DNA of 64,000 nt, from positions 1,855 to 65,854 of the forward strand of contig JAQVBZ010000004.1 in the NCBI GenBank assembly GCA_028690055.1. Reading direction: 5' to 3'. Of the stretch, positions 1-64,000 are shown piece after piece. The notes under the pieces were generated by a model. It saw only the letters and a list, made by a program, of their open reading frames with translations, had not been told where the DNA came from and searched no databases. Each line of letters starts with the position of its first letter. Positions within the stretch are counted from its first letter, which is position 1. This DNA is from Minisyncoccota bacterium (GTDB taxonomy: Bacteria; Patescibacteriota; Minisyncoccia; JAHIHE01; JAGLIN01). Both the position numbers and the translations under genes were made by a program.

Positions 1-76
1 ATTCCTCACAACGGATGCCGCCCACCAAAGGCACGCCGCGTATAGCATTTTCGTAATTTATAAATAAGCAATCATT

Positions 77-703
77 ATGGCCAGAATTACAAGCCCACAA
101 TGCAAACAATGCCGACGTGAAGGCAAGAAGCTCTTCCTCAAGGGGGAACGCTGCTACTCGGTCAAATGTGGCATCGCCCGCCGAGCCTACGCTCCGGGAC
201 AACACGGACAGGACAGAAGGATGAGAGTTTCGGAATATTGCATGCAGCTCAGAGAAAAGCAAAAACTCAAGAGAATCTACGGATTGATGGAAAAGCAATT
301 CCGAAAATATTATGACGAAGCCACTCGTATGAAGGGCAATACCGGCAGTCTGTTGGTAGTCACTTTGGAGAGAAGACTTGATAATGTTATCTACCGCACC
401 GGACTCGGATCGTCCCGCAGACTCGCCAGACAGCTGGTCAATCACGGACACTTCAAAGTCAATGGTACGCGCGTAAACATTCCTTCTTTTATGGTAAAAG
501 AAGGTGACGTAATCACTGTAAAAAAAGAAACTTCCACATATTTCAAGAACGTTCGCGAGACCCTGGGTGGCGGACAGATTCCTTCTTGGATAAACTTCGA
601 TGAGAAGAAACTGGAAGTTAAAATCAATGCTATGCCGAGCGAGAAAGAGGCTGAGCTTGATGTTAACATCAACCAAGTAGTTGAATATTATTCCAAGATT
701 TAG
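77..703 (+). CDS. rpsD: 30S ribosomal protein S4
   Basis: N-terminal C4 zinc motif (CKQCRREG…CYSVKC), S4 domain, 208 aa; followed by rpoA and rplQ as in the alpha operon. Confidence 0.93.
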   Translation: MARITSPQCKQCRREGKKLFLKGERCYSVKCGIARRAYAPGQHGQDRRMRVSEYCMQLREKQKLKRIYGLMEKQFRKYYDEATRMKGNTGSLLVVTLERRLDNVIYRTGLGSSRRLARQLVNHGHFKVNGTRVNIPSFMVKEGDVITVKKETSTYFKNVRETLGGGQIPSWINFDEKKLEVKINAMPSEKEAELDVNINQVVEYYSKI

Positions 704-744
704 TGCTGATTGCACTTTTAAGATCTATCTAACTAACAAAAATT

Positions 745-1752
745 ATGCAACAAATCACATTGCCGGAAAGACCGATCATCACCAAGCAGGATGGAAACTA
801 TGCTGTTTTCGAAATCCGAGCTTGCTATCCGGGCTATGGAATGACTTTGGGCAACTCTCTGCGCAGAGTGCTCCTTTCCAGTTTGCAGGGTGCGGCTATC
901 ACAGCCGTGAAAATCTCGGGGGTGAACCACGAATTTTCTGCTATCCCGGGTGTACTGGAAGATGCGGTGGAGATTATGCTTAATTTGAAGAAAGTTAGGT
1001 TCAAGATGTTTTCCGATGAACCGGTCAAGCTCACTTTGAAAGCCAACAAAGAAGGCAAGGTGACTGCGGGCGACATTGCCAAAGCGGACAACGTGGAAGT
1101 GGTAAACAAAGACGCGCATATCGCGACCATCACTGACAAGAAAGTCGTTCTGGAAATGGAATTCCGCATCGAAAGAGGCGTGGGCTACGTTCCGGTCGAG
1201 CAGCAAGACAATGATAAGGCGGACATCGGTACTATTGGCGTAGATGCCATCTTCACCCCGATCAAGAGTGTGAATTACAAGGTGGAGAATATGCGTGTGG
1301 GTAAGATGACCAACTACGACCGTCTCACTCTAGAAATAGAAACTGATGGCAGCCGGACTCCAGAAGAAGCTTTCAGCGAAGCGGTGGTGCTGATGATGCA
1401 GCACTTCGACCTTTTCGGTGAATTCGCCCAGATCAAAGAAGATACGGCGAAAGCGGCAGAGACTGCTTTTATCGAGGAGGCCAAAGAAGACAACCGCAAC
1501 GAGAGTAAGCAGGTAGAGAAGTTGGAAGCCATCGCCGAAGAGAAGAAACAGGATGTTCTCAAAACACCGTTGGACGAATTCAACATTTCAAGTCGCGTAC
1601 TTAAGGTACTGGCCGAGAATAAAATCAAAACTGTCGGCAAGGTAGTGAGCAAGACTGAAGAGGACTTGAGTAACCTGCCGGGTATGGGAGACAAGGGAAT
1701 CAAGGAAATCAAGAAAGCGATCGGCAAAATGGGGCTGACACTGAAGAAATAA
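745..1752 (+). CDS. rpoA: DNA-directed RNA polymerase alpha subunit
   Basis: 335 aa; N-terminal dimerisation domain and C-terminal helix-hairpin-helix (LKVLAENKIKTVGKV…GMGDKGIKEIKKAI); synteny rpsD-rpoA-rplQ. Confidence 0.93.
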   Translation: MQQITLPERPIITKQDGNYAVFEIRACYPGYGMTLGNSLRRVLLSSLQGAAITAVKISGVNHEFSAIPGVLEDAVEIMLNLKKVRFKMFSDEPVKLTLKANKEGKVTAGDIAKADNVEVVNKDAHIATITDKKVVLEMEFRIERGVGYVPVEQQDNDKADIGTIGVDAIFTPIKSVNYKVENMRVGKMTNYDRLTLEIETDGSRTPEEAFSEAVVLMMQHFDLFGEFAQIKEDTAKAAETAFIEEAKEDNRNESKQVEKLEAIAEEKKQDVLKTPLDEFNISSRVLKVLAENKIKTVGKVVSKTEEDLSNLPGMGDKGIKEIKKAIGKMGLTLKK

Positions 1753-1784
1753 CATTTACCAAATTTTAGAGTTAAATAAGAGAT

Positions 1785-2132
1785 ATGAACCATCAAGTTA
1801 AAGGCAGAAAATTCAAGCGAGACCACGCCCAGAGAAAAGCTCTGATGAAGCACTTGTCTGAGTCGCTCATTCTGCAAGGAAGAATCCAGACCACTACAGC
1901 TAAGGCAAAGGAATTGGCTCCGTACGTAGCCAAGCTCGTCACCAGAGCCAAGAAGCAGGATCTCCTCGCTTCCAAGATTGTCCACGGGATGCTTGCTGAC
2001 GAACCGGCTAAGAAATTGCTCGGAGAAATCGCCAAGAAATTCGAGAATCAGCCAGGCGGCTATACTCGCATCATCAAAGTGGGAACCAGAAACCACGACG
2101 CGGCGCAGATGTCCATTATTGAATTCATCTAA
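1785..2132 (+). CDS. rplQ: 50S ribosomal protein L17
   Basis: 115 aa; KLGRKTDHRRALLRNL-like N-terminus (GRKFKRDHAQRKALMKHL); synteny. Confidence 0.9.
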   Translation: MNHQVKGRKFKRDHAQRKALMKHLSESLILQGRIQTTTAKAKELAPYVAKLVTRAKKQDLLASKIVHGMLADEPAKKLLGEIAKKFENQPGGYTRIIKVGTRNHDAAQMSIIEFI

Positions 2133-2160
2133 AGGCTATTATTAATATTTTTCAAGAATT

Positions 2161-2565
2161 ATGAATCAGAATACTAAAATAGAACGCAATTGGCACGTCT
2201 TTGACGCCAGCGACGAGAACTTCGGCCGGATGTCTACCAAGATCGCCACACTGCTTCGCGGCAAGAACAAGGCCACCTGGACCCCTCACATCGACGGGGG
2301 AGACAGCGTCGTTATTATCAATACCGACAAGGTGAAATTCTCCGGCAAGAAGGGTACTGACAAGATTTATTACCACCACAGTGGATACTTGGGTGGAATG
2401 AAAGAAATCGCGCTCCAGGACCAAATCATCAAAGACTCACGCGAAGTCATCCGCTCTGCGGTTTTCGGAATGCTTCCGAAGAACAAGCTCCGCAACGAAA
2501 TGATGAAGAGGATGCACATCTACAAAGATGCAGAGCACCCTTACGCTGATAAACTAGCCAAGTAA
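2161..2565 (+). CDS. rplM: 50S ribosomal protein L13
   Basis: 134 aa; typical L13 N-terminus (WHVFDASDENFGRMSTKIATLLRGK), followed by rpsI. Confidence 0.92.
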   Translation: MNQNTKIERNWHVFDASDENFGRMSTKIATLLRGKNKATWTPHIDGGDSVVIINTDKVKFSGKKGTDKIYYHHSGYLGGMKEIALQDQIIKDSREVIRSAVFGMLPKNKLRNEMMKRMHIYKDAEHPYADKLAK

Positions 2566-2586
2566 TTTTTTATAATCTAATTTGAT

Positions 2587-2997
2587 ATGGTAAACGAAAA
2601 AGGAAAATATTTTTACGCCGTCGGCCGAAGAAAAACTGCGGTTGCCAAAGTGCGCGTATACGAAAAGGGAGAAAAGCCGGGCATTGTCGTCAATGACAAG
2701 GATCTGACTTCATTCTTTGCCGAGAACAAGACCTTGATCGAGAAAGTGAATTCTCCTTTCAACGTCGTTGAACTCCAAGACAAATATACCGTCACGGTAA
2801 AAGTCTTGGGCGGAGGTATCACCGGACAGGCCGAAGCCATCCGTTTGGGCATTTCAAGAGCATTGCTTCTCATCGATGAAGAGTACAAGCATGTTCTCAA
2901 GGCGCACGGCTATCTGACTCGTGACCCGCGCGAAGTGGAACGCAAGAAACCGGGACTCAAAAAAGCCCGTCGAGCTCCACAGTGGAAGAAACGTTAA
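2587..2997 (+). CDS. rpsI: 30S ribosomal protein S9
   Basis: 136 aa; GRRKTAVAKVRV…GGGITGQAEAIRLGISRAL and C-terminal …RRAPQWKKR signature. Confidence 0.93.
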   Translation: MVNEKGKYFYAVGRRKTAVAKVRVYEKGEKPGIVVNDKDLTSFFAENKTLIEKVNSPFNVVELQDKYTVTVKVLGGGITGQAEAIRLGISRALLLIDEEYKHVLKAHGYLTRDPREVERKKPGLKKARRAPQWKKR

Positions 2998-3036
2998 TCG
3001 TTTCAATCGGTTCAAACAAATATCTCTATGCAAAAA

Positions 3037-3068
3037 ACACACCCAAGTGGTCGGGTGTGTTTTTATTA
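3037..3068 (+). terminator. Rho-independent terminator after rpsI
   Basis: 8-bp GC-rich stem ACACACCC/GGGTGTGT, 8-nt loop, followed by TTTTT. Confidence 0.7.
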
Positions 3069-3097
3069 TAGTCAAAAATCACCTACCACACCCCTCT

Positions 3098-3151
3098 TTG
3101 TCATTCTGAGCCAGACAAAACCGGACTACGATCCGGTACTGGAATGACAAA
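3098..3151. mobile_element. MITE-like element, family A (TTGTCATTC…GGAATGACAAA), short copy
   Basis: Terminal inverted repeats ttgtcattctgag / ggaatgacaaa flanking the internal hairpin ccgga-ctacgat-ccgg. Confidence 0.6.
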
Positions 3152-3193
3152 CAGGGAAAGTTTATCTACGTAAATATCGAAATTATCATTTTT

Positions 3194-3323
3194 TTGTCAT
3201 TCCGGCCTTAGGAGGATACCTACCTTACAGTTAAGCTATACCATATAGGTAAGATGGCAGTATTATAGGGATTCTTCTACTCCGCTACCGCCCTCGACAA
3301 GGGCAAGGGCTCAGAATGACAAA
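3194..3323. mobile_element. MITE-like element, family A
   Basis: ttgtcattccgg … ctcagaatgacaaa termini around ~110 bp of unrelated core. Confidence 0.6.
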
Positions 3324-3466
3324 ATATTATTTTTATCGCAAAATAGAAGCTTATTGCTTCATTCAGGTAATTTTGATATTCGCGTTTTATCTATTTTTAT
3401 CTATATTGACAAAAGCGAAATTTGTGATACTATATGCTAAGAAGGAAAAATTGGAGATGAAAGATA

Positions 3467-3739
3467 ATGGAAAAAGGAAAACATCCAGGATTGATAAAAA
3501 TCCGTAATGATTTTGAGGCGGCAGAAAAGATAGAACCAGAAGAAATAGCTGGAGCGCTTATCGAGGAATTTGGTTTGCCATTTGTAGGTAGTAGGCAGAT
3601 AACCACTGCACGGGCAAAAGAATTGTGCTCTCAGGACGAAGAGGGGTTTATAGTCCTCTATAAAGACATTCCTGGGGCGCGGGAGGTTATTGATACGCTA
3701 AAAAGAAGAAAAAGTGATATCGTATGGGGGGGCTTATGA
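3467..3739 (+). CDS. hypothetical small protein (90 aa)
   Basis: ORF preceded by GGAGA RBS-like sequence; stop overlaps a strong hairpin plus T-run (3726-3778). Confidence 0.4.
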   Translation: MEKGKHPGLIKIRNDFEAAEKIEPEEIAGALIEEFGLPFVGSRQITTARAKELCSQDEEGFIVLYKDIPGAREVIDTLKRRKSDIVWGGL

Positions 3740-3778
3740 AATCATAGTATATGATTTCATACCCCTTCTTTTTTATTG
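3726..3778 (+). terminator. Rho-independent terminator
   Basis: 10-bp stem ATGAAATCAT/ATGATTTCAT, loop AGTAT, then CCCCTTCTTTTTTATT. Confidence 0.65.
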
Positions 3779-3921
3779 TCTCCCTACAGAAACGTCGATT
3801 CATCGCGTACAATTTTTCTAATAAAATCGTCTATCGCGCATTCTGAGACGCGATAAATCGACGTTTCTACAAAACAATCTTTGGCGACCCCGTCGCATCT
3901 AATTCTCGCTTCCCCTCCGTA

Positions 3922-4094
3922 TGTCATTCCCGTGGAGGCGGGAATCCAGAGTAGAAACTGCAAAATAGCCGTAGAATAAAGAAAATATACAGGAGAATTC
4001 AAACGGCTAAGGTGTTTTGGTAAGGTATTTCGGTATTGAAACATTAAATTCCTTATGGAACTTATCCTCGCGGAGCAAGGCCGGGAATGACACA
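3922..4094. mobile_element. MITE-like element, family A
   Basis: tgtcattcccg … ccgggaatgacaca termini. Confidence 0.55.
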
Positions 4095-4187
4095 AATAGA
4101 ACGGGAGGGGGTTTCGATCGCTACAATTTTAACAAATTATTATTTTTGTGATATTATGTAAGAAAAGAAACATAGGAGTGATTGACA

Positions 4188-4487
4188 ATGGAAAACACAC
4201 CCGAGACACCCCATCTTGTAGATGCTTTTCATATAGATTCTCCGAGACTGTTGGTGGAATTGACCAACGCAATACCCGGTGGTGAAGAGCTGACCATGGA
4301 AAAAGCAGACGAGTTGCTTCATCAAAAAAAATATAGAATAGATGAAGTCAATGGCAAAATTATAAGGGTCCATTTTTGCGGAATGATAGACCCAAGTGGT
4401 TACAATGCGGAACACGGCGAAGGCGCCGTAGAAAGAATCGTTGATGCGATACAAAACCCCATATGGGAGAGATTGCCCTACTGTTAG
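4188..4487 (+). CDS. hypothetical protein (~99 aa)
   Basis: ORF with AGGAGTG RBS 7 nt upstream of ATG at 4188; no recognisable domain. Confidence 0.4.
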   Translation: MENTPETPHLVDAFHIDSPRLLVELTNAIPGGEELTMEKADELLHQKKYRIDEVNGKIIRVHFCGMIDPSGYNAEHGEGAVERIVDAIQNPIWERLPYC

Positions 4488-5298
4488 GTGCTAAGATCTC
4501 CTATTTTTTTATCGCGAAATAATTTACCTACAAAACAAAATCGCGAAATCTCGTGAGGGGTTGAAGACTGATAAGCCGTTTTAAATATTGAATAATTTAG
4601 TAATCTATAAGGCCCAAAGCGGACAAATGGAGTTTAGCGGAGATTTTCAAAATTAAACCATCTGGGCTACGCTAGACCAGATTGCCGATGTTTTTGGATG
4701 CGATAAATCTGTCATTTCATAACATTTTAAAAATGTTTTTAAAGAAGGCGAATTGCAGAGAGAATCAGTTGTTGCAAAAAACGCAACAACTGCCAGCGAC
4801 GGTAAAATTTATCAGGTTGAATATTATAATCTGGACACCATTATTCCGTCGGGTACAGGGTCAACTCTATGCAGTCTACAAAATTTCGCCAATAGGCCAC
4901 GAAGACATATGGGACAAATATTTTCGCGCCTTAAAACCCGAATATATTATGTCGTTTCCGAATTGTAGGGGCACAATATCTTGTGCCCTTTTTATCACTA
5001 AAACCGCGAAAGATACGATGCTGACAATAAGGTTATCTTTATAAACAACCTTCGCAAACTCTTACGTATTTCCCGGATACCTCATGCGAGTACGCCTTTT
5101 TCTGGATGAGAAATTACTGGGGGGCTTTAATAAAAATTTTGGTTTTCTCGCTTTACATTCCGCCGACAGGGTTTATACTATAAATGTAGGCTTTAAACGC
5201 GAAAATACCCGGGAACGGGGAATGCACCTAAGAAAACGATGATTTTACAGGGAGGCCGGGGAGAGGCGCTTTTTTAATGGGATTTATAAAAACTTTTT

Positions 5299-6753
5299 AT
5301 GTTTGAACAATCTTTTAAGAATATTGATGATATCTTACGCAAGGATGCTGGGGCGTCGAGCGAGTTGGACTATGTTGAGCAGACTTCCTGGATTCTTTTT
5401 TTGAAATATCTAGACGATCTGGAGAAGGAAAAAGAACTGGCGGCGAAACTTGCCGACCAAGAATATAAATATATTATCTCGCCTAAATACCGTTGGGAGG
5501 CGTGGGCTTGTCCCAAAGGCAAGGATGGAAAACTGGATCACAATACTGCACTTTCGGGCGATGACCTTAAGGACTTTGTGGATCGGGAGCTTTTTCCGTA
5601 TCTGAAGAAATTCTGTGAGGATGCAGTAAGCCCAGATACGATTGAATACAAGATCGGGGAAATTTTTAGTGAAATCAAAAATAAGATCCAGAGTGGATAT
5701 AATCTTCGCGAAGTTTTGAATATTATCGATGCAATGCGTTTTCGCTCTCAGCAGGAAAAGCACGAGCTTTCGCATCTCTATGAAGTCAAGATTAAGAATA
5801 TGGGCAATGCGGGACGAAACGGAGGCGAATACTATACTCCGCGTCCGCTTATCAAGACCATCGTCAAAGTGGTTGATCCCAAAATCGGGGAAACCGTCTA
5901 TGACGGCGCCGTGGGTTCAGCCGGGTTTTTGGTGGAAGCTTTTGAGCATATGAAGGAAAGTAAAAAACTTTCCACAAGCGATATGGACTTTTTGCAGATG
6001 AAAACCTTTTTTGGTAAAGAGAAAAAATCGCTGGCATACATTATCGGGATTATGAATATGATTTTGCACGGCATTGAAGCGCCTAGCATCCGCCATATGA
6101 ATACTCTTTCGGAAAATATTGCCGACTTTCAAGAAAAAGACCGCTTTGATATTGTGCTGGCGAATCCGCCATTTGGCAGCCAAGAGCGCGCGGAAGTCCA
6201 GCAAAATTTCCCCATCAAAACCGGAGAAACCGCTTTTCTTTTCCTTCAACATTTTATAAAAATACTTCGAGCCGGCGGCAGGGCGGGTGTGGTCATCAAA
6301 AACACTTTTCTTTCCAACACCGATAACGCTTCCGTTTCGCTTCGCAAGACGCTCCTCACTGAATGTAATCTCCATACCGTCCTCGACCTTCCCGGTGGCA
6401 CCTTCACCGGCGCGGGTGTGAAAACCGTGATTCTATTTTTTGAAAAAGGCAAACCCACGAAAAAAGTCTGGTTCTATCAACTCAACCTCGACCGCAATCT
6501 CGGCAAGACCAATCCGCTTAGTGAAAAGGATCTGGCTGATTTTCTGAAACTGCAAAAGACCAAAGCTGACAGTGAAAATTCTTGGACGATTGATGTCGCA
6601 GATATTGATGCGAAAACTTTTGACCTCTCGGTTAAGAATCCGAATAAAAATGGGGAAGTGGTTTTGAGAGAGCCGGGGGAGATTTTGGGGGAGATGGAAG
6701 CTTTAAATAAGGAAAGTAATGTGATTTTGTCTAAAATTAGGAAGATATGCTAG
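5299..6753 (+). CDS. hsdM: Type I restriction-modification system, DNA methyltransferase subunit M
   Basis: 484 aa; HsdM N-terminal domain; AdoMet motif I (DGAVGSAGFL) and catalytic motif IV (NPPFG) of N6-adenine methyltransferases. Confidence 0.92.
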   Translation: MFEQSFKNIDDILRKDAGASSELDYVEQTSWILFLKYLDDLEKEKELAAKLADQEYKYIISPKYRWEAWACPKGKDGKLDHNTALSGDDLKDFVDRELFPYLKKFCEDAVSPDTIEYKIGEIFSEIKNKIQSGYNLREVLNIIDAMRFRSQQEKHELSHLYEVKIKNMGNAGRNGGEYYTPRPLIKTIVKVVDPKIGETVYDGAVGSAGFLVEAFEHMKESKKLSTSDMDFLQMKTFFGKEKKSLAYIIGIMNMILHGIEAPSIRHMNTLSENIADFQEKDRFDIVLANPPFGSQERAEVQQNFPIKTGETAFLFLQHFIKILRAGGRAGVVIKNTFLSNTDNASVSLRKTLLTECNLHTVLDLPGGTFTGAGVKTVILFFEKGKPTKKVWFYQLNLDRNLGKTNPLSEKDLADFLKLQKTKADSENSWTIDVADIDAKTFDLSVKNPNKNGEVVLREPGEILGEMEALNKESNVILSKIRKIC

Positions 6754-6805
6754 TTTTGCTACAAGAGAACTATCGATTATTGGGCTTATACTAGGCATTC
6801 TCTTA

Positions 6806-6835
6806 TCATTTGACATTACTAGTATAGTATAATAT
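6806..6835. promoter_or_regulatory. Perfect 10-bp inverted repeat flanking TATAAT-like box upstream of the AAA ATPase gene (candidate operator/promoter)
   Basis: ttactagtat-agtataat-atactagtaa; a second TATAAT at 6857-6862. Confidence 0.35.
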
Positions 6836-6850
6836 ACTAGTAACATACAG

Positions 6851-8296
6851 TTGAAGTATAATAGAATATATATGAATCAGGAACTGGTACAATATTTGCA
6901 ACAACAAATCAGAACGAGTGATGAGAGGTTGAAGCGATTTACGCACGACATAAAAGGAAAGCCATATCCTAGCCGTTTTATGTTTGTAAAATTAAAGCAA
7001 TATGTCAACGATTTTGTTAAAAAGAAATCGACCAACAGGATGGTGATTATGCCGGGCTTTAGAGGCGTGGGAAAGACTACTCTAATGGCTCAAGTGTGCG
7101 CGGAATATAAGAATATGGGATATAATACCCTTTTTCTCTCCGTTGAAGACGCTAATAATCTTTTTGATGTCGGCATCGCAGAGCTAATGTCGGCTTATGA
7201 AAGCATTTTAGGAGAAAATCTAGAAACCGTAAAAAAACCAATCTTGATTTTCCTGGACGAGATTCAGAGCGACCCCAAATGGGCGGTCACACTGAAGTCA
7301 TTGTTTGAGAAAACTTCAAATATATTTTTTTGCTGTACCGGATCTTCAGCCGTTATCTTGCAGACTACGACCAACCTAGCCCGAAGAGCTGTCTTTGAGA
7401 GAATGCCGCCAATGTGTTTTACGGAATATCAGATGGTAAAAAATGAGATATATCCTATGAACGGACTGAAAGAAAAAATCAGGCAGGCGGTATATTTTTC
7501 AAAAGACGCGGATGAAGTTTATGTCAATCTAAAAAAACTTCAGCCTTCCGTCAATCAATATTGGTCAAAGGCGAACAGGTTTGATATTCGGGAATATCTC
7601 TCTTTTGGAACTTTGCCTTTTGCCTTAATGATGCCTAGCGAGTCTGCCGTGTATGACTCCATCTCTCTCTTGCTTGATAAAATCATCAGATATGACTTGC
7701 CGACTTTAGGCAGCTTTGATACGGATACTCTTGGAAATGTAAAAAGAATGCTTTTTTCAATCGCGGAAAACGATACAACCAGTTTAAACGTCCTAGAGGA
7801 AAGATTTAAAATCAATCGTCTAACAATTTCCAATATCTTTGATGCCTTGGTAAGAGCGGAACTGCTTATTGATGTGCCGGCTTATGGATCAAATATGGGG
7901 GTTGCCAAGAAACCGCATAAATATCTTTTTATGACACCGGCAATCAGAATGTCTTTTTTCTATTTTACCGGCAGAGAGGACACTTATTTAACCAGGCAGG
8001 GGAAACTACTGGAAGATTCGGTTGGTTCGCATCTTTATAGAGAATTTATTTTGAGAAATCAAGGCGCGATTCGTTACGACAGCGCAGAGGGTGGAGCTGA
8101 TTTTATTTTACAAATACAAAATAACAAACAAATTATTATTGAAGTGGGGATGGGTAGCAAAGATAAGAAACAGATTATAAACAGCAGTAAAAAAATAAGT
8201 TCGGATTATAATCTGATTTTTTCTAATAGCGAATTAAAAGTCGATCCGGATCTGAAAATCGTGTTTGTGCCGTTGGATTATTATTTTTTGATGTAG
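6851..8296 (+). CDS. AAA+ superfamily ATPase, COG1373-like (AAA_14 + DUF4143-like C-terminal domain)
   Basis: Walker A GFRGVGKTT, Walker B ILIFLDEIQ; C-terminal D…E…K (GGADFILQ…IIIEVGMGSK) reminiscent of a PD-(D/E)xK fold. TTG at 6851 or ATG at 6872. Confidence 0.8.
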   Translation: MKYNRIYMNQELVQYLQQQIRTSDERLKRFTHDIKGKPYPSRFMFVKLKQYVNDFVKKKSTNRMVIMPGFRGVGKTTLMAQVCAEYKNMGYNTLFLSVEDANNLFDVGIAELMSAYESILGENLETVKKPILIFLDEIQSDPKWAVTLKSLFEKTSNIFFCCTGSSAVILQTTTNLARRAVFERMPPMCFTEYQMVKNEIYPMNGLKEKIRQAVYFSKDADEVYVNLKKLQPSVNQYWSKANRFDIREYLSFGTLPFALMMPSESAVYDSISLLLDKIIRYDLPTLGSFDTDTLGNVKRMLFSIAENDTTSLNVLEERFKINRLTISNIFDALVRAELLIDVPAYGSNMGVAKKPHKYLFMTPAIRMSFFYFTGREDTYLTRQGKLLEDSVGSHLYREFILRNQGAIRYDSAEGGADFILQIQNNKQIIIEVGMGSKDKKQIINSSKKISSDYNLIFSNSELKVDPDLKIVFVPLDYYFLM

Positions 8297-8444
8297 GTTA
8301 TCTGAAAAAGGGAAGTGATTTATTAAGGACACATAGAGAGTTCACCGTAAAGCCCTTAAACTATAAAATCATTAATTTGCTTATATTGCACCAGACGCTC
8401 GATGAGCCATATACAAAGATTTAATTGGTTCCATAAATTTTATT

Positions 8445-9056
8445 ATGAGAGAGAAAATTTTGCAAAAATATAGTCGTCTCATACAAGATATAGACGACTC
8501 TTCTGAAAGACCAGGCACGTCAACAATAGTGCGTGTTGTGACTGAGGCTAAAAATTTAATAAGAAAATCCTGTGGTGAGAGTAGTGATCACTATCTAGCA
8601 ATTAAAAGATTAAGTGAAAATTTCCACAGAAACGATTCAAGCCAATATAAAGGGATAATCGAGGCGGCCTATAATGATTATAAGGATGGGTTCACAAACA
8701 TCGACTCGTTTATTAGGGCGGAAATTTTTGAGGACTTTCTTTCAATGTCAGAATATCTTCTTGAGCAAGGATATAACGCTCCGGCCGCTTCTTTGGCGGG
8801 TGGAGTATTAGAAGATTCTTTGCGAAAACTATGTGATAAACATGGCATTTTGTATCCTGAAAAAACAAAGATAAATAGCCTTAATATAGACTTGGCGAAA
8901 GCGGGTGTTTACACTGCTTTAGTGTCAAAAGAAATCATTGCGAAGGCTGATATCAGAAATAGTGCCGACCATGGTAAATTTGAAGAATTAAAAAAAGAAG
9001 ACGTTGAAGAAATGGTTAGATGGGTTCGCAGATTTATTATTGAATATTTAGGATAA
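8445..9056 (+). CDS. HEPN-superfamily protein, DUF4145-like (203 aa)
   Basis: C-terminal …LAKAGVYTALVSKEIIAKADIRNSADHGKFEE… contains the Rx4H motif (R-NSAD-H) in a DUF4145-like context. Stop overlaps the start of the next ORF (TAATGG). Confidence 0.6.
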   Translation: MREKILQKYSRLIQDIDDSSERPGTSTIVRVVTEAKNLIRKSCGESSDHYLAIKRLSENFHRNDSSQYKGIIEAAYNDYKDGFTNIDSFIRAEIFEDFLSMSEYLLEQGYNAPAASLAGGVLEDSLRKLCDKHGILYPEKTKINSLNIDLAKAGVYTALVSKEIIAKADIRNSADHGKFEELKKEDVEEMVRWVRRFIIEYLG

Positions 9057-9643
9057 TGGATGAAAAAGATCAAATAATTTTAGAAGATTCAATTCATGCT
9101 ATTTTGTCCAATATTCCAGGACTGAATATCGCTTGGGGGCTTAGCACGGCTTTATACGGATCGGCTTTGAAACTGAGGCAAAAGAAAGTCCTCGAATGGG
9201 TAGAAATGGTAAGAGATAATCCGAATATTTTTGTTACAGACTTATTGCAAAATGAGTTTTTTCAAGATGGCTTTGCCTATTCCTTGGAAAAGTATGTGGT
9301 CGAAAGAAATGAAGAAAAGAGAAAATATTTTAGGAATATTTTTCTAGGATTTTCATCTAGTAATGATATGCAAAACTTCCCGCTTGAAAAGTTTGTTCAT
9401 ACTCTTTCACAGTTGGGAAAAGTGGACGTTACTGTTTTGGGGGATGTAAATATTATGCAACAGGATAGCGAATATCAGATTTATGGGAATGAAAATCATA
9501 AATTAATTTATATATATAATTTAATAAATCTAGGTATTTTGAGCACAAGTCCAACAACTAGATACGGTCCTATTCACGCACCCTTTGTTCGGGTTTCGGC
9601 GTTTGGAGGAGAATTTATAAAATATATAAAAGATGAAAAATAG
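9056..9643 (+). CDS. hypothetical protein (195 aa), translationally coupled to the HEPN gene and hsdS
   Basis: 1-nt overlap with upstream stop and 11-nt overlap with hsdS start; no recognisable motif. Confidence 0.55.
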   Translation: MDEKDQIILEDSIHAILSNIPGLNIAWGLSTALYGSALKLRQKKVLEWVEMVRDNPNIFVTDLLQNEFFQDGFAYSLEKYVVERNEEKRKYFRNIFLGFSSSNDMQNFPLEKFVHTLSQLGKVDVTVLGDVNIMQQDSEYQIYGNENHKLIYIYNLINLGILSTSPTTRYGPIHAPFVRVSAFGGEFIKYIKDEK

Positions 9644-10811
9644 TTGGCAAACAAAAAAACTTGAAGATGTCTGTAATATTGTTGGCGGAGGAACCCCTTC
9701 TAAAATCAACGAGAGCTTTTATACTGGAAAAATCCTCTGGGCGACTGTAAGAGATATGAAGTCTGACATAATTGAAGACACAGAATACAAAATAACTGAA
9801 GAGGCGATAAAAAATAGTTCAACTAATATTATTCCGAAAAATAATGTTATTATTGCCACACGAGTTGGATTGGGAAAGGTTTGTTTTTCTAAATATGATA
9901 TGGCGGTTAATCAAGACTTAAAAGGTATTATCCCTAGAGATACAAATAGATTGTCTGTGTGTTATTTGTATTGGTGGCTAAAAAGCACCTCAAATATTAT
10001 TGAAGAAAACGGAACTGGTGCAACAGTGCAAGGTGTAAAACTATCGTTTATAAAAAATCTGAGAATCCCCCTTCCTTCTCTCCTTGAGCAAAAACGGATT
10101 GTGAAGATTTTGGATGAGGTTTTTGAGGAGGTGGGGAAGGCGAAAGAAAATGCGGAGAAGAATTTGCGGAATTCTCGCGAGCTTTTTGAGTCGTATTTGC
10201 AGAGTGTTTTTGAGAATAAGGGAGAGGGGTGGGGGGAGAGGAGACTAGGAGACGTTTGCGGAACTGGTGCGGGTGGTACTCCTCTAAAATCTCATAAAGA
10301 ATATTATGAAAATGGCGAAGTCCCCTGGCTTAGAAGTGGTGAGGTAAATAAAAAAGAAGTGATGCGATCAAAAGTTTTTATCTCAGAAGCAGGATTGAAT
10401 AATTCTTCCGCAAGAATGTTTCCTATAAATACAGTATTGATTGCGATGTACGGAGCAACGGCTGGGCAGGTGGGAATTTTGAAATTTGCATCATCCACGA
10501 ATCAAGCAGTTTGCGGAATTTTACCCAACAAAAAATTTTCAGCAGATTTTCTTTATTATGTCTTTCTGTCTAAGAAAAAAGAATTAGTTTCACAAGCAGT
10601 TGGTGGGGCACAGCCGAACATTTCACAGATTAAGATAAAAGATACTTTTATTCCAGTCTTAGAATTATCTGAGCAAAAAGCTATCGTCAAAAAACTTGAT
10701 GCGCTTTCTGAGGAGACGAAGAAGTTGGAGGAGATTTATAAAAAGGAAATTGCCGATTTGGAGGAGTTGAAAAAGTCCGTTTTGCAGAAGGCATTTCGAG
10801 GGGAATTATAA
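9633..10811 (+). CDS. hsdS: Type I restriction-modification system, specificity subunit S
   Basis: 392 aa; two target-recognition domains separated and followed by the conserved coiled-coil repeats (LPSLLEQKRIVKILDEVFEEV… / LSEQKAIVKKLDALSEE…). Confidence 0.9.
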   Translation: MKNSWQTKKLEDVCNIVGGGTPSKINESFYTGKILWATVRDMKSDIIEDTEYKITEEAIKNSSTNIIPKNNVIIATRVGLGKVCFSKYDMAVNQDLKGIIPRDTNRLSVCYLYWWLKSTSNIIEENGTGATVQGVKLSFIKNLRIPLPSLLEQKRIVKILDEVFEEVGKAKENAEKNLRNSRELFESYLQSVFENKGEGWGERRLGDVCGTGAGGTPLKSHKEYYENGEVPWLRSGEVNKKEVMRSKVFISEAGLNNSSARMFPINTVLIAMYGATAGQVGILKFASSTNQAVCGILPNKKFSADFLYYVFLSKKKELVSQAVGGAQPNISQIKIKDTFIPVLELSEQKAIVKKLDALSEETKKLEEIYKKEIADLEELKKSVLQKAFRGEL

Positions 10812-10818
10812 AGTTTAG

Positions 10819-10932
10819 TTGTCATTCCGAGCTTGTCGAGGAATCGCTACACTACGATAAGGCTGCATAATACGGGTTGGATGGTGGTGAAGGGATCCTT
10901 CGACTCCGCTACGCTCCGCTCAGGATGACAAA
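10819..10932. mobile_element. MITE-like element, family A (copy 1 of a tandem pair)
   Basis: ttgtcattccgagc … ctcaggatgacaaa; ~90% identical to the copy at 10967-11080. Confidence 0.65.
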
Positions 10933-10966
10933 TCAAGGGGCTTTTAGAGAGAAAGGTAATTTTTGT

Positions 10967-11080
10967 TTGTCATTCCGAGCTTGTCGAGGAATCTCTTCAT
11001 TACGATAGGGCTGCATAATACGGATTGGGTGGTAGTGAAGGGATCCTTCGACTCCGTTACGCTCTGCTCAGGATGACAAA
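10967..11080. mobile_element. MITE-like element, family A (copy 2 of a tandem pair)
   Basis: Same termini and core as 10819-10932. Confidence 0.65.
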
Positions 11081-11100
11081 AAAAGGAGATGGTGCGGCAT

Positions 11101-11236
11101 GGAGTAGTAGACTTTAGTCTGCGCGGCTGTCCTACGGGGGAGATAATAACGCATACGGCGCATTTATCGGCTTGGGATAGCAGCGCGGGTTAAAACCCGC
11201 TACTCCAAAACGCGCGCGGGTTGAAACCTGTTACTC
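11101..11236. mobile_element. MITE-like element, family B (GGAGTAGYAG…CTGCTACTCC) with partial tandem repeat of its right end
   Basis: ggagtagtagactttagtctgcgc … ggatagcagcgcgggttaaaacccgctactcc, then a second …gggttgaaacctgttactcc. Confidence 0.6.
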
Positions 11237-11326
11237 CAAAACAAAATGTAGCGCGGGATGAATCACATTGCTCCTAGGTATGTGGATGTTATTTGCTTTT
11301 ATCTATGTTTTTGGTAAGATGAAGTT

Positions 11327-12346
11327 ATGAAGTTTACAAGAACAAAAAAACTCTTATTTACGAACAATAAAGGGGGTGTTGGGAAGACAACGCTTGCTTT
11401 TAATTGTGCAATGTCATTTGCAAAGCAAGGCTATAAAACGGTCTTGGTTGACCTGGATCCACAATGCAATCTTTCCCGCCTAGCGCTTGGAGAAGAAGAA
11501 TTTTCAAAAACTTTATTTTCAACTACTCACAAGGATATATCCGATGTGCTTCGAGGTGTGGTTGAGGGTGGGGGTGATGTTGATTTCGCGGTTCCTTTTA
11601 TACCAATTCTAAGAAGTAATTCGAATTTATTTCTTATGAAAGGGAGCGTCGAGCTTTCTCTTTACGAAAATTTGCTTGTGACCGCTTATGGACAAGCTGC
11701 TTCCGGGCAACAAATAGGATACTTTCAGACGAGTGCGATTGACAGATTTCTACGCGAAAGAGGACTGAGTGATGAAGTAGATATTTTTATAATTGATACG
11801 TCGCCTAGTTTGTCCCTGCTTAATCAGATAATATTTCTTGGTTCTGATTATTTTGTGGTGCCAATGATGCCTGATGCTTTTAGTGTGCAGGGAATAGAAA
11901 ACTTGGGGACAATATTTGAGAAATGGAAGACTAATTGGAAAAATACAGGCAAAGCCCTTTCGGGAGATACGGAAAATAAATTTATTTTGTCTGGAGAGGG
12001 ACTGTTTATTGGGTATATAGTGAATTCTTATAACGTATATGGCGGACAGCCCATCAAGGATCATCGGCATTGGATTGATGAAATTCCTGAAAAAGTAAAG
12101 AAATTTCTTTCTGAGAAACATTGTCGAAACGGTTTGGTTGAGAAAAGCTGGAAAGAGCCTATTTCTATTATCAAAGATTATGGAAGAATCCCTGCTATGT
12201 GCCAGGAGCTGGGTGTTGCTATATTTGATTTAGATCCGTCGCTTGTTGAAGATAATCAAATAGGTACAAAGGAAAATATTGAAAAATCGAAGGAGGAATT
12301 CGATAGCTTGTCGAATAGAATACTTAATGTATTGTCTGCTTATTAA
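11327..12346 (+). CDS. ParA/MinD-family P-loop ATPase (orphan, 339 aa)
   Basis: Deviant Walker A NNKGGVGKTT, Walker A' and B (VLVDLDPQ, IFIIDTSP); no parB nearby; extended C-terminus. Confidence 0.8.
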   Translation: MKFTRTKKLLFTNNKGGVGKTTLAFNCAMSFAKQGYKTVLVDLDPQCNLSRLALGEEEFSKTLFSTTHKDISDVLRGVVEGGGDVDFAVPFIPILRSNSNLFLMKGSVELSLYENLLVTAYGQAASGQQIGYFQTSAIDRFLRERGLSDEVDIFIIDTSPSLSLLNQIIFLGSDYFVVPMMPDAFSVQGIENLGTIFEKWKTNWKNTGKALSGDTENKFILSGEGLFIGYIVNSYNVYGGQPIKDHRHWIDEIPEKVKKFLSEKHCRNGLVEKSWKEPISIIKDYGRIPAMCQELGVAIFDLDPSLVEDNQIGTKENIEKSKEEFDSLSNRILNVLSAY

Positions 12347-12368
12347 AGATTTTATCGCAGGTTTTGTT

Positions 12369-12396
12369 AAAACTCGTCTTTCGGGCGAGTTTTTAA
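12369..12396 (+). terminator. Rho-independent terminator after the ParA-like gene
   Basis: AAAACTCG-tctttcggg-CGAGTTTT + TTTTAAT. Confidence 0.65.
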
Positions 12397-12404
12397 TACC
12401 TATA

Positions 12405-12534
12405 CCGAATTAATTTAATCTGTGGCATAATGATTTCACATTTAGTCCCCCTCACCCCGACCCTCTCCCGATGGGAGAGGGAGAAATCACAAATGCTTTA
12501 CGATTGGGTTGTAGGACAGATTCAGTTAATTCGG
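12405..12534. mobile_element. MITE-like element, family C (TIR CCGAATTAATTTAATCTG; internal CCCTCTCCCGATGGGAGAGGG hairpin)
   Basis: ccgaattaatttaatctgtg … cagattcagttaattcgg; ~85% identical to 17651-17784 and to 38880-39012 (inverted). Confidence 0.65.
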
Positions 12535-12640
12535 TATTATTCTAATGTCTGGAAATAACGCAATCCTTATTCTAGAAAAAGCCCTCAGACTGGAATAACG
12601 AGGACTATGCTTTTTTAGATTTAATTAAAATCATAAAGTA

Positions 12641-14962
12641 ATGAAAACAGAAGCTGACACAAGAGCGGAATATATTGACCCCAAACTTCGCGAGAGCGGA
12701 TGGGGAGAGGTCGAGGGATCGAAAATTCTTCGGGAGTTTCGTTTGACGGAGGGGAAAATTTTGTTGGGGGGAGCAAGGGGAAAAGCAGAGATCGCCGATT
12801 ATGTTTTGGTTTATAGAAATCAGAAAGTGGCGGTGATTGAGGCGAAACGGGAAGAACTGGGCGCAACCGAAGGAGTAGCGCAGGCCAAGGCTTATGCGCA
12901 GAAACTCCAAATCGAATATACATACGCGACCAACGGCAAGGACATTTACGAGATGTCTATGAAGAGCGGGATGGAAGGGTATATTGAGAAATTTCCAAGC
13001 CCGGAAGAGCTTTGGAATAATATTCATAGCGATCATAACCAGTGGCAGGAGAAATTTACTTCTGTGCCATTTGAAATCGTGAACGGAAAGAGTGTAAGAT
13101 ATTATCAGGAGATTGCAGCCAGTCGCGCTTTGGAAGCGATTGCCTTTGAGAAGCAAAGAGTTCTTTTGACTTTGGCCACCGGAACCGGAAAAACTTTTAT
13201 TGCTTTTCAGATCGCTTGGAAGCTATTTCAAACGCGCTGGAATTTGAGACGAGATGGAAAGCGTCAGCCGCGCATCTTGTTTCTCGCCGACCGCAATATT
13301 TTGGCCGGTCAGGCCTTCAACGATTTCTCAGCTTTTCCTGAGGATGCGCTTATTCGCATCAGTCCGCAGGATATCCGAAAGAAGGGAAAAGTGCCGACAA
13401 ACGGAAGTGTGTTTTTTACGATTTTTCAGACATTTATGAGCGGGCCTAATAACACTCCTAGTTACGGAGAATATCCGCCGGATTTTTTTGATTTGATCAT
13501 CATCGACGAATGTCATCGAGGTGGCGCCAACGATGAGAGCAACTGGCGCGGGATTCTGGAATATTTTGCTCCGGCAGTCCAATTGGGGCTTACTGCTACG
13601 CCTAAGAGAAAAGACAATGTCGATACCTATCGCTATTTTGGCGAGCCGGTATATACTTATTCTTTGAAAGAAGGAATTAATGATGGTTTTTTGACACCGT
13701 TCAAAGTTAAAAGAGTAAAGACTACTTTGGATGATTATGTATATACTTCGGACGATGAGCTAATCGAGGGGGAAGTTGAGGAAGGGAAGATTTATGAAGA
13801 GGCGGACTTCAATCGTATTATTGAAATTAAAGAGCGTGAAGCAGAAAGAGTGCGGATTGTTTTAGACGAGATTAAAGAGAATGAGAAAACGATTATTTTT
13901 TGTGCCAATCAGGCGCACGCGCTGGCGGTGCGGGATTTGGTTAATCAGTTTAAGAAAAGTTCCGATCCGGATTATTGCGTGAGAGTTACGGCGAACGATG
14001 GCGCGCGCGGCGATCAATATTTGAAAACATTTCAGGATAATGAAAAAACCATCCCGACTATTTTAACCACCTCGCAAAAACTTTCCACCGGAGTCGATGC
14101 GCGCAATGTTCGCAATATTGTTTTGATGCGGCCCATTAATTCTATGATTGAGTTTAAACAAATTATCGGAAGAGGGACCAGACTTTTTGACGGGAAAGAA
14201 TATTTCACAATTCTGGATTTTGTAGATGCTTACCGGCTATTTGCGGACAAAGAATGGGATGGCGAGCCTATTGAGGAGATTGTTGAAGATGAGTCTATCG
14301 GGATTAAGAAGAAAATAGAAGAGTTTTTTCCTGAGCCTCTCTTGAAAGAGCCGGAAGAGCCGGAAGAGACCAAGAAAAAAATCAAGATTAAATTGCGGGA
14401 CGGAAAAGAGCGGGAAATTCAGCATATGATTTCCACGTCATTTTGGAGCGCGGATGGAAAGCCGATTTCAGCGGAAGAACTACTCCGAAGTATGTTTGGC
14501 AAACTTTCTGAATTTTTTACAAGCGAAGAGCAACTGCGCAGTATTTGGTCAAACCCAAAAACACGAAAGAATTTTCTCGCAAACATTTCCGATGCCGGAT
14601 ACGGAAAGACCGAGCTTGAGGCGCTGCAAAAGATGATAGATGCCGAAAATAGTGATATTTTCGACGTGCTTGCTTACATCGCTTTCGCAATACCGCCGAT
14701 TACTCGAGAGCAAAGAGCGGAGGATGCGAAAGAAAATATTTTTGATGATGCCGAGGAAGAGCAAAGAGATTTTCTGGATTTTGTGCTGCGAAAATATATC
14801 GAAAAGGGTGCGGAGGAACTGGGGGAAGAGAAACTTCCTAAATTATTGGGACTTAAGTATAATTCCATTTCCGATGCGGAACGGACTCTTGGAGGAGTGC
14901 AGGAGATTCGTGCAAGGTTCTTGGATTTGCAGAAAGATTTGTATGAGGTTATATCAAGATAA
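12641..14962 (+). CDS. hsdR: Type I restriction enzyme, endonuclease/helicase subunit R (EcoEI/type IB-like)
   Basis: 773 aa; HsdR N-terminal PD-(D/E)xK nuclease (DYVLVY…VIEAKRE), SF2 helicase motifs (TGTGKT, DECH), C-terminal EcoEI_R_C-like domain. Confidence 0.9.
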   Translation: MKTEADTRAEYIDPKLRESGWGEVEGSKILREFRLTEGKILLGGARGKAEIADYVLVYRNQKVAVIEAKREELGATEGVAQAKAYAQKLQIEYTYATNGKDIYEMSMKSGMEGYIEKFPSPEELWNNIHSDHNQWQEKFTSVPFEIVNGKSVRYYQEIAASRALEAIAFEKQRVLLTLATGTGKTFIAFQIAWKLFQTRWNLRRDGKRQPRILFLADRNILAGQAFNDFSAFPEDALIRISPQDIRKKGKVPTNGSVFFTIFQTFMSGPNNTPSYGEYPPDFFDLIIIDECHRGGANDESNWRGILEYFAPAVQLGLTATPKRKDNVDTYRYFGEPVYTYSLKEGINDGFLTPFKVKRVKTTLDDYVYTSDDELIEGEVEEGKIYEEADFNRIIEIKEREAERVRIVLDEIKENEKTIIFCANQAHALAVRDLVNQFKKSSDPDYCVRVTANDGARGDQYLKTFQDNEKTIPTILTTSQKLSTGVDARNVRNIVLMRPINSMIEFKQIIGRGTRLFDGKEYFTILDFVDAYRLFADKEWDGEPIEEIVEDESIGIKKKIEEFFPEPLLKEPEEPEETKKKIKIKLRDGKEREIQHMISTSFWSADGKPISAEELLRSMFGKLSEFFTSEEQLRSIWSNPKTRKNFLANISDAGYGKTELEALQKMIDAENSDIFDVLAYIAFAIPPITREQRAEDAKENIFDDAEEEQRDFLDFVLRKYIEKGAEELGEEKLPKLLGLKYNSISDAERTLGGVQEIRARFLDLQKDLYEVISR

Positions 14963-15008
14963 AAGATGAAACAATATCTCAATCGAACTATCCATATTGT
15001 CATAATCT

Positions 15009-15082
15009 GGAGTAGCGGGCTATAACTCGCGCGGTTGTCTCAAGGGCATCGGATAGCAGCGCAGACTGAAGTCTGCTACTCC
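15009..15082. mobile_element. MITE-like element, family B
   Basis: ggagtagcgggctataactcgcgcggttgtc … ggatagcagcgcagactgaagtctgctactcc. Confidence 0.6.
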
Positions 15083-15321
15083 GAAATGCGATGCGGAATA
15101 AAGATGTGCGCTCTATGTGTCAAAAAGGAAAAAGATTTTGCAGAATTGAAAAATAAATCATAATAAAACAAAATTAAAACTATGTCAGACACAATCAAAA
15201 AACATTCGCCTTTAAAAAACACTCCACTACGACAGGCGGGAGAATCTCTCAATGATAAACTTCAGGAAATCCTTTACGTAAAGATAATGTCTGTTATCAT
15301 CGCTATTTTTTTGTATTCTTT

Positions 15322-15975
15322 ATGGCTGTTTATGATCTATTCAGACTTTATTTTAATATAGAACCTAGACCTTCGGTCTGGTTTTTGTCTGGCATCTTAT
15401 TAATTTTGTTTTATCGTAATAAATTACAAAATTATTGGCAGGAAGCGAAAAACACCGGGTTGGGAATGCGAGGAGAAAGAATTGTAAGCGAGATGCTATA
15501 TGGACTGAAAAAAGACGGATATGAGATATTTAATGACCTGATCAATGCGAAAGGTAATATTGATCATATCATTGTAGGCCCCGCCGGTGTGTTTACTGTT
15601 GAGACCAAGACCGCTAGTAAAGCTGGAGGTGATCAGAGGATTTCATATGATGGAGAAAATATTAGGATTGATGGGTGGATTCCGAGTAGAAATATTATAA
15701 AACAGGCCTTGGCAGAAAAATATTGGCTAGAAGACTTTATTGCGCAAAGAACTGAAAAGACAGTAACTATCAAAGTCACGCCTGTTGTTATTTACCCAGG
15801 GTGGTTTATTGACCCTTCCTGCCATAAAAGCACGGAGGTTATGATATTAAACGATGACGAGAAAGGATTGCCTGCTCAACTCCAAAAGATGGAAAGGACT
15901 CTTAGTGAAGAGCAGATAGATATTTTGTCTAAACATATCGGAGACCGTATACGAGAGTGTTATAAGGGATCTTAA
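15322..15975 (+). CDS. NERD (nuclease-related domain) protein, membrane-anchored
   Basis: N-terminal TM helix; GERIVSEMLYGL…GYEIFNDL…IDHIIVGPAGVFTVETKT matches the NERD core. Confidence 0.7.
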   Translation: MAVYDLFRLYFNIEPRPSVWFLSGILLILFYRNKLQNYWQEAKNTGLGMRGERIVSEMLYGLKKDGYEIFNDLINAKGNIDHIIVGPAGVFTVETKTASKAGGDQRISYDGENIRIDGWIPSRNIIKQALAEKYWLEDFIAQRTEKTVTIKVTPVVIYPGWFIDPSCHKSTEVMILNDDEKGLPAQLQKMERTLSEEQIDILSKHIGDRIRECYKGS

Positions 15976-16575
15976 GTAAATCGTTCACATTGCGAGACTA
16001 GGCGTAAGTGCGTAGGTAGACGTTTCGCATTTAATGATTAAAAAAAATATAATGAACCTGATCTCTAGTTTTGAATGCAAATTTGAAAGGCTTCTTTTGA
16101 AGAAGTCTTTTCTTGTTCGTTGTATGTGCTAAGGCAACCATGGGGCGCGAAAAAATCTGTTTTCGGGAATGTTTTCAAGTCCTATGATGTTTCTGTCTTT
16201 ATCGAGCCATACTTTTATAACATCGCCCGGTTCTAGTCCGACTCCGATTCCCAGAGGACAGCTGAGCGCGTTGCTGAATCCTACCTTATGTATAAAGAGT
16301 CTTTCGCCCTTTCTTATGATCCTTTGGATTATTATCTTTATCGGATTAGGGGCGTGGTTCCTCTTTGCTTTCTATGAATTGTTAGTAAATATATAAATAG
16401 AAAAAATCCTTGTCAAACGGCGTATCGCGGGATTACTCGATGTAAAAGGCTTGCTAGAGTTTGTCCTTGTGTCAGGTAATATGGTTGATTTCGGCAATGT
16501 GTGGGGCAGTTGCCGAAATGGATGTAAGCCATTATACTTTTTATATATTGATTTGATAAAGAAGGTCCTGGAATA

Positions 16576-17358
16576 TTGCGCCCTTACAGGAATAACATAA
16601 ATCTTAATCGTAAAAATATGCCTCTAAAATATGATTTGGATAAAATCAGGTTTGCCACCGATGCGGCGACTTTTGAGAAAGCGGTGGATTTGTGTGAGAA
16701 GGGTAAGGTGACGCGGTTCGAGAGAGGGCCGTATGGGTGTTCTGCGATTGTGTTGGGAACTCATCCGTATAAAGTTTATGTGGAAAACCAGCATTATGAT
16801 CAAGGGGGCTGCGAGTGTTATGTCGCACAGAAGAATATGCTCTGCAAACATATGGTGGCGGTAGCTATTTATGCCGTCAAAGGCGGTAAAAAATTGAGTC
16901 CGGAGGAGAAGATGGCGGCCGGTGGTCCGAAGTGTAGCGGCAAGTTGGGCGAATTGGACAATGAAGAGTTATCTCTCGTCAAACAGACCGTCACTTCGTC
17001 GATGAAATATATAAAGGCGTATGAAGGTCCGTCCAAGGTATGGTTCGCTTATCAGGATTCATTGCAAGAAGGATGCAACCGTTTAGCCAAAGTGGTGTCC
17101 GATTTGCCGGTAAGCAGACAGACTGCAAGTATCGTTGTCGATATGCTTTTACGTTTGGATAAGAAACTTTGCCAAGGCAGGGTGGATGATTCCGAGGGAA
17201 TAGTCGGTGCATTTATTGAAGATGCGGTCGGCGTTCTTGAGGAATATGTCAAACTTGATCCGTCTTGTGCGCAAGCTTTTGCCGCTTTGAGAGACTGGGA
17301 GACTTGTTTCGATTGGGAAAAGCGGCTTGTTGGACTTATTGAAAGTAAAGACGCATAG
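16576..17358 (+). CDS. SWIM zinc-finger domain protein
   Basis: CxCxnCxH motif GCECYVAQKNMLCKHMVAVAIYAV preceded by a β-strand-rich region; more likely start is the internal Met at 16618. Confidence 0.65.
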   Translation: MRPYRNNINLNRKNMPLKYDLDKIRFATDAATFEKAVDLCEKGKVTRFERGPYGCSAIVLGTHPYKVYVENQHYDQGGCECYVAQKNMLCKHMVAVAIYAVKGGKKLSPEEKMAAGGPKCSGKLGELDNEELSLVKQTVTSSMKYIKAYEGPSKVWFAYQDSLQEGCNRLAKVVSDLPVSRQTASIVVDMLLRLDKKLCQGRVDDSEGIVGAFIEDAVGVLEEYVKLDPSCAQAFAALRDWETCFDWEKRLVGLIESKDA

Positions 17359-17650
17359 AATTATCGTCTCGTAATTGCGGAGTCTAATGTTTTTTTCGGG
17401 GGGGGGCGAAGGGAGGAATACAAATGCAACGGAATGCAAAATGCATATAAAATGCCGAAGGGATTATCTATTGTTCCCCCTCACCTCGACCCTCTCCCGA
17501 TGGGCGAGGGAGAAGATACGAGTATTGGAGTTTGTATGCACTGTTGTTATAAAAAAGGGCACAAGATATTGTGCCCCTACGGAATACAAAAGACGCAGGC
17601 GGTGTGTCTTTTTTTGGATGTTGGTTTTTTTGGATGTCATTAGGAAATTA

Positions 17651-17784
17651 TACCAAATCAACTTAATCTGTGACATAATGATTTCACTTTTGTTCCCCCT
17701 CACCCCAACCCTCTCCCGGTAGGAGAGGGAGAAATTCCAAATGCTGTATGACTGGATTATAGGACAGATTTAGTTAATTTGGTA
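17651..17784. mobile_element. MITE-like element, family C
   Basis: taccaaatcaacttaatctg … cagatttagttaatttggta; its right TIR contains the last 4 codons (Pro-Ile-Pro-Asn) and the stop of the pilin-like gene. Confidence 0.65.
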
Positions 17785-18190
17785 TTGGTTGGTCTGCCTG
17801 GGGAGTTTTGCCGGTAAATTTGCAGCCTGTTTCTGTGCAGATGGCGGAGGTGATATCTCCGGCGCGTGTTGGGGGTGGTGTGAATCGGATGGAGAAAGTG
17901 CCGTCCGGATCGCAGTCGCGAAGGACCGTGATGCTGTCGATTGCAGTGGCGGCGGGGTAGGTGTCGGATCCGCCGATGGCGCAGATTTCCTCGTCCGCGA
18001 CATCGTTCAGGCTTCCTCCGTCATAGCAGCACATCAGGGCGGCGGGAACGACGCTTGCGGTTGTTAGCTGAAAGGAGGCGTCATACGCTTTTCCTTGGGC
18101 GAAGAAGATGGAGGAGGCTATCACTATAACCATCTGAGAGGCGATTAAGACTTCGATAGGTATAAATCCTTTATCTTTTTGGATGTGCAT
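17774..18190 (-). CDS. Type IV pilin / pseudopilin-like protein (prepilin N-terminal methylation motif)
   Basis: Start at internal Met of the listed ORF: MHIQKDKGFIPIEVLIASQMVIVIASSIFF fits the class III signal G|F-x-x-x-E plus a hydrophobic helix; Cys-rich C-terminal half. Confidence 0.6.
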   Translation of the reverse strand: MHIQKDKGFIPIEVLIASQMVIVIASSIFFAQGKAYDASFQLTTASVVPAALMCCYDGGSLNDVADEEICAIGGSDTYPAATAIDSITVLRDCDPDGTFSIRFTPPPTRAGDITSAICTETGCKFTGKTPQADQPIPN

Positions 18191-18789
18191 AATGGTCTTG
18201 ATTAGCGAGATTATAGTATCAAAGTAGCATAGAATATTAAAAATAGGAATATCGGGGTGTTTATAGGGAGTAGGGCTATTTTTACTTCTTTTTTTCAAAA
18301 GGCTAAGCAAAATGCGGATTCAGATGCGATGCACAATGATTGGGAATTATTTGCCCCCCCTCACCCCGACCCTCTCCCGGTAGGAGAGGGAGAAAGACAG
18401 ATGCGACAGACTGAATAATATACAAAATGCCAAGGAATTGTTTTTTTCTCCATGTGAAAGGATTATTTATTATTACCTCTTATCCCGATCCTTTCCCTGT
18501 AGGAGGGGGAGAAAAGCAAATATAAAATACCACCTCCTGATTCGACTCTTTCCAGCTGTCGCGATTACGCTTTGGGGTGGCGATGCTCGATGGGCTAGGG
18601 AAAAAGACTAAATACCTGTCGTACTGACATGATAGTTTTTTGGGTTGATTTTATTCCAGTATTATCCTTGCAAACGAGGATCCCGAAATGAGTTCAGGAT
18701 GACAATTCGGAAAACGAGGGCACAAAATATTGTGCCCCTACGGGGTAAATGCAAAATGCTAGATGAGGCATTTGCTCTATTCGAATTGG

Positions 18790-18819
18790 ACAGCAGCGCA
18801 GACTGAAGTCTGCTACTCC
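18790..18819. repeat. Half-copy (one TIR) of family B element
   Basis: gacagcagcgcagactgaagtctgctactcc. Confidence 0.5.
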
Positions 18820-18890
18820 GTTTGGCAGAGAGGTATTAGATAAAGTGCAGGAAGGACAGTCCTTTTGATTCTGCAAGGACTATCATCATG

Positions 18891-18920
18891 TAAAAAAAAG
18901 AAGAGGCTTTTATGCCTCTC
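18891..18920 (-). terminator. Rho-independent terminator of the 18910-20331 gene (minus strand)
   Basis: On minus strand GAGAGGC-ataaaa-GCCTCTT followed by T9; stop codon lies in the loop. Confidence 0.65.
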
Positions 18921-20331
18921 TCAAGTCTATCTTATAAAGTTTGTTGTCGTTGCCGATTAAATATACCAAGTCTCCGTCGCCGAGATAGAAGATGCCTCGA
19001 CCGGAAGCATTGTCCGTCAGGTAGAAAGTGTTGCGGCCGTCGCGGCTGTCCAGCTCGGTGAATTTGAATGAATTGCTTTCTTGGTAGAGGAGATGTTCCT
19101 CGTCGGCGTAGACGTAGATATTACTGAGGGTGCCGCTGAAACGGGTGAGGAGTTCGTTTTCTCCTGCCGATTTGATCGGCTGGGAAGTTTTGTCTTCGAC
19201 ATAATATACCCAGATTTCATTATTGTTGTAATAGAGAATGCGCTGTCCTCTTTGGAAGAAGCGAGCGTCTTTTATCCCGGAATTTATTTTGCGCGTCTGG
19301 GCGTCACGGTCGATGAGGTAGAGTGTGTTATTGGAGAGCACAAGCAGCCTGCCTCCGTACCTTTGTAGAGAGAAGGCGGCTTTTTTGGTAAAGCCCTCGG
19401 GCATCAAGCTTATGCGCACGCTATATGTCGGATTGTCCAGATTGATAGAATAGAGGGCGGGAGTGATGGAAGTATCGTCGTCCTTGAAAAAGAAAAGTGT
19501 GCCTTGATAAACATAGAAATTGTTGATGCCTGTACCTACTTGCTCGATTTCTTTGTTGACATAGTCGAAAGAAAAGACGGCATTGTCCTTGCCGAAGATA
19601 ATGTAATGGTCGAACAGATAGACAGGGGTATCGGGGGTCCGGCTCAGGGTTTCGGCCACGTCAGTGGAAACGAGATAGACTCGGTTGCTGTCGCGCAGGT
19701 CGATGAGATAAAGGTTGGCGGTGGTTTCGATGGCGACACGTCCGTCATCTTCGGTCCACTTTACGTCCTGAATCTCTCCCATCAGAGAGAGTTGCGTCTC
19801 GTCGAGTACCAGGCTATACTTTTCGTCGCGGATATTTACCAAAAAGAGCCCGGACTCGACGCCTACTGTACCCTGAAAGAGCAGCTCGTTCTTGTTCGTG
19901 GCTATATAAGTTTTGCCGTCGATGGGGAGGGTCAGGTCGGGGAGCACCGGCGTATTTTCGTATTTATTCTTTAGAAGCACGATATTTTCATATTTGTCCA
20001 CCTGTCCGGACTTGATGGTCACGTTCTTCCGCCATTCGTTGAAGTTGTCTTGGTTAACTTTGATTTCGTAGGTCCTAGGCTCGAGATTTTCGATTTTGAC
20101 AAAAGCGGAAAGTACTCCGCCGAGGAAACCGTTGTTTTTAAAAATCTCGTCGTCTTTGTAAATAGTAGCGTCTCTGGGGGTCGTCCGCAGCACGATGGCG
20201 CCGGCTTGGAAACTTTCGCCCGTTTTCGGGTCGTAGTTATATCCGAAACTGTAATATAGCGTACCGGCCAGGATTAGAAAGAAAACGCTAATGCAAAGGT
20301 AAAAATACACCTTGAATTTTGAATCTTTCAT
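18910..20331 (-). CDS. hypothetical membrane-anchored protein (473 aa), PEGA-like N-terminal region
   Basis: N-terminal TM helix, AGAIVLRTTPRDATIYKDDEIF PEGA-like segment, long β-rich extracytoplasmic domain. Confidence 0.6.
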   Translation of the reverse strand: MKDSKFKVYFYLCISVFFLILAGTLYYSFGYNYDPKTGESFQAGAIVLRTTPRDATIYKDDEIFKNNGFLGGVLSAFVKIENLEPRTYEIKVNQDNFNEWRKNVTIKSGQVDKYENIVLLKNKYENTPVLPDLTLPIDGKTYIATNKNELLFQGTVGVESGLFLVNIRDEKYSLVLDETQLSLMGEIQDVKWTEDDGRVAIETTANLYLIDLRDSNRVYLVSTDVAETLSRTPDTPVYLFDHYIIFGKDNAVFSFDYVNKEIEQVGTGINNFYVYQGTLFFFKDDDTSITPALYSINLDNPTYSVRISLMPEGFTKKAAFSLQRYGGRLLVLSNNTLYLIDRDAQTRKINSGIKDARFFQRGQRILYYNNNEIWVYYVEDKTSQPIKSAGENELLTRFSGTLSNIYVYADEEHLLYQESNSFKFTELDSRDGRNTFYLTDNASGRGIFYLGDGDLVYLIGNDNKLYKIDLREA

Positions 20332-20498
20332 TATAATAGTTAAGTTAGTTCTGTCTGCATTCTACCAAATTTTAGCTAAATTGACAATCGGGGGTGTAAA
20401 AGATAGAATTAGATTATAGTCTTGATATTGTGGGGAGGTGTGAGGCTGTTTTTGGAGATGAAATATCGTAGTCACCTTCGCGAACTCACAATAGGTTA

Positions 20499-20598
20499 TG
20501 TCACTCCGTAGGTGCGCTACTGCGGACCGAAGGTGGAGCGAAGAATCTCGTTTTTGTGCGGGATATATCGGGTTTCTTCGGGGTACCTCAGAATGACA
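20499..20598. mobile_element. MITE-like element, family A (degenerate)
   Basis: tgtcactccgtagg … cctcagaatgaca. Confidence 0.5.
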
Positions 20599-20659
20599 GA
20601 TAATCGGGGTCTTACGCGGAATTTATGGAATAAATTTTGAATATTTTAAGTACAATCTT

Positions 20660-21667
20660 ATGTTTGTAAGGAAAATCGGAATAGATTTGGGTACGGCTAA
20701 TATCTTGGTGTTCGTACCGCAAAAAGGGGTTGTGGTGAACGAGCCTTCTGTGGTGGCTGTGTCGATAGCTGAGAATCGGATTTTGGCGGTGGGCAACGAG
20801 GCCAAGAAGATGCTTGGAAAGACTCCAGACAGTATTACGGCCAGTCGGCCTGTTCAGAACGGTGTTATCGCGGATTATCGCGTGACGGAGGCGATGATAA
20901 GATATTTTGTGGAGAAGGTGAGCGGTAAATTCCGCCTTTTTAAACCTGAGATAATTATTTCCGTTCCTGCCGGCATCACTTCCACTGAGCGGCGTGCGGT
21001 GATTGATGCTGCAATGCATGCCGGAGCTAAAGCGGCTTATGTCGTCAAGGAGCCTATTTTGGCGGCTATCGGTGCGGGTATCGCCATCAATACTCCCTGT
21101 GGAAATATGATTATCGATATCGGCGGGGGGACTTCCGAGGTGGCCGTTATATCTTTGGGCGGAATCGTAGCCTTTTCTTCGGTGCGCGTGGGCGGTGATA
21201 AATTCGACGAAGCTATCGCTGATTATATCCGCAAAAAGCACAACGTCTCAGTGGGAGACAGGAACGCGGAAGAGATCAAGATCAAGATCGGCAGTGCGTT
21301 GCCTCTGGAAGAAGACCAGTTTATGGAGATTCGCGGACGGGACCTCGTGAGCGGATTGCCCAAGACTATCCAGGTCAGTTCCAACGAAATCACGGAAGCG
21401 TTACGCGAAGAATTGCTGGAAGTGGTCAAGGCAGTAAAGAATGTTTTGCAGAAGACTCCCCCTGAACTTTCTTCCGACGTAATCGATCGGGGAATGGTGC
21501 TTTCCGGCGGCGGGGCGCTTTTGCGCAATCTGGACAAGCTTCTGTCCGAAGCGACTGGCGTGCCTTGCTATGTCGCTGACGATCCGCTTTTGTGCGTGGT
21601 GCGGGGAACGGGAATCGTGCTCGACAATCTCGATGTTTACAAACGTAATTTGATATCAAGAAAATAA
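20660..21667 (+). CDS. mreB: Rod shape-determining protein MreB (paralogue 1, stand-alone)
   Basis: 335 aa; actin-fold phosphate-1 (GIDLGTANILV), connect and adenosine motifs (DIGGGTSEVAVIS, VLSGGGALL). Confidence 0.88.
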   Translation: MFVRKIGIDLGTANILVFVPQKGVVVNEPSVVAVSIAENRILAVGNEAKKMLGKTPDSITASRPVQNGVIADYRVTEAMIRYFVEKVSGKFRLFKPEIIISVPAGITSTERRAVIDAAMHAGAKAAYVVKEPILAAIGAGIAINTPCGNMIIDIGGGTSEVAVISLGGIVAFSSVRVGGDKFDEAIADYIRKKHNVSVGDRNAEEIKIKIGSALPLEEDQFMEIRGRDLVSGLPKTIQVSSNEITEALREELLEVVKAVKNVLQKTPPELSSDVIDRGMVLSGGGALLRNLDKLLSEATGVPCYVADDPLLCVVRGTGIVLDNLDVYKRNLISRK

Positions 21668-21672
21668 TCTTT

Positions 21673-22770
21673 ATGAAAATAGGAATAGATATTTCACGCG
21701 TTTTTGTGAAGGAAGGAACCGGGACGGAAGAATATTCCCGTCAGCTTGTGACACATTTGGCGTCCATGGATACCGGCGCGGATAAATTTTTCCTGTATGT
21801 CAAAGAGGGGACAAAAATTGATTTTACATTGCCTTCGAATTTCTCTGTGCGAGAGGTTCGGGGCAATTTTCTTTGGACGCAATGGCATCTTGCGTGGGAG
21901 CTGTGGATTCATCCTGTCGATGTTTTTTTTGTGCTGGCGCACACCATACCGTTTTTGCATCCGAGGAAAAGCGTGGTGACTGTCCATGGCTTGGAATTTA
22001 AGAATTGTCCCGACTGTTATACTTGGAAACAGCGGAGGATTTTAGAAAGGGATACGAGGTTTTCAATAGCTTCCGCTGCAAAGATTATCGTACCTTCGGA
22101 AAATACCAAACGAGATATCGTGAAATTTTATAAAGTGCCGCTGGAAAAGATCAGTGTGGTATATCACGGCGCACCTGTTGTATCGGATATAGAGAAGAAA
22201 AATAATAGGGAAGTATTTAATATCCTGTTTGTGGGTAGGATGGAAAAGCGTAAGAATGTAGCGAGGATGGTCCGGGCTTTTGGAATGTTTATGCAGAAGA
22301 TGGAAGAATCGTCTCCGGGATGTGGAGAAAATGTGCGATTGATCCTGGCGGGCAAGGTCGGTTACGGCCACAAGGAAATCCAAAAAGAAATTACGAAATC
22401 CGCATATGGGAAAAATATTATAGAAAAAGGTTATGTTTCAGAAAAGGAGAAAGAGAAATTATACGCGGATGCAGATGTGTTTCTTTTCCCCTCGCTTGCC
22501 GAAGGTTTTGGTTTGCCGGTCTTAGAAGCGATGAGTTACGGCGTGTCGGTTGTTACTTCCCGCGAGACCGCACTTGCGGAGATTGCCGGTGATGCTGCGC
22601 TTCTGGTTGATCCTACGAGAGAAGAAGATATCGCGTATGCGCTTTGGAAGCTTTTTGTCAGCTTGGAGGAAGGAGAAAATCTGGTCCGTAAGGGATATGA
22701 AAATCTGCACAGATTCAGCTGGGAAAAGTGCGCGCGTGAGACACTGGATGTATTAAAGAAGTGGAAATAG
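21673..22770 (+). CDS. Glycosyltransferase family 1 (GT4)
   Basis: C-terminal …FLFPSLAEGFGLPVLEAMSYGVSVVTS… E-x7-E motif region. Confidence 0.85.
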   Translation: MKIGIDISRVFVKEGTGTEEYSRQLVTHLASMDTGADKFFLYVKEGTKIDFTLPSNFSVREVRGNFLWTQWHLAWELWIHPVDVFFVLAHTIPFLHPRKSVVTVHGLEFKNCPDCYTWKQRRILERDTRFSIASAAKIIVPSENTKRDIVKFYKVPLEKISVVYHGAPVVSDIEKKNNREVFNILFVGRMEKRKNVARMVRAFGMFMQKMEESSPGCGENVRLILAGKVGYGHKEIQKEITKSAYGKNIIEKGYVSEKEKEKLYADADVFLFPSLAEGFGLPVLEAMSYGVSVVTSRETALAEIAGDAALLVDPTREEDIAYALWKLFVSLEEGENLVRKGYENLHRFSWEKCARETLDVLKKWK

Positions 22771-22907
22771 GTACTATTTGAAAAATGCGGAAGGAAAAAT
22801 GGCTGGGGATTGTTTATCCCCCCCCTCACCCCGACCCTCTCCCGATGGGCGAGGGAGAAATGCAATGCGACGCTCCTTTATTAAATATAATTCGAATAGG
22901 TAGATTT

Positions 22908-23447
22908 ATGATTCAAATTACTTACTTTGTTCATGGAACAACTATAGATAACCAAAAAGAAATATCGTCGGGCTGGAACGATGTCGATCTTTCTGAATTA
23001 GGAGTAGAACAATCTATCAAGCTTAAAGAACAGATAACAGATAAAAATTTTGATGTTGTTTTTTGTTCTGACCTGAAAAGGGCTTATGAATCTGCGCGAC
23101 TTACTTTTGAAGATAGTTTAGATATTGTTCAGGATAAAAGATTACGAGAGTGCAACTACGGTAAATATAATGCCAAGCCATCGGCTATCGTTGAGCCGAT
23201 GCAAGAAAAAATGATTTATGATAGATTTCCGGATGGTGAAAGTTATGAAGATGTAAAAATAAGGATGTCCGACTTTCTTGATTTCTTGAGGGAAAAATTT
23301 GATGGCAAAAATATTGCTATCGTTGCTCATAAAGCCCCACAGCTTGCCCTTGATGTTTTATTGAAAAATAAGAACTGGGAACAGGCGTTTGCAGATGATT
23401 GGAGAAAAGCAAAGTCTTGGAAGCCGGGATGGGAATATGAGATTTAG
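22908..23447 (+). CDS. Histidine phosphatase family protein (phosphoglycerate-mutase-like)
   Basis: ITYFVHGTT…GW.D..LSELG catalytic His motif; listed ORF start 22785 runs through a repeat, so ATG 22908 is preferred. Confidence 0.75.
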   Translation: MIQITYFVHGTTIDNQKEISSGWNDVDLSELGVEQSIKLKEQITDKNFDVVFCSDLKRAYESARLTFEDSLDIVQDKRLRECNYGKYNAKPSAIVEPMQEKMIYDRFPDGESYEDVKIRMSDFLDFLREKFDGKNIAIVAHKAPQLALDVLLKNKNWEQAFADDWRKAKSWKPGWEYEI

Positions 23448-23462
23448 TCGGGGGTAAAGTGT

Positions 23463-23619
23463 GTCATTCCCGCCCTTGCTGTGGTAAGGATAAGCTCCAG
23501 TGGGAATAATCTAGTATAGATATGTCATTCCCGAGACTATGCAGATAAAACACAATATAACGCCCGTGAATTATAGTAACGGGATCGCCACGTCGGGGCA
23601 CCTTCTCGCAATGACAAAA
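23463..23619. mobile_element. MITE-like element(s), family A (two left ends, one right end)
   Basis: gtgtcattcccgccc … atgtcattcccgag … cgcaatgacaaaa. Confidence 0.55.
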
Positions 23620-23745
23620 ACAAATCGAATCAGGCATTGAGTGATGTTGAGGACTAAAGTGTCTTGGTCGGCAATTAAAACCGGGGATTCTGTCGAGACT
23701 ATCACCTTAATGGTTGGAATAATCCGTATTTAAATATTTAATATA

Positions 23746-24885
23746 ATGGAAAGCCCGAAAGAATTGAGCAAGCCGAAGGTCGCTATTGTCCACGATTTTC
23801 TTACTTATTGGGGCGGAGCGGAACAGGTTCTGTTATCTTTGCACCATATTTACCCCGACGCGCCGATTTATACCCTGCTTTACGATAAGAAGATGGACGA
23901 ATATTTTCCAAACGCGCGCATACGGGTTTCTTTTTTGGGCAAGTTGCCGAATTTTTTGAAAAAGCGAAAAAAATTTATGCTGCCCCTTCTTCCGACGGCG
24001 GCGGAGACTTTCGATTTGAGCGGATTCGATCTCGTCATTTCCAGTTCCGGGTCTTTTGCCAAAGGTGTAATCGTGAAGCCGCGGACACTGCACGTTTCAT
24101 ACTGCCACGCTCCGACGCGATTTCTCTGGGACTGGTACCAGAATTATTTGAAAGAGAACCATGTCGGAAAAATTAAAAAGTTGCTCGTGGTTCCCGTTTT
24201 GCACCTGATTCGGATATGGGATCGCAGCGCTTCGGAGCGGGTCGATTTTTATGTTGCCAATTCGCGAAATACAGCGCTTCGGATCAAGAAATTTTATGGG
24301 CGCGACAGTAAAGTGATCTATCCGCCGGTTGACTTCAAGAAATTCAATGAAATGAAAAATCTGCCGAGTGTGCCGGAGAAAGATTATTATCTCATAGTCT
24401 CGCGCCTCAGCCCTTACAAAAAAATCGATATCGCAATCACCGCTTTTAACAAGATGAATCTGCCTCTCGTCATCATCGGCGAAGGGGGAGATCGTAAGCG
24501 ATTGGGGAAAATGGCGGAGAATAATATCACGTTTGCGGGTTTCCAAGACGAGAAGCATTTGGCGGCATATTATGAGGGAGCCAAGGCGGTGATTTTCCCC
24601 GGCGAGGATGATTTTGGCATTACTATTGTGGAGGCGATGTCCTTCGGCAAGCCGGTACTGGCTTATGCTCGCGGTGGCGCGCTGGAGACGGTTACCCCGG
24701 GGAAGACAGGCGAACTCTTCGCAAGTGAGGTGCCGGAAATATTGGCGGATGGAGTGAGAAGGATGAGCCGGAATATGGAAAAATATAATACTCAAGAAAT
24801 AAAAGCATTTGCGGAGAAATTTTCTCGGGAGAATTTCGAGAAGAGATTCAAGGAGTTTGTCGATGAGGCACGCCGGCGGGAGTAG
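23746..24885 (+). CDS. Glycosyltransferase family 1 (GT4)
   Basis: 379 aa; …IFPGEDDFGITIVEAMSFGKPVLAYARGG… GT-B C-terminal domain. Confidence 0.85.
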   Translation: MESPKELSKPKVAIVHDFLTYWGGAEQVLLSLHHIYPDAPIYTLLYDKKMDEYFPNARIRVSFLGKLPNFLKKRKKFMLPLLPTAAETFDLSGFDLVISSSGSFAKGVIVKPRTLHVSYCHAPTRFLWDWYQNYLKENHVGKIKKLLVVPVLHLIRIWDRSASERVDFYVANSRNTALRIKKFYGRDSKVIYPPVDFKKFNEMKNLPSVPEKDYYLIVSRLSPYKKIDIAITAFNKMNLPLVIIGEGGDRKRLGKMAENNITFAGFQDEKHLAAYYEGAKAVIFPGEDDFGITIVEAMSFGKPVLAYARGGALETVTPGKTGELFASEVPEILADGVRRMSRNMEKYNTQEIKAFAEKFSRENFEKRFKEFVDEARRRE

Positions 24886-25233
24886 AATCTTTTATTGAAA
24901 GCTGGGGGCAATCGTGTTATTGCGAGGAGGTACTACAATATAGCCTGTCCTCGCGGAGGCGGGGACGGCAATCCCGATATTATGTGGGAAAACTTAATAT
25001 AAGGAATAATCTTGTACCCCCACCCCGCCCCTCTCCCGATGGGAGAGGGGATGTGTTTGCTTTTGTGTTGTTTGCAGAGACGCGATGTATCGTGTCTGAT
25101 GTTTCAGTGAAAATATACCAAGCCGTTATGTTTGTATTTTTTTAAAAGGGCACAAGATATTGTGCCCTTACGACTATAAAAGGTTTGATTCCAGAGCCTA
25201 AATATGGTAACCTAAATATATAAGGACAAAAAT

Positions 25234-26136
25234 ATGATTGCGGAAAGAGAATTTGTTGGTAATACGAAAATCGTCCGTTATTTGGACAAGGTCCTGGAAA
25301 AGGGCTGTGTTTCGCATGCTTATCTTTTTGAGGGGCCGGAGCGTGTCGGTAAGATGACTATGGCGCTTGCTTTTGCCGCTGAATTATTGCAGGACACTTC
25401 GTCTGATGTGCTTGCGAATCCTGACCTGGTCCATATCTATCCCGATGAGGAGAAAAAACAGATCAGTGTGGAAGCGATGCGAGGTATGCAGAAAAGTCTC
25501 AGCTATTTTCCTCTAAAGGCTCCGTACAAGGTGGTGATCATTGAAAAGGTCGAGATGCTAGGTCCGTCGGGAGCAAACTCGATTCTCAAGACGCTTGAGG
25601 AGCCGGGGGCGACTTCGGTGATTATTTTGGTGGCGTCGGATATGAAAAAAATCCTTGCTACGATAAAATCCCGGTGTCAGGTTTTGAATTTTAATGCGGC
25701 CTTCGGACCGGAATTGCGGGAATTTCTGCTCCGTAAGGGTCCGCATGCCGATATCGATGAGATTTTGGAGCTGTCGCAAGGCAGACCCGGAATGGCAATC
25801 GGCCTGTTGGAGGATGCCGAGCTTCTACAAGAGGCGAAGGCGGAGAAGGCGAGGGTGCTGGAGCTTTTTTATCAGGGTAATTACGCAAGAATGGAAAGTG
25901 CGAGCCATATATATGGGTTGGAAAAAGAAGAAGCAGCTGCAGTTTTGAATGGGTGGATAGTTACTCTCCGGTCGGAACTTCTGAAAAGCTTTGCAGAAAC
26001 GGGGGTGGGTACTCAAGAGAAAAAAGAGAAAATGAAAGCTGCCATTGAAAAGACGATGTTGACACGTGAAGATATTTTGGAAAGAAATGTAAATCTCAAA
26101 CTTGCGATAGAGAATTTAGTCTTAAACTTTAAATAA
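25234..26136 (+). CDS. holB: DNA polymerase III delta' subunit
   Basis: AAA+ clamp-loader fold: HAYLFEGPERVGK (Walker A-like), IIEKVEML, SRCQVLNF (sensor-2). Confidence 0.85.
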   Translation: MIAEREFVGNTKIVRYLDKVLEKGCVSHAYLFEGPERVGKMTMALAFAAELLQDTSSDVLANPDLVHIYPDEEKKQISVEAMRGMQKSLSYFPLKAPYKVVIIEKVEMLGPSGANSILKTLEEPGATSVIILVASDMKKILATIKSRCQVLNFNAAFGPELREFLLRKGPHADIDEILELSQGRPGMAIGLLEDAELLQEAKAEKARVLELFYQGNYARMESASHIYGLEKEEAAAVLNGWIVTLRSELLKSFAETGVGTQEKKEKMKAAIEKTMLTREDILERNVNLKLAIENLVLNFK

Positions 26137-26147
26137 TTATTATTCTT

Positions 26148-27284
26148 ATGCCAAGTAAAACAAAAAAAATATTTCTGGTGGGCATGCTTTCTTTGGTTAC
26201 GGTTTCTTTTTCCGGTTGTCTGGGAATTTCGACGAACAGTACCGGTACTGCGGCACAGAGGAATGATAGTCAGGGAGTTTTTAAGACTACCGACGGCGGC
26301 AAGACCTGGGCGCAAAAAGTCTCTATCGACGGGCAGCCGGAATTTATGTTGGATCAGGTCCAGACCGTAAGTATTGCCATCGATCCGGACAATACCCAAA
26401 TTCTTTATCTCGGGACTATGGGCAACGGCATGTACAAGACGGAAAACGGTGCTGACTCTTGGCACGCTCTCGGCGACCAGAACGGTAAATTCCGGAACAC
26501 CGCTTCGGTCTATGATATTGAAGTGGAGCAAGGCAATCCGAGCATCGTCTATGCCGCGACACTGAATGACAATCGCGGGGTGCTGATGAAGACGGAGGAT
26601 GGCGGCAACAGCTGGACGGAAAGCTATATCAGTACGGAGCCGGGCAAGCCCATCAGGCGGGTCCAGGTAGACCCGGTACAGAAGAATATCGTGTATATCA
26701 GTACGGATCAGGGAGGATTTTTGAAAAGCACGGATCGGGGGCACAGTTGGCAGAAAATCAAATGGTTCCAGACAGGTGTAAGAGATTTCGTGGTGGATTA
26801 TACCAATAACAAAGGAATCATCCTTATGTCGCATAAGGGGCTGTACAAGACTACTGACGGCGGTGTCGATGAAGAGAAGAGTTGGCAGAATCTTACTCCG
26901 GCACTCACAAAGTTTTTGAATATACGACAGGCCACGGTGGAGCAGATTACGTCTCTTTCCATCGACAATCAGAACCCGCTAGTGATTTATATTACATATG
27001 ATAATTTTATCTTTGTATCTCGCGACGGCGGACTGACTTGGGACACATTGAATACTATCACTCCTACATTATCTTCCGCCTCCAATAACGTGCCGGAAAT
27101 CAAGAAGATCGGGCTGATGAACGGCACTATATATTACGGCGCCGGCAACGCGCTCTATAGGAGCGATGACAAAGGAGTATCCTGGGCAAGTTTTGACATA
27201 CCTATCCTGGGTGATGTAAAATATACTGTCAGTGACCCTAAAGATTTGAATATTATCTACGTGGGCGCACTGTACGTGAAATAA
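26148..27284 (+). CDS. Lipoprotein with BNR/Asp-box (Ycf48-like β-propeller) repeats
   Basis: Lipobox LVTVSFSG|C; repeated S/T-x-D-G-G-x-T/S-W motifs (TDGGKTW, ENGADSW, EDGGNSW, TDRGHSW, RDGGLTW, DDKGVSW). Confidence 0.75.
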   Translation: MPSKTKKIFLVGMLSLVTVSFSGCLGISTNSTGTAAQRNDSQGVFKTTDGGKTWAQKVSIDGQPEFMLDQVQTVSIAIDPDNTQILYLGTMGNGMYKTENGADSWHALGDQNGKFRNTASVYDIEVEQGNPSIVYAATLNDNRGVLMKTEDGGNSWTESYISTEPGKPIRRVQVDPVQKNIVYISTDQGGFLKSTDRGHSWQKIKWFQTGVRDFVVDYTNNKGIILMSHKGLYKTTDGGVDEEKSWQNLTPALTKFLNIRQATVEQITSLSIDNQNPLVIYITYDNFIFVSRDGGLTWDTLNTITPTLSSASNNVPEIKKIGLMNGTIYYGAGNALYRSDDKGVSWASFDIPILGDVKYTVSDPKDLNIIYVGALYVK

Positions 27285-27298
27285 ATTTATCAATAATT

Positions 27299-27850
27299 TT
27301 GAATAATCATATGAATTTACAAGAAGACCTGGAAAAGAACATGAATTTTTTCAAGAGCGAGATTGCATCACTTAGTATCGGTCGTGCTACTCCGTACTTG
27401 GTCGAGGATGTGACTGTCGACTATTACGGTACACCGACTCCGCTCAAGCAGGTAGCCACGATCGGAATTCCCGATTCGCGTACCATCACTATCCAGCCTT
27501 TTGACAGATCGATTCTCAAGGATATCGAGAAGGCAATTAATCTGGCGCAGCTGGGGCTCAATCCGGGCAATAACGGGGAAATGATCCGTATCGCGGTGCC
27601 GCAGCCGACCGAAGAAAGAAGAAAGGATTTGGCGAAGCTTTTAAACAAGATTTTGGAGAATGCCCGTGTCGGGGTGCGTAGTGCGCGCGAGGAAGCGATG
27701 AAAGAAATCAAGAATGCGGAAAAGAACGGCGAAATCGGCGAGGACGACCGCTTCACGCAGCAGGAAGAAATCCAGAAGCTGGTCAATGATGCCAACTCGA
27801 AACTTGAGGAAGAATCAAAAAAGAAAGAAGCTGAAATATTAACCGTATAA
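27299..27850 (+). CDS. frr: Ribosome recycling factor
   Basis: 183 aa; …LSIGRATPYLVEDVTVDYYG… and C-terminal RR-K-DL…A…R..VR..RR signature. Confidence 0.9.
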   Translation: MNNHMNLQEDLEKNMNFFKSEIASLSIGRATPYLVEDVTVDYYGTPTPLKQVATIGIPDSRTITIQPFDRSILKDIEKAINLAQLGLNPGNNGEMIRIAVPQPTEERRKDLAKLLNKILENARVGVRSAREEAMKEIKNAEKNGEIGEDDRFTQQEEIQKLVNDANSKLEEESKKKEAEILTV

Positions 27851-27988
27851 GAGGGTAGCTGGATGTGATCGATAATTTTTGTAAAGATTCCGGGTATTCT
27901 GATTGTCGTCGCGGTGCTTCCTCCGCGCAATTATACAAGCTTAATAATTCTCTGACAGAATGTTAATTGAAACAAATACACGCTAAGT

Positions 27989-28155
27989 TTGTCATCCCGA
28001 AAGGCGTACTCGCCTGAGGGATCTGGGAAATATATTAGCTATTGTGAATATTATCTATAAAGATAACTTTATTATCGAATATGATGTCTTTCCCGGATTC
28101 CGGGGGGGGCGCAGAGGGCACAAGATATTGTGCCCCTACAATTCGGAATGACGAA
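27989..28155. mobile_element. Composite MITE-like element (family A termini + GGGCACAA palindrome); part of a ~280-bp block duplicated at 46.9-47.2 kb
   Basis: ttgtcatcccgaaagg…gggcacaagatattgtgcccctacaattcggaatgacgaaa. Confidence 0.65.
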
Positions 28156-28283
28156 ATATATTTGGTTTTTAAAGCACAAAAGTATCTATTCTGTTAAGAA
28201 TGTCAGTAAATTATTAAACTTGTACGGCAATAAAAATCATCGCGGGCTTTCGAAGACGGGGTTATAAAATATAAAAAATAAAC

Positions 28284-29390
28284 ATGACAATTTCCACCAT
28301 AATAATTTTTCTTCTGGTTCTAGGCGTAATCGTTTTTATTCACGAGCTCGGGCATTTTATGACGGCCAAATATTTTGGCGTCAAGGTCGACGAGTTCGGT
28401 TTGGGTTTTCCGCCGAAAATCTACGGCAAGAAAAAAGGGGAGACGGAATACACTCTCAACTGGATTCCCCTCGGGGGGTTTGTCAAAATTGCCGGAGAAG
28501 ATGGCGAGAACCGCGACGATCCCCGCAACTTCGGCGCCAAGCCGGTATGGCAGCGGGCGATCATCCTTTCGGCCGGAGTTATTATGAATTTTGTTTTGGC
28601 GATAGTCATTTTCAGCGCTATCTTTATGTCTGGTTTTCCGACCGATGTTACCGGCGTTGATAAAGCCGAACTTCCTGCGGGAACGGAGAGCTACGTCCAG
28701 ATAACTGGTATTTCCGAAGGCAGCCCGGCAGAAGATGCTGGCATTATGGCGGGAGATAAAATATTGAAAGCGGGGGAGAACGAAGTATATGGCGTGGAAG
28801 ATCTGCAAAATTATACGGCAGAGAATCAAGGCGTGAATGTGACACTTACCCTCAATCGGCAAGGAGAAACGATTCAAAAAGAAGTTTTTTCCAGAGAGAA
28901 TGGCAATGGGCAGGGGGCAATCGGTGTATCTCTATCTGAAGTTGCAATCATTTCTTATTCTCCGCTGGAGGCTATCAAGGCGGGATTTGTTCACACGAAG
29001 GATCTTACCGTCTATATCTTGCAATATCTCAAACAGACGCTTTATGAACTTTTCACCACCGGCGGGACTACCACTGATGTTTCCGGTCCGATCGGGATGG
29101 TATCGATGACACAGCAAGCGGCGCAGATGGGGTTTGTTGTCCTCTTGAATTTTATGGCCCTTATCAGTGTCAACTTGGGTATCGTTAATATTCTGCCCCT
29201 GCCGGCACTGGACGGCGGGCGAATAGTATTCCTCCTCATCGAGAAGATAAAAAAATCACCTGTGAGTACGGAATTCGAAGCTAAGATTCACAATGCGGGA
29301 TTTATGATGCTGATGCTACTGATGCTGGTTGTGACCGTAAAAGATATCGCGAAGCTGGGAGTGTGGGGGAAGATAATGGGAATGTTTTAA
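28284..29390 (+). CDS. rseP: RIP metalloprotease RseP (site-2 protease) with PDZ domain
   Basis: HELGH zinc motif in TM1, PDZ segment, C-terminal LDGG motif. Confidence 0.88.
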   Translation: MTISTIIIFLLVLGVIVFIHELGHFMTAKYFGVKVDEFGLGFPPKIYGKKKGETEYTLNWIPLGGFVKIAGEDGENRDDPRNFGAKPVWQRAIILSAGVIMNFVLAIVIFSAIFMSGFPTDVTGVDKAELPAGTESYVQITGISEGSPAEDAGIMAGDKILKAGENEVYGVEDLQNYTAENQGVNVTLTLNRQGETIQKEVFSRENGNGQGAIGVSLSEVAIISYSPLEAIKAGFVHTKDLTVYILQYLKQTLYELFTTGGTTTDVSGPIGMVSMTQQAAQMGFVVLLNFMALISVNLGIVNILPLPALDGGRIVFLLIEKIKKSPVSTEFEAKIHNAGFMMLMLLMLVVTVKDIAKLGVWGKIMGMF

Positions 29391-29420
29391 TCTTATAGAA
29401 GGTAATCATTCGTAGTCCTT

Positions 29421-29466
29421 GTCTGTCATTCCGGAATTTCGCTTCGGCGAAATATCCGGAATCCCT
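29421..29466. repeat. Family A left terminus plus hairpin (partial element)
   Basis: ctgtcattccggaatttcgc-ttcg-gcgaaatatccggaat. Confidence 0.45.
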
Positions 29467-29561
29467 GTATAAAAGGCAATAAACGCTTGGAGCTAGGTTG
29501 ATTAAATAAAAAAAGACCGCATCGGTTAGATTTGGTCATGCAAATTGCAAACTTGTTTTTT

Positions 29562-29933
29562 TTATTCTTTTTTATATACCAGATTTATTATCTGGTAATT
29601 ATCTGGTATTTCTTCGAGATTTAAGGTTACTTTTTCACCTTCTTCCCCTCCCTCTTCTTCTCCTGCGTCGTTTATGATTTCTATTGCGTCCTGTAGGGTG
29701 GGCAGTAAAGCAGGCAGATATTTATGCTTTAACTTAATCTCCAAAGACCCTGTGGTTAAAAGGTTGTCCTTTTGCTCTGTTGCTTGTAAATGCGCATCGC
29801 TAATCATCTTTACGACTATGTCGTCTATATCATCCCGGCTTAATAGGAGCGCCGAAGGCATGATGTTTCTGAGTCTTTTTGGTAAGTTCGTCATCATAGT
29901 AACCTTTTCATTCATTACAATAAGGAATAGCAT
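29562..29933 (-). CDS. hypothetical acidic protein
   Basis: ORF only; probable start at a later Met (MMTNLPKRL…). Confidence 0.4.
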   Translation of the reverse strand: MLFLIVMNEKVTMMTNLPKRLRNIMPSALLLSRDDIDDIVVKMISDAHLQATEQKDNLLTTGSLEIKLKHKYLPALLPTLQDAIEIINDAGEEEGGEEGEKVTLNLEEIPDNYQIINLVYKKE

Positions 29934-29966
29934 CTAATTAATAAATCGTCAATACTAACAACCCAT

Positions 29967-31214
29967 ATGAAACAATCTAAACTGTTCGGAAAAACCACTT
30001 ATGAGGTGCCCAAGGACGAGGTGAGCAAGAACGCTCAGCTTCTCATCCGGGGCGGCTTTGTTGATAAATTAATGGCGGGCGTGTATTATTACTTGCCGTT
30101 GGGGCGGTGTGTTCTATCCAAGATCGAGAATATTATCCGTGAGGAGATGAACGCTGTCGGTGGGCAAGAAATCTTGATGAGCGCCCTGCAGAAGAAGGAA
30201 GACTGGGTCAAGACCGGGCGCTGGGATGTCGACGTTATGATGAAAATCGAGAGCAATCTCGACAAGGAATTCGGTCTAGGCTGGTCGCACGAAGAAGCCG
30301 TAACGCCGCTGGCGCAAAAATATGTGAAGTCGTATAAAGATTTTCCGTTTTCACTCTATCAGATTCAGACCAAGTTTCGCAGTGAGAAACGCGCCAAGTC
30401 GGGGATACTCCGCGGGCGGGAATTCTTGATGAAAGATATGTATTCTTTTCATACCAGCGTGGAGGACTTGGATAAGTTTTATCTGGAAGCCAAGGAAGCA
30501 TATTTCAAAGTATTCGAACGCGCCGGGCTACGGGACAAGACCTATTACACTTACGCTTCCGGTGGAGATTTCTGCAAATACTCGCATGAATATCAGACCC
30601 TGACCGAGGCGGGTGAAGATCATATTCACATCTGTGATAAATGCGGCATCGCTATCAATGAAGAGGTGATGGGCGACCTGGAGAGAAAATGTCCGGAGTG
30701 CGGTAGCAGCGAGCTACGCGAAGAAAAAGCTATTGAGACCGGGAATATCTTCAAACTGATGAACCGTTACACTGACCCCTTCAATTTCAAATTCCAGGAT
30801 AGCGACGGGCAGGAGAAGAATGTGATGATGGGTTGTTATGGCATCGGACTCAGTCGGCTGATGGGAACGGTAGCGGAAGTGCTCTCCGACGAGAAGGGAA
30901 TCGTCTGGCCCAAAGAGCTCGCGCCGTATCAGGTGCATCTGGTATCTTTGGGAAATGGCGATGAGGTGAAAACCAAAGCGGAGGAGATCTATAAATCTCT
31001 GCAGGAGCAAAAAATAGAGGTATTATTCGACGACCGTGAAGAGTCGGCAGGGGTCAAGCTCAAAGACTCCGACCTGATCGGTATCCCACTGCGTATCGTG
31101 GTGAGCGCCAAGACCTTGGACAAGAATGCGGTGGAAATCAAGAAGCGAAGCGAGGAAAATTTCGAGATTGTCGAAACGGATAAATTGCAGGAATATTTAG
31201 CTGAAAATTTGTAA
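29967..31214 (+). CDS. proS: Prolyl-tRNA synthetase, minimal form (no INS editing domain, no C-terminal extension)
   Basis: Class II motif 2 FRSEKRAKSGILRGREFLMKDMYSFH, motif 3 GCYGIGLSRLMG, anticodon-binding domain; Cys4 insertion CDKCG…CPECG. Confidence 0.82.
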   Translation: MKQSKLFGKTTYEVPKDEVSKNAQLLIRGGFVDKLMAGVYYYLPLGRCVLSKIENIIREEMNAVGGQEILMSALQKKEDWVKTGRWDVDVMMKIESNLDKEFGLGWSHEEAVTPLAQKYVKSYKDFPFSLYQIQTKFRSEKRAKSGILRGREFLMKDMYSFHTSVEDLDKFYLEAKEAYFKVFERAGLRDKTYYTYASGGDFCKYSHEYQTLTEAGEDHIHICDKCGIAINEEVMGDLERKCPECGSSELREEKAIETGNIFKLMNRYTDPFNFKFQDSDGQEKNVMMGCYGIGLSRLMGTVAEVLSDEKGIVWPKELAPYQVHLVSLGNGDEVKTKAEEIYKSLQEQKIEVLFDDREESAGVKLKDSDLIGIPLRIVVSAKTLDKNAVEIKKRSEENFEIVETDKLQEYLAENL

Positions 31215-31433
31215 TCATGCTGGCTTTATTGTCATAAACGCAGGACCGAATCTTTGGATTCGGTCTTTTTGGAATATATGCCACGTACCCAGATCTTTTG
31301 GAGTACACGCCGGAGCGTGGTCTCCGGACCCGGTCTTTAGGGTTTGAAATATCTTCATTTAAACCATCCGTCATGGCGTTTCCTAAGTGTCGTAAAATAG
31401 ATTTAACTCTATTTATCATTCTTCTGCAAGGCT

Positions 31434-31577
31434 GTCATCCCGGAATTTGTGAAATAAATATCCGGGATCCCGTTACCAAGCCAATAATACGTCGTTATAC
31501 AACCGAACCATAATATTCGCTTTGCATAGTCTCGGGATGCCGGATATTTCGCAGTAACGAAATTCCGGAATGACAAA
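31434..31577. mobile_element. MITE-like element, family A
   Basis: tgtcatcccggaattt … aaattccggaatgacaaa (17-bp TIR). Confidence 0.6.
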
Positions 31578-31781
31578 TGTAAAAATGGTTCTTATCTTTT
31601 TGCGCTCCGAAATAACAAAATAATAGTTTTAGCGCAGGTAATGTTATTCACAGAATTGAGATAGGAAAGTTCCGATATTCACATTCTCAAACCCCGCCCG
31701 ATAAGCGGGATTTTTTGCCAGTTTCTCTATTTATGTTATACTTGTATCTGAGAGATTTTTACTTGTAATAATCCTGATTTT

Positions 31782-32834
31782 ATGTTCAATAAACTATTCG
31801 GTTACTTGAGTCATGATGTTGGAATCGACCTCGGAACCGCCAATACTCTTGTTTACGTCAAGGGGAAAGGCATTGTTATCAATGAACCTTCCGTGGTGGC
31901 GGTCAATAAGAAAACCGGTAAGATTTTGGCTATCGGCAAGGAGGCCAAGAAGATGGTGGGAAAGACTCCAGGGCATATCGTTGCTACTCGTCCTTTGGTG
32001 GATGGGGTGGTTTCTGATTTTGAAGTTACCGAGCAGATGCTTAAATATTTCATTGATAAAGTCCATCAGCAGTCTTTCGCGCTTTTCCCGCGGCCGCGTG
32101 TCGTGGTGGGTGTGCCGTCGGGTGTCACGGAAGTGGAAAAGAAAGCGGTTATCGATGCGACAATCAGTGCCGGTGCGCGCGAGGCTTATCTTATCGAAGA
32201 GCCGATGGCGACTGCAATCGGGGTAAGACTGCCGGTACAGGAAGCAGCGGGGAATATGATTGTCGATATCGGAGGCGGGACCACTGAGGTTGCTGTCATT
32301 TCTTTGGGTGGTATCGTTGCCAGTCGGAGCTTGCGTACTGCCGGCGATGAGCTTACCGAGAACATTATCCAGTTCGCCCGTGATGAATTCAATTTACTGC
32401 TCGGAGAAAAGACTGCTGAGGATATCAAGATCACTATCGGTTCGGCTTATCCTTTGGAGGAAAAATTGGAAATGGCTATGCGCGGACGTGATCTCGTAAC
32501 CGGGCTGCCGAAAGAAGTGATGATCAACGATGAGCAGGCGAGACGCGCACTCAGCCGATCTGTGAAAATCCTTGTGGAAAATATCAAAGCTACTATCGAA
32601 GAAACTCCGCCTGAGCTGGTGTCTGATATCATGAGCAAAGGTATCGTACTGGTCGGAGGAGGAGGAATGCTCAAGGGGCTGGATAAATTGGTCAGCGAGC
32701 AGACCAAAATGCCTGTGAAAGTAGCTGATGACCCTCTGACAGCGGTGGCGCGCGGGGCGGGAATCGTTTTGGAACATATCGACGAACTGAGCGAAGTTTT
32801 GGTTTCAATGAAGAACGAGAAGTCTCCTTTTTAA
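31782..32834 (+). CDS. mreB: Rod shape-determining protein MreB (paralogue 2, in mreBCD-mrdA operon)
   Basis: 350 aa; GIDLGTANTLV, DIGGGTTEVAVIS, VLVGGGGML; followed by mreC, mreD, PBP2. Confidence 0.9.
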   Translation: MFNKLFGYLSHDVGIDLGTANTLVYVKGKGIVINEPSVVAVNKKTGKILAIGKEAKKMVGKTPGHIVATRPLVDGVVSDFEVTEQMLKYFIDKVHQQSFALFPRPRVVVGVPSGVTEVEKKAVIDATISAGAREAYLIEEPMATAIGVRLPVQEAAGNMIVDIGGGTTEVAVISLGGIVASRSLRTAGDELTENIIQFARDEFNLLLGEKTAEDIKITIGSAYPLEEKLEMAMRGRDLVTGLPKEVMINDEQARRALSRSVKILVENIKATIEETPPELVSDIMSKGIVLVGGGGMLKGLDKLVSEQTKMPVKVADDPLTAVARGAGIVLEHIDELSEVLVSMKNEKSPF

Positions 32835-33138
32835 TAGTTTATTCGTGCTTTAGAGACGGCGGTATTGCCCCGCCTTCGTAAAAGGTCAAGGAATTTTTTT
32901 ATTCCCCCTCGACTTGCTTCACTACGTCATAGCCTTTGGCGTGCTAAGGAGAAATTCCCTCTCGCCGTCGCTCCGCTATGGTGTGGCGAAGCCCGATGGG
33001 AGAGGAGACGAGGTAAGCCCGTCGTAAATTTTTAATCTCTCACCGGTATGATTCCTCGCTTTTTGGGGCGAAAAATAAAATAAATTTCCACCGGATATCT
33101 CGTCCGCTTGCGGCGGTGTAATTCATTGCCGTATCAGC

Positions 33139-33993
33139 GTGCTGTGCGGTAATCCATTAAATCAAAAATACCGTATGCAAAAAACTGTGATCGGTTCCAA
33201 AAAATTGTTCCTCGTATTTCTGGCCCTGGGGGTGCTGCTGCTTTTGAGTAGCTGGGGAGTCTTGCAGGGACCTAAGAACGCGGTCATTTCCGTGCTCTCT
33301 CCGACTCAGTCCGGCTTCGTATCCTCGTCGAATATTTTTGGAGATTTTTTTTATACGATGCAGAAAATCGGCGAGTTCAAAGATGAGAACAAAAAATTGC
33401 AAGAAGAGAATAATTCGCTCACTTATGAGCTCTCGCAGATGCAAGAAGTGCAGCGGGAGAACGGCGCCTTGAGGGAGGAACTGAAGTTCAAAGAAAATCT
33501 TTGTACCGGCACTGAATGTATAGATTTCAAGATGGGAAAAATCATCGCACAGAGTTCTGACGGTTATGGGCAATCTATCACGATCAATCTGGGATCGGAA
33601 GACGGCGCATGGATGAATCAGGCAGTCACGTCCTCAGGCGGCGTAATGATCGGAAAAATAGTGGAAGTTCTCAGTGATTATTCCAAAGTGGCGCTGATCG
33701 TATCTCCGGAGAGTTCGGTCAATTGTCTGGCGCAGACCACGCGTGCCAACGGGTTGGTTAAAGGCGCATACGGGATGGGGGCCAAATTGGAAATGATAGA
33801 TCAGAGCGAGGAGCTGGTTTCCGGGGACATCGTAATCACCTCCGGGCGGGAAGAGGGGATCCCGAAAGGTTTGCTCTTGGGAAAAATCCAGAATATCGAA
33901 GCATCTCCGAATATGGTCTTCAAGACCGCCGAGCTGGAATTATTTGCCGACTTCGGGCATATCGAAGAAATATTCTTAGTGGAATCGAAATGA
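33139..33993 (+). CDS. mreC: Rod shape-determining protein MreC
   Basis: N-terminal TM, coiled coil (ENKKLQEENNSLTYELSQMQE), C-terminal β-barrel domain; position after mreB. Start may be ATG 33175. Confidence 0.75.
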   Translation: MLCGNPLNQKYRMQKTVIGSKKLFLVFLALGVLLLLSSWGVLQGPKNAVISVLSPTQSGFVSSSNIFGDFFYTMQKIGEFKDENKKLQEENNSLTYELSQMQEVQRENGALREELKFKENLCTGTECIDFKMGKIIAQSSDGYGQSITINLGSEDGAWMNQAVTSSGGVMIGKIVEVLSDYSKVALIVSPESSVNCLAQTTRANGLVKGAYGMGAKLEMIDQSEELVSGDIVITSGREEGIPKGLLLGKIQNIEASPNMVFKTAELELFADFGHIEEIFLVESK

Positions 33994-34484
33994 ACGACCG
34001 GATAAATTATTACATTTTCTTACCTTTGATTTTTTTCGCTTTCTTGTTGGAGACGGCTTTTTTGCCTTCTTTGATATGGGGAGATATCCAGCCGGAGCTG
34101 GTACTGATAGCCCTGATTGCTTCTGTCTTTCTGTCTACGTCATCCGATTTTTTGTACACGGCTTTTCTGCTCGGGATAATTTTTGATTTTTATTTCGGCG
34201 CCAGCTTCGGAGTCTTCACGGTGAGCATGGTCCTGACGTCCGTGTTCGCATCTCTATCAAAGGACAGATTCATGAAAGAGGAGAGTTTCGGCAAGATTAT
34301 CGGGCTGAGTGTTTCAGTAATGCTTTTTTATAATTTGCTTTATCTGTGTCTGCTGGCCTTTGCCTTTGGTGCAGAGGCGTCTTTCGACTCGGCGTTCATC
34401 TGGAAGAAAATATTTTTCGATTCGCTGTATGCTATTATCCTTATTTTTCCCGTGATGCGTCTTATCTCTAACAAAAAACAATGA
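33990..34484 (+). CDS. mreD: Rod shape-determining protein MreD
   Basis: 164 aa polytopic membrane protein overlapping mreC stop and mrdA start. Confidence 0.65.
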   Translation: MNDRINYYIFLPLIFFAFLLETAFLPSLIWGDIQPELVLIALIASVFLSTSSDFLYTAFLLGIIFDFYFGASFGVFTVSMVLTSVFASLSKDRFMKEESFGKIIGLSVSVMLFYNLLYLCLLAFAFGAEASFDSAFIWKKIFFDSLYAIILIFPVMRLISNKKQ

Positions 34485-36403
34485 GAGGATATTCTATAAA
34501 ACAAAAGAGAGAGGAAGTGGATTTTGAGGAGATCCTGCTGGATGAGAAGCACAAGGATAGCGGTAAGATCGACAACTATTTCGACTCCAGAAAGATCAGG
34601 AACTTGGGATTGCTTTTTTGCGTAATCATCATCGGACTTTTCGGGCAGCTTTTTTATTTGCAATTTGTTCAAGGGGACCATTATTCCGCGATTTCCGACA
34701 AGAACTATATCCGTACTACCAAAGTGCGGTCTGCCCGCGGTATCATCTATGACCGCAATATGACGCAGATCGTTTTTAATGTTCCCGTTTTTGATCTGGT
34801 CATTGTGCCTGCCGATTTTTTCAAGGATCGGGACGGTGTCGAGGACAAGAAGAAAGCGCTTGCTGCGGCGATGGGAATTTCCGATGTGGATTTTGCGCAA
34901 AAGATCCAAGGTACGGCTCCGACGTCCTATGAGTCATTCATCGTTTTGGAGAAAATAGAAAAAGAAAAAGCGCTTGTGATCGACGAGAAGATAAAAGGTA
35001 TGGCGGGGGTAAAATTGGAGAATAGTGCCATTCGCAAATATAACGACGGGCAATTCTTTTCTTCGGTCATCGGTTACAGCGGGAGAATCAACAGAGAAGA
35101 GTTGGATGCGAACCAAGATTATCTACCGACTGATATTATCGGTAAAGATGGGCTGGAATATTTTTATGAACAAGATCTGCGTGGCACGTATGGGACTATG
35201 GAAGTCGAAGTGGACTCACTAGGCAGAGTGAACCGTACGATGCAGAAAGCTGACCCGGTGGCGGGGGACAATCTGGTGCTCAATATCGACGCGGAACTAC
35301 AGAAACGCCTGTACAAAGACGTGGAGGAGATGGCCATCAAGAACGAGGGGAGTACGGGAGGATCGGTGGTCGCCATCAATCCGCAAACCGGAGCCGTGCT
35401 GGCGCTGGTCACTTATCCTTCTTATGATAACAATGCTTTTGAGGGCGGCATCAGCAAGGACGAATATAATAGGCTTATAAACGATGAGAATAAACCTCTT
35501 TTTAATCGTCCCATAGCCGCCGAGTATCCGCCGGGTTCGACTTTCAAGCCGATGATGGCCGCGGCGGCGCTGCAGGAAAATATCATTTCACCGACCCGGC
35601 AGATTTATGCTGGCGGCTCCATCAGTGTCGGTGCTTGGGTTTTTAATGACTGGAAAGTCCATGGTCAAGTAGATATGATAAAAGCTATTGCTCAGTCTTG
35701 CAATGTATATTTCTATACTGTCGGTGGAGGCTACGGTGATATCGAAGGGTTGGGCAATGAGCGTATCAAGAAATATGCCAATCTCTTCGGTATGGGGCAA
35801 TTGACCGGTATTGATCTTTCGGGAGAAAAGGCCGGACTTATTCCCGACGAGGCCTGGAAGAGGGAAGTGAAAGATGAGCCGTGGTATATAGGTGATACTT
35901 ATCATATGTCGATCGGACAGGGGGATGTTTTGACTACGCCGCTACAGATTGCGAATTACACCGCGGCCGTTGCCAACGGTGGTACTCTCTATAGGCCGCA
36001 GGTAGTGGACAAAATTGTGGATTCTGATGGAAATGTGGTGCGCGATATCGACAAGGAAATCTTGGCGGAGAATTTTATAGATCCGAAAAATATGGAATGG
36101 GTACAGAAGGGGATGTTGGAAAACGTACTTACCGGTTCGGGGCGCGCCCTTTCGATGCTTCCCGTACAGGCGGCTGGCAAGACCGGAACGGCGCAATATG
36201 CCGTAGGCAATAGCAAGATGCACGCTTGGTATACGGTCTACGCGCCTTATGATAATCCTGAAATAGTGATGGCGATCATGCTCGAAGGTGGAGGCCAAGG
36301 CCACGACGCTTCCGTACCGATCGCGAAAGATATCTTGCAGTGGTATTTCGGGGAAAGGATCACGGGGGTGAGTCCAGAGGCGCCAGCTGCGAAAACGCCA
36401 TAG
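34481..36403 (+). CDS. mrdA: Penicillin-binding protein 2 (elongasome transpeptidase)
   Basis: 640 aa; N-terminal TM, dimerisation domain, transpeptidase SxxK (STFKP), SxN (SCN), KTGT motifs. Confidence 0.88.
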   Translation: MRGYSIKQKREEVDFEEILLDEKHKDSGKIDNYFDSRKIRNLGLLFCVIIIGLFGQLFYLQFVQGDHYSAISDKNYIRTTKVRSARGIIYDRNMTQIVFNVPVFDLVIVPADFFKDRDGVEDKKKALAAAMGISDVDFAQKIQGTAPTSYESFIVLEKIEKEKALVIDEKIKGMAGVKLENSAIRKYNDGQFFSSVIGYSGRINREELDANQDYLPTDIIGKDGLEYFYEQDLRGTYGTMEVEVDSLGRVNRTMQKADPVAGDNLVLNIDAELQKRLYKDVEEMAIKNEGSTGGSVVAINPQTGAVLALVTYPSYDNNAFEGGISKDEYNRLINDENKPLFNRPIAAEYPPGSTFKPMMAAAALQENIISPTRQIYAGGSISVGAWVFNDWKVHGQVDMIKAIAQSCNVYFYTVGGGYGDIEGLGNERIKKYANLFGMGQLTGIDLSGEKAGLIPDEAWKREVKDEPWYIGDTYHMSIGQGDVLTTPLQIANYTAAVANGGTLYRPQVVDKIVDSDGNVVRDIDKEILAENFIDPKNMEWVQKGMLENVLTGSGRALSMLPVQAAGKTGTAQYAVGNSKMHAWYTVYAPYDNPEIVMAIMLEGGGQGHDASVPIAKDILQWYFGERITGVSPEAPAAKTP

Positions 36404-36410
36404 GATTATC

Positions 36411-36544
36411 TGTCATTCCAAAATGAGCGAAGCGATTGAGGAATCTGGGAAAGATGCGATGCAACTGGAATATTTATTTTAAAGATAATAATATTGCAGT
36501 ATCGTGCATTTCCCAGATTTCTCACATTCGTTCGAAATGACAAC
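36411..36544. mobile_element. MITE-like element, family A
   Basis: tgtcattccaaaatg…gaatctgggaaa … tttcccagattt…cgaaatgacaac. Confidence 0.55.
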
Positions 36545-37256
36545 TAAAAATAATTCTATGACTACAGAACAGTTTGAAATTTTGATTACTTTTTTCGGTG
36601 CTTTTTTCGGTGCTTTTTTTGCATTTATTTTCATGCTAAAAATTGAGCAGGGGCATCGAAATGAAGAGATCAAAAATGCACTTTTCGAAATTAGCGTCAG
36701 GAGTAGTGTTGATAATGAAATAGCTATTGATAAAAATATCTCGATCATAGGTTCTTTGCAAAAAGGAATTTCTGAAAACTCTTCTTTTTATTATCCCTTT
36801 GGTGGATTTTGTTTATTTCAAAAAAACAGTTCTGCGGTTTTAAATAAGCTGGGAGGTATTGACCTAATGTTTAAAATTATTGATTTTGATTATAAAACTC
36901 AAAAGATTAATCAGGAGATGAATGATATAGGCAAGCCTTTTTTGGGTAAAAATTTGATTAAAGAAAAAGATTCAAATAGTTTTTTTAACGGTGAAACTTA
37001 TTTTGATTCAGATAGCTACGCAAATGATTTATTAGAAAAAAAACATGCGTTGGAAATGCTAGAGGAAGATAATATTAAGATTCTAGTAAGGACTAATACT
37101 TTGTTAAAAAAGAAAAATAAAGGGGTGTTTTTCAGATTGTTTCAAAATGATAAGGTTACTGATAACGATATAGAAAATGAACAGATAGAAATAGAGCAAT
37201 TTAAAGAAGTTTATAAAAAGAGAAGAGAACCAAAAATAAATACTACAAATCTATGA
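36504..37256 (+). CDS. hypothetical membrane protein, AT-rich and low complexity
   Basis: N-terminal TM (ILITFFGAFFGAFFAFIFML); K/N/D-rich remainder. Confidence 0.4.
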   Translation: MHFPDFSHSFEMTTKNNSMTTEQFEILITFFGAFFGAFFAFIFMLKIEQGHRNEEIKNALFEISVRSSVDNEIAIDKNISIIGSLQKGISENSSFYYPFGGFCLFQKNSSAVLNKLGGIDLMFKIIDFDYKTQKINQEMNDIGKPFLGKNLIKEKDSNSFFNGETYFDSDSYANDLLEKKHALEMLEEDNIKILVRTNTLLKKKNKGVFFRLFQNDKVTDNDIENEQIEIEQFKEVYKKRREPKINTTNL

Positions 37257-37636
37257 CCCACGAAGAAATTTGCGAAAGAATATTTGAGCACGCTTGTCGT
37301 TGTCTCAAGATGAAGGGCTTTACATTCAAGCCCAAGGTTGTCCGTGCGGGGGACGGGTATGTCAAAGTATATAAGCTGGGATATACTGATCTCGCTTCCA
37401 AATTGGTGGTGATTGATATCTATACGCAGAAGCTCAAGAAGCCGAAAAAATATAGTGGCATCCTCGCGGTGATGGCTCATGAATTAGCTCATCATCAGAA
37501 GAAGCCTTATCGCCAGCTTGACCTGAGGCGGAGGAAATGGATAAACCGCATCCATTATCCGGAATTTTATAAACAATGCAACAAGAATATCGAGAAGTTT
37601 AAGAAAGATAAGGTTTTGAAACAGTTCTATGAATAA
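37253..37636 (+). CDS. small HExxH putative zinc metallopeptidase
   Basis: …ILAVMAHELAHHQKKPY…; 4-nt overlap with upstream ORF. Confidence 0.5.
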   Translation: MTHEEICERIFEHACRCLKMKGFTFKPKVVRAGDGYVKVYKLGYTDLASKLVVIDIYTQKLKKPKKYSGILAVMAHELAHHQKKPYRQLDLRRRKWINRIHYPEFYKQCNKNIEKFKKDKVLKQFYE

Positions 37637-37647
37637 AATATATCGTG

Positions 37648-37752
37648 GAGTAGCTGGTTTTAACCCGCGCCGTTGTCCTATGCTGTTTGAACCTCCGCAG
37701 TCGCACGTTCTGTTTGCATAGGATAGCAGCGCAGGTTAAAACCTGCTACTCC
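37648..37752. mobile_element. MITE-like element, family B
   Basis: ggagtagctggttttaacccgcgccgttgtcc … ggatagcagcgcaggttaaaacctgctactcc. Confidence 0.6.
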
Positions 37753-37774
37753 GCACGTATAATCTTTTAAATCT

Positions 37775-38878
37775 ATGAATAAAAATAATCCTAAAAAAGT
37801 CTTCGTCGGTATCAGTGGCGGGGTTGATTCTGCCGCTTCGGCGACACTGCTTCAGCAGCAGGGTTTTGAGGTGACAGGAATATATATGCGGATTTGGAAA
37901 GAAAAAGGTTCGCCGCTGGAAGCGAAAGGGGAAGAGGAAAATGCCAGGCGTGTTGCCAAAGAATTGGAGATAGGATTCGTAACCGTTGACTTACGCAAAG
38001 AATTCAAGAAAGAAATTGTGGATTATTTTCTTTCGCAGTACGAGAGCGGTCGCACTCCCAATCCTTGTGTGCGGTGCAATCGTGAAATCAAGTTCGGGCT
38101 TCTCTTCAAGAAATCGATGGAAATGGGTGCGGACTTTTTCGCGACTGGACATTACGTCCGGATCAGGCAAAACATTTCGCAAGGGAAAAATGGGAGGAAA
38201 ATTAAAAAATATAAACTTTCCAAAGCGAAAGACATACAAAAAGACCAGTCATATTTTCTCTATAATCTGAATCAAAAAATATTGAGCAAGACCATTTTCC
38301 CCTTGGGAAGCCTTACCAAACCGGAGGTCAGAGAAATCGCTAAAGAGAATAGCCTATTCGTGCACGACAAGTCCGATAGTCAGGAAGTATGTTTTATCAC
38401 CGACAAATATTACGGCGAATTTTTGAAGAGGATGAAAGTGAAGATGAAAGCGGGGGATATCGTAGACGAAGAGGGTAATGTTTTGGGCGAACATCGCGGG
38501 CTGCCGCTTTACACGATCGGGCAGAGGCGAGACATCCGTATCGGCGGCACCGGACCGTATTTCGTGGTCGGACTCGATTACAGAAATAACCATCTGGTCG
38601 TGAGTCGCGACGGCAACAGTAAAAAATTATTTGTTAAAAAGTTCACTCTCCGTGATGTGAATTGGGTAGGCAAGCAGCCAGAGACTTATCCTCTTAAAGT
38701 AAAAATCAAAACCCGTTATCGTATGGAAGCGGTCGACTCGCAAGTCTCTAAAGAAAAAAATAAGATCATCGTCACGTTATCAAAAAAAAGCCGTGCTGTT
38801 ATGCCTGGCCAGTCGGCAGTATTCTATTTGCGCAGTGATGTTCTGGGTGGCGGGGTTATCGATAGGATTTTGGAATGA
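37775..38878 (+). CDS. mnmA: tRNA-specific 2-thiouridylase
   Basis: PP-loop SGGVDS, catalytic NPCVRCN, 367 aa. Confidence 0.9.
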   Translation: MNKNNPKKVFVGISGGVDSAASATLLQQQGFEVTGIYMRIWKEKGSPLEAKGEEENARRVAKELEIGFVTVDLRKEFKKEIVDYFLSQYESGRTPNPCVRCNREIKFGLLFKKSMEMGADFFATGHYVRIRQNISQGKNGRKIKKYKLSKAKDIQKDQSYFLYNLNQKILSKTIFPLGSLTKPEVREIAKENSLFVHDKSDSQEVCFITDKYYGEFLKRMKVKMKAGDIVDEEGNVLGEHRGLPLYTIGQRRDIRIGGTGPYFVVGLDYRNNHLVVSRDGNSKKLFVKKFTLRDVNWVGKQPETYPLKVKIKTRYRMEAVDSQVSKEKNKIIVTLSKKSRAVMPGQSAVFYLRSDVLGGGVIDRILE

Positions 38879-38879
38879 T

Positions 38880-39012
38880 ACTAGATCGACTAAATCCGTT
38901 CCACAATCCAGCCATATAGTATTCGGAATTTCTCCCTCTCCCATCGGGAGAGGGTCGGGGTGAGGGGGAATAAAAGTACAATCATTATGTCACAGATTAA
39001 TTTAATTTTGTA
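38880..39012. mobile_element. MITE-like element, family C (inverted orientation)
   Basis: Reverse complement aligns with 12405-12534 and 17651-17784 including the CCCTCTCCCGATGGGAGAGGG hairpin. Confidence 0.6.
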
Positions 39013-39043
39013 TAAGTTTATCTCTAATTTTTAACTAAAAAAA

Positions 39044-39391
39044 ATGGAAAACTCACAGAAAACAACGAAAATTTTAGTCGGAATAGTTATTCTTATTGTC
39101 CTTGTATTTATGGGAATAAAAATGTCGGACTTTCAAAAAAATGCGGAAGAGAAAACGTCGGCACCGGCATCCGAAGAAAACAATGCTTTGTTGGAAGAGA
39201 ACGAAGAGGCGACTTCATCCGAGAATAACGACATTCAGTCGAGTGAGCCTGAAATCAATGAATCTACACCTGAGGAAAGAGCGAACCGGACCGTTTCGCC
39301 GTCAGATGCCGCCTCTTATTCTGAAAACGATTTGCCGGTAGATCCTAATTCTACGATGGATCCGGGAACAGATGCAATTGTTAATGACTAG
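39044..39391 (+). CDS. small membrane-anchored acidic protein (115 aa)
   Basis: N-terminal TM (ILVGIVILIVLVFMGI), E/S/N-rich tail. Confidence 0.45.
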   Translation: MENSQKTTKILVGIVILIVLVFMGIKMSDFQKNAEEKTSAPASEENNALLEENEEATSSENNDIQSSEPEINESTPEERANRTVSPSDAASYSENDLPVDPNSTMDPGTDAIVND

Positions 39392-39439
39392 GGTAGGTTT
39401 ATCGCATTGGTTCTGAGATAATATACATGGACCTTTTGA

Positions 39440-39583
39440 TTGTCATCCCGAAAGATGTACCCATCTGAGGGATCTGGGAAATATATCTGTTTGGGAGATA
39501 TTGATTTTATAAATATAAATTTAAAACCGCATCGTATTTTTCCCAGATTCCTCAATCGGAGTACCTCATTTCGGAATGACAAA
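39440..39583. mobile_element. MITE-like element, family A
   Basis: ttgtcatcccgaaag…gagggatctgggaaatata … tttcccagattcc…tttcggaatgacaaa. Confidence 0.6.
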
Positions 39584-39730
39584 GGCGGGAGAGTATCACG
39601 AAAAAAAGAAGGTTAACGAAAAAAGAAAGCTAACGAAAAGCCAAAAAATCAATCATCTTCCTTCAGGCGAGAGAGAAGGGGGGCAGTATAATCTTCTGGA
39701 GTTATTTTAATTTAATAGATTTCATAGAAA

Positions 39731-40651
39731 ATGAATCTATATTTCTTTATCTTTGAGTTCGGAGCCATCTTTGCTTTCTTGGCTGTTCTTTTTCATGAGA
39801 GGAAAAATGCGAAGATGATCGAGGTGCTGACGCTGGCTTTCGTCTACGGTATCCTTTTGGAGGCGCTTAATATCCATATGTCACAGGGGATATATGTTTA
39901 CAATCCCGTCTTTATCTTGCAAATATTCGATATCCCTTTGGCCATCGGAGCGGGTTGGGCTATCATCTATTATCTTGCCCAAGGCACGGCGAAAAGATTT
40001 AATCTTTCTTGGTGGCAATCGTCTTTTTTGATGATGCTTATCGCGCTTTCTTATGACTTGGCGATGGACGCCATCGCTATCCGCTTGGGTTTTTGGAGTT
40101 GGAAAATTCCCCTTGACCAGGAATGGTTCGGCGTGCCTTATGATAATTTTTTTGGCTGGCTCGCAGTCGTCTGGACTTTCGCGCTTTTTATAAATCTGAG
40201 TTTTCAGGATTTTGTAAAAGAAAAATATCGCAAAATCGTCCGCTATCTCGCACCCGCCTTTGCCGCGCTTCTTTTGGGAATGGAAATAATGGTCTATATA
40301 AATCTCTCTGCTGTTTTGTCGGGCAAGTTTACTTGGGGCGAGGCGTTGGCACTCTATAACGGTCACGAATATGATTACGCTTATATCCCCGAAGTGCAAA
40401 AAGCGAAAGGCGGACTACTACTTTTTATAGTCTTATCTCTTTCTGTGCTATGTTTCTTCTGGATAAAAAAGGCGAAAGCGGTCTCGGCTCCGAAAGATAG
40501 TTTCGCGATTTATACCTCGCTGGCAATACACTCTATGTTTTTCTTTTTTCTTATTACTTCCGGAATCTATGAAGGTCATCCTATATTTATCATTATCTCT
40601 TTACTTACTTGCGCCTTCGTTCTACTTTTGGAGTCTAAGTCAAAAAGATAA
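39731..40651 (+). CDS. polytopic integral membrane protein (306 aa), family uncertain
   Basis: ~8 predicted TM segments; W/F-rich. Confidence 0.55.
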   Translation: MNLYFFIFEFGAIFAFLAVLFHERKNAKMIEVLTLAFVYGILLEALNIHMSQGIYVYNPVFILQIFDIPLAIGAGWAIIYYLAQGTAKRFNLSWWQSSFLMMLIALSYDLAMDAIAIRLGFWSWKIPLDQEWFGVPYDNFFGWLAVVWTFALFINLSFQDFVKEKYRKIVRYLAPAFAALLLGMEIMVYINLSAVLSGKFTWGEALALYNGHEYDYAYIPEVQKAKGGLLLFIVLSLSVLCFFWIKKAKAVSAPKDSFAIYTSLAIHSMFFFFLITSGIYEGHPIFIIISLLTCAFVLLLESKSKR

Positions 40652-40715
40652 TGTGGGCGGTTGACTTCGTGGTTCTTATAAGATAAGATTTGAAAAAAGA
40701 GGGGGGGATGATACG

Positions 40716-40889
40716 ATGGGAGTAGGACAAATACTCGAATTTGCTGCGATGGGCGAGATACCAACCGCTGTCTCTTACCTACGTAAGTTGCTCGGACCCG
40801 GTGAAGTTACAGACAAAATCAAGGAACTGATTGAAATCGGCGATATTGAAGATGCAAGAAGTCTCTTGATCCAGGGTAGGCAATCTTAA
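40716..40889 (+). CDS. unlisted small ORF (57 aa) with strong RBS
   Basis: GAGGGGGGG 8 nt upstream of ATG 40716; followed by hairpin + T8 (40942-40975). Confidence 0.35.
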   Translation: MGVGQILEFAAMGEIPTAVSYLRKLLGPGEVTDKIKELIEIGDIEDARSLLIQGRQS

Positions 40890-40941
40890 AAAGTTCTCTG
40901 ACCTATGCGGTCCATTCGTGGAAGGTCGTGACAGAAATTCA

Positions 40942-40975
40942 GGAGACAGCAAGAAGCTGTTCTCTATTTTTTTTC
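40942..40975 (+). terminator. Rho-independent terminator-like hairpin + T8
   Basis: gagacagc-aagaa-gctgttctc + tattttttttt. Confidence 0.5.
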
Positions 40976-41004
40976 ACAAAAAACCAAATCGCTCGATTAA
41001 AGTT

Positions 41005-41034
41005 GTTGACATATCTTTCTTTTTTGCCTATTCT
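41005..41034 (+). promoter_or_regulatory. sigma70-like promoter
   Basis: TTGACA-17 nt-TATTCT. Confidence 0.45.
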
Positions 41035-41626
41035 ATCGCTAGGGTTTTGTGCCTCGAAATAAAATGAAAAAAATAGAAGGGTGATAAGAAAATGAGACCA
41101 TTAAGAATGTATCCGACCTGTGGTGTTTTTTTTAATCCCGTGGAAATACTGGGTATCCCTCGAGATCTCAGGTCTATGGGGCTGAGAAAAGCAATACTAG
41201 TTTTTTGTGATAAGAGAACGGAGTGCCAAAAAGGACTTTTCCCGGCGGAGAAGATGTATCATGTGTGCAGAGAACTTGTTCTTCTGATAAAGGAAGAATT
41301 TCCCCAGAGCACGGATCCGTTACGTTTAATGAGGTTCCCGATGCCTTTATTGCGATGCGAGAGAGAAGAACTCTCTTGTTGAAATTGGCATTAAAAACGG
41401 ACAAGAAGGTGTAATATGCGCGAAAGCATAAGACGCCTTTTATTTTTGTCTAAATAAAGAGAAGAAAAATTCTTCAGACATTGGTAATATGGTTATGGAT
41501 ATAATTTTTAAAGGCCGAACGCACACATGCTAAAGCATGCAAAAGTTCTTTTTTTAGTTTTTCCGACCATTGACACGCGGAATAAGCGAATATATAATTA
41601 TATTCGTGCTCAATTTTAAAAAATCT

Positions 41627-42955
41627 ATGAAAACAATGATTAAGAGAATTTTGCTGTCTTCTTCCCTGATTCTTGCCGCCGCGACAATGCCCGTCAGTCT
41701 TTATGCCAGCGGGTCTGAAGCCGGCTTGCAAGAAGCGACGTCTGTTTCTGAAATACTGCTCGCGCTGATCCTTATCCTTTTTGCGGCCAAAATCGGAGGG
41801 GAACTTTTTGAGAAGATGAAACAACCCGCGGTCTTAGGCGAGCTCATATTCGGTATACTTATCGGAAATATCGCCCTTCTGTCTGGAGATGTTTTTTCTT
41901 TCGGAAATCTTTTTAGCAATGAAATCATAAGCACCTTGGCAGAGCTGGGGGTTATGATATTGCTCTTTCAAGTCGGACTTGAATCCAATATCAAAGACAT
42001 GATGAAGGTCGGGATATCATCAGTCTTGGTAGCTGTTATCGGCGTCGCCGTTCCTATGGTTTTGGGATATTTCGTTAGCAGTTGGATTTTGCCTGGGGCC
42101 GGATTCAATACTTGGTTGTTTATCGGTGCGACTCTGACTGCGACTTCTGTCGGAATCACTGCCCGTGTTTTAAAGGACTTAGGTAAACTGTCGATTCCCG
42201 AAGCGAAAATTATTCTGGGAGCCGCCGTTGTTGATGATGTTCTCGGTCTTATAATCCTTTCTATCGTCAGCGGTATCATCGTCTCCGGATCTATAAGCGT
42301 GGGGTCGATCGCCTACACCAGTTTCATCTCTTTGGCGTTTTTGGCAGGCTCTATCATTATCGGCCTCTGGACTGCGCCAAAAATAGGAGCCTGGGTTTCC
42401 AAGATGCATGTCGAGGGAATGAAGATCGTGACCGCATTTCTTTTTATGTTCATAATGTCGTATCTGGCAATCGAGGCCGGATTGGCGGCAATCGTCGGCG
42501 CCTTTGCTGCCGGACTCGTTTTGGACGATGTAATCTTTGTAAATAAAAAAGAGCATCCGATCGATGTTTTAGTGAAACCTCTTTATTGCATTTTTGTTCC
42601 TATCTTTTTTGTGTTGATGGGAATCCAGGTCGATTTATCAGTGTTTTTCGATATGCAGGTCATTATGATTGCCTTGGGAATTACAGTCGCTTCTATTATC
42701 GGCAAGCAGGCCTGTTCTGTCGGAGTCAAATGTCCCGAAGCGAGCAAGCTGATCGTCGGTATCGGAATGATTTCTCGCGGTGAAGTCGGACTTATCTTCG
42801 CCAGTGTCGGCAAGGGGTTGGGTGTCATTGATGATTCGGTTTTCGGTGCCATCGTTATTATGGTCATTTTGACTACATTGGTTACCCCGCCGCTCTTGAA
42901 ATGGAGCATACAGAGGAAAGATCTTATGTTCGACAATGTGAAGACTGATGATTGA
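41627..42955 (+). CDS. Monovalent cation:proton antiporter, CPA2 (Kef/NapA-type) family
   Basis: 12-13 TM helices, conserved GGELFEK…PAVLGELIFGILIG and LLFQVGLE motifs; probable signal-like N-terminus starting MKTMIKR. Confidence 0.8.
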   Translation: MKTMIKRILLSSSLILAAATMPVSLYASGSEAGLQEATSVSEILLALILILFAAKIGGELFEKMKQPAVLGELIFGILIGNIALLSGDVFSFGNLFSNEIISTLAELGVMILLFQVGLESNIKDMMKVGISSVLVAVIGVAVPMVLGYFVSSWILPGAGFNTWLFIGATLTATSVGITARVLKDLGKLSIPEAKIILGAAVVDDVLGLIILSIVSGIIVSGSISVGSIAYTSFISLAFLAGSIIIGLWTAPKIGAWVSKMHVEGMKIVTAFLFMFIMSYLAIEAGLAAIVGAFAAGLVLDDVIFVNKKEHPIDVLVKPLYCIFVPIFFVLMGIQVDLSVFFDMQVIMIALGITVASIIGKQACSVGVKCPEASKLIVGIGMISRGEVGLIFASVGKGLGVIDDSVFGAIVIMVILTTLVTPPLLKWSIQRKDLMFDNVKTDD

Positions 42956-43057
42956 TATTTGAAATATCTGACAAGCAGAGAAGTCATCGCTTCCCTGTTT
43001 TTTTATTTTCTACAAAAAAGTGATATAATGAAAATATCGAAAAAATAATCTATATCT

Positions 43058-44254
43058 ATGATCAAAAAAATCGTGAAAAAACTTAACAAGAAGAAGTATG
43101 AAGCGCTTACCGGGGGAGAGGCTACGGCGTCAGCGATGAGACAAATCAATCCTGACGTGGCGGCAATATATCCCATTACCCCGCAGACTCCTATTATCGA
43201 AGCCTTTGCCAAATTTGTGGCGGACGGAGAAGTGGACACTACGCTTATCAATGTTGAATCCGAACACAGCGCGCTTTCGGCGGTGGTCGGTGCGGCGGCG
43301 GCTGGAGGACGGGCGATGACCGCGACCTCTTCGCAGGGGTTGGCACTGATGGCGGAGGTCGTTTATATTACTTCCGGCTCGAGATTGCCCGTCGTGATGG
43401 CGATTTCCAACCGTGCTCTTTCCGCTCCGATCAATATCCATTGTGACCACACTGACTCTATGCTTTTGCGGGACTCGGGATGGATCCAAATCTATTCTGA
43501 AAGCGCGCAGGAGGCCTACGACAATACCTTGATTGCGCTTAAGGTGGCAGAGAACGCGAAAGTGCAATTGCCGGCGATGGTGATGCAGGACGGTTTCATT
43601 ACTTCGCACAATGTCGAGAATGTCTTGCTGATTGATGACAAGAAGGCAAAGGCTTACATCGGCAAATACGAGATGGAATATCCGCTTCTTAATTTCCAAA
43701 AGCCGGTAACTGTCGGTCCGGTCGATCTCTTCGACTATTTCTTCGAGCACAAATTCCAGCAGGCAGAAGCGATGGATGAGGCAAAGAAAGCCTTCAAGCT
43801 GGCGGACCAGGAATTCTATAAAATGACTGGAAGGAAATATGACCTTATTGAAGAATACAAGACTCGCGATGCCGATTTCGTGGTCGTGGCACTCTCTTCC
43901 ACCTGCGGTACGGCCAAGATGGCGGTTGATAAATTGCGCAGGGAAGGTAAGAAAGTCGGACTCCTTAAAATCAGGGTGCTGCGCCCGTTTCCGGACAAAG
44001 AAATCGCCCGCGCGCTGGAAGGCAAGAAAGCTGTGGCAGTTCTCGACCGATCCATCTCCTTCGGCTCTTATAGCCCGGTCTGCTCCGAAGTCCGCTCTGC
44101 GCTTTACTATTCGAAGAAACGTCCAAAATTACAGAATTGCATCTACGGCCTGGGCGGTAGAAACATCGGACTCGGGGATATTGAAAAAGTTTTCAGGGAA
44201 TTGATAGCCGGGAAAGTCAATGACGGAATCAAATATATCGGGCTTAGGAAATAG
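43058..44254 (+). CDS. 2-oxoacid:ferredoxin oxidoreductase alpha subunit (PorA/KorA-like), no adjacent beta subunit
   Basis: 398 aa; POR N-terminal domain I (…AAIYPITPQTPIIE…) and domain II/transketolase-C-like. Confidence 0.75.
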   Translation: MIKKIVKKLNKKKYEALTGGEATASAMRQINPDVAAIYPITPQTPIIEAFAKFVADGEVDTTLINVESEHSALSAVVGAAAAGGRAMTATSSQGLALMAEVVYITSGSRLPVVMAISNRALSAPINIHCDHTDSMLLRDSGWIQIYSESAQEAYDNTLIALKVAENAKVQLPAMVMQDGFITSHNVENVLLIDDKKAKAYIGKYEMEYPLLNFQKPVTVGPVDLFDYFFEHKFQQAEAMDEAKKAFKLADQEFYKMTGRKYDLIEEYKTRDADFVVVALSSTCGTAKMAVDKLRREGKKVGLLKIRVLRPFPDKEIARALEGKKAVAVLDRSISFGSYSPVCSEVRSALYYSKKRPKLQNCIYGLGGRNIGLGDIEKVFRELIAGKVNDGIKYIGLRK

Positions 44255-44387
44255 TCCATATATCAAAAAACAGCATAGTGATATGTTGTTTTTTGGGCTT
44301 GTTATTCTGCTATCGGTCTAATCGCTTTTCCAAATTCACAAATGATTTGCGAGCTTAGAAAAATGAAATAGGAAGAAGATGAAAGAA

Positions 44388-44693
44388 TTATTCTCTCATC
44401 TTCTCTAACGTCTTTAATGCAATTATCCATAATACCACGGATAAAAACAAGAATATGCCAGAGGCTGTCTGTCCTGTGAATAGAACGTTACTCGTGATAG
44501 TTACCTCTTGATGGGGGTCAATATTTGCTCTTATTGCATGTACGAATATCGCGCTGCAACTGAAAAATATTACTTCCGCTAATTTTTTTAAATTGTAGTT
44601 GTAATCGTTATTGTCGTTGTTATTGTTATCGTCCAATATTGTAACCTCGTTTTTCGTACTGTATAAATATACACTAAATATAAGAAATATCAA
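44388..44693 (-). CDS. hypothetical small membrane protein
   Basis: ORF with two hydrophobic segments and an Asn/Asp-rich linker; weak. Confidence 0.3.
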   Translation of the reverse strand: MIFLIFSVYLYSTKNEVTILDDNNNNDNNDYNYNLKKLAEVIFFSCSAIFVHAIRANIDPHQEVTITSNVLFTGQTASGIFLFLSVVLWIIALKTLEKMRE

Positions 44694-44909
44694 TGGCAGA
44701 AGGTAATGTATATATGTTTGTCTTGATAAAGATATCTGAAATCTGGTTTATTAAGTATTTGATGCTGAGTCTTGAAATACGGATATCTTTTGATTCGTAA
44801 ATATTGTGATTGCCATGTCGGAAAGTGCATGAGATGTTGAGCCCTTACGGCCCGCAATGGTAGAAAGAAACATTCTCTTCATATATACGGTTGCCCGATT
44901 TCTCTTATT

Positions 44910-45635
44910 ATGCTAAATTATAAAAAGTTAATAAACTCTCATTCTGATATGAAAAAAGGAAATACTTACATTCTGTCTCTCGGAGGATCGTTGATCGTTC
45001 CGGATGAGGTCGATTACAAGTTTTTGAAGGGCTTTGTGGAATTGATTACGAAGAGAACCGAGCAGGGCGATAAATTTGTAATCGTCTGTGGCGGGGGAGG
45101 AGTCAACCGCAAATACAATCAGGCGGCGCAGAAGGTGCGTCCGATGTCCAATACTGAATTGGACTGGCTGGGCATTCATGCCACGCGTTATAATGCGCAG
45201 CTGGTGCGGCTACTATTCGGTAAGATCGCTTACGAAGAAGTGGTCGTTAATCCTTACGAGAAGGCCGTGACTCGAAAGCCGGTTATAATTGGCGCTGGAT
45301 ACGAGCCGGGGTGGTCGAGTGACTACGACGCGGTCTATCTGGCGGACACATACAAAATCAAGAATATCGCCAACCTCTCCAATATCGATTATGCCTATGA
45401 CAAAGATCCTCGCAAATTCAAGGATGCTCAGAAAATCAAAGATATTAGCTGGAAAGATTTTCGCAAAATCGTCGGCGACAAATGGGAACCGCGTATGAGC
45501 AAGCCTTTCGACCCCATCGCCAGTCGTGAAGCGGAGAAATTGGGATTGCAAGTCGTGATTATGAACGGCAAGAAGCTGAAGAATTTGGAAAAATATTTGA
45601 ATGGAGAGAAATTTCAGGGGACGGTGATAAAATAA
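44910..45635 (+). CDS. pyrH: Amino-acid-kinase-family protein, probable UMP kinase (archaeal-type PyrH)
   Basis: ILSLGGSLI… and VIVCGGGG glycine-rich loops of the AAK fold; ~230 aa. Confidence 0.6.
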   Translation: MLNYKKLINSHSDMKKGNTYILSLGGSLIVPDEVDYKFLKGFVELITKRTEQGDKFVIVCGGGGVNRKYNQAAQKVRPMSNTELDWLGIHATRYNAQLVRLLFGKIAYEEVVVNPYEKAVTRKPVIIGAGYEPGWSSDYDAVYLADTYKIKNIANLSNIDYAYDKDPRKFKDAQKIKDISWKDFRKIVGDKWEPRMSKPFDPIASREAEKLGLQVVIMNGKKLKNLEKYLNGEKFQGTVIK

Positions 45636-45687
45636 TGTTTAAATAGAATAAGACGGCCTCGTGTCGTCTTTTTTTTGGTATGATAAA

Positions 45688-45861
45688 TGGAGTAGCGGGA
45701 TTTATCCCGCGCGGTTGTCCCAAGCCACTAAACCCTTCGCAATCGCACTTCCTATTCACATAAGATAGCAGCGCAGGTTAAAACCTGCTACTCCATCGTG
45801 TTTTTAGCAATTGTACGTTCTATTCGCGTAGGACAACTGCGCAGACTAAAGTCTGCTACTC
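45688..45861. mobile_element. MITE-like element, family B with duplicated right end
   Basis: ggagtagcgggatttatcccgcgcggttgtccc … gatagcagcgcaggttaaaacctgctactcc … gcgcagactaaagtctgctactcc. Confidence 0.6.
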
Positions 45862-46222
45862 CAAATTCTTATCGCTTGACAGCCCTTGGTATTTTTTATT
45901 TTTATGCTATCATAAAACAAAAAGCGAGGATTTACTATGGATTGTGCATCGGAGATACTCTCATTTAAAATTCTATTAGGTTACATAGGGTGGAAAGGAT
46001 GTTTGCTAATATTATGGGTTTGTTTTATTTTCGAGGTACTGGTGGTATATTTGCCGCGGTATATAGATAGAAAAAAGAAACCCAATGATCTTAAGTAAAT
46101 TTTTATTGTTTACGAATCATAGGATTACATCACAAAATAAGATTAAGGTTAAAAGATTGAACTGGCTTGCTTATTACTTATCAGCTTTTTTAATCTTTAT
46201 TTTTTTGTGCTAAGATAAGACT

Positions 46223-46876
46223 ATGGAAGAAATCAAACTGGACTCTCGGAGTCCGCAAACAATCGAATTTTCTCTAGAAAAATCACGACAGGCCTTGGTG
46301 GGTGGAGGTGTGATTGCTTTTCCTACGGATACGATTTATGGTTTGGGGGCGAATGCCTTTGACGAAGAGGCGATTTTGAAGGTTTACAGGATAAAAGAGC
46401 GGAATATTAATAAGCCTCTCTCAATTCTGGTCCGGGATATTTCGATGGCCAAAAAGGTGGCTTGCATAGACTCTCGGGCGGAGAAGATTCTGGAGAAGCT
46501 TTGGCCGGATTCTGTCACTGTTATTTTGCGTAAAAAAGATATTTTGCCGTATGCGCTTACCGGGGGCGAAGAAAATGTAGCTATGCGGATTTCCGGCAAT
46601 CTTTTTGTCAAAAGTTTATTCTCTCAAATCGATTTTCCCATCACAGCCACCAGCGCCAATATTGCAGGAGAACCCGATCTGCTCACGGCCGACGCAATCA
46701 AAGAAAAATTTTCCTGCAGAGAGAATTCTCCCGACCTTTTTATAAATAGCGGTGATCTCGATAATCATCTGCCTTCGACTATCATAGACCTTACGGACGT
46801 CAATAATCCTCGCTTGGTTCGGATGGGGATGGTGAGCAAGGACAAGCTGAGCGCCTTTTTTAAGAAATTCGAGTAA
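46223..46876 (+). CDS. tsaC: L-threonylcarbamoyladenylate synthase (TsaC/YrdC family)
   Basis: …GGVIAFPTDTIYGLGANA… and …TATSANIAGEP…. Confidence 0.88.
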   Translation: MEEIKLDSRSPQTIEFSLEKSRQALVGGGVIAFPTDTIYGLGANAFDEEAILKVYRIKERNINKPLSILVRDISMAKKVACIDSRAEKILEKLWPDSVTVILRKKDILPYALTGGEENVAMRISGNLFVKSLFSQIDFPITATSANIAGEPDLLTADAIKEKFSCRENSPDLFINSGDLDNHLPSTIIDLTDVNNPRLVRMGMVSKDKLSAFFKKFE

Positions 46877-46977
46877 TAGGGCTGCGTTTAATGATTAAAT
46901 ACAATTTGTTTGCCATTCCTGTACAAGTTTAATAATTCACTAATTGAATTGTAATTGAAACAAATACACTCGTAATT

Positions 46978-47141
46978 TGTCACCCCGAAAGGCGTAATCG
47001 CATGAGGGGTCCGGGAAATATATAAACGATTGTGAATGTTATTTATAAAGATAACTTTATTATCAAGTATGGTACCTTTCCCGGATTCCGGGGTAGCAGA
47101 GGGTACAAAATATTGTGCCCCTACAATTCGGAACGACAAAA
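46978..47141. mobile_element. Composite MITE-like element (family A termini + GGGTACAAAATATTGTGCCC palindrome); second copy of the ~280-bp block
   Basis: ~85% identity to 27940-28240 extending beyond the TIRs on both sides. Confidence 0.65.
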
Positions 47142-47303
47142 TATATTTGTTTTTTAAAGTACGGAAGTATCTATCCTGTTAAAACTGTCAGTGGATTATT
47201 AAACTTGTACGGGGATGGCAGAAACAGCTTTGCTCTTAGATGACAAACAAGAGTTTACATAATATAATACAATTATCAATATTAAAATCTAAGAACAAAC
47301 ACA

Positions 47304-48128
47304 ATGGAAATCTTGCAGTCAATCGTGTTGGGAATCATTCAGGGCTTGGGAGAATTCTTGCCTATCTCTAGTTCGGGGCATTTGGTAGTTTTGCCAAAGA
47401 TATTCGGCTGGGACGATCAGGGTTTGGCTTTTGATGTGGCGCTTCATTTCGGCACGCTCTTAGCGATTCTTATCTACTTCTATGAAGACTGGAAAAGGAT
47501 TATTTCTAAGTCATATTTTTTAAAGCAGACCGGCAGAATTTTCATCGACCGTGACCGAGAATTTTTCAAAATAAATAAGCTCAAGGAAGATACGCTGGTC
47601 ATTATCGGCATAGCCACTATCCCGGGGGTTTTGGCTGGTTTATTACTTGAAGACTATGCGGCAACTATCTTTCGAAACCCTATCTTGGTAGGATTTACTC
47701 TGCTTTTTGGGGCGATGATACTTTTTTATGCGGACAAAGCCGGTAAGAAGAAGCTGGACACCAAAGACATTACTCTAAAAATCGCATTTATTATCGGACT
47801 CTTTCAGATGCTCGCCGTCGTACCGGGAATGTCCCGCAGCGGTATGACCATCTCCGCCGCGCTCTTGTTGGGACTCAATCGCACCTCCGCTGCTCGTTTT
47901 TCTTTTCTTTTGGCGACACCTATCGTATTGGGCGCGACAATCAAGGAGTATTCGACATTTATGGCAGCAGGATGGGATATCAATCTGCTCGTCGGTGTTC
48001 TTGCAGCTTTCGGCAGCGGCTATCTGGCAATCAAATATATGCTTAAATATCTTGAAAAACAGAGTTATAATATTTTTGTGATTTATCGGATAGCACTTGC
48101 ACTGGTGATATTTTTATTATTTTATTAA
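47304..48128 (+). CDS. uppP: Undecaprenyl-diphosphatase
   Basis: BacA motifs …GLGEFLPISSSGHL… and …PGMSRSGMTI…. Confidence 0.9.
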   Translation: MEILQSIVLGIIQGLGEFLPISSSGHLVVLPKIFGWDDQGLAFDVALHFGTLLAILIYFYEDWKRIISKSYFLKQTGRIFIDRDREFFKINKLKEDTLVIIGIATIPGVLAGLLLEDYAATIFRNPILVGFTLLFGAMILFYADKAGKKKLDTKDITLKIAFIIGLFQMLAVVPGMSRSGMTISAALLLGLNRTSAARFSFLLATPIVLGATIKEYSTFMAAGWDINLLVGVLAAFGSGYLAIKYMLKYLEKQSYNIFVIYRIALALVIFLLFY

Positions 48129-48141
48129 ATAAAAGCCAAAT

Positions 48142-48585
48142 ATGGAATCCTCAGGTCTAGGCGCCGATTCAATGAAGCAATCGGTTATTCTAGAAGATAA
48201 AAAGTTACCGCATAGCGATGTCTACACCAGATTGGGGTGTTCGCAGATCCATGGAGTCGGAGTTTTTGCCATCAGAGATATTCCGGCAAACATGAATATT
48301 TTCGGTGATGACCCCGACGAAGTTTTTCTAGTCGATAAGAGCGTCGTTGAAGCGCAGGACGAAGAAATCCGTAAGCTTTATTATGATTTTTGTGCCATAG
48401 AAGATGGGAGGTACTGTTGTCCGGAAAGTTTTAACCGGATGACGGTTTTTTGGTATTTCAATGAATCCAAATCTCCCAACACGAGATCTAATGGGCATGA
48501 ATTCTATGCGCTCAGGGATATCAAAAAAGGGGAAGAGCTGACTGTGGATTACTCTACTTTCAGCGAGGAGGCGGAGAATGTTTAA
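48142..48585 (+). CDS. SET-domain protein (putative lysine methyltransferase)
   Basis: GVGVFA…, NESKSPN (NHSCxPN-like), GEELTVDY (ELxxDY) motifs. Confidence 0.7.
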   Translation: MESSGLGADSMKQSVILEDKKLPHSDVYTRLGCSQIHGVGVFAIRDIPANMNIFGDDPDEVFLVDKSVVEAQDEEIRKLYYDFCAIEDGRYCCPESFNRMTVFWYFNESKSPNTRSNGHEFYALRDIKKGEELTVDYSTFSEEAENV

Positions 48586-48626
48586 GTAAATGATAAAGTA
48601 TAAAAATGGATACTAAAATGGGGTGA

Positions 48627-49034
48627 ATGGACCACCTGCCTAAAATAATCTGCCAGGCGATCCCACACAAAGAGCAGTCGTATGATACAATCGGGGATTA
48701 TAGGGAAGAAAACGGGGATTGGGTTTTCAGCGTATCTCAAATGACCACTGATTATGAATTTATGGTAATTATTCACGAGATGGTTGAATGGTATCTGACG
48801 CAAAGAAATGGCGCAAAAGATGAAGAAATCGTCGCTTTTGATAGGAAGTTTAAGGAGGAACAATCTATGGGGCAGCACCCGGACATCGACGAACCGGGAG
48901 ACTCGCCGGATTGTCCTTATAAGAAAGAGCATTTCTTTGCCGCCAATATCGAGCGAATGATTGCGGATAAACTAGGCGTTGATTGGAAAGAATACGATAG
49001 CGCGCAGTCGCCGGGGTCGGAATTTCGGGGATAA
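48627..49034 (+). CDS. hypothetical protein (135 aa)
   Basis: ORF, acidic, HEMVEWY motif; bidirectional terminator hairpin follows. Confidence 0.45.
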   Translation: MDHLPKIICQAIPHKEQSYDTIGDYREENGDWVFSVSQMTTDYEFMVIIHEMVEWYLTQRNGAKDEEIVAFDRKFKEEQSMGQHPDIDEPGDSPDCPYKKEHFFAANIERMIADKLGVDWKEYDSAQSPGSEFRG

Positions 49035-49051
49035 TCTCTGTGCAATTTTTG

Positions 49052-49096
49052 GACAAAAAAATAAAGGACTTAAAGTCCTCGTATTAAAATTTTTTC
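49052..49096. terminator. Bidirectional Rho-independent terminator
   Basis: A9-AAGGACT-taa-AGTCCTC-gtattaaaatttttt; serves plus-strand 48627-49034 and minus-strand small ORF 49100-49228. Confidence 0.6.
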
Positions 49097-49099
49097 AGG

Positions 49100-49228
49100 T
49101 TAACAAGGGGAATCTGTAATACTTGGAATTTGTATTACACCCGTTCCTCCGCATTTTTCGCAACGGCTTTCTGATAGACCAGTTTTTCCGCTTCCTAGGC
49201 ATTCGGGGCATTGTTCTTCTATGCTCAT
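49100..49228 (-). CDS. unlisted small zinc-ribbon protein (42 aa) with two CxxCxGxG motifs
   Basis: MSIEEQCPECLGSGKTGLSESRCEKCGGTGVIQIPSITDSPC; GGGAGGA RBS 4 nt upstream; terminator immediately downstream. Confidence 0.5.
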   Translation of the reverse strand: MSIEEQCPECLGSGKTGLSESRCEKCGGTGVIQIPSITDSPC

Positions 49229-49539
49229 TCCTCCCGACAGATCCGTATATTTTATGCGGTCCGTCTGATACAGGCGTTACCATAAATTTTTCTTTAGTCA
49301 AGAGTACTACTATCTTAGGATTACAAGTCGAAAAAGCGCCTTATTAGCAGTCATCTTTTATCTCGCAATCGAAATGAAAGGTTCGGTCGGAACGATTGGA
49401 ACAACTTACTTATGGGGTATTGACAAAAAGTATGATTGTGCTATCCTGAAAAGTCCGAATATTAATAAATTCGATTGACCAAACTAGTCAGTTGAGTTTG
49501 TCTGGAAAATATTTAGGACAAAACATAGAGGGACATAAA

Positions 49540-49761
49540 ATGATAAAAATAAAAATTTTAGTAATGCTCGAAGATAGCCAAGGCGAACATACACTCATCG
49601 TCAGGGAGTGTGATGTGGAAGAAAGACCGGTTCAGGAGGAAGTCCTAGAAAGATGTCTTGAAGAATTTCAAGCCGCGTTAAAAGAAGAAAAGGCTCGACA
49701 AGTTATGGTCGAGGAGCAAGATAGAGAAGATTGGGAATATTACCACAGTCTTGTGGGTTAA
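49540..49761 (+). CDS. hypothetical small acidic protein (73 aa)
   Basis: RBS GAGGGA before ATG 49540; terminator hairpin 49804-49840. Confidence 0.45.
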   Translation: MIKIKILVMLEDSQGEHTLIVRECDVEERPVQEEVLERCLEEFQAALKEEKARQVMVEEQDREDWEYYHSLVG

Positions 49762-49803
49762 ATCTTGACGATGCCTTGTTTCAATCAACATTTTAATTTT
49801 TTT

Positions 49804-49840
49804 CCATATTTATGATGTATTTGTAAATATGGATTTTTGT
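49804..49840 (+). terminator. Rho-independent terminator
   Basis: CCATATTTA-11 nt-TAAATATGG + ATTTTTGTTT. Confidence 0.6.
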
Positions 49841-49973
49841 TTATAATCAAAAACCACTGGCGTTAACCAGTGTGTGCGTCAAAGGCAGTAGCTCTCGGAC
49901 AGGGGGCAACTGCTGTTTGTTTTTAAGGTATCATTTTTTTATACAACGATTTATAAATAATGTCCAATTTGGC

Positions 49974-50123
49974 TTAATCCAGACCTTTTCCAATTGACAT
50001 TTCTTTATCTTTTGGAATTATCGTGACAACTTTACCGTTTAAACTATTCAAGAAAAGTTCTAGTTTGTCCTTATTTTCTGTCATTCTAAGATCGAAATGA
50101 TGAATCTTATATTTTGTTTTCAT
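49974..50123 (-). CDS. possible small protein (49 aa), unlisted
   Basis: MKTKYKIHHFDLRMTENKDKLELFLNSLNGKVVTIIPKDKEMSIGKGLD; no clear RBS; contains a family A-like fragment. Confidence 0.25.
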   Translation of the reverse strand: MKTKYKIHHFDLRMTENKDKLELFLNSLNGKVVTIIPKDKEMSIGKGLD

Positions 50124-50305
50124 TCATATTTATATTAATTTTAGTTATTACGGGTGTGGTGCTAAACACCCAACTCATTTTTTAAGAAGGGCTTTTCTCT
50201 TGTCTTTTTTGACAAATTCAGTTTAGTGACAGTCCTTTCTTGACAAAAGATAATTTTATGCTAATCTGGACTAGTCAAGTTACGCATAAAAAGTATATTT
50301 TTGTT

Positions 50306-50599
50306 ATGACAGAAGATGGCTTTGAACAAGTTAAACGGCTGATGAAGATTGTCGGAGGCAAAGCGATTATCGTGGAAGACGGGAAGCCGGCTTTTGTGGT
50401 CATTAGCGCCGATGAATACCTGGGTTTCGAGAGTGACCGGGGTGGGGTCGGAACAGATACGGAGCTGATCGAGAAGACTAATAGGGATATCGCTATTTGG
50501 AAAGGCAAGCAGAAGGAGAGGGAGCTTAAGCAGATGGAGAAGGAACTTTATCACAAGGATCGAGAGATAGAAATCGTTCCGGATGACTCCCAAATCTGA
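50306..50599 (+). CDS. Phd/YefM-like antitoxin-fold protein, orphan
   Basis: …KAIIVEDGKPAFVVISADEYLGFE… resembles Phd/YefM β1-β2; start likely at internal Met (listed ORF 50240); no toxin gene follows. Confidence 0.45.
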   Translation: MTEDGFEQVKRLMKIVGGKAIIVEDGKPAFVVISADEYLGFESDRGGVGTDTELIEKTNRDIAIWKGKQKERELKQMEKELYHKDREIEIVPDDSQI

Positions 50600-50603
50600 T
50601 ATT

Positions 50604-50680
50604 TGACATTGATATTTTCGATGTTATAATATGAATACTTGCAAGAGAAAGAAACACTTGCCAAATTTTTTTTATGTGAT
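50604..50680 (+). promoter_or_regulatory. Tandem sigma70-like promoters upstream of tuf
   Basis: TTGACA-16 nt-TATAAT (50604-50631) and TTGCCA-16 nt-TAGAAT with TG extension (50651-50680); RBS AAGGAGA before tuf. Confidence 0.55.
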
Positions 50681-50778
50681 AGAATGCTTAGGTGCTTATA
50701 AACTTTATATATTTATCAATTTATTAATCTCAAGTGGTACATTAAGTATCGCTTTAACTAAAGAAGGAGAATAAAAAA

Positions 50779-51978
50779 ATGGCAGAAGTATTTGATAGAT
50801 CCAAACCTCATGTCAACGTAGGAACCATCGGTCATGTCGACCACGGAAAAACCACTTTGACTGCTGCTCTTCTATCTTGTTTGACCGCAAAAGGTATGGC
50901 CGCTACAAAGAAAGGTGTAAACGATATTGATAATGCTCCGGAAGAAAGAGACCGTGGTATTACCATCGCTACTTCACACCAGGAATACGAATCAGAAAAC
51001 AGACACTACGCTCACGTAGACTGTCCTGGCCACGCCGACTACATCAAGAACATGATTACCGGTGCCGCCCAGATGGATGGAGCTATTTTAGTCGTGGCTG
51101 CTACTGACGGACCTATGCCGCAGACTAGAGAGCACATCTTACTCGCTTACAACGTAGGCGTGCCACAGATTGTTGTTTTCATCAACAAAGTTGACCAGGT
51201 AGACGATCCTGAACTTATTGACCTTGTCGAAGAAGAAATCAGAGAGCTTTTGACTAAATATCACTTTGACGGAGCAAACACTGCTATTATTAGAGGTTCA
51301 GCTCTTAAAGCTTTGGAGTGTTCTTGTGGAAACGCAGAATGTGAATCTTGCAAGCCTATTTATGACTTGGTAGCTGCTTTGGATACAAATATCCCTGAGC
51401 CACAGCGCGCTGTTGACAAACCTTATCTGATGCCTATTGAAGACATCTTCTCTATTGAAGGTAGGGGGACTGTAGTTACAGGAAGAATCGAAAGAGGTAT
51501 TGTTAACGTCAATGATGAAGTCGAATTAGTCGGTATCAAGGCTACTCGTAAGGTAGTTGTGACCGGAATCGAAATGTTCAACAAACAACTCGACCGTGGA
51601 CAAGCTGGAGACAATGCCGGAGTTCTACTTAGAGGTATCAAGAAAGAGGAAGTCGAGAGAGGCCAGGTTTTGGCTGCTACCGGTTCCATCACTCCACACA
51701 GCGAATTTGAAACTGAAATTTATATTTTGACCAAAGAAGAAGGTGGAAGACACACCCCATTCTTCTCAGGATACAAACCACAATTTTATATCAGAACTAC
51801 TGATGTTACCGGTGATGTTGTTTTGCCGGAAGGAACTGAAATGGTTATGCCTGGTGATACGGTAAAATTGGGTGTCAAATTGATTTCACAGGTTGCTATG
51901 GAAGAAGGAATGAGATTTGCTATTCGTGAAGGTGGACACACCGTAGGTGCCGGAGTCGTGACCAAGATTATAAAATAA
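50779..51978 (+). CDS. tuf: Elongation factor Tu
   Basis: [23 protein letters not shown]-motifs; 399 aa. Confidence 0.97.
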
Positions 51979-52046
51979 GGAGTTAACTCTTCTTATTTTT
52001 GTTTACCGTTTTTTGTAAATAATTTAAGTTTTATATTTAAATCGCA

Positions 52047-52388
52047 ATGGTAGAAAAGAAACAGGAAATTGCAGGTGATTCTAGCAAGCAAAAGATTAGG
52101 ATCAAAATCAAGGCATATGATCACAAAGTCATTGATCAGTCTGCCAAGCAAATCGTTGAGACGGCGCTCCGAAATGGTGCTTCAGTGAGAGGGCCGGTTC
52201 CTCTTCCTACCAGCGTGAGCAAATTTACGGTAAACCGATCGACATTTGTACACAAGGACGCCAGAGAGCAGTTCGAGATGAGGATCCATAAGAGGCTGGT
52301 TGATATCATCGACCTTAATCCGAAAATTATCGACGCGCTTACGAATCTGAATTTGCCAGCTGGGGTTTTTGTAGAGATCAAAATGTAG
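52047..52388 (+). CDS. rpsJ: 30S ribosomal protein S10
   Basis: [24 protein letters not shown]…. Confidence 0.93.
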
Positions 52389-52476
52389 TTTAAAATTTAT
52401 ATTTTCGCTAGTTTAAGTACTTGTTATATCCTATTACTTTGTAAAAAGTGATAAGTATACTGGATTAGCCAATCAA

Positions 52477-52523
52477 ATCGGATATCATATCGATTAAGTT
52501 GGTTAATGATATCTGATTTTTTT
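52477..52523 (+). promoter_or_regulatory. 12-bp-stem hairpin + T7 between rpsJ and rplC (terminator/attenuator-like)
   Basis: ATCGGATATCAT-17 nt-ATGATATCTGAT then TTTTTTT; loop can form an alternative pairing. Confidence 0.5.
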
Positions 52524-52542
52524 GTTAAGCTTAAAAAATAGT

Positions 52543-53163
52543 ATGAAGTTTATTTTAGGAAAGAAAGTAGGGATGAGTCAGATCTTCGTGGAGGGGGATA
52601 AAGAAACGAAAGTGATACCTGTCACTTTGGTAGAGGCTGATTCTTGCTATGTTACTCAGGTGAAAAACCAAGAAAAAGATGGTTATGAGGCTGTTCAGGT
52701 TGCTTTCGAGGAAAGCAAGCGGGTAAACAAGCCGATGGCGGGACATTTACAGGGCGTAGGAAAATTTTTCAGATATCTCCGCGAAATCCGCAACGATAAT
52801 AAAGACAACAAGTCGCAGGTCGGAGAAAAGATGGAAGTGACCGTATTTGAAGCCGGAGACAAAGTGAAGGTCACTGGAATCGCCAAAGCAAAAGGATTTC
52901 AGGGGGCTATGAAGAGACATGGCTTCAAAGGAGGCAAGGCTAGCCACGGACAGAAACACAGCAACCGTAGGGTGGGTTCAATCGGAGCCACTTACCCAGA
53001 GAGAGTTATCAAAGGAAAGAAGATGGCCGGAAGAATGGGGGGAGGACAGATCACGCAAGTCGGACTGGAAATCGTGCGTGTCGATGCCGAGAAGAATCTG
53101 CTTCTCATCAAGGGGTGTGTTCCGGGAAATAACGGAACTTTGCTCAAGATCGTATCAGAATAG
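52543..53163 (+). CDS. rplC: 50S ribosomal protein L3
   Basis: MKFILGKKVGMSQIF…; TTG at 52522 is possible but ATG 52543 gives the canonical N-terminus. Confidence 0.92.
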   Translation: MKFILGKKVGMSQIFVEGDKETKVIPVTLVEADSCYVTQVKNQEKDGYEAVQVAFEESKRVNKPMAGHLQGVGKFFRYLREIRNDNKDNKSQVGEKMEVTVFEAGDKVKVTGIAKAKGFQGAMKRHGFKGGKASHGQKHSNRRVGSIGATYPERVIKGKKMAGRMGGGQITQVGLEIVRVDAEKNLLLIKGCVPGNNGTLLKIVSE

Positions 53164-53199
53164 GAATCCAAGTAATTATAAGAAAATTGTTTCAATATT

Positions 53200-53832
53200 A
53201 TGAAAACTAAAGTATACAATCTCGACGGAAAAGAAGCAGGTGAAATCGAACTCCCTGAAAGAATATTCAATATAGCGGTCAATGAAGACCTTGTACATCA
53301 AGTGGTAATTGCTCAGATGGCCAACGCCAGAGTAGCCATTGCTGATACCAAAGACAGGGGCGAAGTAAGTGGTGGAGGCAAGAAGCCCTGGAAGCAGAAA
53401 GGTACCGGTAGGGCCAGACACGGATCTTCTCGATCCCCGATCTGGAAAGGCGGAGGAGTGACTTTCGGACCGACCAGCGACCGTAACTATACCAAGCGGA
53501 TCAACAAGAAGATGAAAGCTAAGGCGCTTTTTATGGTTCTTTCCGAAAAACTCCGTGAGGAGAAAATCCTGGTTCTGGATGGAACCAAGATGGAGAAACC
53601 ATCTACCAAGGAAATGATCAAGTCTTTGGAAAAGTTGTCTATCAAAACTAAAATTTTGATGGCATTGGGCGGTAGAGACGAGAATATCTTAAAATCGGTT
53701 TGCAATATCACGAAAGTTTCCGTGATTGCCAGTGATTCTTTAAATGTTGTCGATCTCCTCAAAAACGATATGTTTGTCATCAACAAAGAAGGATTGAAGA
53801 AGATCGAAGAAACTTATAAATATGAATTTTAA
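53200..53832 (+). CDS. rplD: 50S ribosomal protein L4
   Basis: 210 aa, …GGGKKPWKQKGTGRARHGS…. Confidence 0.92.
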   Translation: MKTKVYNLDGKEAGEIELPERIFNIAVNEDLVHQVVIAQMANARVAIADTKDRGEVSGGGKKPWKQKGTGRARHGSSRSPIWKGGGVTFGPTSDRNYTKRINKKMKAKALFMVLSEKLREEKILVLDGTKMEKPSTKEMIKSLEKLSIKTKILMALGGRDENILKSVCNITKVSVIASDSLNVVDLLKNDMFVINKEGLKKIEETYKYEF

Positions 53833-53841
53833 TAGAAAGCT

Positions 53842-54264
53842 ATGAGTATTTTGAATAAAATCATCAAGAAGGACGACGAGAAGAAATCGAAAGCAGCCGC
53901 CAAACCGAAAGCTGCGAAGAAAGTTGCCAAGCCGAAGGCTGAAAAGGTGGCCAGAGTGAAGAGTGGAGTAGTACCTATGCACTATTTCGAAATCATCAAG
54001 CGCCCCTATATCTCCGAGAAGGCTTTCTCGATCAACTCTATGGGGCAATACGTATTCTTGGTTGCTACTGGGGCAAACAAGACCGAGATCAAGAAGGCAA
54101 TCGAGCAGGCTTACAAGGTGAAAGTGTCAGGCGTGAACATCACCAAGGCCAAACCCAAACCGAAAAAATATAAGGGCTACCCGAGCGTTCGCAGCGGATT
54201 TACGAAAGCCGTCGTGACACTGCAAAAAGGGAGTACTATGGACATCATGGAAGGGGTAAAGTAA
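53842..54264 (+). CDS. rplW: 50S ribosomal protein L23 (with Lys/Ala-rich N-terminal extension)
   Basis: …HYFEIIKRPYISEKAF… core; 140 aa. Confidence 0.9.
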   Translation: MSILNKIIKKDDEKKSKAAAKPKAAKKVAKPKAEKVARVKSGVVPMHYFEIIKRPYISEKAFSINSMGQYVFLVATGANKTEIKKAIEQAYKVKVSGVNITKAKPKPKKYKGYPSVRSGFTKAVVTLQKGSTMDIMEGVK

Positions 54265-54291
54265 ATAATAATTTTGAATAAATAGAGCAGT

Positions 54292-55092
54292 ATGGCAATA
54301 AAAAAGTATAAACCAACATCGCCGGGAAGACGAGGAATGACCGTAAATGACTTCTCGATACTAACCAAGAAGAAGCCGGAGAAGAGTTTGCTCGCTCCTA
54401 TGACTGCCAAAGAAGGCCGGGGCAGTTCAGGAACTATCACTACAAGGCACCGAGGTGGAGCGGTAAAAAAGAGATATCGCGTAATCGATTTCAAGATGGA
54501 GAAGCGCGACATTCCGGCAAAGATCGCCTCTATCGAGTACGACCCTAACCGCAGCGCTTTTATCGCTCTTGTCGTCTTTGCTGACGGGGAAAAGAGATAT
54601 ATGGTAGCTACCGAAGGATTGAAAGCGGGCGACAAAATAATCTTTTCCGAGAGAGCTCCTATCCGTAATGGTAACAGACTTCCACTTGGGAAAATTCCTT
54701 TGGGAACTACCGTTTGTAACTTCGAGCTGTTTCCAGGCAAAGGTTCACAGTGCGCTCGCAGTGCCGGATCTTCAGCCAAGCTAACTGCAATCGATGCAGG
54801 TAAGGCGCACATCAGTCTGCCTTCCGGTGTGGTCAAAATAATCGATGAGGAATGCTACGCCACTGTCGGACAGGTCAGCAACATTCATTACAACAAGATT
54901 TGTATCGGTAAGGCTGGACGCGCCCGTCACATGGGCAAGAGACCGGAAGTTCGCGGAAGTGCAATGAACCCTTGCGATCACCCTCATGGTGGTGGAGAAG
55001 GTTGTCAGCCGATCGGACTCAAGCATCCGAAAACTCCGTGGGGTAAGCCTGCTATGGGATACAAGACTGCTCGTAAAAAGAAGAAGAAATAG
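54292..55092 (+). CDS. rplB: 50S ribosomal protein L2
   Basis: 266 aa; …GSAMNPCDHPHGGGEG… signature. Confidence 0.95.
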   Translation: MAIKKYKPTSPGRRGMTVNDFSILTKKKPEKSLLAPMTAKEGRGSSGTITTRHRGGAVKKRYRVIDFKMEKRDIPAKIASIEYDPNRSAFIALVVFADGEKRYMVATEGLKAGDKIIFSERAPIRNGNRLPLGKIPLGTTVCNFELFPGKGSQCARSAGSSAKLTAIDAGKAHISLPSGVVKIIDEECYATVGQVSNIHYNKICIGKAGRARHMGKRPEVRGSAMNPCDHPHGGGEGCQPIGLKHPKTPWGKPAMGYKTARKKKKK

Positions 55093-55283
55093 AAATAACT
55101 CATAACAAATAGCTGATAACTTATAACGGAATACAAATACAATAATACCTCTAAGATTAAAATTGATTTGCATTTAGTTATAAGTTATCGGTTATGAATT
55201 ATAAGTTGTTTGAAGAAAAGAGAAATAACGCACGGATAAGACCAAGTTATTTGTTATAAGTTATAAGTTGTAAGTTATTTATT
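55093..55283. repeat. AT-rich spacer with repeated TTATAAGTT(A/G)TAA motifs inside the S10 operon
   Basis: ataacttataac…agttataagttatcgg…aattataagttgtt…tgttataagttataagttgtaagttattt; same motif at 57713-57736. Confidence 0.5.
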
Positions 55284-55580
55284 ATGTCAAGATCACTTAA
55301 AAAAGGCCCTTACGTGGACGCGAAACTTCTCAAGAAAGTCGAAGCTCTTAAGGCGGGAGACAAGACCGTCGTAAAGACTTGGGCTCGAGCTTCTACTATC
55401 TCCCCGGAAATGGTAGGATTCGTCTTCGGAGTACACAACGGCAAGACCCACATCGAAGTGCTGGTCACTGAGGATATGGTCGGACACAAACTCGGAGAAT
55501 TCTCTCCGACCAAGAAATTCGTCCGTCATGGTGGAAAGATGCAGAAAGAGCAGGAAGCGAAAAAAGCAACCGCCAAGTAA
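55284..55580 (+). CDS. rpsS: 30S ribosomal protein S19
   Basis: [13 protein letters not shown]… [10 protein letters not shown]. Confidence 0.93.
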
Positions 55581-55613
55581 AGTAGTTTAATAGAGATTAG
55601 TAAATTTTAAAAT

Positions 55614-56081
55614 ATGCAAGTTAGCGCAAAACTGAAAAATCTGAGGGTTTCACAACGGAAGACTAGGCTGGTGGCTGATTTGGTCAGGGGCAAGAACATC
55701 GATGTTGCCCGAGTCCAGCTCCAATTTTCCACGAAAAAAACCTCGGAAAACATCTTATGTCTTCTCAATTCCGCTGTTGCGAATGCGAAGAATAACTTCA
55801 ATTTGGATGAAAACAATCTATACATCCAAAGCATAATCGTGGAGGAAGGACCGACACTCAAGAGATTTATGCCGCGGGCGATGGGAAGAGCTTCCGCCAT
55901 CAGAAAAAGGACTTGCAGTGTAATTATCATATTAGATGAGACTAAGAACAGACCGGAAAAGCCGGCCAAGGCAAGCAGGAAAGCCAAGAAGTCTGAGAAA
56001 ATTGCAGAAGTCAAGGATGTCGCGAAAGTCGACCCGGTTGTAGTGGAGAAGGCTGAGGCAGTAGAGGCGAAAGCGAAATAG
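55614..56081 (+). CDS. rplV: 50S ribosomal protein L22 (Lys/Ala-rich C-terminal extension)
   Basis: …LRVSQRKTRLVADLVRGK…. Confidence 0.9.
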   Translation: MQVSAKLKNLRVSQRKTRLVADLVRGKNIDVARVQLQFSTKKTSENILCLLNSAVANAKNNFNLDENNLYIQSIIVEEGPTLKRFMPRAMGRASAIRKRTCSVIIILDETKNRPEKPAKASRKAKKSEKIAEVKDVAKVDPVVVEKAEAVEAKAK

Positions 56082-56115
56082 ATTTAAATAAATTTCAAAA
56101 TTAAGTTGAAAAAAT

Positions 56116-56760
56116 ATGGGACACAAAGTTAATCCATTTGCACATAGACTGGGAGTGATCCGGGGATGGAAGTCCAACTGGTTCAACGTTGCGAACTATC
56201 GCGAATATCTCAAAAACGACATAGAATTGCGTACCTATTTGGAGAAGAAATTGCAGAAGGCCGCTATCGAGAACATCGTTATAGAGAGATCTTCCAATAG
56301 TATGACTTTCAATATCTCTACTGCTCGTCCCGGCGTGGTTATCGGACGCGGAGGAACAGGCGCTGAGGATCTTCGAGCTGATATTGTAAAAAAAGTGAAA
56401 CCGGAAAAAATCGATGTGAAGATCAACATCATCGAAATCAAAAACCCGGAACTTTCCGCAATGTTGGTCGCTCAATCGGTGGCAGAACAGCTGGAGAAAC
56501 GCGCTCCCTTCCGTAGGACTATCAAACAGGCGATCGAGAGGACGATGCAGAACAAAACTGCTCAGGGAGTGAAAGTCGCAGTTTCAGGCAGATTGGATGG
56601 AGCAGAAATGGCTCGCGCAGAATGGCTCAGCGAAGGCAAGATTCCGCTTCAGACATTGCGCGCCGATGTGGATTATGCTAAATATTGTGCTCACACCACC
56701 TTTGGGGTAATCGGTATCAAAGTTTGGATTTACAAAGGGGAAATTTTCAACAGGAAATAG
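56116..56760 (+). CDS. rpsC: 30S ribosomal protein S3
   Basis: KH domain; MGHKVNPFAHRLGVIRGWKS…. Confidence 0.95.
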   Translation: MGHKVNPFAHRLGVIRGWKSNWFNVANYREYLKNDIELRTYLEKKLQKAAIENIVIERSSNSMTFNISTARPGVVIGRGGTGAEDLRADIVKKVKPEKIDVKINIIEIKNPELSAMLVAQSVAEQLEKRAPFRRTIKQAIERTMQNKTAQGVKVAVSGRLDGAEMARAEWLSEGKIPLQTLRADVDYAKYCAHTTFGVIGIKVWIYKGEIFNRK

Positions 56761-56791
56761 ATATCTAATCAAAATATATTAAGAGAAAGTT

Positions 56792-57214
56792 ATGTTAATG
56801 CCCAAGAAAATCAAACATAGGAAGCAACAAAAAGGCAGAATGCGCGGCAAGTCCCAAGTAGGGAACTCGATAGCATTCGGATCCTATGCCCTCAAGACTA
56901 CCGAGTCTAGCTGGATTACCAGTCGCCAGATTGAGGCTGCCAGACGTGCTATGACCCGATATATCCAAAGAGGCGGAAAAATTTGGATCAGGATTTTCCC
57001 GGACAAACCGATTACAGCCAAAGCAGCTGAAGTTCCGATGGGTAGTGGAAAAGGAAGTCTGGATCATTTTTCAGCAGCGGTCAGGAGAGGTAAAATACTT
57101 TTCGAGATGGATGGTGTAAAGGAAGATATCGCTAAAGAGGCGATGAGACTCGCTAGCCATAAGCTGCCGGTCAAAACCGAATTTATTTGCAAAGACACGC
57201 AAGGTTTTAAATAA
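56792..57214 (+). CDS. rplP: 50S ribosomal protein L16
   Basis: [19 protein letters not shown]…. Confidence 0.93.
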
Positions 57215-57226
57215 CAAATTCTTAAA

Positions 57227-57433
57227 TTGCTTATGAAAGTTAAAGAAATCAGAGAAAAAACCGACAATGAGCTCAAAAATTTGATAAGAGAAAATAAAGA
57301 GAAACTCAAGAAACTCAGGTTTTCTCTGGCAAATCGGCAACTCGAGAATACTCGGGAAATCAGTGAAGCTAAAATCACGGTCGCTCGAGCCAAAACTGTC
57401 TTGAAAGAAAAAGCTCAAAGTGAAATAAATTAA
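57227..57433 (+). CDS. rpmC: 50S ribosomal protein L29
   Basis: 68 aa coiled coil …KEIREKTDNELKNLIRENKEKL…. Confidence 0.85.
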   Translation: MLMKVKEIREKTDNELKNLIRENKEKLKKLRFSLANRQLENTREISEAKITVARAKTVLKEKAQSEIN

Positions 57434-57445
57434 TTTTAGATAATT

Positions 57446-57712
57446 ATGAACAAAGAAATCAACCAAGAAGCTCCTGTTGACAACCGCAGAAAGAAAGTCG
57501 GAACCGTTGTCAGCGACAAGATGGACAAGACGGTTGTCGTTGAGATTGTCACACTGAAGACCCACCCTATCTATAGGAAGAAGTACAAATCGAGCAAGAA
57601 ATATAAGGCGCATGACGAAGAGAACCGATGCAAAGTCGGAGATAAAGTAACGATTGCGGAATGCAAACCGTTGAGCAGAGACAAGAGATGGAAGGTCGTG
57701 TCCGCCGAATAG
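57446..57712 (+). CDS. rpsQ: 30S ribosomal protein S17
   Basis: …[21 protein letters not shown]…HDE…. Confidence 0.9.
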
Positions 57713-57736
57713 TTTTATAAGTTATAAATTACTTTT

Positions 57737-58108
57737 ATGATTCAAAATGGTAGTAATCTCATAGTCGCGGACAACTCCGGCGCCAAGACGGCACGATGTA
57801 TCAAGGTTCTCGGCGGTTCGAAGAAAAGATACGCCTATATCGGCGAAGTCATTGTTGTGGCTATCAAATCCAGCGAACCTAGAGGTCAGGTCAAAAAAGG
57901 TGAGGTCGCCAAAGGAGTTATTGTGAGACAGAGAAAAGCACTGCGCCGCAAGGACGGTTCTTATATCCGTTTCGACGACAACGCGATCGTAATTGTCGAC
58001 AAGGACAACAAGACACCTAAGGGAACCCGTATCTTTGGTCCGATTGCAAGAGAATTAAGAGAGAAGGGGTATATGAAAGCAATTTCTTTGGCTCCGGAAG
58101 TTCTATAA
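57737..58108 (+). CDS. rplN: 50S ribosomal protein L14
   Basis: [17 protein letters not shown]…. Confidence 0.95.
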
Positions 58109-58144
58109 TTTGCGAGAATAATATACTTTATAAATAATATAGTT

Positions 58145-58477
58145 ATGAAAATTAAGATTAACGACAAAGTAAAAATCATCGCCGGTAAAGACAGCGGAAA
58201 AAGTGGAAATGTCATCAAGTCCCTGCCTTCGCGTGGCAAGGTTGTCGTGGAAGGGCTCAACACGGTTCACAAACACACCAAGCCGGATCGCGCAGGGGGA
58301 AAAGGCCAGAGAATTACCGTTGCTATGCCTATCGATGTTTCCAATACTATGCTTATTTGCCCGAATTGCGGCAAGGAGTCGAAAGTAGGGTATGTCATTA
58401 CAGAAGATGGAGAGAAATTTCGCACCTGCAAGAAATGCAACCAACCTATCAATGACAAAATTAAAGATAATAAATAA
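58145..58477 (+). CDS. rplX: 50S ribosomal protein L24 (KOW domain) with C-terminal CxxC…CxxC zinc ribbon
   Basis: KIKINDKVKIIAGKDSGKSG KOW; C-terminal CPNCGKE…CKKCNQ. Confidence 0.88.
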   Translation: MKIKINDKVKIIAGKDSGKSGNVIKSLPSRGKVVVEGLNTVHKHTKPDRAGGKGQRITVAMPIDVSNTMLICPNCGKESKVGYVITEDGEKFRTCKKCNQPINDKIKDNK

Positions 58478-58495
58478 AGCAATTAAGATACTCTT

Positions 58496-59053
58496 ATGTA
58501 CAAGTCAAGATTAAAAGAGAAATATGCCAAAGAAATCGTTCCTGATCTCAAGAAGGAGCTGAACTACCCGAATATAATGGCTGTTCCGAAAGTCAGCAAA
58601 GTGGTAGTCAACGTCGGCTTGGGGAATATTCTCAAGAACAGCAGCGACGATCTCAAAAATATCACTGAAGATTTTGAAAATATCGTGGGACAGAAACCTG
58701 TGATTACCAAAGCGAAGAAAGCTATTTCCAGCTTCAAGATCCGTGAAGGCATGCCGGTAGGAATGATGGTAACACTACGCGGAGATCGGATGTATGAATT
58801 CCTCGATAGGTTGGCCAATGTGGTTTTGCCGCAGATGAGAGACTTTCGCGGACTCAAGAAATCCGCTTTCGATGGGAATGGGAATTATAGTATCGGTATG
58901 AAAGAGCATATCGTTTTCCCTGAGGTTACTCGGGATAATATCAAGACCATCTTTGGGATGGAAGTGAATATCACTACTGACGCCAAGACTGACGAAGAAG
59001 CTTATCTGCTTCTCAAGAAAATGGGTCTTCCAATCGTAGAGAAGATTGCTTAA
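58496..59053 (+). CDS. rplE: 50S ribosomal protein L5
   Basis: 185 aa; …MRDFRGL…. Confidence 0.93.
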   Translation: MYKSRLKEKYAKEIVPDLKKELNYPNIMAVPKVSKVVVNVGLGNILKNSSDDLKNITEDFENIVGQKPVITKAKKAISSFKIREGMPVGMMVTLRGDRMYEFLDRLANVVLPQMRDFRGLKKSAFDGNGNYSIGMKEHIVFPEVTRDNIKTIFGMEVNITTDAKTDEEAYLLLKKMGLPIVEKIA

Positions 59054-59081
59054 TAATATTAAATAAATCAAATTAATTACT

Positions 59082-59267
59082 ATGGCAAGAACAGCATTAA
59101 TAGTAAAAGCACAAAAAAAACCGAAGTTTTCCACCCGTATCGTCCGCCGATGCTGGAAGTGTGGAAGAAATCACGGATATCTCAGTAAATTTGACCTCTG
59201 CCGGATTTGTTTCCGAGAGCTGGCAAGCAAGGGAGAATTGCCGGGAGTCAAGAAGAGCAGCTGGTAA
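59082..59267 (+). CDS. rpsZ: 30S ribosomal protein S14 type Z (zinc-binding)
   Basis: 61 aa, [20 protein letters not shown]. Confidence 0.92.
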
Positions 59268-59291
59268 TTTTTGATTTGAAATTCAGTCTTT

Positions 59292-59345
59292 TACACATAT
59301 ACGGGTCCCGGATATTTTGCAGAGCAGAATTTCGGGATGACAGAC
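59292..59345. repeat. Right-terminus fragment of family A element between rpsZ and rpsH
   Basis: cccggatattttgcagagcagaatttcgggatgacaga (compare 31540-31577). Confidence 0.45.
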
Positions 59346-59383
59346 AAGCTGTCAGTTTTTATAAATAATGTTAATTTTTTGAT

Positions 59384-59779
59384 ATGACTATGACAGATCC
59401 AATCGCGGATATGCTCACACGAATAAGGAATGCGCAAAGAGCTAACCACATCAAAGTACAAATGCCTTCTTCGAACTTCAAGTTGGCTATTGCAAAGATT
59501 CTCAAGAAAGAGGGTTATATTGAAGATGTAATCCAATACAAAAAGGGCTTCAAAGTCACGTTGGAAATCGTGCTCAAGAAAAGCGATGATAAATATGCGA
59601 TTGCTGAAATCCAGAGGGTAAGCAGACCTGGGCAGCGCGTGTATGTCGGTAAGAGCAGAATCCCTAAAATCTTGAACGGATATGGTCTTGCAATCATTTC
59701 CACGTCCCAGGGGCTTATGACCAACGAGGATGCCAAGGAAAAAGGCTTGGGCGGAGAGATCGTTTTCAAAGTCTGGTAG
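59384..59779 (+). CDS. rpsH: 30S ribosomal protein S8
   Basis: …DPIADMLTRIRNA…. Confidence 0.93.
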   Translation: MTMTDPIADMLTRIRNAQRANHIKVQMPSSNFKLAIAKILKKEGYIEDVIQYKKGFKVTLEIVLKKSDDKYAIAEIQRVSRPGQRVYVGKSRIPKILNGYGLAIISTSQGLMTNEDAKEKGLGGEIVFKVW

Positions 59780-59820
59780 AAAGACCTTCGTCCATAATAA
59801 TTTAACTCTAGATAATATAT

Positions 59821-60366
59821 ATGAGTAAGATAGGAAAAAAAGCCATAGAGATTCCGAGCGGCGTCACGGTTACTCTGGGCGATAAGAACAAAGTCAGTGT
59901 GAAAGGCCCGAAAGGGGAATTGGCAGCGAGCTTCGATGCGGAAATCAAAATTGTAATCGAGGGGAATGAATTGACCGTCAATCCGCGCAAAGATATCAAA
60001 AGGCTGTATGCGCTCTGGGGGCTCACCCGCAGTTTGATTGCCAATATGATTGAAGGAGTCGTCAAGGGCTACGAGAAAAAATTGGAATTGCAAGGGGTAG
60101 GTTACAAAGTCGTTCTCAAAGGCAACGATTTGGATTTGGCCTTGGGATTCTCGCACCCGGTACTTTTCAAAGCTCCGGAAGGAATCAAATTCGTTGTAGA
60201 AAAGAATGTCATTACTATTGCCGGCATCGACAAGCAGTCAGTAGGTCAGGTGGCGGCAGAAATCAGAAAGCTCAGGAAGCCGGAACCGTACAAAGGTAAA
60301 GGAGTTCGCTATGTAGGTGAACAGGTAAGACGGAAGGCTGGAAAGAAAGTCGGATCAGGAAGCTAA
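59821..60366 (+). CDS. rplF: 50S ribosomal protein L6
   Basis: MSKIGKKAIEIPSGV…. Confidence 0.93.
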   Translation: MSKIGKKAIEIPSGVTVTLGDKNKVSVKGPKGELAASFDAEIKIVIEGNELTVNPRKDIKRLYALWGLTRSLIANMIEGVVKGYEKKLELQGVGYKVVLKGNDLDLALGFSHPVLFKAPEGIKFVVEKNVITIAGIDKQSVGQVAAEIRKLRKPEPYKGKGVRYVGEQVRRKAGKKVGSGS

Positions 60367-60415
60367 TATTTGAAAAGAATTTTCTTTAGATATTAAGATA
60401 ATATTAATTATAAAT

Positions 60416-60772
60416 ATGATAGATAAAGTGAAAGCCAAAAGAGACGGGAGACTGAGACGGCACAATCGTGTGCGCGCTAAAGTTTCAGGGACGGCTGAAA
60501 TCCCCCGACTTAATGTCTTCAGGAGCAACAAGGGTCTATTTATCCAGCTCATCGATGATGTGGACGGTAAGACCTTGGCAAGCGTCAATGACGCCGATGT
60601 GAAGACGGGCAAGACCAAGGTGGAGAAAGCCAAAGAAGCCGGAAAGCTGATCGCCAAGAAGGCGGAAGATATAAAGATCAAGAAGGCTGTCTTTGACCGA
60701 GGCGGTTATAAATATCACGGCAGAACGCAAGCAGTTGCCGAGGGCGCGAGAGAAGGCGGACTTGAGTTCTAA
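60416..60772 (+). CDS. rplR: 50S ribosomal protein L18
   Basis: …[18 protein letters not shown]…. Confidence 0.9.
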
Positions 60773-60799
60773 TTTATTAATAAACGTTTGCTTTAAAAT

Positions 60800-61441
60800 A
60801 TGATAAAGAAAGAAGACAATAAAAGAAGGAAAGGCGGCTTCAACAAGAAGCGGGAAAAACCTGAGTTCGATCAGAAGGTGATCGATATCGCCCGTGTGAC
60901 TCGTGTCGTAAAAGGCGGAAAGAGATTCAGCTTTCGGACCACGGTGGTTATCGGTGACAAGAAGGGGCGCGTCGGCGTCGGTGTTGCCAAGGGTCCTGAC
61001 ATGAAAGTCTCAACGGAAAAATCTTTCGCACAGGCTAAGAAGAATCTGGTGAAAGTGAGCTTTACCGGAAATACCGTTCCTTATCAGGTGGAGCAGAAAG
61101 TGGGTAGTGCTCATGTGCTTATCAAGCCGGCAGTCAAAGGACGCGGTATCGTTGCCGGTGGTGCGGTGCGTGCAGTCATGAATCTGGTCGGAGTGAGAGA
61201 TATTTCGGCCAAGATGTTGGGATCCAAGAACAAGCTCAGTAATGCTCGCGCGACTATCAAAGCGTTGGAAATTTTCTCTGTCAAAACCGTAGGTGAGATG
61301 AAAAAGGAAAAGACCAAAGCTGAGGAGAAGGAAAAAGTTGCTGCGGCGGCAACTAAGACCAAGACTCCTATTGAAGACAGTAAAGCAGAAGAACCTAAGA
61401 AGGCTATCAAGCCGAAAACAGCTACCAAAAAAGCGGAATAA
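60800..61441 (+). CDS. rpsE: 30S ribosomal protein S5 (with N- and C-terminal K/A/E-rich extensions)
   Basis: …VTRVVKGGKRFSFRTTVVIGD… dsRBD + S5 C-terminal domain. Confidence 0.92.
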   Translation: MIKKEDNKRRKGGFNKKREKPEFDQKVIDIARVTRVVKGGKRFSFRTTVVIGDKKGRVGVGVAKGPDMKVSTEKSFAQAKKNLVKVSFTGNTVPYQVEQKVGSAHVLIKPAVKGRGIVAGGAVRAVMNLVGVRDISAKMLGSKNKLSNARATIKALEIFSVKTVGEMKKEKTKAEEKEKVAAAATKTKTPIEDSKAEEPKKAIKPKTATKKAE

Positions 61442-61477
61442 AATCCGATATTAATTTAGGTAAAGTCTATTAATTAT

Positions 61478-61927
61478 ATGCAGCTACATCAATTAACGCC
61501 GAACCCAAAGGCGAAAAAGAAAAGAGTCGGTCGAGGAGGAGCTCATGGAACGACGGCGACCCGTGGTACCAAGGGGCAGAAATCACGATCCGGCGGGGGA
61601 AAAGGAAAGAACTTTACAGGAGAAAAAATTCCGCTGTTCCGTAAGACTCCGAAATTGAGAGGTTTCAAGAGTTTGCGACCAAAGAATTTGGCGGTGAACC
61701 TTTCCCAAATCGAAGCTAAATTCGAAAATGGCGAGGTGGTAAATCCTGTCAGCTTGTTTCAAAAAGGGCTCATCAGAAGCGGCAGGGGTGCTGCAGTCAA
61801 AATTCTGGGTAATGGAGAGATAAGCAAGAAGAATATTTTTGAAAATTGTTTAGTGTCCAAGACGGCTGAGGAAAAAATCAAGAAAGCCGGAGGAGAAATC
61901 AAAGGAGAGCTTGAATCTCTCGCCTAA
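61478..61927 (+). CDS. rplO: 50S ribosomal protein L15
   Basis: …KKRVGRGGAHGTTATRGTKGQKSRSGG…; directly follows rpsE with no rpmD (L30) between. Confidence 0.92.
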   Translation: MQLHQLTPNPKAKKKRVGRGGAHGTTATRGTKGQKSRSGGGKGKNFTGEKIPLFRKTPKLRGFKSLRPKNLAVNLSQIEAKFENGEVVNPVSLFQKGLIRSGRGAAVKILGNGEISKKNIFENCLVSKTAEEKIKKAGGEIKGELESLA

Positions 61928-61932
61928 GAGTT

Positions 61933-62060
61933 TGTCTGAGAAGTAATCTTCGTTACGAAACCGTAAAATTTCGAGCGAAAAAATGAAAATCGAGGAAGGC
62001 TATCGTTTAATAACGTGACGAGACTTGGACCTTTTGCAGTCGAAATTTTACGGTTGTAGC
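61933..62060. other. Long imperfect inverted repeat (~40-bp arms) between rplO and secY: structured RNA or MITE
   Basis: gtctgagaagtaatcttcgttacgaaaccgtaaaatttcgag … ctcgaaattttacggttgtagcaggaaaagacttctcaag; 16-bp perfect core AACCGTAAAATTTCGA. Confidence 0.5.
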
Positions 62061-62110
62061 AGGAAAAGACTTCTCAAGCAGGCTCTAAATAAAATTTTAA
62101 AAAATTTCTT

Positions 62111-63382
62111 ATGATGAGAAAAATAAAGCAGATCATAAAAGACAAAGAGCTTCGTAATAAGATTGTTTTTGTCTCTTGTATGTTGCTGGTGTTCCGTTTG
62201 GCTGCGCATATCCCGATTCCTATTGTCGACGCGACACGTCTTAAGGATCTTTTTCAAAGCAATCAAATGCTCGGAATGATGAATATTTTGACCGGAAGCG
62301 GAATGGAGAACTTTTCTTTGGTGATGCTTGGTGTCGGACCTTACATTACCGCATCAATCATTATGCAGCTTTTGACAATGATTTCTCCCAAAATGAAAGA
62401 GATCTATCACGAGTCGGGCGAAGAAGGCAGGAGAAAATTCAATCAATTGACTAGGCTTTTCACTGTACCCTTGGCACTTCTTTCCGGTTTCGGAATGATT
62501 ACTTTGCTGCGCAACCAAGGTGTGATCCTAGCTTCAGTTGACAATATTCAGATTATTTTAACACTCATTACTATCACCGCAGGTACGGTTTTCCTGATGT
62601 GGTTAGGAGAACTCATCTCGGAGAAAAACATCGGAAATGGTATTTCGCTGATCATTTTTGCCGGTATTGTCTCCGGTATCCCGAGAACGATTTCCCAGAC
62701 AATGGAAAGCGCCATTCCATGGCCCACTGTCCTCAGTCTGCTAGTGATGGCGGTTATCGTGGTTGTCGGGGTAGTCATCATTACCGAAGGGCAGAGAAAT
62801 ATTCCTGTCTCTTACGCGCGCAGAACCTCCGGCAACAAAGTCACTAGCGCCGGTGGATCTACGTTCTTGCCACTTCGAGTCAACTCATCCGGAATGATAC
62901 CGATTATTTTCGCTATGTCTATTATGCTTTTTCCCGGAATCATAGCTTCTTTCTTCATAAATAATTCCAATGTGCAGGTTGCCGGAGCGGCGATTTGGGT
63001 GCAGAATCTTTTTGCCAACCAGCGATTCTACGAAGTCCTATATTTCGTAATGGTATTCCTCTTCACTTATTTCTATACTGCTATCGTTTTTGATTCTCAG
63101 AGTGTTGCGGAGAACCTGCAAAAACACGGTGGGTTCGTGCCGGGCATCAGGCCGGGAAGAAATACGGCGGAATACCTGGAAAAGGTCATCAATCGCATCA
63201 CTTTCGTAGGCGCCTTGTTCTTGGGGTTAATGGCGGTTCTGCCGGTCATCGGACAGAACGTAACTCATGTCAGTACTTTTGCTATCGGCGGTTCCTCCGT
63301 TCTGATCGTAGTCGGAGTGGTGCTAGATACTATAAGGCAGATAGACTCTCAACTTACTATGAGAGATTACGAAGAAATATAG
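62111..63382 (+). CDS. secY: Protein translocase subunit SecY
   Basis: 423 aa, 10 TM, …GNGISLIIFAGIV… signature. Confidence 0.95.
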   Translation: MMRKIKQIIKDKELRNKIVFVSCMLLVFRLAAHIPIPIVDATRLKDLFQSNQMLGMMNILTGSGMENFSLVMLGVGPYITASIIMQLLTMISPKMKEIYHESGEEGRRKFNQLTRLFTVPLALLSGFGMITLLRNQGVILASVDNIQIILTLITITAGTVFLMWLGELISEKNIGNGISLIIFAGIVSGIPRTISQTMESAIPWPTVLSLLVMAVIVVVGVVIITEGQRNIPVSYARRTSGNKVTSAGGSTFLPLRVNSSGMIPIIFAMSIMLFPGIIASFFINNSNVQVAGAAIWVQNLFANQRFYEVLYFVMVFLFTYFYTAIVFDSQSVAENLQKHGGFVPGIRPGRNTAEYLEKVINRITFVGALFLGLMAVLPVIGQNVTHVSTFAIGGSSVLIVVGVVLDTIRQIDSQLTMRDYEEI

Positions 63383-63469
63383 TATTTGTTAAGATATACC
63401 TAAAACGGTCATTAAAGGGACCGTTTTAGTTTTGTGCATTGGCGCGATATGGTGTAGAATGAATGTGTA

Positions 63470-63528
63470 TTGCTTTGTCATTCTCGCCATTGCCATGGCG
63501 AGCATAAACTCCGGCGGGAATCCATGAT
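63470..63528. repeat. Family A left terminus + hairpin (partial element) between secY and adk
   Basis: ttgtcattctcgccattgccatggcgag…. Confidence 0.4.
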
Positions 63529-63726
63529 AGTTCGGATAAAAAGAGTGTTAAAAAGATTAGAAAACCTTAAAAAAATAGATTTTTAAACGATTAAGGTATT
63601 TTGGTTTCTGAAATAATAAACTTCCTCCGGAGCTTGTCCTCGCGAAAGCAGGGGCAGGAATGGCGGGCGGTATATCGATGGACACATTTATATAGATGCA
63701 GGTGGGCGTCATATTTTACTAAAATT

Positions 63727-64000
63727 ATGGATAGTAGCTTCAACATTTTACTGCTCGGTCCCTCCGGTGCCGGCAAAGGGACGCAGGCGAAACTTCTTGC
63801 GGAAAAGTACGGACTGAAACATTTGCAGAGCGGTGAGATCTTGCGCAATATGGCCGTGCAGGAAAACGATTTCGGCCGCAAGGTCAAAGCGGCGATGCAA
63901 GAAGGTTTCGTCCCCTCAGAGTGGATATTCAAAATGATCGAGGAAGAATTTTCCAAACTCGGGGAGCAGGGGGTGATTATCGATGGCTTCTCGCGCAAGC
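63727..64000 (+). CDS. adk: Adenylate kinase (5' part; runs off window end)
   Basis: ILLLGPSGAGKGTQAKLLAEKYGLKHLQSGEILR… P-loop and NMP-binding motifs; not in ORF track because it is truncated. Confidence 0.9.
   Translation, partial: MDSSFNILLLGPSGAGKGTQAKLLAEKYGLKHLQSGEILRNMAVQENDFGRKVKAAMQEGFVPSEWIFKMIEEEFSKLGEQGVIIDGFSRK

Follow-up and report, generated by a model that had tools for sequence, protein, structure and literature searches.

Identification of family A

The window analysed here, 64 kb of DNA from an uncultured, ultra-small member of the Patescibacteria, carries a short repeat (family A) in many of its spacers, and the question raised is what kind of element this is. A preliminary description had listed 12 copies with conserved inverted termini and had offered two readings, a mobilised non-autonomous element or a site recognised by a recombinase or nuclease. 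All 12 copies, with their inverted termini, were recovered where it had placed them. The full family in the window consists of 14 paired elements and five solo hairpins. Allowing at most one mismatch, TTTGTCATTCCG was matched 13 times against 0.56 expected from shuffles, and the head-and-tail pattern GTCAYYCY-N8-38-RGRATCY 14 times against 0.24 expected by chance. The exact 12-mer is present in only four termini, the terminal consensus being degenerate, and several copies are decayed.

The first paired elements are a short one of 54 bp (3098-3151; -10.9 kcal/mol as single-stranded DNA, z -4.4), with two inverted heads around one inner hairpin, one of 130 bp (3194-3323), the right module of which is of the GTCATTCTGAGC...GAAGAATCC type, and one of 173 bp (3922-4094), with its left module at 3922-3949 (hairpin z -3.15) and its right module at 4048-4091 on the minus strand. 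The tandem pair reported earlier (10819-10932 and 10967-11080, both of family D8; whole-element z -2.1 for the first) was confirmed, its copies being 88% identical over 130 nt and spaced 148 bp apart. These are followed by elements of 100 bp (20499-20598) and 158 bp (23462-23619, containing an additional left-facing head at the internal position 23523). Further paired elements were located at 27989-28155 (167 bp, GAGGGATCTGGGAAA subfamily; families D5, D6, D9 and D10), 31433-31577 (145 bp, two modules of type T6), 36411-36544 (134 bp, a variant of the GGAATCTGGGAAA subfamily; D12; z -6.25), 39440-39583 (144 bp, GAGGGATCTGGGAAATATA subfamily; D10 and D12; z -5.93) and 46978-47141 (164 bp, a copy of the 27989 element; D5 and D9). 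The copies at 27989 and 39440 do contain the internal motif said to be shared, GAGGGATCTGGGAAATATA...TTTCCCAGATTCC, and those at 36411 and 46978 contain variants of it.

The earlier list was incomplete. To it were added a decayed 27989-type element in the opposite orientation (4950-5110, inside an ORF without a Pfam match), which has the 18-mer TGCCCCTACAATTCGGAA in common with 28131 and 47116, the solo hairpin GTCATCCTGAACTCATTTCGGGATCC (18678-18703, minus strand) and, from a relaxed scan, a weak, degenerate solo (24915-24973, plus strand; head TGTTATTGC, tail GGCAATCC). The fragments noted near 29421, 50070 and 59292 are solos: a T6 hairpin of the CCGGAATTT...AAATATCCGG type (29424-29465, plus strand; -14.7 kcal/mol as single-stranded DNA, z -5.67), the weak hairpin GTCATTCTAAGATCGAAATGATGAATCTT (50079-50112, plus strand), the least convincing of the copies, and a T6-like module within a ribosomal-protein gene cluster (59300-59345, minus strand; reverse complement GTCATCCCGAAATTCTGCTCTGCAAAATATCCGGGACCC). 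The supposed fragment at 63470, on the other hand, is a complete paired element of about 195 bp (63475-63667) of the 3922 subfamily, with modules at 63476 (plus) and 63665 (minus) and a degenerate right head. This element forms a long hairpin and gave a chance Rfam match to MIR841.

Every copy lies in non-coding DNA, as had been claimed, although about 80% of the window is covered by ORFs (greedy ORFs of at least 90 aa). The few overlaps concern ORFs judged to be spurious or over-extended: 3784-4095 (minus strand, TTG start), 4682-5044 (TTG start, no Pfam match), one at 36504 with an over-long GTG start, and 63591-63998 (minus strand), which is antisense to a gene that aligns with the related locus L179 across the same stretch. 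The head motif GTCATYCY has a density of 4.4 per 10 kb in the window and of 0-2 per 10 kb in 76 of 80 related Patescibacteria loci.

Module anatomy and folding

The repeating unit is a hairpin module of 25-60 nt and not the 12-nt terminus. It consists of (T)TGTCAT[TC]C[CT], a variable stem-loop and [GA]G[GA]ATC[CT]; in a paired element two modules face each other across a variable core, so that each such element carries modules of both orientations. Because solo hairpins exist, the hairpin rather than the pair is the basic unit. Eighteen clean modules, drawn from both strands, have the head GTCAT[TC]C[CT] in common, and a tail of the GGAAT/GGGAT-C type is recognisable in all but three or four of them.

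When folded as single-stranded DNA, most modules form hairpins (z -3 to -5.7; whole elements, z -5 to -6), with the exception of the 10819-type modules, which fold weakly alone (z about 0 to +1.5). The 133 unique T6 modules contain 72 different loop-proximal sequences, by which the stem is extended by 2.33 Watson-Crick pairs (0.50 in shuffles), and the free Y/R position is C-G or T-A in 78 of 83. Selection acts on the structure of the hairpins rather than on their sequence: the interior of the module varies freely provided that pairing is kept, and the head (Y-GTC-A) and tail (ATC-Y-R-G) are conserved.

The 27989 and 46978 copies are about 85-88% identical over some 290 bp (27934-28227 versus 46922-47212), and their similarity therefore extends past the termini. 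From a reading of the flanks, both appear to be nested in an outer palindrome of about 300 bp, spanning 27934-28227 in the first case and 46911-47220 in the second, where TGCCATYCC heads are found at 46911 (plus) and 47220 (minus). The right module of the 27989 element contains a nested hairpin, GTAGGGGCACAA...TTGTGCCC. Another hairpin of the window, GTAGGGGCACAATATCTTGTGCCC (family D6), has a GTAG head and is nested within two family-A modules.

Comparison with the Neisseria Ssn target

The left module of the 3922 element (3922-3949) is a near-canonical Neisseria NTS. It agrees with the 28-nt NTS/dRS3 consensus CGTCATTCCCGCGMAVGCGGGAATCYRG at 25 of 28 positions (one match in the window, 0 expected). 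The NTS is the single-stranded DNA target of the GIY-YIG nuclease SsnA in Neisseria (Chenal 2025, PMC11893778); mutagenesis of the system identified the 3 nt preceding the palindrome as the main determinant of cleavage and the C directly after it as that of binding (PMC11893778). Both features are conserved in the window modules, which have the Y-GTC-A head, the TTCC...GGAA palindrome base and the ATC-Y-R-G tail in common with the NTS, as well as the intergenic location and the high density. The majority of the window hairpins, at about 30-60 nt, exceed the published targets in length, contain nested inner hairpins and fail the published degenerate pattern for Ssn-related motifs (SRM), of which there are 0 literal matches in the window; this pattern also misses the modules that flank Ssn-like genes of low-GC contigs. 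The host differs too, since the Patescibacteria are absent from the main text of PMC11893778. No GIY-YIG or ssn gene was found in the 64 kb window by regular expression, six-frame jackhmmer or a Pfam search of small ORFs.

Over 120 metagenome contigs, with GC contents of 27-73%, also carry modules of type T6 (29424, 31433). Nine loci beyond the window were examined, each with a single-domain GIY-YIG gene of 94-101 aa (PF01541); no NCBIfam model was found for their proteins. In seven of the nine, two convergent modules enclose the gene (L128, L160, L168, L209, L211, L214 and L218-220, the last from Parcubacteria ADurb.Bin192), and in L168 a literal published SRM is situated immediately upstream of it. 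A clean convergent pair was not seen in the other two: L183 has a clear module upstream only, and L221 has modules near the gene on either side, both on the same strand. One type of module flanking Ssn-like genes elsewhere also occurs in the window, and the solo at 18678-18703 is similar to the GTCATCCTGAAC...CAGGATC modules on either side of the ADurb.Bin192 gene. Since the GIY-YIG gene is found inside module pairs elsewhere, the window elements look like gene-less derivatives of a unit composed of module, gene and inverted module.

Gain or loss of elements

The window was compared with its closest genome, L009 (ProS, 83% amino-acid identity), and with L179 (DNA about 83% identical). In L009 the RRF-RseP spacer is 58 bp long, against 433 bp in the window (27989 element), the RseP-ProS spacer 68 bp against 576 bp (29424 solo) and the ProS-MreB2 spacer 112 bp against 567 bp (31433 element); in L179 the orthologous secY-adk spacer lacks the 63475-63667 element. 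Because these four sites are short spacers in the relatives, the elements have been gained or lost. No copy was seen to vary in presence or absence between contigs of the same population that are 99.9% identical. Next to the 29424 solo lies an inserted gene (orf 29562-29933).

Other low-GC contigs, a number of which belong to the same sample series, contain complete units with 71-85% identity to the 31433 element, and one sibling contig carries at least four whole-unit copies with a mutual identity of 90-95%. Short-read contigs of the source population break within elements; L001 and L002 both begin within 23462-23619.

Interpretation

We consider it probable that family A belongs to the Ssn-related hairpin repeats, whose prototype is the Neisseria NTS/dRS3. 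As the repeats are hairpin pairs of the type that Ssn cuts in Neisseria, they do not represent a novel class of element but extend a recently described system to a new phylum. Of the two readings offered at the outset, the nuclease recognition site is the better supported, by the NTS-like head, palindrome base and tail and by the like modules beside Ssn-like genes elsewhere. The mobilised element survives only in modified form, as the layout of an ssn unit without its gene, present in several copies in siblings and missing from the short spacers of relatives, but with no transposase.

Family A is unlikely to be a classical MITE, which would have arisen by deletion from an insertion sequence and be mobilised in trans by a transposase (DDE or IS200/IS605-type) that recognises the inverted termini. 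Such an origin would account for the short spacers in relatives, the near-identical multi-copy units of the sibling genome and the assembly breaks at copies, and bacterial MITEs such as Correia elements are likewise of 50-200 bp, intergenic and numerous, with terminal inverted repeats and fold-back of the whole element. However, no copy showed a target-site duplication, nor did the aligned 128-bp units, no transposase-bearing parent insertion sequence was found, and no transposase of the suggested IS200/IS605 or IS630/Tc1 types is encoded in the window or beside the same modules elsewhere; the evidence thus falls short of a MITE strictly defined as transposase-derived. At the seven outside loci the gene between such termini encodes a nuclease of about 95 aa, and each terminus is a self-contained hairpin, also encountered solo, so that the pair is not the basic unit. 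The IS200/IS605 elements and their palindrome-associated derivatives also lack target-site duplications, have sub-terminal hairpins recognised as single-stranded DNA and include non-autonomous forms, but family A has no associated TnpA/TnpB gene, and its ends are inverted copies of each other, which those of IS200/IS605 are not.

It is quite improbable that the hairpins are only passive hot spots, serving as attachment or target sites for a phage or IS recombinase and spread solely by duplication and recombination. A precedent exists in Neisseria, where dRS3 is reported to be targeted by a phage recombinase (PMC11893778, introduction). The tandem duplication at 10819/10967, the gene inserted beside the 29424 solo and a 696-bp ssn block, present once or twice in tandem in three assemblies that carry the same Parcubacteria locus, all fit such a role. 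No integrase, IS110-type gene or prophage adjoins any window copy, however, and the dispersed near-identical whole units at unrelated loci are left unexplained. This reading is compatible with the Ssn explanation and does not exclude it.

The preliminary description had named a conserved structured RNA with covariation as the contrary case. The hairpins do covary, with strong predicted folds and compensatory stem changes, and the elements are probably transcribed, because they lie between co-oriented genes; they might thus stabilise, terminate or regulate the flanking mRNAs. We regard this as very unlikely: covariation is equally expected of single-stranded DNA hairpins, modules occur on both strands and in both orientations in every element, and no Rfam family was matched at gathering score or at E values up to 1, apart from the chance match to a miRNA precursor. 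No T-tract follows the hairpins, and a separate canonical terminator is situated downstream of the 31433 element. The same module adjoins nuclease genes in hosts of 27 to 73% GC, and RNA is not acted on by SsnA (PMC11893778).

REP/BIME-type repeats maintained by a REP-associated tyrosine transposase (RAYT) resemble family A in their hairpin units, often inverted pairs forming intergenic mosaics, in an enzyme gene flanked by its own repeats and in an enzyme thought to recognise the single-stranded hairpin, and the nested D6 hairpin has the GTAG head typical of REPs, but this origin is very improbable given that the family-A head is GTCA, that the gene between modules elsewhere is a GIY-YIG nuclease and not a Y1 (HUH) transposase, that no Y1 transposase is present among 30 window ORFs scanned against Pfam and that no RAYT gene was noticed in the loci examined.

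If family A is Ssn-related, the host would possess a cognate Ssn-family nuclease encoded elsewhere in its genome. DNA that becomes single-stranded at uptake, replication or repair would be bound by it at the hairpin base and the following C, and the nick would fall a few bases upstream of GTC, approximately where sequence conservation of the elements stops. To judge from the module sequences, the window types are putative targets that such an enzyme would cut. The modules may have been spread by Ssn or by recombination at the nicks; we know of no mechanism by which Ssn copies a hairpin to a new site. In Neisseria, NTS cleavage reduces the integration of transforming DNA.

The Neisseria intergenic mosaic elements (NIMEs) are repeat segments between dRS3 inverted repeats. 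Like family A, they form intergenic mosaics with variable cores of 50-150 bp bounded by inverted ATTCC(C)...(G)GGAAT hairpins; dRS3 itself is described in PMC11893778. They differ in phylum and in their unrelated cores, and units of the window type recur whole across several genomes, with short spacers at the matching sites of relatives. As in the NIMEs, several further repeat families are interleaved with family A in the same spacers of the window.

Module structure and folding

The ends of the family-A elements, the abundant MITE-like repeats of the window, were found to be self-contained hairpin modules, the conserved 'terminus' being only the head of this longer unit. In each module the head (T)TGTCAT[TC]C[CT] is followed by a stem-loop, which varies, and by the tail [GA]G[GA]ATC[CT], with ATTCC paired with GGAAT at the base of the stem; in an element, two modules point towards each other around a variable core. 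The head is shared by 18 clean modules in the window and fits the oriented head H-GTC-W-Y of the Ssn-related motif (SRM), an inverted repeat of 20-50 nt that forms a hairpin. The head-plus-tail pattern gave 14 matches in the window (0.24 expected), and the 12-mer TTTGTCATTCCG gave 13 matches with at most one mismatch in the 64 kb, compared with 0.56 expected from shuffles. Single modules were seen on both strands (29424+, 50079+, 18678-, 59300-). In a grouping of our own, about nine module types were distinguished, which have nothing in common beyond head, hairpin base and tail. On folding as single-stranded DNA most types gave z of -3 to -5.7, while modules of the 10819 type folded poorly alone, with z between about 0 and +1.5. 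Fold-back of whole elements gave z of -5 to -6, except for the 10819 element (z -2.1).

All twelve copies located in the preliminary description were recovered in place with inverted ends, and their intergenic position was borne out, the few ORF overlaps being judged spurious or over-extended; greedy ORFs make up ~80% of the window, yet the family-A copies are all non-coding. What had been taken for a fragment at 63470 is in fact a full element of ~195 bp, and a decayed element (4950-5110), a solo hairpin (18678-18703, minus strand) and a degenerate solo (24915-24973) were added. The 64 kb contain ~33 hairpins in total, and about one in three of the longer spacers has at least one. The genes are mostly on the plus strand and are those of a bacterial chromosome (type I restriction-modification, two MreB, PBP2, RRF, an EF-Tu-type GTPase and SecY); a tRNA search of the window returned none. 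The source organism is a bacterium of the Patescibacteria/Parcubacteria type.

Relation to the NTS and SRM hairpins

A full-text literature search for GTCATTCC led to the NTS of Neisseria, CGTCATTCCCGCGMAVGCGGGAATCYRG, which includes the dRS3 repeat (Chenal et al., 2025; PMC11893778). SsnA is a single-domain GIY-YIG nuclease of 94 aa that binds and cuts the NTS only as forward-strand single-stranded DNA; cleavage depends mainly on the three bases that precede the palindrome, and binding on the conserved C that directly follows it, the orienting 3' flank ATC-Y-R-G also being needed (PMC11893778). The Ssn nucleases and their hairpin targets were first described in 2025, on the basis of the reference and representative genomes of RefSeq, the ssn genes being cd10448 GIY-YIG genes with homology to SsnA set at E < 1e-10, and SRM were reported to flank them in various phyla (PMC11893778).

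The window copy nearest to the NTS consensus, 3922-3949, agrees with it at 25 of 28 positions (one match, none expected). The GTC head is kept in all window modules and the hairpin base and following C in most; C or ATC[CT] likewise stands directly after the palindrome in most of them. Judged by sequence, family A is a predicted Patescibacterial set of NTS/SRM-type hairpins in convergent pairs, much like the intergenic mosaic elements of Neisseria. Our literature search for Ssn or SRM repeats in Patescibacteria found no paper; new here are such repeats at high density in the genome of an uncultured member, including variants that the published pattern misses.

Metagenome contigs were scanned for the module type of 29424 and 31433 (T6) with the pattern GTCATYCCGGAATTT-N6-14-AAATATCCGG, and the type was found in at least 120 contigs of 27-73% GC, the high-GC contigs holding convergent pairs of 103-114 bp. 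Flank and loop statistics were taken from 133 unique modules at positions unconstrained by the search pattern. GTC is preceded by Y and the module is followed by the 3' flank G/A-A-Y-C-C-M-G; the free Y/R pair is C-G or T-A in 78 of 83 cases, and 72 distinct loop-proximal sequences add 2.33 Watson-Crick pairs (0.50 in shuffles). The free positions show the pairing of a hairpin and a tail like that of the NTS.

GIY-YIG genes beside modules in other contigs

A six-frame profile search over all DNA collected yielded small GIY-YIG genes adjoining a module in four loci outside the window (L128, L160, L168 and L183), coding for single-domain PF01541 proteins of 95-99 aa. The Ssn-like proteins of the outside loci, all single-domain PF01541, measure 94-101 aa overall; the reported SsnA has 94 aa and a single domain. 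A protein search returned 2007 homologues, several of them named from Parcubacteria, Pacebacteria, Moranbacteria or Patescibacteria; NCBIfam offered no model for naming the proteins, and their sole relative in the PDB was the distant UPF0213 structure 1ZG2 (E 0.003).

In seven of the nine outside gene loci (L128, L160, L168, L209, L211, L214 and L218-L220) the gene is enclosed by convergent GTCAT modules. In L168 the gene is immediately preceded by a literal SRM, and T6 modules are present as well. In L218-L220, from Parcubacteria ADurb.Bin192 (GCA_002070095.1), the related assembly GCA_022705785.1 and an ENA contig, the GIY-YIG stop codon abuts the downstream module, after which a gene-less pair follows. 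This 696-bp block of hairpin, GIY-YIG gene, hairpin and gene-less pair (region ~1700-3800 of the loci) is a tandem double in two of the assemblies and a single copy in the third. After the block, half-hairpin heads, GTCATCCTGA, recur every ~20 nt. Of the remaining two loci, L183 shows a clear module only upstream of the gene, and in the Pacebacterial L221 nearby modules flank the gene on each side but share one strand.

Since seven of the nine outside genes sit in convergent module pairs, the window elements show the architecture of the gene-carrying unit without its gene: the gene-less pairs are laid out like most of the gene-carrying units examined. No GIY-YIG gene was detected in the 64 kb of the window by regular expression, by Pfam on small ORFs or by six-frame jackhmmer, and no ssn of the organism was located among the JGI, ENA and Logan data, where the homologues P0099, P0077 and P0074 came from other samples.

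The published degenerate SRM pattern, HGTCWYN(0-2)YYVSBRHN(0-5)WNVSBRGN(0-2)RNCYNB, had no literal match in the window. As implemented it recovers the canonical NTS and misses the modules flanking Ssn-like genes in seven low-GC loci, for which reason its literal form was rejected as a membership filter. Because modules at Ssn-like genes also escape it, the lack of matches in the window is read as a limit of the pattern; hairpins as long as these seem to fall outside its range.

Gain, loss and copy number

The closest of the genomes compared, L009 (ProS 83% identical in amino-acid sequence), has conserved gene order and far shorter spacers: 58 bp compared with 433 bp in the window for RRF-RseP, 68 bp compared with 576 bp for RseP-ProS and 112 bp compared with 567 bp for ProS-MreB2. 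In the window, all three spacers include an element or hairpin of family A. A second relative, L179 (~83% DNA identity in the ribosomal-protein/secY region), is without the 63475-63667 element. Exact insertion junctions were sought against L179 and L009 and were not obtained, the spacers being too diverged. Comparison of copy positions between strains, proposed earlier as a sign of mobility, revealed no gain or loss of an element among eight same-population contigs (99.7-100% identical).

The head motif GTCATYCY has a density of 4.4 per 10 kb in the window; of the 80 related loci, 76 have 0-2 per 10 kb. Further low-GC contigs, several of them belonging to the same sample series, carry whole units of 128-142 bp like 31433-31577, which are 71-85% identical to the window copy; one contig has at least four copies with 90-95% mutual identity. 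Short-read contigs of the same population (L001-L008) start or end within or beside family-A elements, at 23605, 28091-28119, 31569 and 39371-39390, so the repeats limit short-read assembly of this genome; in practice, family-A repeats break short-read assemblies of such genomes.

Some further differences from the relatives were observed. Two genes, 29562-29933 (minus strand, no Pfam match) and 22785-23447 (plus strand), are without an L009 counterpart, and each adjoins a family-A hairpin or element. The MreB paralogues at 20660-21667 and 31782-32834, 10 kb apart, are both present in L009 (93-94% amino-acid identity). A palindrome of ~150 bp upstream of secY (61930-62100, containing AACCGTAAAATTTCGA...TCGAAATTTTACGGTT), unrelated to family A, is missing in L179.

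Alternative identities

The description of family A as MITE-like holds for its terminal inverted repeats; it fails on target-site duplication and on a transposase-encoding parent element. Direct repeats were seen neither beside the window copies nor beside the 128-bp units aligned from other contigs, and the cognate transposase expected beside the same termini was absent from the window, the gene found with them in seven outside loci being the small GIY-YIG nuclease. REP/BIME sequences with a RAYT (REP-associated tyrosine transposase) were rejected, as the head is GTCA rather than GT(A/G)G and no Y1 transposase was present among the 30 window ORFs scanned. The proposal that the termini belong to a conserved structured RNA found no support in Rfam: no family reached the gathering score in the window, and relaxing the cut-off to E of 1 added only a chance plant miRNA-precursor match (63467-63672). 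Intrinsic terminators were rejected by a terminator/promoter scan in which the modules bore no terminator signature. Integron attC sites were dropped, the flanking genes being housekeeping genes and the termini unlike the attC consensus.

Proposed mechanism and mobility

The most likely mechanism of family A would be that a nuclease of the Ssn family, encoded elsewhere in the genome, recognises the hairpin in single-stranded form and nicks it. In Neisseria, NTS-bearing transforming DNA integrates less owing to SsnA cleavage (PMC11893778). Pili and competence genes are reported to be prevalent in Patescibacteria and have been proposed to support DNA uptake, and GIY-YIG genes are among those predicted to have been horizontally transferred from them (PMC12455944); these reports fit a role in handling incoming DNA, short of proof. 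As Ssn limits the integration of single-stranded DNA in Neisseria and genes proposed to support uptake are reportedly prevalent in Patescibacteria, a nuclease-hairpin system could matter for what becomes of foreign DNA in the latter.

More tentatively, and on balance doubtfully, the unit of hairpin, ssn gene and inverted hairpin may itself be genuinely mobile DNA, with the ~95-aa GIY-YIG single-strand nuclease as its sole enzyme. Were this so, the gene-less hairpin pairs of the window would be its non-autonomous (MITE-like) derivatives, the unit would be strongly expanded in some genome-reduced Patescibacteria and it would represent a class of hairpin-ended mobile DNA apart from the DDE, HUH, serine and tyrosine systems. 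With one and the same 35-nt module present in contigs of 27-73% GC, such a mobile unit would be capable of passing between phyla. Family-A elements would then be true non-autonomous mobile DNA provided that Ssn also spreads hairpins. The layout of the gene-less pairs, together with the short spacers of the relatives, offers a concrete way of testing the mobility of the Ssn unit.

Other repeats and genes of the window

The window spacers hold further hairpin repeat families (D1, D2/D3 and D6), one of them nested inside family-A modules, and are therefore mosaics. A second hairpin family, CCCCCTCACCCCGACCCTCTCCC-N4-GGGAGAGGG, has 7-8 copies, at 12441-12486, 17470-17515, 17689-17734, 18350-18395, 18469-18514, 22815-22860 and 25009-25054, plus ~38940-38957 on the minus strand. 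The copy at 25028-25050 has a terminator-like score, and a 103-nt stretch overlapping the minus-strand copy (38889-38990) is 89% identical to two contigs of the same sample series (L091 and L176). A third family, GGATAGCAGCGCAGGTTAAAACCTGCTACTCC, has six copies (11163-11206, 15039-15082, 18776-18819, 37709-37752, 45751-45794 and 45819-45862), three of which extend to ~107 nt. D6, GTAGGGGCACAATATCTTGTGCCC, is a hairpin that resembles REPs and has GTAGG as its head; it is found alone or nested inside family-A modules, at 4965-4990, 17542-17581, 18703-18742, 25133-25172, 28101-28140 and 47086-47125; no RAYT gene for it was seen in the window.

A defence-type gene cluster at 5299-15975 comprises HsdM of a type I restriction-modification system (5299), an AAA_14/DUF4143 ATPase (6851), a weak HEPN protein (8445), HsdS (9633), a ParA-like ATPase (11327), HsdR (12641) and a NERD nuclease-domain protein (15322). 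The cluster has family-A elements both on its left border (3098-5110) and in its interior (10819-11080). The terminus AATGACA scores as an outward -35-like box (ATGACA) at 31570-31598 (plus strand) and 39446-39418 (minus strand), a weak match to the consensus, so the elements could supply promoter halves.

Follow-up and report, generated by a model that had tools for sequence, protein, structure and literature searches.

An intact type I restriction–modification operon in a Pacebacteria genome carries nested defence-type genes that vary between relatives

We found that the analysed stretch of DNA (hereafter the window, 64,000 nucleotides) from an ultra-small bacterium, represented by a Candidatus Pacebacteria (Patescibacteria) metagenome-assembled genome of Paceibacteria type, contains an intact type I restriction–modification (R–M) operon with extra defence-type genes nested inside it. 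We consider it likely that hsdM, hsdS and hsdR form a scaffold for swappable cargo, most likely made up of independent second-line defences. A first-pass annotation had proposed a type I operon interrupted by defence-type genes and MITE-like repeats, which domain and repeat searches bore out; its nine open reading frames were all reproduced exactly by a mechanical ORF list. The features are as follows (positions in the window).

5152–5179, + strand: sigma-70-like promoter match upstream of hsdM (TTTACA-16-TATACT, 10/12; consensus match only)
5299–6753, + strand: hsdM, type I N6-adenine methyltransferase subunit (N6_Mtase 5e-66, HsdM_N, PADLOC MTase_I 2e-160)
6810–6838, + strand: strong promoter-like match immediately before the ATPase gene (TTGACA-17-TATACT, 11/12; consensus match only)
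6851–8296, + strand: AAA_14 and DUF4143 ATPase with a PD-(D/E)xK-like C terminus, slot 1 cargo (AAA_14 4e-24, DUF4143 3.5e-7)
8445–9056, + strand: HEPN-domain protein, predicted RNase, lineage-stable nested gene (Pfam and structure)
9056–9643, + strand: 195-aa protein, a helical domain followed by a C-terminal winged-helix-like domain, slot 2 cargo (unannotated family)
9633–10811, + strand: hsdS, specificity subunit that has two target recognition domains (two Methylase_S stretches, 1e-56)
10814–10936, no strand: first copy of the family A MITE-like element (terminal inverted repeats of 19 nt, TTGTCATTCCGAGC / GCTCAGGATGACAA; direct repeat family D7)
10962–11084, no strand: second copy of the family A MITE-like element, arranged in tandem with the first (repeat and inverted-repeat searches)
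11100–11207, no strand: MITE-like element, family B (33-nt inverted arms; families D2, D3 and D9)
11327–12346, + strand: ParA/MinD-family ATPase, 339 aa (AAA_31 5e-28, CbiA)
12402–12537, no strand: MITE-like element, family C (22-nt terminal inverted repeats, 91% complementary; families D1 and D6)
12641–14962, + strand: hsdR, type IB (EcoAI/EcoEI-family) translocase-nuclease subunit (NF046051, ResIII, Helicase_C, EcoEI_R_C)
15008–15082, no strand: MITE-like element, family B, shorter copy (repeat and inverted-repeat searches)
15182–15975, + strand: NERD-domain gene (NERD 1.9e-14)
16576–17358, + strand: 260-aa ORF with weak PDC-S62 (3.8e-15) and SWIM-like matches

As judged from sequence, the R–M system is of type IB (EcoAI/EcoEI family), with all catalytic motifs intact. 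HsdR matched the EcoAI/FtnUII family model NF046051 with 841.9 bits (cut-off 550) over residues 3–769 of 773, carried an EcoEI_R_C domain (7.7e-27) and contained the motifs GTGKT, DECH and D53...E67-x-K69. The N6_Mtase domain of HsdM has an NPPF motif at residue 289, and HsdS has its two target recognition domains. Together, hsdM, hsdS and hsdR make up a functional-looking type IB system with predicted activities of ATP-dependent restriction and bipartite m6A methylation. Promoter and terminator calls at the operon are matches to consensus sequences only.

The three MITE-like families proposed earlier proved real: the elements are short and non-coding, are bounded by terminal inverted repeats and occur two to seven times per family across the 64 kb, including copies elsewhere in the window. 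Family B recurs at 15008, 18776, 37646 and 45688, and the family C core is present in seven copies. The region of the second family A copy spans 273 bp in the window versus approximately 153 bp in the population variant L126. One possible reading of these repeats is that insertions and MITEs have broken up the operon, which no longer works, and that the nested genes are unrelated passengers. Loss of the contiguous hsd arrangement, the five MITE-like copies in its intergenic spaces and the frameshift in the NERD gene are in keeping with such decay. However, hsdM, hsdS and hsdR each have their full length and retain their catalytic motifs. Relatives keep them at 88–99% conservation but with exchanged recognition domains, the pattern that selection on a functioning system leaves. 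Moreover, all five copies are intergenic and none interrupts a coding sequence. Type I hsdR genes, too, commonly have their own transcription; here, hsdR is probably transcribed separately from the ParA-like gene. A decayed operon thus seems very improbable.

The scaffold interpretation draws on orthologous operons in relatives (hsdM 75–96% identical, hsdR 71–99%), which share three insertion slots with differing contents. Slot 1, from hsdM to the HEPN gene, holds the AAA_14/DUF4143 ATPase, an AAA_15/21 ATPase (L004) or a Bro-N gene (L038), or is empty, the ATPase being absent in L037. Slot 2, from the HEPN gene to hsdS, holds the 195-aa gene with or without a 279-aa ORF, which is the extra ORF carried by L035, or is empty. 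Slot 3, from hsdS to hsdR, holds either the ParA-like gene or, in L004 and L038, Fic/DOC. The hsdM genes of L004 and L035 are 93–96% identical to that of the window.

Exchange was also evident within one population. Its variants share a 100% identical ParA protein and 98–99% nucleotide identity everywhere to the right of position 11085, with the family B element at 11100 marking the left edge of this block in all of them. The left half is mosaic, with identities of 93% for the HEPN protein, 70% for the 195-aa protein and 46% for HsdS. In one variant (L129), an AAA_15/21 ATPase takes the place of the HEPN and 195-aa genes and is preceded by a remnant of an hsdM 3′ end. Nucleotide conservation of hsdS with relatives is confined to a central block (10050–10252) and a C-terminal block (10664–10811), which indicates that the recognition domains have been exchanged. 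These patterns suggest that homologous recombination moves slot contents among strains and species, for which the conserved hsdM 3′ end and the two hsdS blocks may serve as anchors. The same hsdS blocks flank the variable recognition domains, so cargo would travel together with specificity swaps. The nested genes are most likely second-line defences that act independently and profit from being inherited and transferred together, the putative set being a PDC-S01-type ATPase-nuclease, a HEPN RNase whose Rx4H site is intact, the winged-helix-like 195-aa protein, which is a partner of nucleases in many genomes, and the downstream NERD nuclease.

The base composition of these genes fits the earlier impression that the cargo is more AT-rich than hsdM and hsdR. 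Relative to 37 ORFs outside the island, the GC3 z-scores of hsdM (−0.35) and hsdR (−0.85) were normal, whereas cargo GC3 was 1.5–3 standard deviations below the genome mean: −1.45 for the AAA_14 ATPase, −2.9 for HEPN, −3.1 for the 195-aa gene and −2.2 for NERD. The z-scores of hsdS (−2.35) and the ParA-like gene (−2.6) were low as well. Secondary acquisition, also suggested at first pass, is supported both by this foreign composition and by the acquisition and exchange seen directly on comparison with relatives.

In slot 1, the ATPase has Walker A (GFRGVGKT) and Walker B (LIFLDE) motifs and matches the PADLOC candidate PDC-S01 (PDLC04787, 6.7e-30 over residues 45–453), placing it in that family. 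It is most likely a candidate defence gene of the PDC-S01 ATPase-nuclease type, with a predicted anti-phage role. Its start is probably ATG 6872, as called in L126, rather than the TTG at 6851 chosen originally. The ATPase, HEPN and 195-aa genes, which had been put forward as a possible conserved triad, occur together only in the same population (L035/L126) and are mostly apart elsewhere, so the triad is not a conserved system.

The HEPN protein has 203 aa, with the HEPN domain confined to residues 96–198 behind a helical N-terminal extension. Its Pfam score of 21.9 bits lies just below the cut-off of 22, but structure confirmed the four-helix HEPN fold, and the Rx4H site (Rx4-6H in the superfamily) is invariant and intact. 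The gene is flanked by hsdM and hsdS in the window and in four related operons (L035, L004, L038 and L037), and again in more distant ones such as L039; across 80 loci, no neighbours of the family other than these two hsd genes recur. As the sole cargo retained across the lineage, HEPN is the best candidate for a real functional coupling to the R–M complex, to which it may be tied as a PrrC-like backup RNase. The HsdM/HsdS/HsdR complex would hold HEPN, possibly with the 195-aa protein, inactive until a phage anti-restriction protein disables the enzyme; the freed RNase would then cut tRNA or mRNA and abort the infection, like PrrC with EcoprrI. In addition to the retained position and the intact Rx4H site, the overlapping stop and start codons that join HEPN, the 195-aa gene and hsdS are consistent with such a guard, as is the PrrC precedent itself (PMC12707154). 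By contrast, approximately 70 of the 80 HEPN-family loci have no hsd gene nearby (although many contigs are short), the protein has no counterpart of the regulatory ABC ATPase domain found in PrrC and RloC, and L129 keeps the hsdR/ParA backbone without HEPN. We regard a guard as unlikely. Because both the HEPN and the 195-aa families occur mostly outside R–M loci, their presence here could also be plain defence-island clustering, unrelated to R–M.

The 195-aa gene overlaps the HEPN stop codon by 1 nt (ATGA) and hsdS by 11 nt. Its family, with mostly Patescibacteria members, has no match in Pfam, NCBIfam, PADLOC or PHROGs; Abi_alpha (PF14337) was rejected as an assignment, as it matched 5 of 28 close members (best E-value 0.011) and none of 41 distant ones. 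Family members adjoin R–M methyltransferase or specificity genes in seven loci (L004, L021, L026, L031, L035, L131 and L133). It is possible, if doubtful, that the HEPN and 195-aa proteins form a toxin–antitoxin pair in which the 195-aa family acts as a promiscuous antitoxin, regulator or DNA reader for many toxic effectors of unrelated kinds, much like the Panacea/PanA antitoxin domain or a split Mrr enzyme. Besides the ATGA overlap, this pairing would account for the position of the gene directly downstream of varied genes on the same strand in approximately 20 of approximately 28 genome loci with readable upstream sequence. These partners comprise Mrr_cat (twice; L008 and L015), SMODS-AGS_C, a KAP NTPase, a helicase with an MTES_1575 REase, DUF3800, HTH-M78, a type IIG enzyme and Trypsin_2. 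One family member (P0312) is fused to Mrr_cat, and the winged-helix-like C terminus resembles AbiEi-type and MarR-type DNA binders. However, of 31 genome loci with the 195-aa gene, 30 have no HEPN, and of 80 metagenome loci with HEPN, 79 have no 195-aa gene; HEPN homologues in L037, L038 and approximately 75 other loci lack the partner, so HEPN does not need it. Some members (L006, L014 and L132) have no co-directional upstream partner, and the protein showed no significant similarity to known antitoxins.

The ParA-like gene in slot 3 looks like an ordinary resident Patescibacteria gene that now lies between hsdS and hsdR, and not like defence cargo. It has a deviant Walker A motif (KGGVGKT at residue 15), as in ParABS ATPases (KGGxGK[ST]), and its homologues number more than 1,286; among the 120 listed, identity is 77–85% and nearly every protein has exactly 339 aa. 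Elsewhere its neighbours are housekeeping genes (L115–L120 and L122), among them SpoU, TyrRS, a histidine kinase and Dus. It had been counted as orphan ParA cargo, with housekeeping contexts in relatives named in advance as grounds for dropping that claim; we drop it for this very conserved gene. Its resident status is not fully secure because its GC3 is foreign and because it adjoins another hsdM/DUF3800/IS island in L123. A ParABS partition system was rejected, as no ParB or centromere-binding partner is adjacent to the gene in the window or in other genomes.

Nested genes swapped between strains are an already known kind of arrangement. It had been noted at first pass that this combination is not a named system; this is correct but unremarkable, as varied nesting in type I R–M loci has already been systematically catalogued by Payne et al., together with genes embedded in BREX, DISARM and Hma systems (bioRxiv 10.1101/2024.01.29.577857). 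Similar to the catalogued loci, accessory defence-type genes are nested here between subunit genes; the ATPase matches the catalogue candidate PDC-S01, and HEPN, NERD and ABC-ATPase cargo types are listed there. Unlike them, our locus belongs to an uncultured Patescibacteria host, has several slots filled at once and includes a 195-aa protein without a PADLOC model, and its cargo and hsdS recognition domains are directly seen to be exchanged together at strain level.

The E. coli prr locus likewise has a HEPN-superfamily RNase gene within a type I hsd operon, a possible backup under restriction inhibition (PMC12707154). PrrC, however, carries an ABC ATPase domain at its N terminus and is encoded between hsdS/hsdM and hsdR of the type IC system EcoprrI, whereas the HEPN protein described here is a stand-alone protein between hsdM and hsdS of a type IB system. 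It thus shares with PrrC and RloC the nesting in a type I hsd operon but not the N-terminal ABC-type ATPase fusion, and searches of Pfam, NCBIfam and PADLOC found no P-loop domain in it. TgvAB of Vibrio cholerae VPI-2, a two-gene insert in a five-gene hsd operon, is an independent, complementary restriction system (PMC11411939); it resembles our locus as an insert within a type I hsd operon, but is a GmrSD-like type IV enzyme, and our locus has no DUF262 or DUF1524 domains. Assignment to the HEPN–MNT type II/VII toxin–antitoxin systems (for example, SO_3166/SO_3165) was rejected, as no minimal nucleotidyltransferase gene is adjacent: neither neighbour of HEPN, the AAA_14 ATPase or the 195-aa protein, has a nucleotidyltransferase domain. 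Type IV restriction enzymes of the Mrr type, which join an N-terminal winged-helix reader to a C-terminal Mrr_cat domain, recall the 195-aa family through its winged-helix-like domain, its position right after Mrr_cat genes and the P0312 fusion. By contrast, the family has no sequence similarity to Mrr_N, its partner in the window is HEPN rather than Mrr_cat, and the two-gene versions with Mrr_cat are in reverse order relative to the fusion.

To the right of hsdR, the NERD gene starts at 15182 and not, as first annotated, at 15322. In 99.9%-identical relatives it encodes 264 aa with a hydrophobic N terminus, whereas in the window a 1-nt deletion in a T-run (15306–15312) shifts the frame, which inactivates the putative nuclease; alignment with L126 has a single 1-nt gap in 1,039 nt, and tblastn splits the gene into two frames. 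The 260-aa ORF beyond it, which has normal GC3, is possibly the right-hand end of the island: a homologue lies directly after hsdR in L038, with a SWIM match (9e-4), and another adjoins a 195-aa gene in L009.

We found that the hsd locus is probably a putatively active type IB restriction–modification (R-M) operon, interrupted by exchangeable nested defence genes and one resident ParA-like gene. The first-pass annotation had described a type I operon broken up by defence-type cargo and mobile elements; the observation itself stood, whereas its interpretation held in part. A mechanical list of open reading frames reproduced every gene coordinate, and scans with Pfam, PADLOC and NCBIfam upheld the gene labels:

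5299-6753, HsdM
6851-8296, ATPase with AAA_14 and DUF4143 domains; PADLOC defence candidate PDC-S01 (E = 6.7e-30)
8445-9056, HEPN protein (Pfam score 21.9 bits, cut-off 22.0)
9056-9643, 195-aa protein, without a family match in the libraries scanned (Pfam, PADLOC, NCBIfam)
9633-10811, HsdS, carrying a pair of recognition domains
11327-12346, ParA/MinD-type ATPase
12641-14962, type IB HsdR (EcoAI/FtnUII family; 842 bits, cut-off 550), with EcoEI_R_C present
15322-15975, NERD protein (reading frame as first listed)

No expected catalytic motif was missing from HsdM (NPPF), HsdR (GTGKT, DECH and D...ExK), the ATPase (Walker A and Walker B), the HEPN protein (R171-x4-H176) or the ParA-like protein (KGGVGKT). 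The ATPase frame opens at a TTG codon (6851); in L126, a relative with 97% identity, the called gene (474 aa) starts at the equivalent of the ATG at 6872.

The impression that the cargo is richer in AT than hsdM and hsdR was borne out when GC content at third codon positions (GC3) was compared with that of 37 reading frames outside the island (0.514 ± 0.073). The z-scores were -0.35 for hsdM and -0.85 for hsdR, against -1.45 for the ATPase, -2.9 for HEPN, -3.1 for the 195-aa gene, -2.35 for hsdS, -2.6 for ParA and -2.2 for NERD. The strongest compositional outlier of the window is a 250-aa frame at 36504-37256 (GC 0.286, GC3 z = -3.7), and a second frame with low GC3 lies at 22785-23447 (z = -2.4). 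A 260-aa frame at 16576-17358 matches PADLOC candidate PDC-S62 weakly, and its homologue in the related operon L038 has a weak SWIM zinc-finger match. Because homologues lie directly after hsdR (L038) and beside the 195-aa gene (L009), this frame may belong to the same island as the hsd operon, despite its normal GC3.

The NERD label was sound, but the start was misplaced. In four population variants (99-100% identical; 99.9% for the relatives compared at this gene), NERD is a protein of 264 aa with a hydrophobic N terminus, starting at the equivalent of 15182; position 15322 is merely the next ATG. A run of seven T residues at 15306-15312, where the relatives have eight, is a 1-nt deletion that splits the gene into two frames. 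This difference may reflect an assembly error, pseudogene formation or a phase-variable tract.

The intergenic repeats are genuinely MITE-like, bounded by terminal inverted repeats and recurring at other places in the window:

10814-10936 and 10962-11084, family A, in tandem
11100-11207 and 15008-15082, family B
12402-12537, family C

Family A is present twice here and about once in L126. Across the 64 kb, short repeats with inverted termini fall into at least five families of up to seven copies each (for example, 17470-18514, 27934-28227, 37646-37752, 45688-45862 and 46922-47212), a high density of MITE-like elements for a reduced Patescibacteria genome. Neither Rfam models nor a tRNA search gave a match anywhere in the 64-kb window, so that the intergenic repeats contain no known RNA and the window has no integration site linked to a tRNA gene. 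On the + strand, the best promoter-like sites, which are consensus matches only, directly precede hsdM (5152-5179) and the ATPase gene (6810-6838, 11/12); the latter site is compatible with either ATPase start, 6851 or 6872. A hairpin followed by a T-run lies 3' of ParA (approximately 12371-12395). This putative terminator, which was read from the sequence and failed the rule of the scanner, suggests that ParA may terminate its own transcript.

The ATPase, HEPN and 195-aa genes do not form a conserved triad, as two scans showed. A profile of the 195-aa family, run against one genome per species, retrieved 31 loci; HEPN turned up at only one of them, L004 from a related Paceibacterota MAG, whereas the ATPase turned up at none. 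A profile of the HEPN family retrieved 80 metagenome loci, and both the 195-aa gene and the ATPase co-occurred with it only in L035, a member of the window's own population (identities: ParA protein 100%, hsdR 99% and hsdM 96%).

We compared orthologous type IB operons (hsdM 75-96% and hsdR 71-99% identical) by the content of three slots:

Slot 1, hsdM to HEPN: AAA_14/DUF4143 ATPase in the window and L035; AAA_15/AAA_21 ATPase in L004; Bro-N in L038; empty in L037
Slot 2, HEPN to hsdS: 195-aa gene in the window and L004; 195-aa gene plus a 279-aa frame in L035, L126 and L128; empty in L038
Slot 3, hsdS to hsdR: ParA in the window and its population; Fic/DOC in L004 and L038

HEPN was the sole nested gene common to all five operons compared. 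The 279-aa frame (L035 7189-8028; also in L126 and L128) overlaps the 195-aa gene and hsdS, has no Pfam match and is missing from the window. To the right of position 11085, all population variants are 98-99% identical, whereas the left part is mosaic. Between the window and L035, identity falls from 93-99% over the ATPase to 64-76% over the 195-aa gene, and HsdS proteins are just 46% identical within the population. At the nucleotide level, hsdS is conserved in a central block (10050-10252) and a C-terminal block (10664-10811). The population variant L129 reads ATPase 3' end, hsdM 3'-end remnant, AAA_15/21 ATPase, hsdS, ParA and hsdR; the remnant (within L129 1-2502) is 93% identical to window 6529-6695 and suggests a footprint of past cassette exchange among hsd operons. 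Such exchange would proceed by homologous recombination, with the 3' end of hsdM and the conserved hsdS blocks as probable anchors, so that target recognition domains and cargo would travel jointly. A different metagenome yielded another EcoEI-type hsd operon (L131 2702-10588) with six or seven genes nested in it, among them Trypsin_2, AbiEii, a member of the 195-aa family and three unknown ORFs; in Patescibacteria, R-M systems of the EcoEI type may often be this heavily nested.

The ParA-like gene does not fit its earlier description as defence cargo, as it is highly conserved and found mostly in non-defence contexts elsewhere. Its homologues number more than 1,286; those listed (120) share 77-85% identity, and almost all have a length of exactly 339 aa. 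Named hosts include Wolfebacteria, Moranbacteria, Kaiserbacteria and other Patescibacteria of several classes. Its neighbours are SpoU methylase, tyrosyl-tRNA synthetase, histidine kinase and sugar-nucleotide genes in loci L115-L120, and RuBisCO, Dus, Obg and BipA in L122; only in L123 and L124 does it lie in another hsdM/DUF3800/IS island. ParB did not adjoin the gene at any locus examined (the window and L115-L125). The closest solved relative of the protein is the uncharacterised structure 3pg5. We read the gene as a conserved resident caught between hsdS and hsdR, with some doubt because of its low GC3 in the window.

The HEPN protein has a confident AF2 model (pLDDT 90), and its Rx4H residues are invariant among 30 homologues. 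All-against-all clustering of neighbours at the 80 loci identified hsdM-like and hsdS-like genes as the only recurrent neighbours, with no other conserved partner, and these persist where HEPN identity is only 43-59% (L039, L045 and L075). A profile search of the PDB with the HEPN family gave no significant match. The association of HEPN with hsd genes is recurrent, but in a minority of loci. It is compatible with a backup role akin to that of PrrC, the classical guard (PMC12707154), but the HEPN protein has no counterpart of PrrC's ATPase domain, and the same operon backbone exists without HEPN in L129.

The genomes of Patescibacteria are tiny, CRISPR is absent from most of them, and the group is thought to depend on R-M systems. 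In the present locus, several extra defence-type genes lie in one hsd operon of such a genome, at strain resolution, with cargo apparently swapped together with specificity domains. Accessory genes nested in type I R-M, BREX, DISARM and Hma systems have been catalogued (17,432 non-redundant embedded genes), and the PDC candidates were defined from that catalogue (bioRxiv 10.1101/2024.01.29.577857). PDC-S01, an ATPase-PD-(D/E)xK fusion, reportedly ranks fourth in frequency among prokaryotic defence candidates, with validation pending (PMC12988326). TgvAB, nested in a Vibrio cholerae type I operon, was shown by experiment to be independent (PMC11411939), and type I R-M systems on genomic islands of Patescibacteria have already been described (PMC12455944). 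Given these precedents and PrrC, the locus is a clear further example of a known phenomenon. What it adds is a strain-level view of cargo exchange, a lineage-stable HEPN gene and an unannotated 195-aa family. As the embedding principle is already published, the locus contributes no new concept; its value lies in being a well-resolved case and in the candidates it supplies: a natural variant series for testing if nested genes need the R-M system around them, a candidate HEPN RNase linked to R-M and a family with a striking pattern of nuclease partners.

That family comprises 277 close homologues (50-70% identical, 192-221 aa) and 353 representative clusters in 1.84 billion proteins. Hosts are mostly Patescibacteria where the source names an organism, and none of the members is annotated. 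The window's own 195-aa protein is identical to a hypothetical protein from a Candidatus Pacebacteria MAG (68.7-kb contig), which places the window in a Patescibacteria (CPR) genome. The AF2 model (pLDDT 78) has three parts, including a very conserved but low-confidence N-terminal segment and a helical bundle. We rejected a transmembrane role for the N-terminal segment, as its hand-computed Kyte-Doolittle mean of approximately 1.0 over 19 residues is too low. Kinship with Abi_alpha, sub-threshold in 5 of 28 members and in 0 of 41 distant relatives, was set aside as unproven. PADLOC and PHROGs at relaxed thresholds gave nothing consistent, a PDB profile search gave no significant match, and all-against-all neighbour clustering revealed no conserved partner gene.

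In approximately 20 of about 28 readable loci, the 195-aa gene lies directly 3' of a gene read in the same direction, and the stop codon of that gene often overlaps the start codon of the 195-aa gene. The upstream genes vary:

HEPN
Mrr_cat (twice, in L008 and L015)
SMODS with AGS_C
KAP NTPase
Helicase with an MTES_1575 endonuclease domain
DUF3800
HTH with Peptidase_M78
HsdM
Type IIG methyltransferase-endonuclease
Trypsin_2

In L004, L021, L026, L031, L035, L131 and L133, the 195-aa gene also adjoins genes for R-M methyltransferases or specificity subunits. This gene context suggests a nuclease-associated module: a DNA reader, a regulator or a promiscuous antitoxin. A more specific reading, which we offer tentatively and consider rather doubtful, is an undescribed, Patescibacteria-centred module of helical and winged-helix parts that serves unrelated nucleases and NTPases and rides with the hsdS cassette in type I operons; it could act as a DNA reader or sensor, a regulator or a promiscuous antitoxin, and its partners may be HEPN, Mrr_cat, type IIG, helicase-REase, SMODS and KAP proteins. 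Longer relatives (230-300 aa) have the N-terminal 138 residues in common and no Pfam match. One long-form relative (P0312, 514 aa) carries an Mrr_cat nuclease domain fused at its C terminus, which parallels L008 and L015, where an Mrr_cat gene is directly upstream.

Follow-up and report, generated by a model that had tools for sequence, protein, structure and literature searches.

A GTAG-tagged REP repeat family, very probably served by a RAYT, in a candidate-phyla-radiation bacterium

The short palindromic repeats scattered through the window, by which we mean the whole 64-kb stretch of DNA analysed here, very probably form a GTAG-tagged family of repetitive extragenic palindromes (REPs), of the REP/REPIN/BIME type, in a Patescibacteria/CPR bacterium, served by a REP-associated tyrosine transposase (RAYT). 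Each '30-bp TIR' of an earlier note on this DNA is a whole GTAG-tagged REP unit; two such units placed head to head give the REPIN/BIME-like dimer that had been taken for one 'element'. The family is associated with a domesticated Y1/HUH RAYT that in related genomes is a single-copy gene at a conserved site, with the same units on either side. The system is an expected extension of the known REP/RAYT kind, its host being an ultra-small candidate-phyla-radiation bacterium.

Repeat units in the window

The repeated motif is about 36 nt long and consists of TGGAGTAGC, a 7-bp hairpin, GCGC and then NGYTRTCC; the window holds 11 intact units and one decayed unit. The pattern GGAGTAGC-N12-GCGC, with at most one mismatch, locates the intact units at 11101, 15009, 37647 and 45689 on the plus strand and at 11183, 11214, 15059, 18796, 37729, 45771 and 45839 on the minus strand, GGAGTAGC being perfect in nine of them and carrying one mismatch in the other two. 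Shuffled sequences lead to an expectation of 0.14 units (sd 0.35), and none of 100 shuffles reached 11. A covariance model run with filters off, whose training set took in units of the window, recovers the same 11 units (E <= 0.012), the next match having E = 0.43. The elements of the window and the genes beside the first two are as follows.

9633-10811: hsdS
11101..11206, plus strand: head-to-head REP doublet, 106 nt; left unit 11101-11124 (GGAGTAGT, stem GTAGACT/AGTCTGC), right unit 11183-11206 on the minus strand (stem GCGGGTT/AACCCGC)
11214..11237, minus strand: extra tandem REP unit (a 'duplicated right end'), 31 nt from the preceding unit; model score 22.9 bits
11251..11274, minus strand: decayed third tandem unit, GGAGCAATGTGATTCATCCCGCGC; three mismatches, hairpin lost, missed by the covariance model
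11327-12346: ParA-like ATPase gene
12641-14962: hsdR
15009..15082, plus strand: head-to-head REP doublet, 74 nt; units 15009-15032 (plus) and 15059-15082 (minus); 47 nt after the hsdR stop
18784..18819, minus strand: solo REP unit 18796-18819 with inner arm TGCTGTCC
37647..37752, plus strand: head-to-head REP doublet, 106 nt; units 37647-37670 (plus) and 37729-37752 (minus)
45689..45794, plus strand: head-to-head REP doublet, 106 nt; units 45689-45712 (plus) and 45771-45794 (minus)
45804..45862, minus strand: right half repeated in tandem (some of the spacer, then the inner arm and unit 45839-45862); 75% identity to 45736-45795

The copy positions reported earlier agree with a direct reading to within 1 nt. 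The layout is that of four head-to-head inverted doublets of 74-106 nt, two of them with extra tandem right-hand units, and one solo unit. The duplicated right ends that had been described for two copies are indeed present: at 11183/11214/11251 the tandem period is about 31 nt, and at 45771/45839 the duplication covers 68 nt, half the spacer included (75% identity). The unit at 11214..11237 has a bare tail of the GCGCGCGTTTTGG type, as do units beside RAYT genes. A supposed half-copy at 18790-18819 proved to be a solo unit that retains its inner arm.

All units, which span 11101-45862, are intergenic and lie between ORFs (11-12 in 64 kb), and every copy is found 11-290 nt downstream of some gene end. 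The doublet at 11101..11206 is 290 nt past the hsdS stop and 121 nt ahead of the ParA-like start, the solo unit is 91 nt downstream of the stop of a minus-strand gene (18910-20331), and the doublet at 37647..37752 takes up most of the 138-nt gap between an ORF at 37253-37636 and mnmA (37775-38878). The doublet at 45689..45794, which is 81% identical to that at 37647, lies 54 nt past the stop of an amino-acid-kinase-family gene (44910-45635). The gene names hsdS, ParA and hsdR given previously are correct, but two elements (11101-11274 and 15009-15082) flank these genes and not three. The doublets of the window are only 66-85% alike, and hence nothing here points to recent activity.

Several of these features could suggest a classical MITE, that is a deletion derivative of a DDE-transposase IS with terminal inverted repeats of about 30 bp, moved by cut-and-paste. 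Such bacterial MITEs, which include Correia/NEMIS, RUP and ERIC, share with the doublets their small size (74-106 nt here), mirror symmetry, intergenic location and high copy number, and the earlier description of a MITE-like family holds in so far as these are small non-autonomous repeats with hairpin-forming ends. Their '30-bp TIRs', however, are not the ends of a DDE-type MITE. None of the four doublets has a target-site duplication. Each end is a hairpin unit in its own right, found also solo (18796) and in tandem (11183/11214/11251, and beside the RAYT genes of the related loci L048, L088 and L089), arrangements that do not arise from a TIR element. As a rule the arms of a doublet differ in stem variant: among the 44 doublets found across all the sequence collected, identical hairpins are seen in one and the other 43 are heterodimers. 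No DDE transposase was detected by Pfam in the ORFs of the window or next to units in the loci examined by eye, and the sole transposase-like gene found beside units encodes a tyrosine HUH protein, the Y1 RAYT. A MITE origin is extremely unlikely in view of these observations.

The hairpin and its conservation

Each terminus had been described as a hairpin, and this is borne out by a 7-bp stem formed by unit positions 7-13 and 16-22. In the layout of the motif GTAG precedes the palindrome, its last G being the first base of the stem, and this arrangement is the hallmark of REPs. All seven pairs are formed in 205 of 271 units that were collected with the 12 hairpin bases left unconstrained. Among 66 distinct units, 90.0% of the stem cells are paired, as against 72.9% in shuffles and 19-46% when partners are slid, and changes on both sides of the stem affect 102 cells (28.7 expected), a number reached by none of 500 shuffles. 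The hairpin is maintained through compensatory changes. Some of the stem pairs are G-T.

When the four window doublets were folded as single-stranded DNA and compared with shuffles, z values of -7.6, -2.9, -2.9 and -1.5 were obtained, and we count two of the four as clearly better than shuffled sequence. The best fold is that of 37647..37752 (-31.4 kcal/mol, z = -7.6); the fold of the doublet at 11101..11206 comprises two local hairpins in addition to an inner stem and an outer one of 8 bp. The G/T-rich arm comes first on the coding, G-rich strand in all four window doublets. Strand polarity was considered as a sign of selection on G-T wobble at the level of RNA or single-stranded DNA, an idea dropped when polarity in the 44 doublets did not follow coding strand or GC skew in any consistent way.

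A RAYT gene between REP units in related genomes

Relatives of the window organism encode a protein of 172-178 aa that is flanked by the same REP units. The copy at L048:12-545 matches Pfam Y1_Tnp (7e-12, 45.9 bits). Four homologs score 99-103 bits on the NCBIfam equivalog NF047646 REP_Tyr_transpos (cut-off 80) and fail the transpos_IS200 equivalog with 29-34 bits (cut-off 55). The best match among solved structures is PDB 4ER8, the E. coli RAYT TnpA-REP (YafM) (E = 3e-5, 27 bits), and the transposases of IS200 and ISHp608 are weaker matches. The HUH motif (HYH) and the tyrosine motif YIHHNP are invariant among the homologs. Judged by its sequence, the enzyme tied to the repeats is a RAYT, a Y1 HUH protein, and not the TnpA of IS200/IS605. 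An IS200/IS605-type affiliation had been proposed earlier; this pointed to the right enzyme family, Y1 HUH (Pfam Y1_Tnp), but the more specific assignment goes to REP_Tyr_transpos.

Units of the GGAGTAGC-hairpin type bracket the RAYT gene in L038 (JAQUYG), L048 (CAZDCJ), L073, L075, L088, L089, L094, L096, L099, L128 and L149, with unit arrays beside the gene in L048, L088 and L089. The flanking units mostly face the gene: 22 are upstream and forward and 20 downstream and reverse, while the remaining orientations account for 12 and 8. In five genomes (JAQUYG, the L073 organism, CAZDCJ, L075 and JBAXYM) the RAYT adjoins the same histidine-kinase gene, and each MAG has one homolog in the sequence examined, the MAGs being partly sampled. 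The gene thus appears to be single-copy and to occupy a conserved chromosomal locus, unlike the scattered transposases of IS elements. In the JBAXYM MAG it is truncated, other repeats standing in place of the gene body, yet the REP repeats persist. Metagenomes supply roughly 270 relatives of the RAYT. Of 83 RAYT loci scanned, 69 had enough flank, and 23 of these carry strict GTAG units with a perfect hairpin. Many relatives' loci have TTAG- or CTAG-type tags or other flanks, so that GTAG does not hold throughout this RAYT clade.

The window itself contains no RAYT, as judged by tblastn and by Pfam searches of 30 ORFs. The organism of the window occurs in JGI samples 3300014204, 3300014206 and 3300028602 and in ENA ERZ27247361. 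A scan of metagenomes gave RAYT contigs from samples that also contain this organism, namely L073 and L074 (both Ga0172381), L075 (Ga0265294) and L155 (ERZ27247350), and none of L073, L074/L155 or L075 could be linked to it. Flanks and stem repertoire tie the candidate L073 to a JAQUYG-like organism and the candidates L074 and L155 to a JBAXYM-like organism, and all three were set aside as the RAYT of the window organism. The REP stem repertoire of L075 matches that of the window, without linkage to the window organism.

These data also bear on the possibility that the copies are palindrome-associated transposable elements (PATEs) derived from IS200/IS605, mobilized by TnpA(IS200) with or without TnpB/IscB and inserted 3' of a TTAC-like tetranucleotide. 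IS200/IS605 elements and PATEs have in common with the present family the Y1 HUH catalytic domain, the recognition of DNA hairpins (here predicted) and the lack of target-site duplications; subterminal hairpins are also shared, and IS200 and ISHp608 are among the structural matches mentioned above. We nevertheless regard this origin as very improbable. The proteins miss the IS200 cut-off and pass that of RAYTs, and their gene, instead of being multi-copy and scattered, occurs once and keeps its synteny from species to species. The units are inverted repeats of one type with a GTAG tag, mirror-symmetric in the doublets, whereas in PATEs the left end differs from the right and the hairpins lie on one strand; the earlier comparison with PATEs needs correcting on this point. 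The suggested search for TnpA(Y1) and TnpB/IscB genes yielded no transposase in the window (Pfam on 30 ORFs; tblastn), nor any ORF of TnpB size with a transposase domain. The four doublets have no TTAC-like flank, and no tetranucleotide is conserved next to the units beyond T...A, which simply extends the palindrome.

Comparison with known REP/RAYT systems

GTAG-tagged REPs carry their tetranucleotide at the stem foot; the stem measures 6-9 bp and its loop 2-4 nt, and complementary changes in the stem set sub-families apart (Di Nocera et al. 2013, PMC3733652). Such units are extragenic, lie downstream of genes and form HH dimers with the GTAG ends outside and 20-100-bp spacers with complementary ends; singletons and tandem (HT) groups occur, and the RAYT gene is bracketed by units (PMC3733652). 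The present family has the same tag, stem, extragenic downstream position, HH dimers, singletons, tandems and, in related genomes, bracketed RAYT, but a Patescibacteria/CPR host outside the eight phyla listed in that survey (PMC3733652). It further differs from the surveyed families in its longer conserved tag (TGGAGTAGC) and its conserved inner arm (GCGC-NGYTRTCC).

The predominance of heterodimers (43 of 44) distinguishes it from the REPINs of Pseudomonas, reportedly described in Pseudomonas fluorescens by Bertels and Rainey in 2011, which are mostly homodimers. With the REP/BIME and TnpA-REP system of E. coli, reportedly described in 2012 by Ton-Hoang and by Messing, it shares mosaic inverted dimers of different REP types and, in related genomes, a single chromosomal RAYT flanked by REPs (REPtron). 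The HUH and Y-x-x-x-N-P motifs of the two enzymes align. However, their overall similarity is weak, the clade is known here by sequence, and the hairpins are short and perfect, whereas the Y and Z REPs of E. coli have bulged stems or long loops.

Proposed mechanism and possible host roles

Each unit comprises the GTAG tag, the 7-bp hairpin with compensatory stem variation, the GCGC foot and usually the inner arm NGYTRTCC, and units are mostly organized as head-to-head heterodimers with 20-60-nt spacers, sometimes with extra tandem units. If the RAYT works as TnpA-REP does in E. coli, it would recognize the hairpin together with its GTAG guide in DNA that is single-stranded, as at the replication fork, and would cleave and rejoin the DNA there without target duplications. 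In this way it would spread or maintain both units and doublets in trans, the window copies being non-autonomous. The way in which RAYTs spread REPs is not known to have been settled by experiment, even in E. coli.

Alternatively, the repeats could be host-encoded structural signals (terminators, stabilizers of mRNA 3' ends or protein-binding sites) spread by selection or gene conversion without a transposase. The position of all copies downstream of gene ends, a hairpin kept by compensatory change with some G-T pairs and the persistence of repeats in the relative with a truncated RAYT are consistent with this proposal, and such roles are known for REPs in model bacteria (PMC3733652). However, the 11 units all lack a T-tail and therefore do not score as intrinsic terminators, and a separate terminator-like hairpin with a T-run is present at 45650-45678, immediately before the 45689 doublet. 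The whole window gave no match to Rfam at gathering thresholds, and this proposal would not account for RAYT genes being tightly and repeatedly enclosed by these units at many loci. Host signals are a highly unlikely sole explanation; a role of this kind fits as secondary to the REP/RAYT reading and not as its replacement. As the copies sit 11-290 nt downstream of gene ends, those that are transcribed probably fold in the 3' regions of mRNAs, a secondary effect at the level of the host.

One may speculate further, although we consider it rather unlikely, that REP heterodimers in this streamlined CPR lineage are no longer mere RAYT cargo. They would have turned, along with four or more further palindromic families that fill short intergenic spacers, into structural elements maintained by the host (e.g. 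four-way-junction DNA or mRNA 3'-end structures), persisting where the RAYT has been destroyed, as in the JBAXYM MAG. If this were true, ultra-small symbiotic genomes would actively keep a dense system of repeat 'punctuation'.

Descriptions of REP/RAYT systems come mainly from Proteobacteria and a few other phyla, and our literature search found no published link between them and Patescibacteria/CPR. CPR genomes, of about 1 Mb, are regarded as streamlined. A density of about one REP unit per 6 kb, in addition to several other palindromic families, shows that they put up with, or make use of, closely spaced repeats between genes. These repeats interrupt short-read assemblies and can give rise to chimeric MAG contigs, and the lineage-specific signature TGGAGTAGC-hairpin-GCGC-NGYTRTCC could aid the binning and tracking of this clade.

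Distribution and turnover in related genomes

When 185,579 species genomes were scanned, 76 exact matches came to light, 68 of them in four related Patescibacteria MAGs; the remaining eight are singletons in other phyla, seven of them without the hairpin. Each related MAG has 14-25 exact matches of the inner-arm type, and a relaxed pattern gives more. Among whole doublets, the 15 closest pairs are without exception pairs within one genome, reaching 94% identity on different contigs.

The doublet that precedes mnmA is missing from the orthologous gap in JAQUYG (L027), and CAZDCJ (L065) has a different doublet of 57 nt there. At the hsdR stop, the JAQUYG ortholog carries a half-unit remnant only. 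No precise empty site was seen, the orthologous gaps (about 75% identity) being too diverged for breakpoints to be placed. Insertion polymorphism between near-identical strains was not observed either: a contig with 98.7% identity has both elements unchanged, including 15009..15082. For the gene beside the 45689 element a search gave no record. A difference in length upstream in this contig corresponds to a tandem duplication of 148 nt in which no REP is involved.

REP units and doublets in the window

The repeats of the window are a REP/REPIN/BIME-type family with a cognate REP-associated tyrosine transposase (RAYT), the RAYT being seen in relatives. The unit, which in one orientation reads T-GGAGTAGC-[RGRNTTYANYCY]-GCGC-NGYTRTCC, is common to all five places that the earlier note had assigned to a MITE-like family. 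A search of the window for GGAGTAGC-N12-GCGC that allowed one mismatch gave 11 matches against 0.14 expected, a number reached by none of 100 shuffles. With three mismatches the unit count was at chance level, and only these 11 units are therefore considered real. With its filters switched off, a covariance model recovered the identical 11 units and none other below E = 0.4. The units are arranged as follows:

11101-11206, head-to-head doublet (106 nt)
11214, extra tandem right-hand unit
11251-11274, further tandem right-hand unit, decayed
15009-15082, head-to-head doublet (74 nt)
18796, solo unit
37647-37752, head-to-head doublet (106 nt)
45689-45794, head-to-head doublet (106 nt)
45839, extra tandem right-hand unit

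Every unit is intergenic and situated 11-290 nt downstream from a gene end, and no direct repeat was found beside any doublet. The genes named previously as hsdS, ParA-like ATPase and hsdR are correctly identified; they are flanked by just two elements rather than by the three copies reported. Specific tests contradicted the readings of the repeats as DDE-type MITEs, as an IS200/IS605 PATE with TnpB and as pure terminators.

A sigma-70-like sequence, TTAAAA-16-TATAAT (a consensus match only), occupies window positions 37736-37763; the -35 box falls within the right REP unit's loop, and the -10 box is just beyond the element, 12 nt upstream of the mnmA ATG.

Hairpin conservation and predicted folding

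The hairpin arms correspond to unit positions 7-13 and 16-22. Among 271 units gathered from all collected sequence with a pattern leaving the 12 inner bases free, all seven pairs form in 205 and six pairs in 30. The stem occurs in many complementary versions (GCAGACT/AGTCTGC, GCAGGTT/AACCTGC, GCGGGAT/ATCCCGC, GCGGGTT/AACCCGC, GCGAACT/AGTTCGC, GCAGGCT/AGCCTGC and others). For 66 distinct units, 90.0% of the cells pair, compared with 72.9% in shuffles and 19-46% with slid partners, and both-sided changes were counted in 102 cells versus 28.7 expected. The motif thus consists of GTAG and, after it, a hairpin that compensatory changes have preserved.

The doublets carry their GTAG ends on the outside, which makes them 'HH' dimers in the terms of PMC3733652. 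Their arms are able to pair through an outer stem (GGAGTAGC/GCTACTCC) and an inner one (GCGC-GGTTGTCC/GGATAGCA-GCGC). The two local hairpins of a doublet are mostly unlike (identical in just one of 44), and consequently the predicted single-stranded fold of the doublet at 11101-11206 comprises the outer stem, two small hairpins and the inner stem. The doublet at 37647 has similar hairpins and is predicted to fold into one long hairpin (-31.4 kcal/mol, z = -7.6). Both the near-exclusive heterodimers and the conserved inner arm have been catalogued before as variations in other REP families (PMC3733652). The units may have a role at the RNA level.

Distribution and host

We scanned 185,579 species-representative genomes, a collection that does not include the window, for GGAGTAGC-N12-GCGC-NGYTRTCC. 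This pattern demands the inner arm, and bare units of the type flanking RAYT genes are thus outside the count. The family is restricted to one lineage: the scan gave 76 matches in 67 stretches, and four MAGs bearing the label Patescibacteria, Paceibacterota or Saccharibacteria account for 68 of the matches (JBAXYM01, 25; CAZKLR01, 15; CAZDCJ01, 14; JAQUYG01, 14). The remaining eight occur one each in eight further phyla and are taken as chance, since seven have no hairpin.

A conserved block of 6.4 kb (window 50239-56760) is 82-84% identical to JBAXYM, and syntenic genes show 65-88% identity to JAQUYG and CAZDCJ; this similarity to Patescibacteria MAGs identifies the host as a CPR bacterium. 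Metagenome contigs from JGI 3300014204/3300014206 and ENA ERZ27247361 are identical to the window. The REP/RAYT kind of element is already well known. Its occurrence in Patescibacteria/CPR appears to be unreported, as our literature search returned no paper linking RAYT or REP to this group, the sole co-mention being an archaeal locus.

The associated RAYT

In CAZDCJ, a 177-aa ORF matching Pfam Y1_Tnp (7e-12) adjoins a unit cluster, and its JAQUYG homolog (58% identical) is flanked by units on either side. With the NCBIfam equivalog NF047646 'REP-associated tyrosine transposase' (cut-off 80), four homologs reach 99-103 bits, and with transpos_IS200 (cut-off 55) just 29-34 bits; the units are thus physically associated with a RAYT by the curated definition. 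Among solved structures the best match is 4ER8, E. coli TnpA-REP. Neither the HUH triad (HYH) nor the motif YIHHNP varies, and we take the tyrosine of the latter, from family knowledge, to be the catalytic residue.

A metagenome scan yielded 271 relatives and a protein search 209 at E <= 1e-10, some named Patescibacteria or Anaerolineae 'transposase'. Many loci (for example L073, L075, L088, L089, L094, L096, L099, L128 and L149) are arranged as canonical REPtrons: GGAGTAGC-hairpin units point inward both upstream and downstream of the gene. The REP sequence GGAGTAGCAGACTTTAGTCTGCG is near-constant beside enzymes merely 44-47% identical. The same histidine-kinase gene adjoins the RAYT in JAQUYG, CAZDCJ, JBAXYM and loci L073 and L075; this matches the pattern of domesticated RAYTs, which are single-copy and vertically inherited. 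The enzyme would act on the REP units as single-stranded DNA and spread them. No transposase of any kind was found within the 64-kb window, whose copies would depend on a RAYT encoded elsewhere.

Five distant RAYT loci (L088, L089, L094, L099 and L128; 44-47% identity) carry tandem arrays of 2-9 units with 24-32-nt periods, abutting the gene on both sides, and no dispersed units in the 6-12 kb fetched; genome-wide expansion may therefore have occurred only in the window's lineage.

In JBAXYM (JBAXYM010000005.1, L021:490-1200) the RAYT is an N-terminal remnant of the first ~25 codons, the remainder being replaced by ~640 nt containing two other repeat families and a ~120-nt tandem repeat. An intact allele is present in metagenome contigs L074 and L155, with 99.4% identity between the two samples. 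The loss could be real gene death or misassembly at repeats.

Turnover between genomes

The presence of units differs between species. The doublet upstream of mnmA is absent from JAQUYG, where the orthologous gap measures 22 nt, and is replaced in CAZDCJ by a different, 57-nt doublet. Downstream of hsdR, JAQUYG has a half-unit only; downstream of hsdS, both it and the window carry a 106-107-nt doublet. In each of the 15 closest pairs of whole doublets, compared together with their spacers, both members come from the same genome (up to 94% identity on different contigs), a similarity that fits putative within-genome copying of the doublet as one unit. The window doublets are 66-85% alike among themselves and unchanged in a strain at 98.7% identity, both of which count against recent activity in the window.

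Directly 3' of the hsdS stop lies a 148-nt tandem duplication (window 10809-11086, 88% identity), present as a single copy in that strain (contigs L156-L158). The ParA-hsdR-NERD block, 98.7% identical between the strains, starts at 11085, 16 nt short of the REP doublet, and upstream of the block (window 8400-11085) the hsdS alleles (374, 392 or 410 aa) and genes differ. This arrangement points to a recombination boundary at the doublet or close to it.

Other repeat families

Further palindromic families are present in the window:

4965-4990(+), 17555-17578(-), 18718-18741(-), 25148-25171(-), 28116-28139(-), 47101-47124(-): second GTAG-tagged family, GTAGGGGCACAA-N4-TTGTGCCC(T)TTTT, six copies
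12398-12545, 17468-17524, 17645-17786, 18350-18395, 22815-22861, 25009-25054, 38870-39018(-): G/C-tract palindrome CACCCCGACCCTCTCCC-N4-GGGAGAGGG within 130-150-nt units, at least seven copies
27934-28227, 46922-47212: composite repeat of ~290 nt, 85-88% identical; further sites 39440-39486, 5022-5099(-)
29424-29465, 31433-31450, 31534-31575, 59297-59337: palindromic family TGTCATTCCGGAATTTCG...CGAAATATCCGGAATCCC

The GTAGGGGCACAA/TTGTGCCC family, with no copy in ~420 kb from four related MAGs and one terminator-like copy by score, could represent either a further REP family or a family of terminators. The CACCCCGACCCTCTCCC/GGGAGAGGG family, which has one copy in the gap separating the ParA-like gene from hsdR, is presumably the 'first' MITE-like family of the earlier note. 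The composite repeat holds TTGTCATCCCGAAAG...GAGGGATCTGGGAAA and ends in the palindrome GGGCACAA; its short core is present in JBAXYM too. The TGTCATTCCGGAATTTCG/CGAAATATCCGGAATCCC family is also frequent in the JBAXYM, JAQUYG and CAZDCJ loci (16, 6 and 4 hits, respectively).
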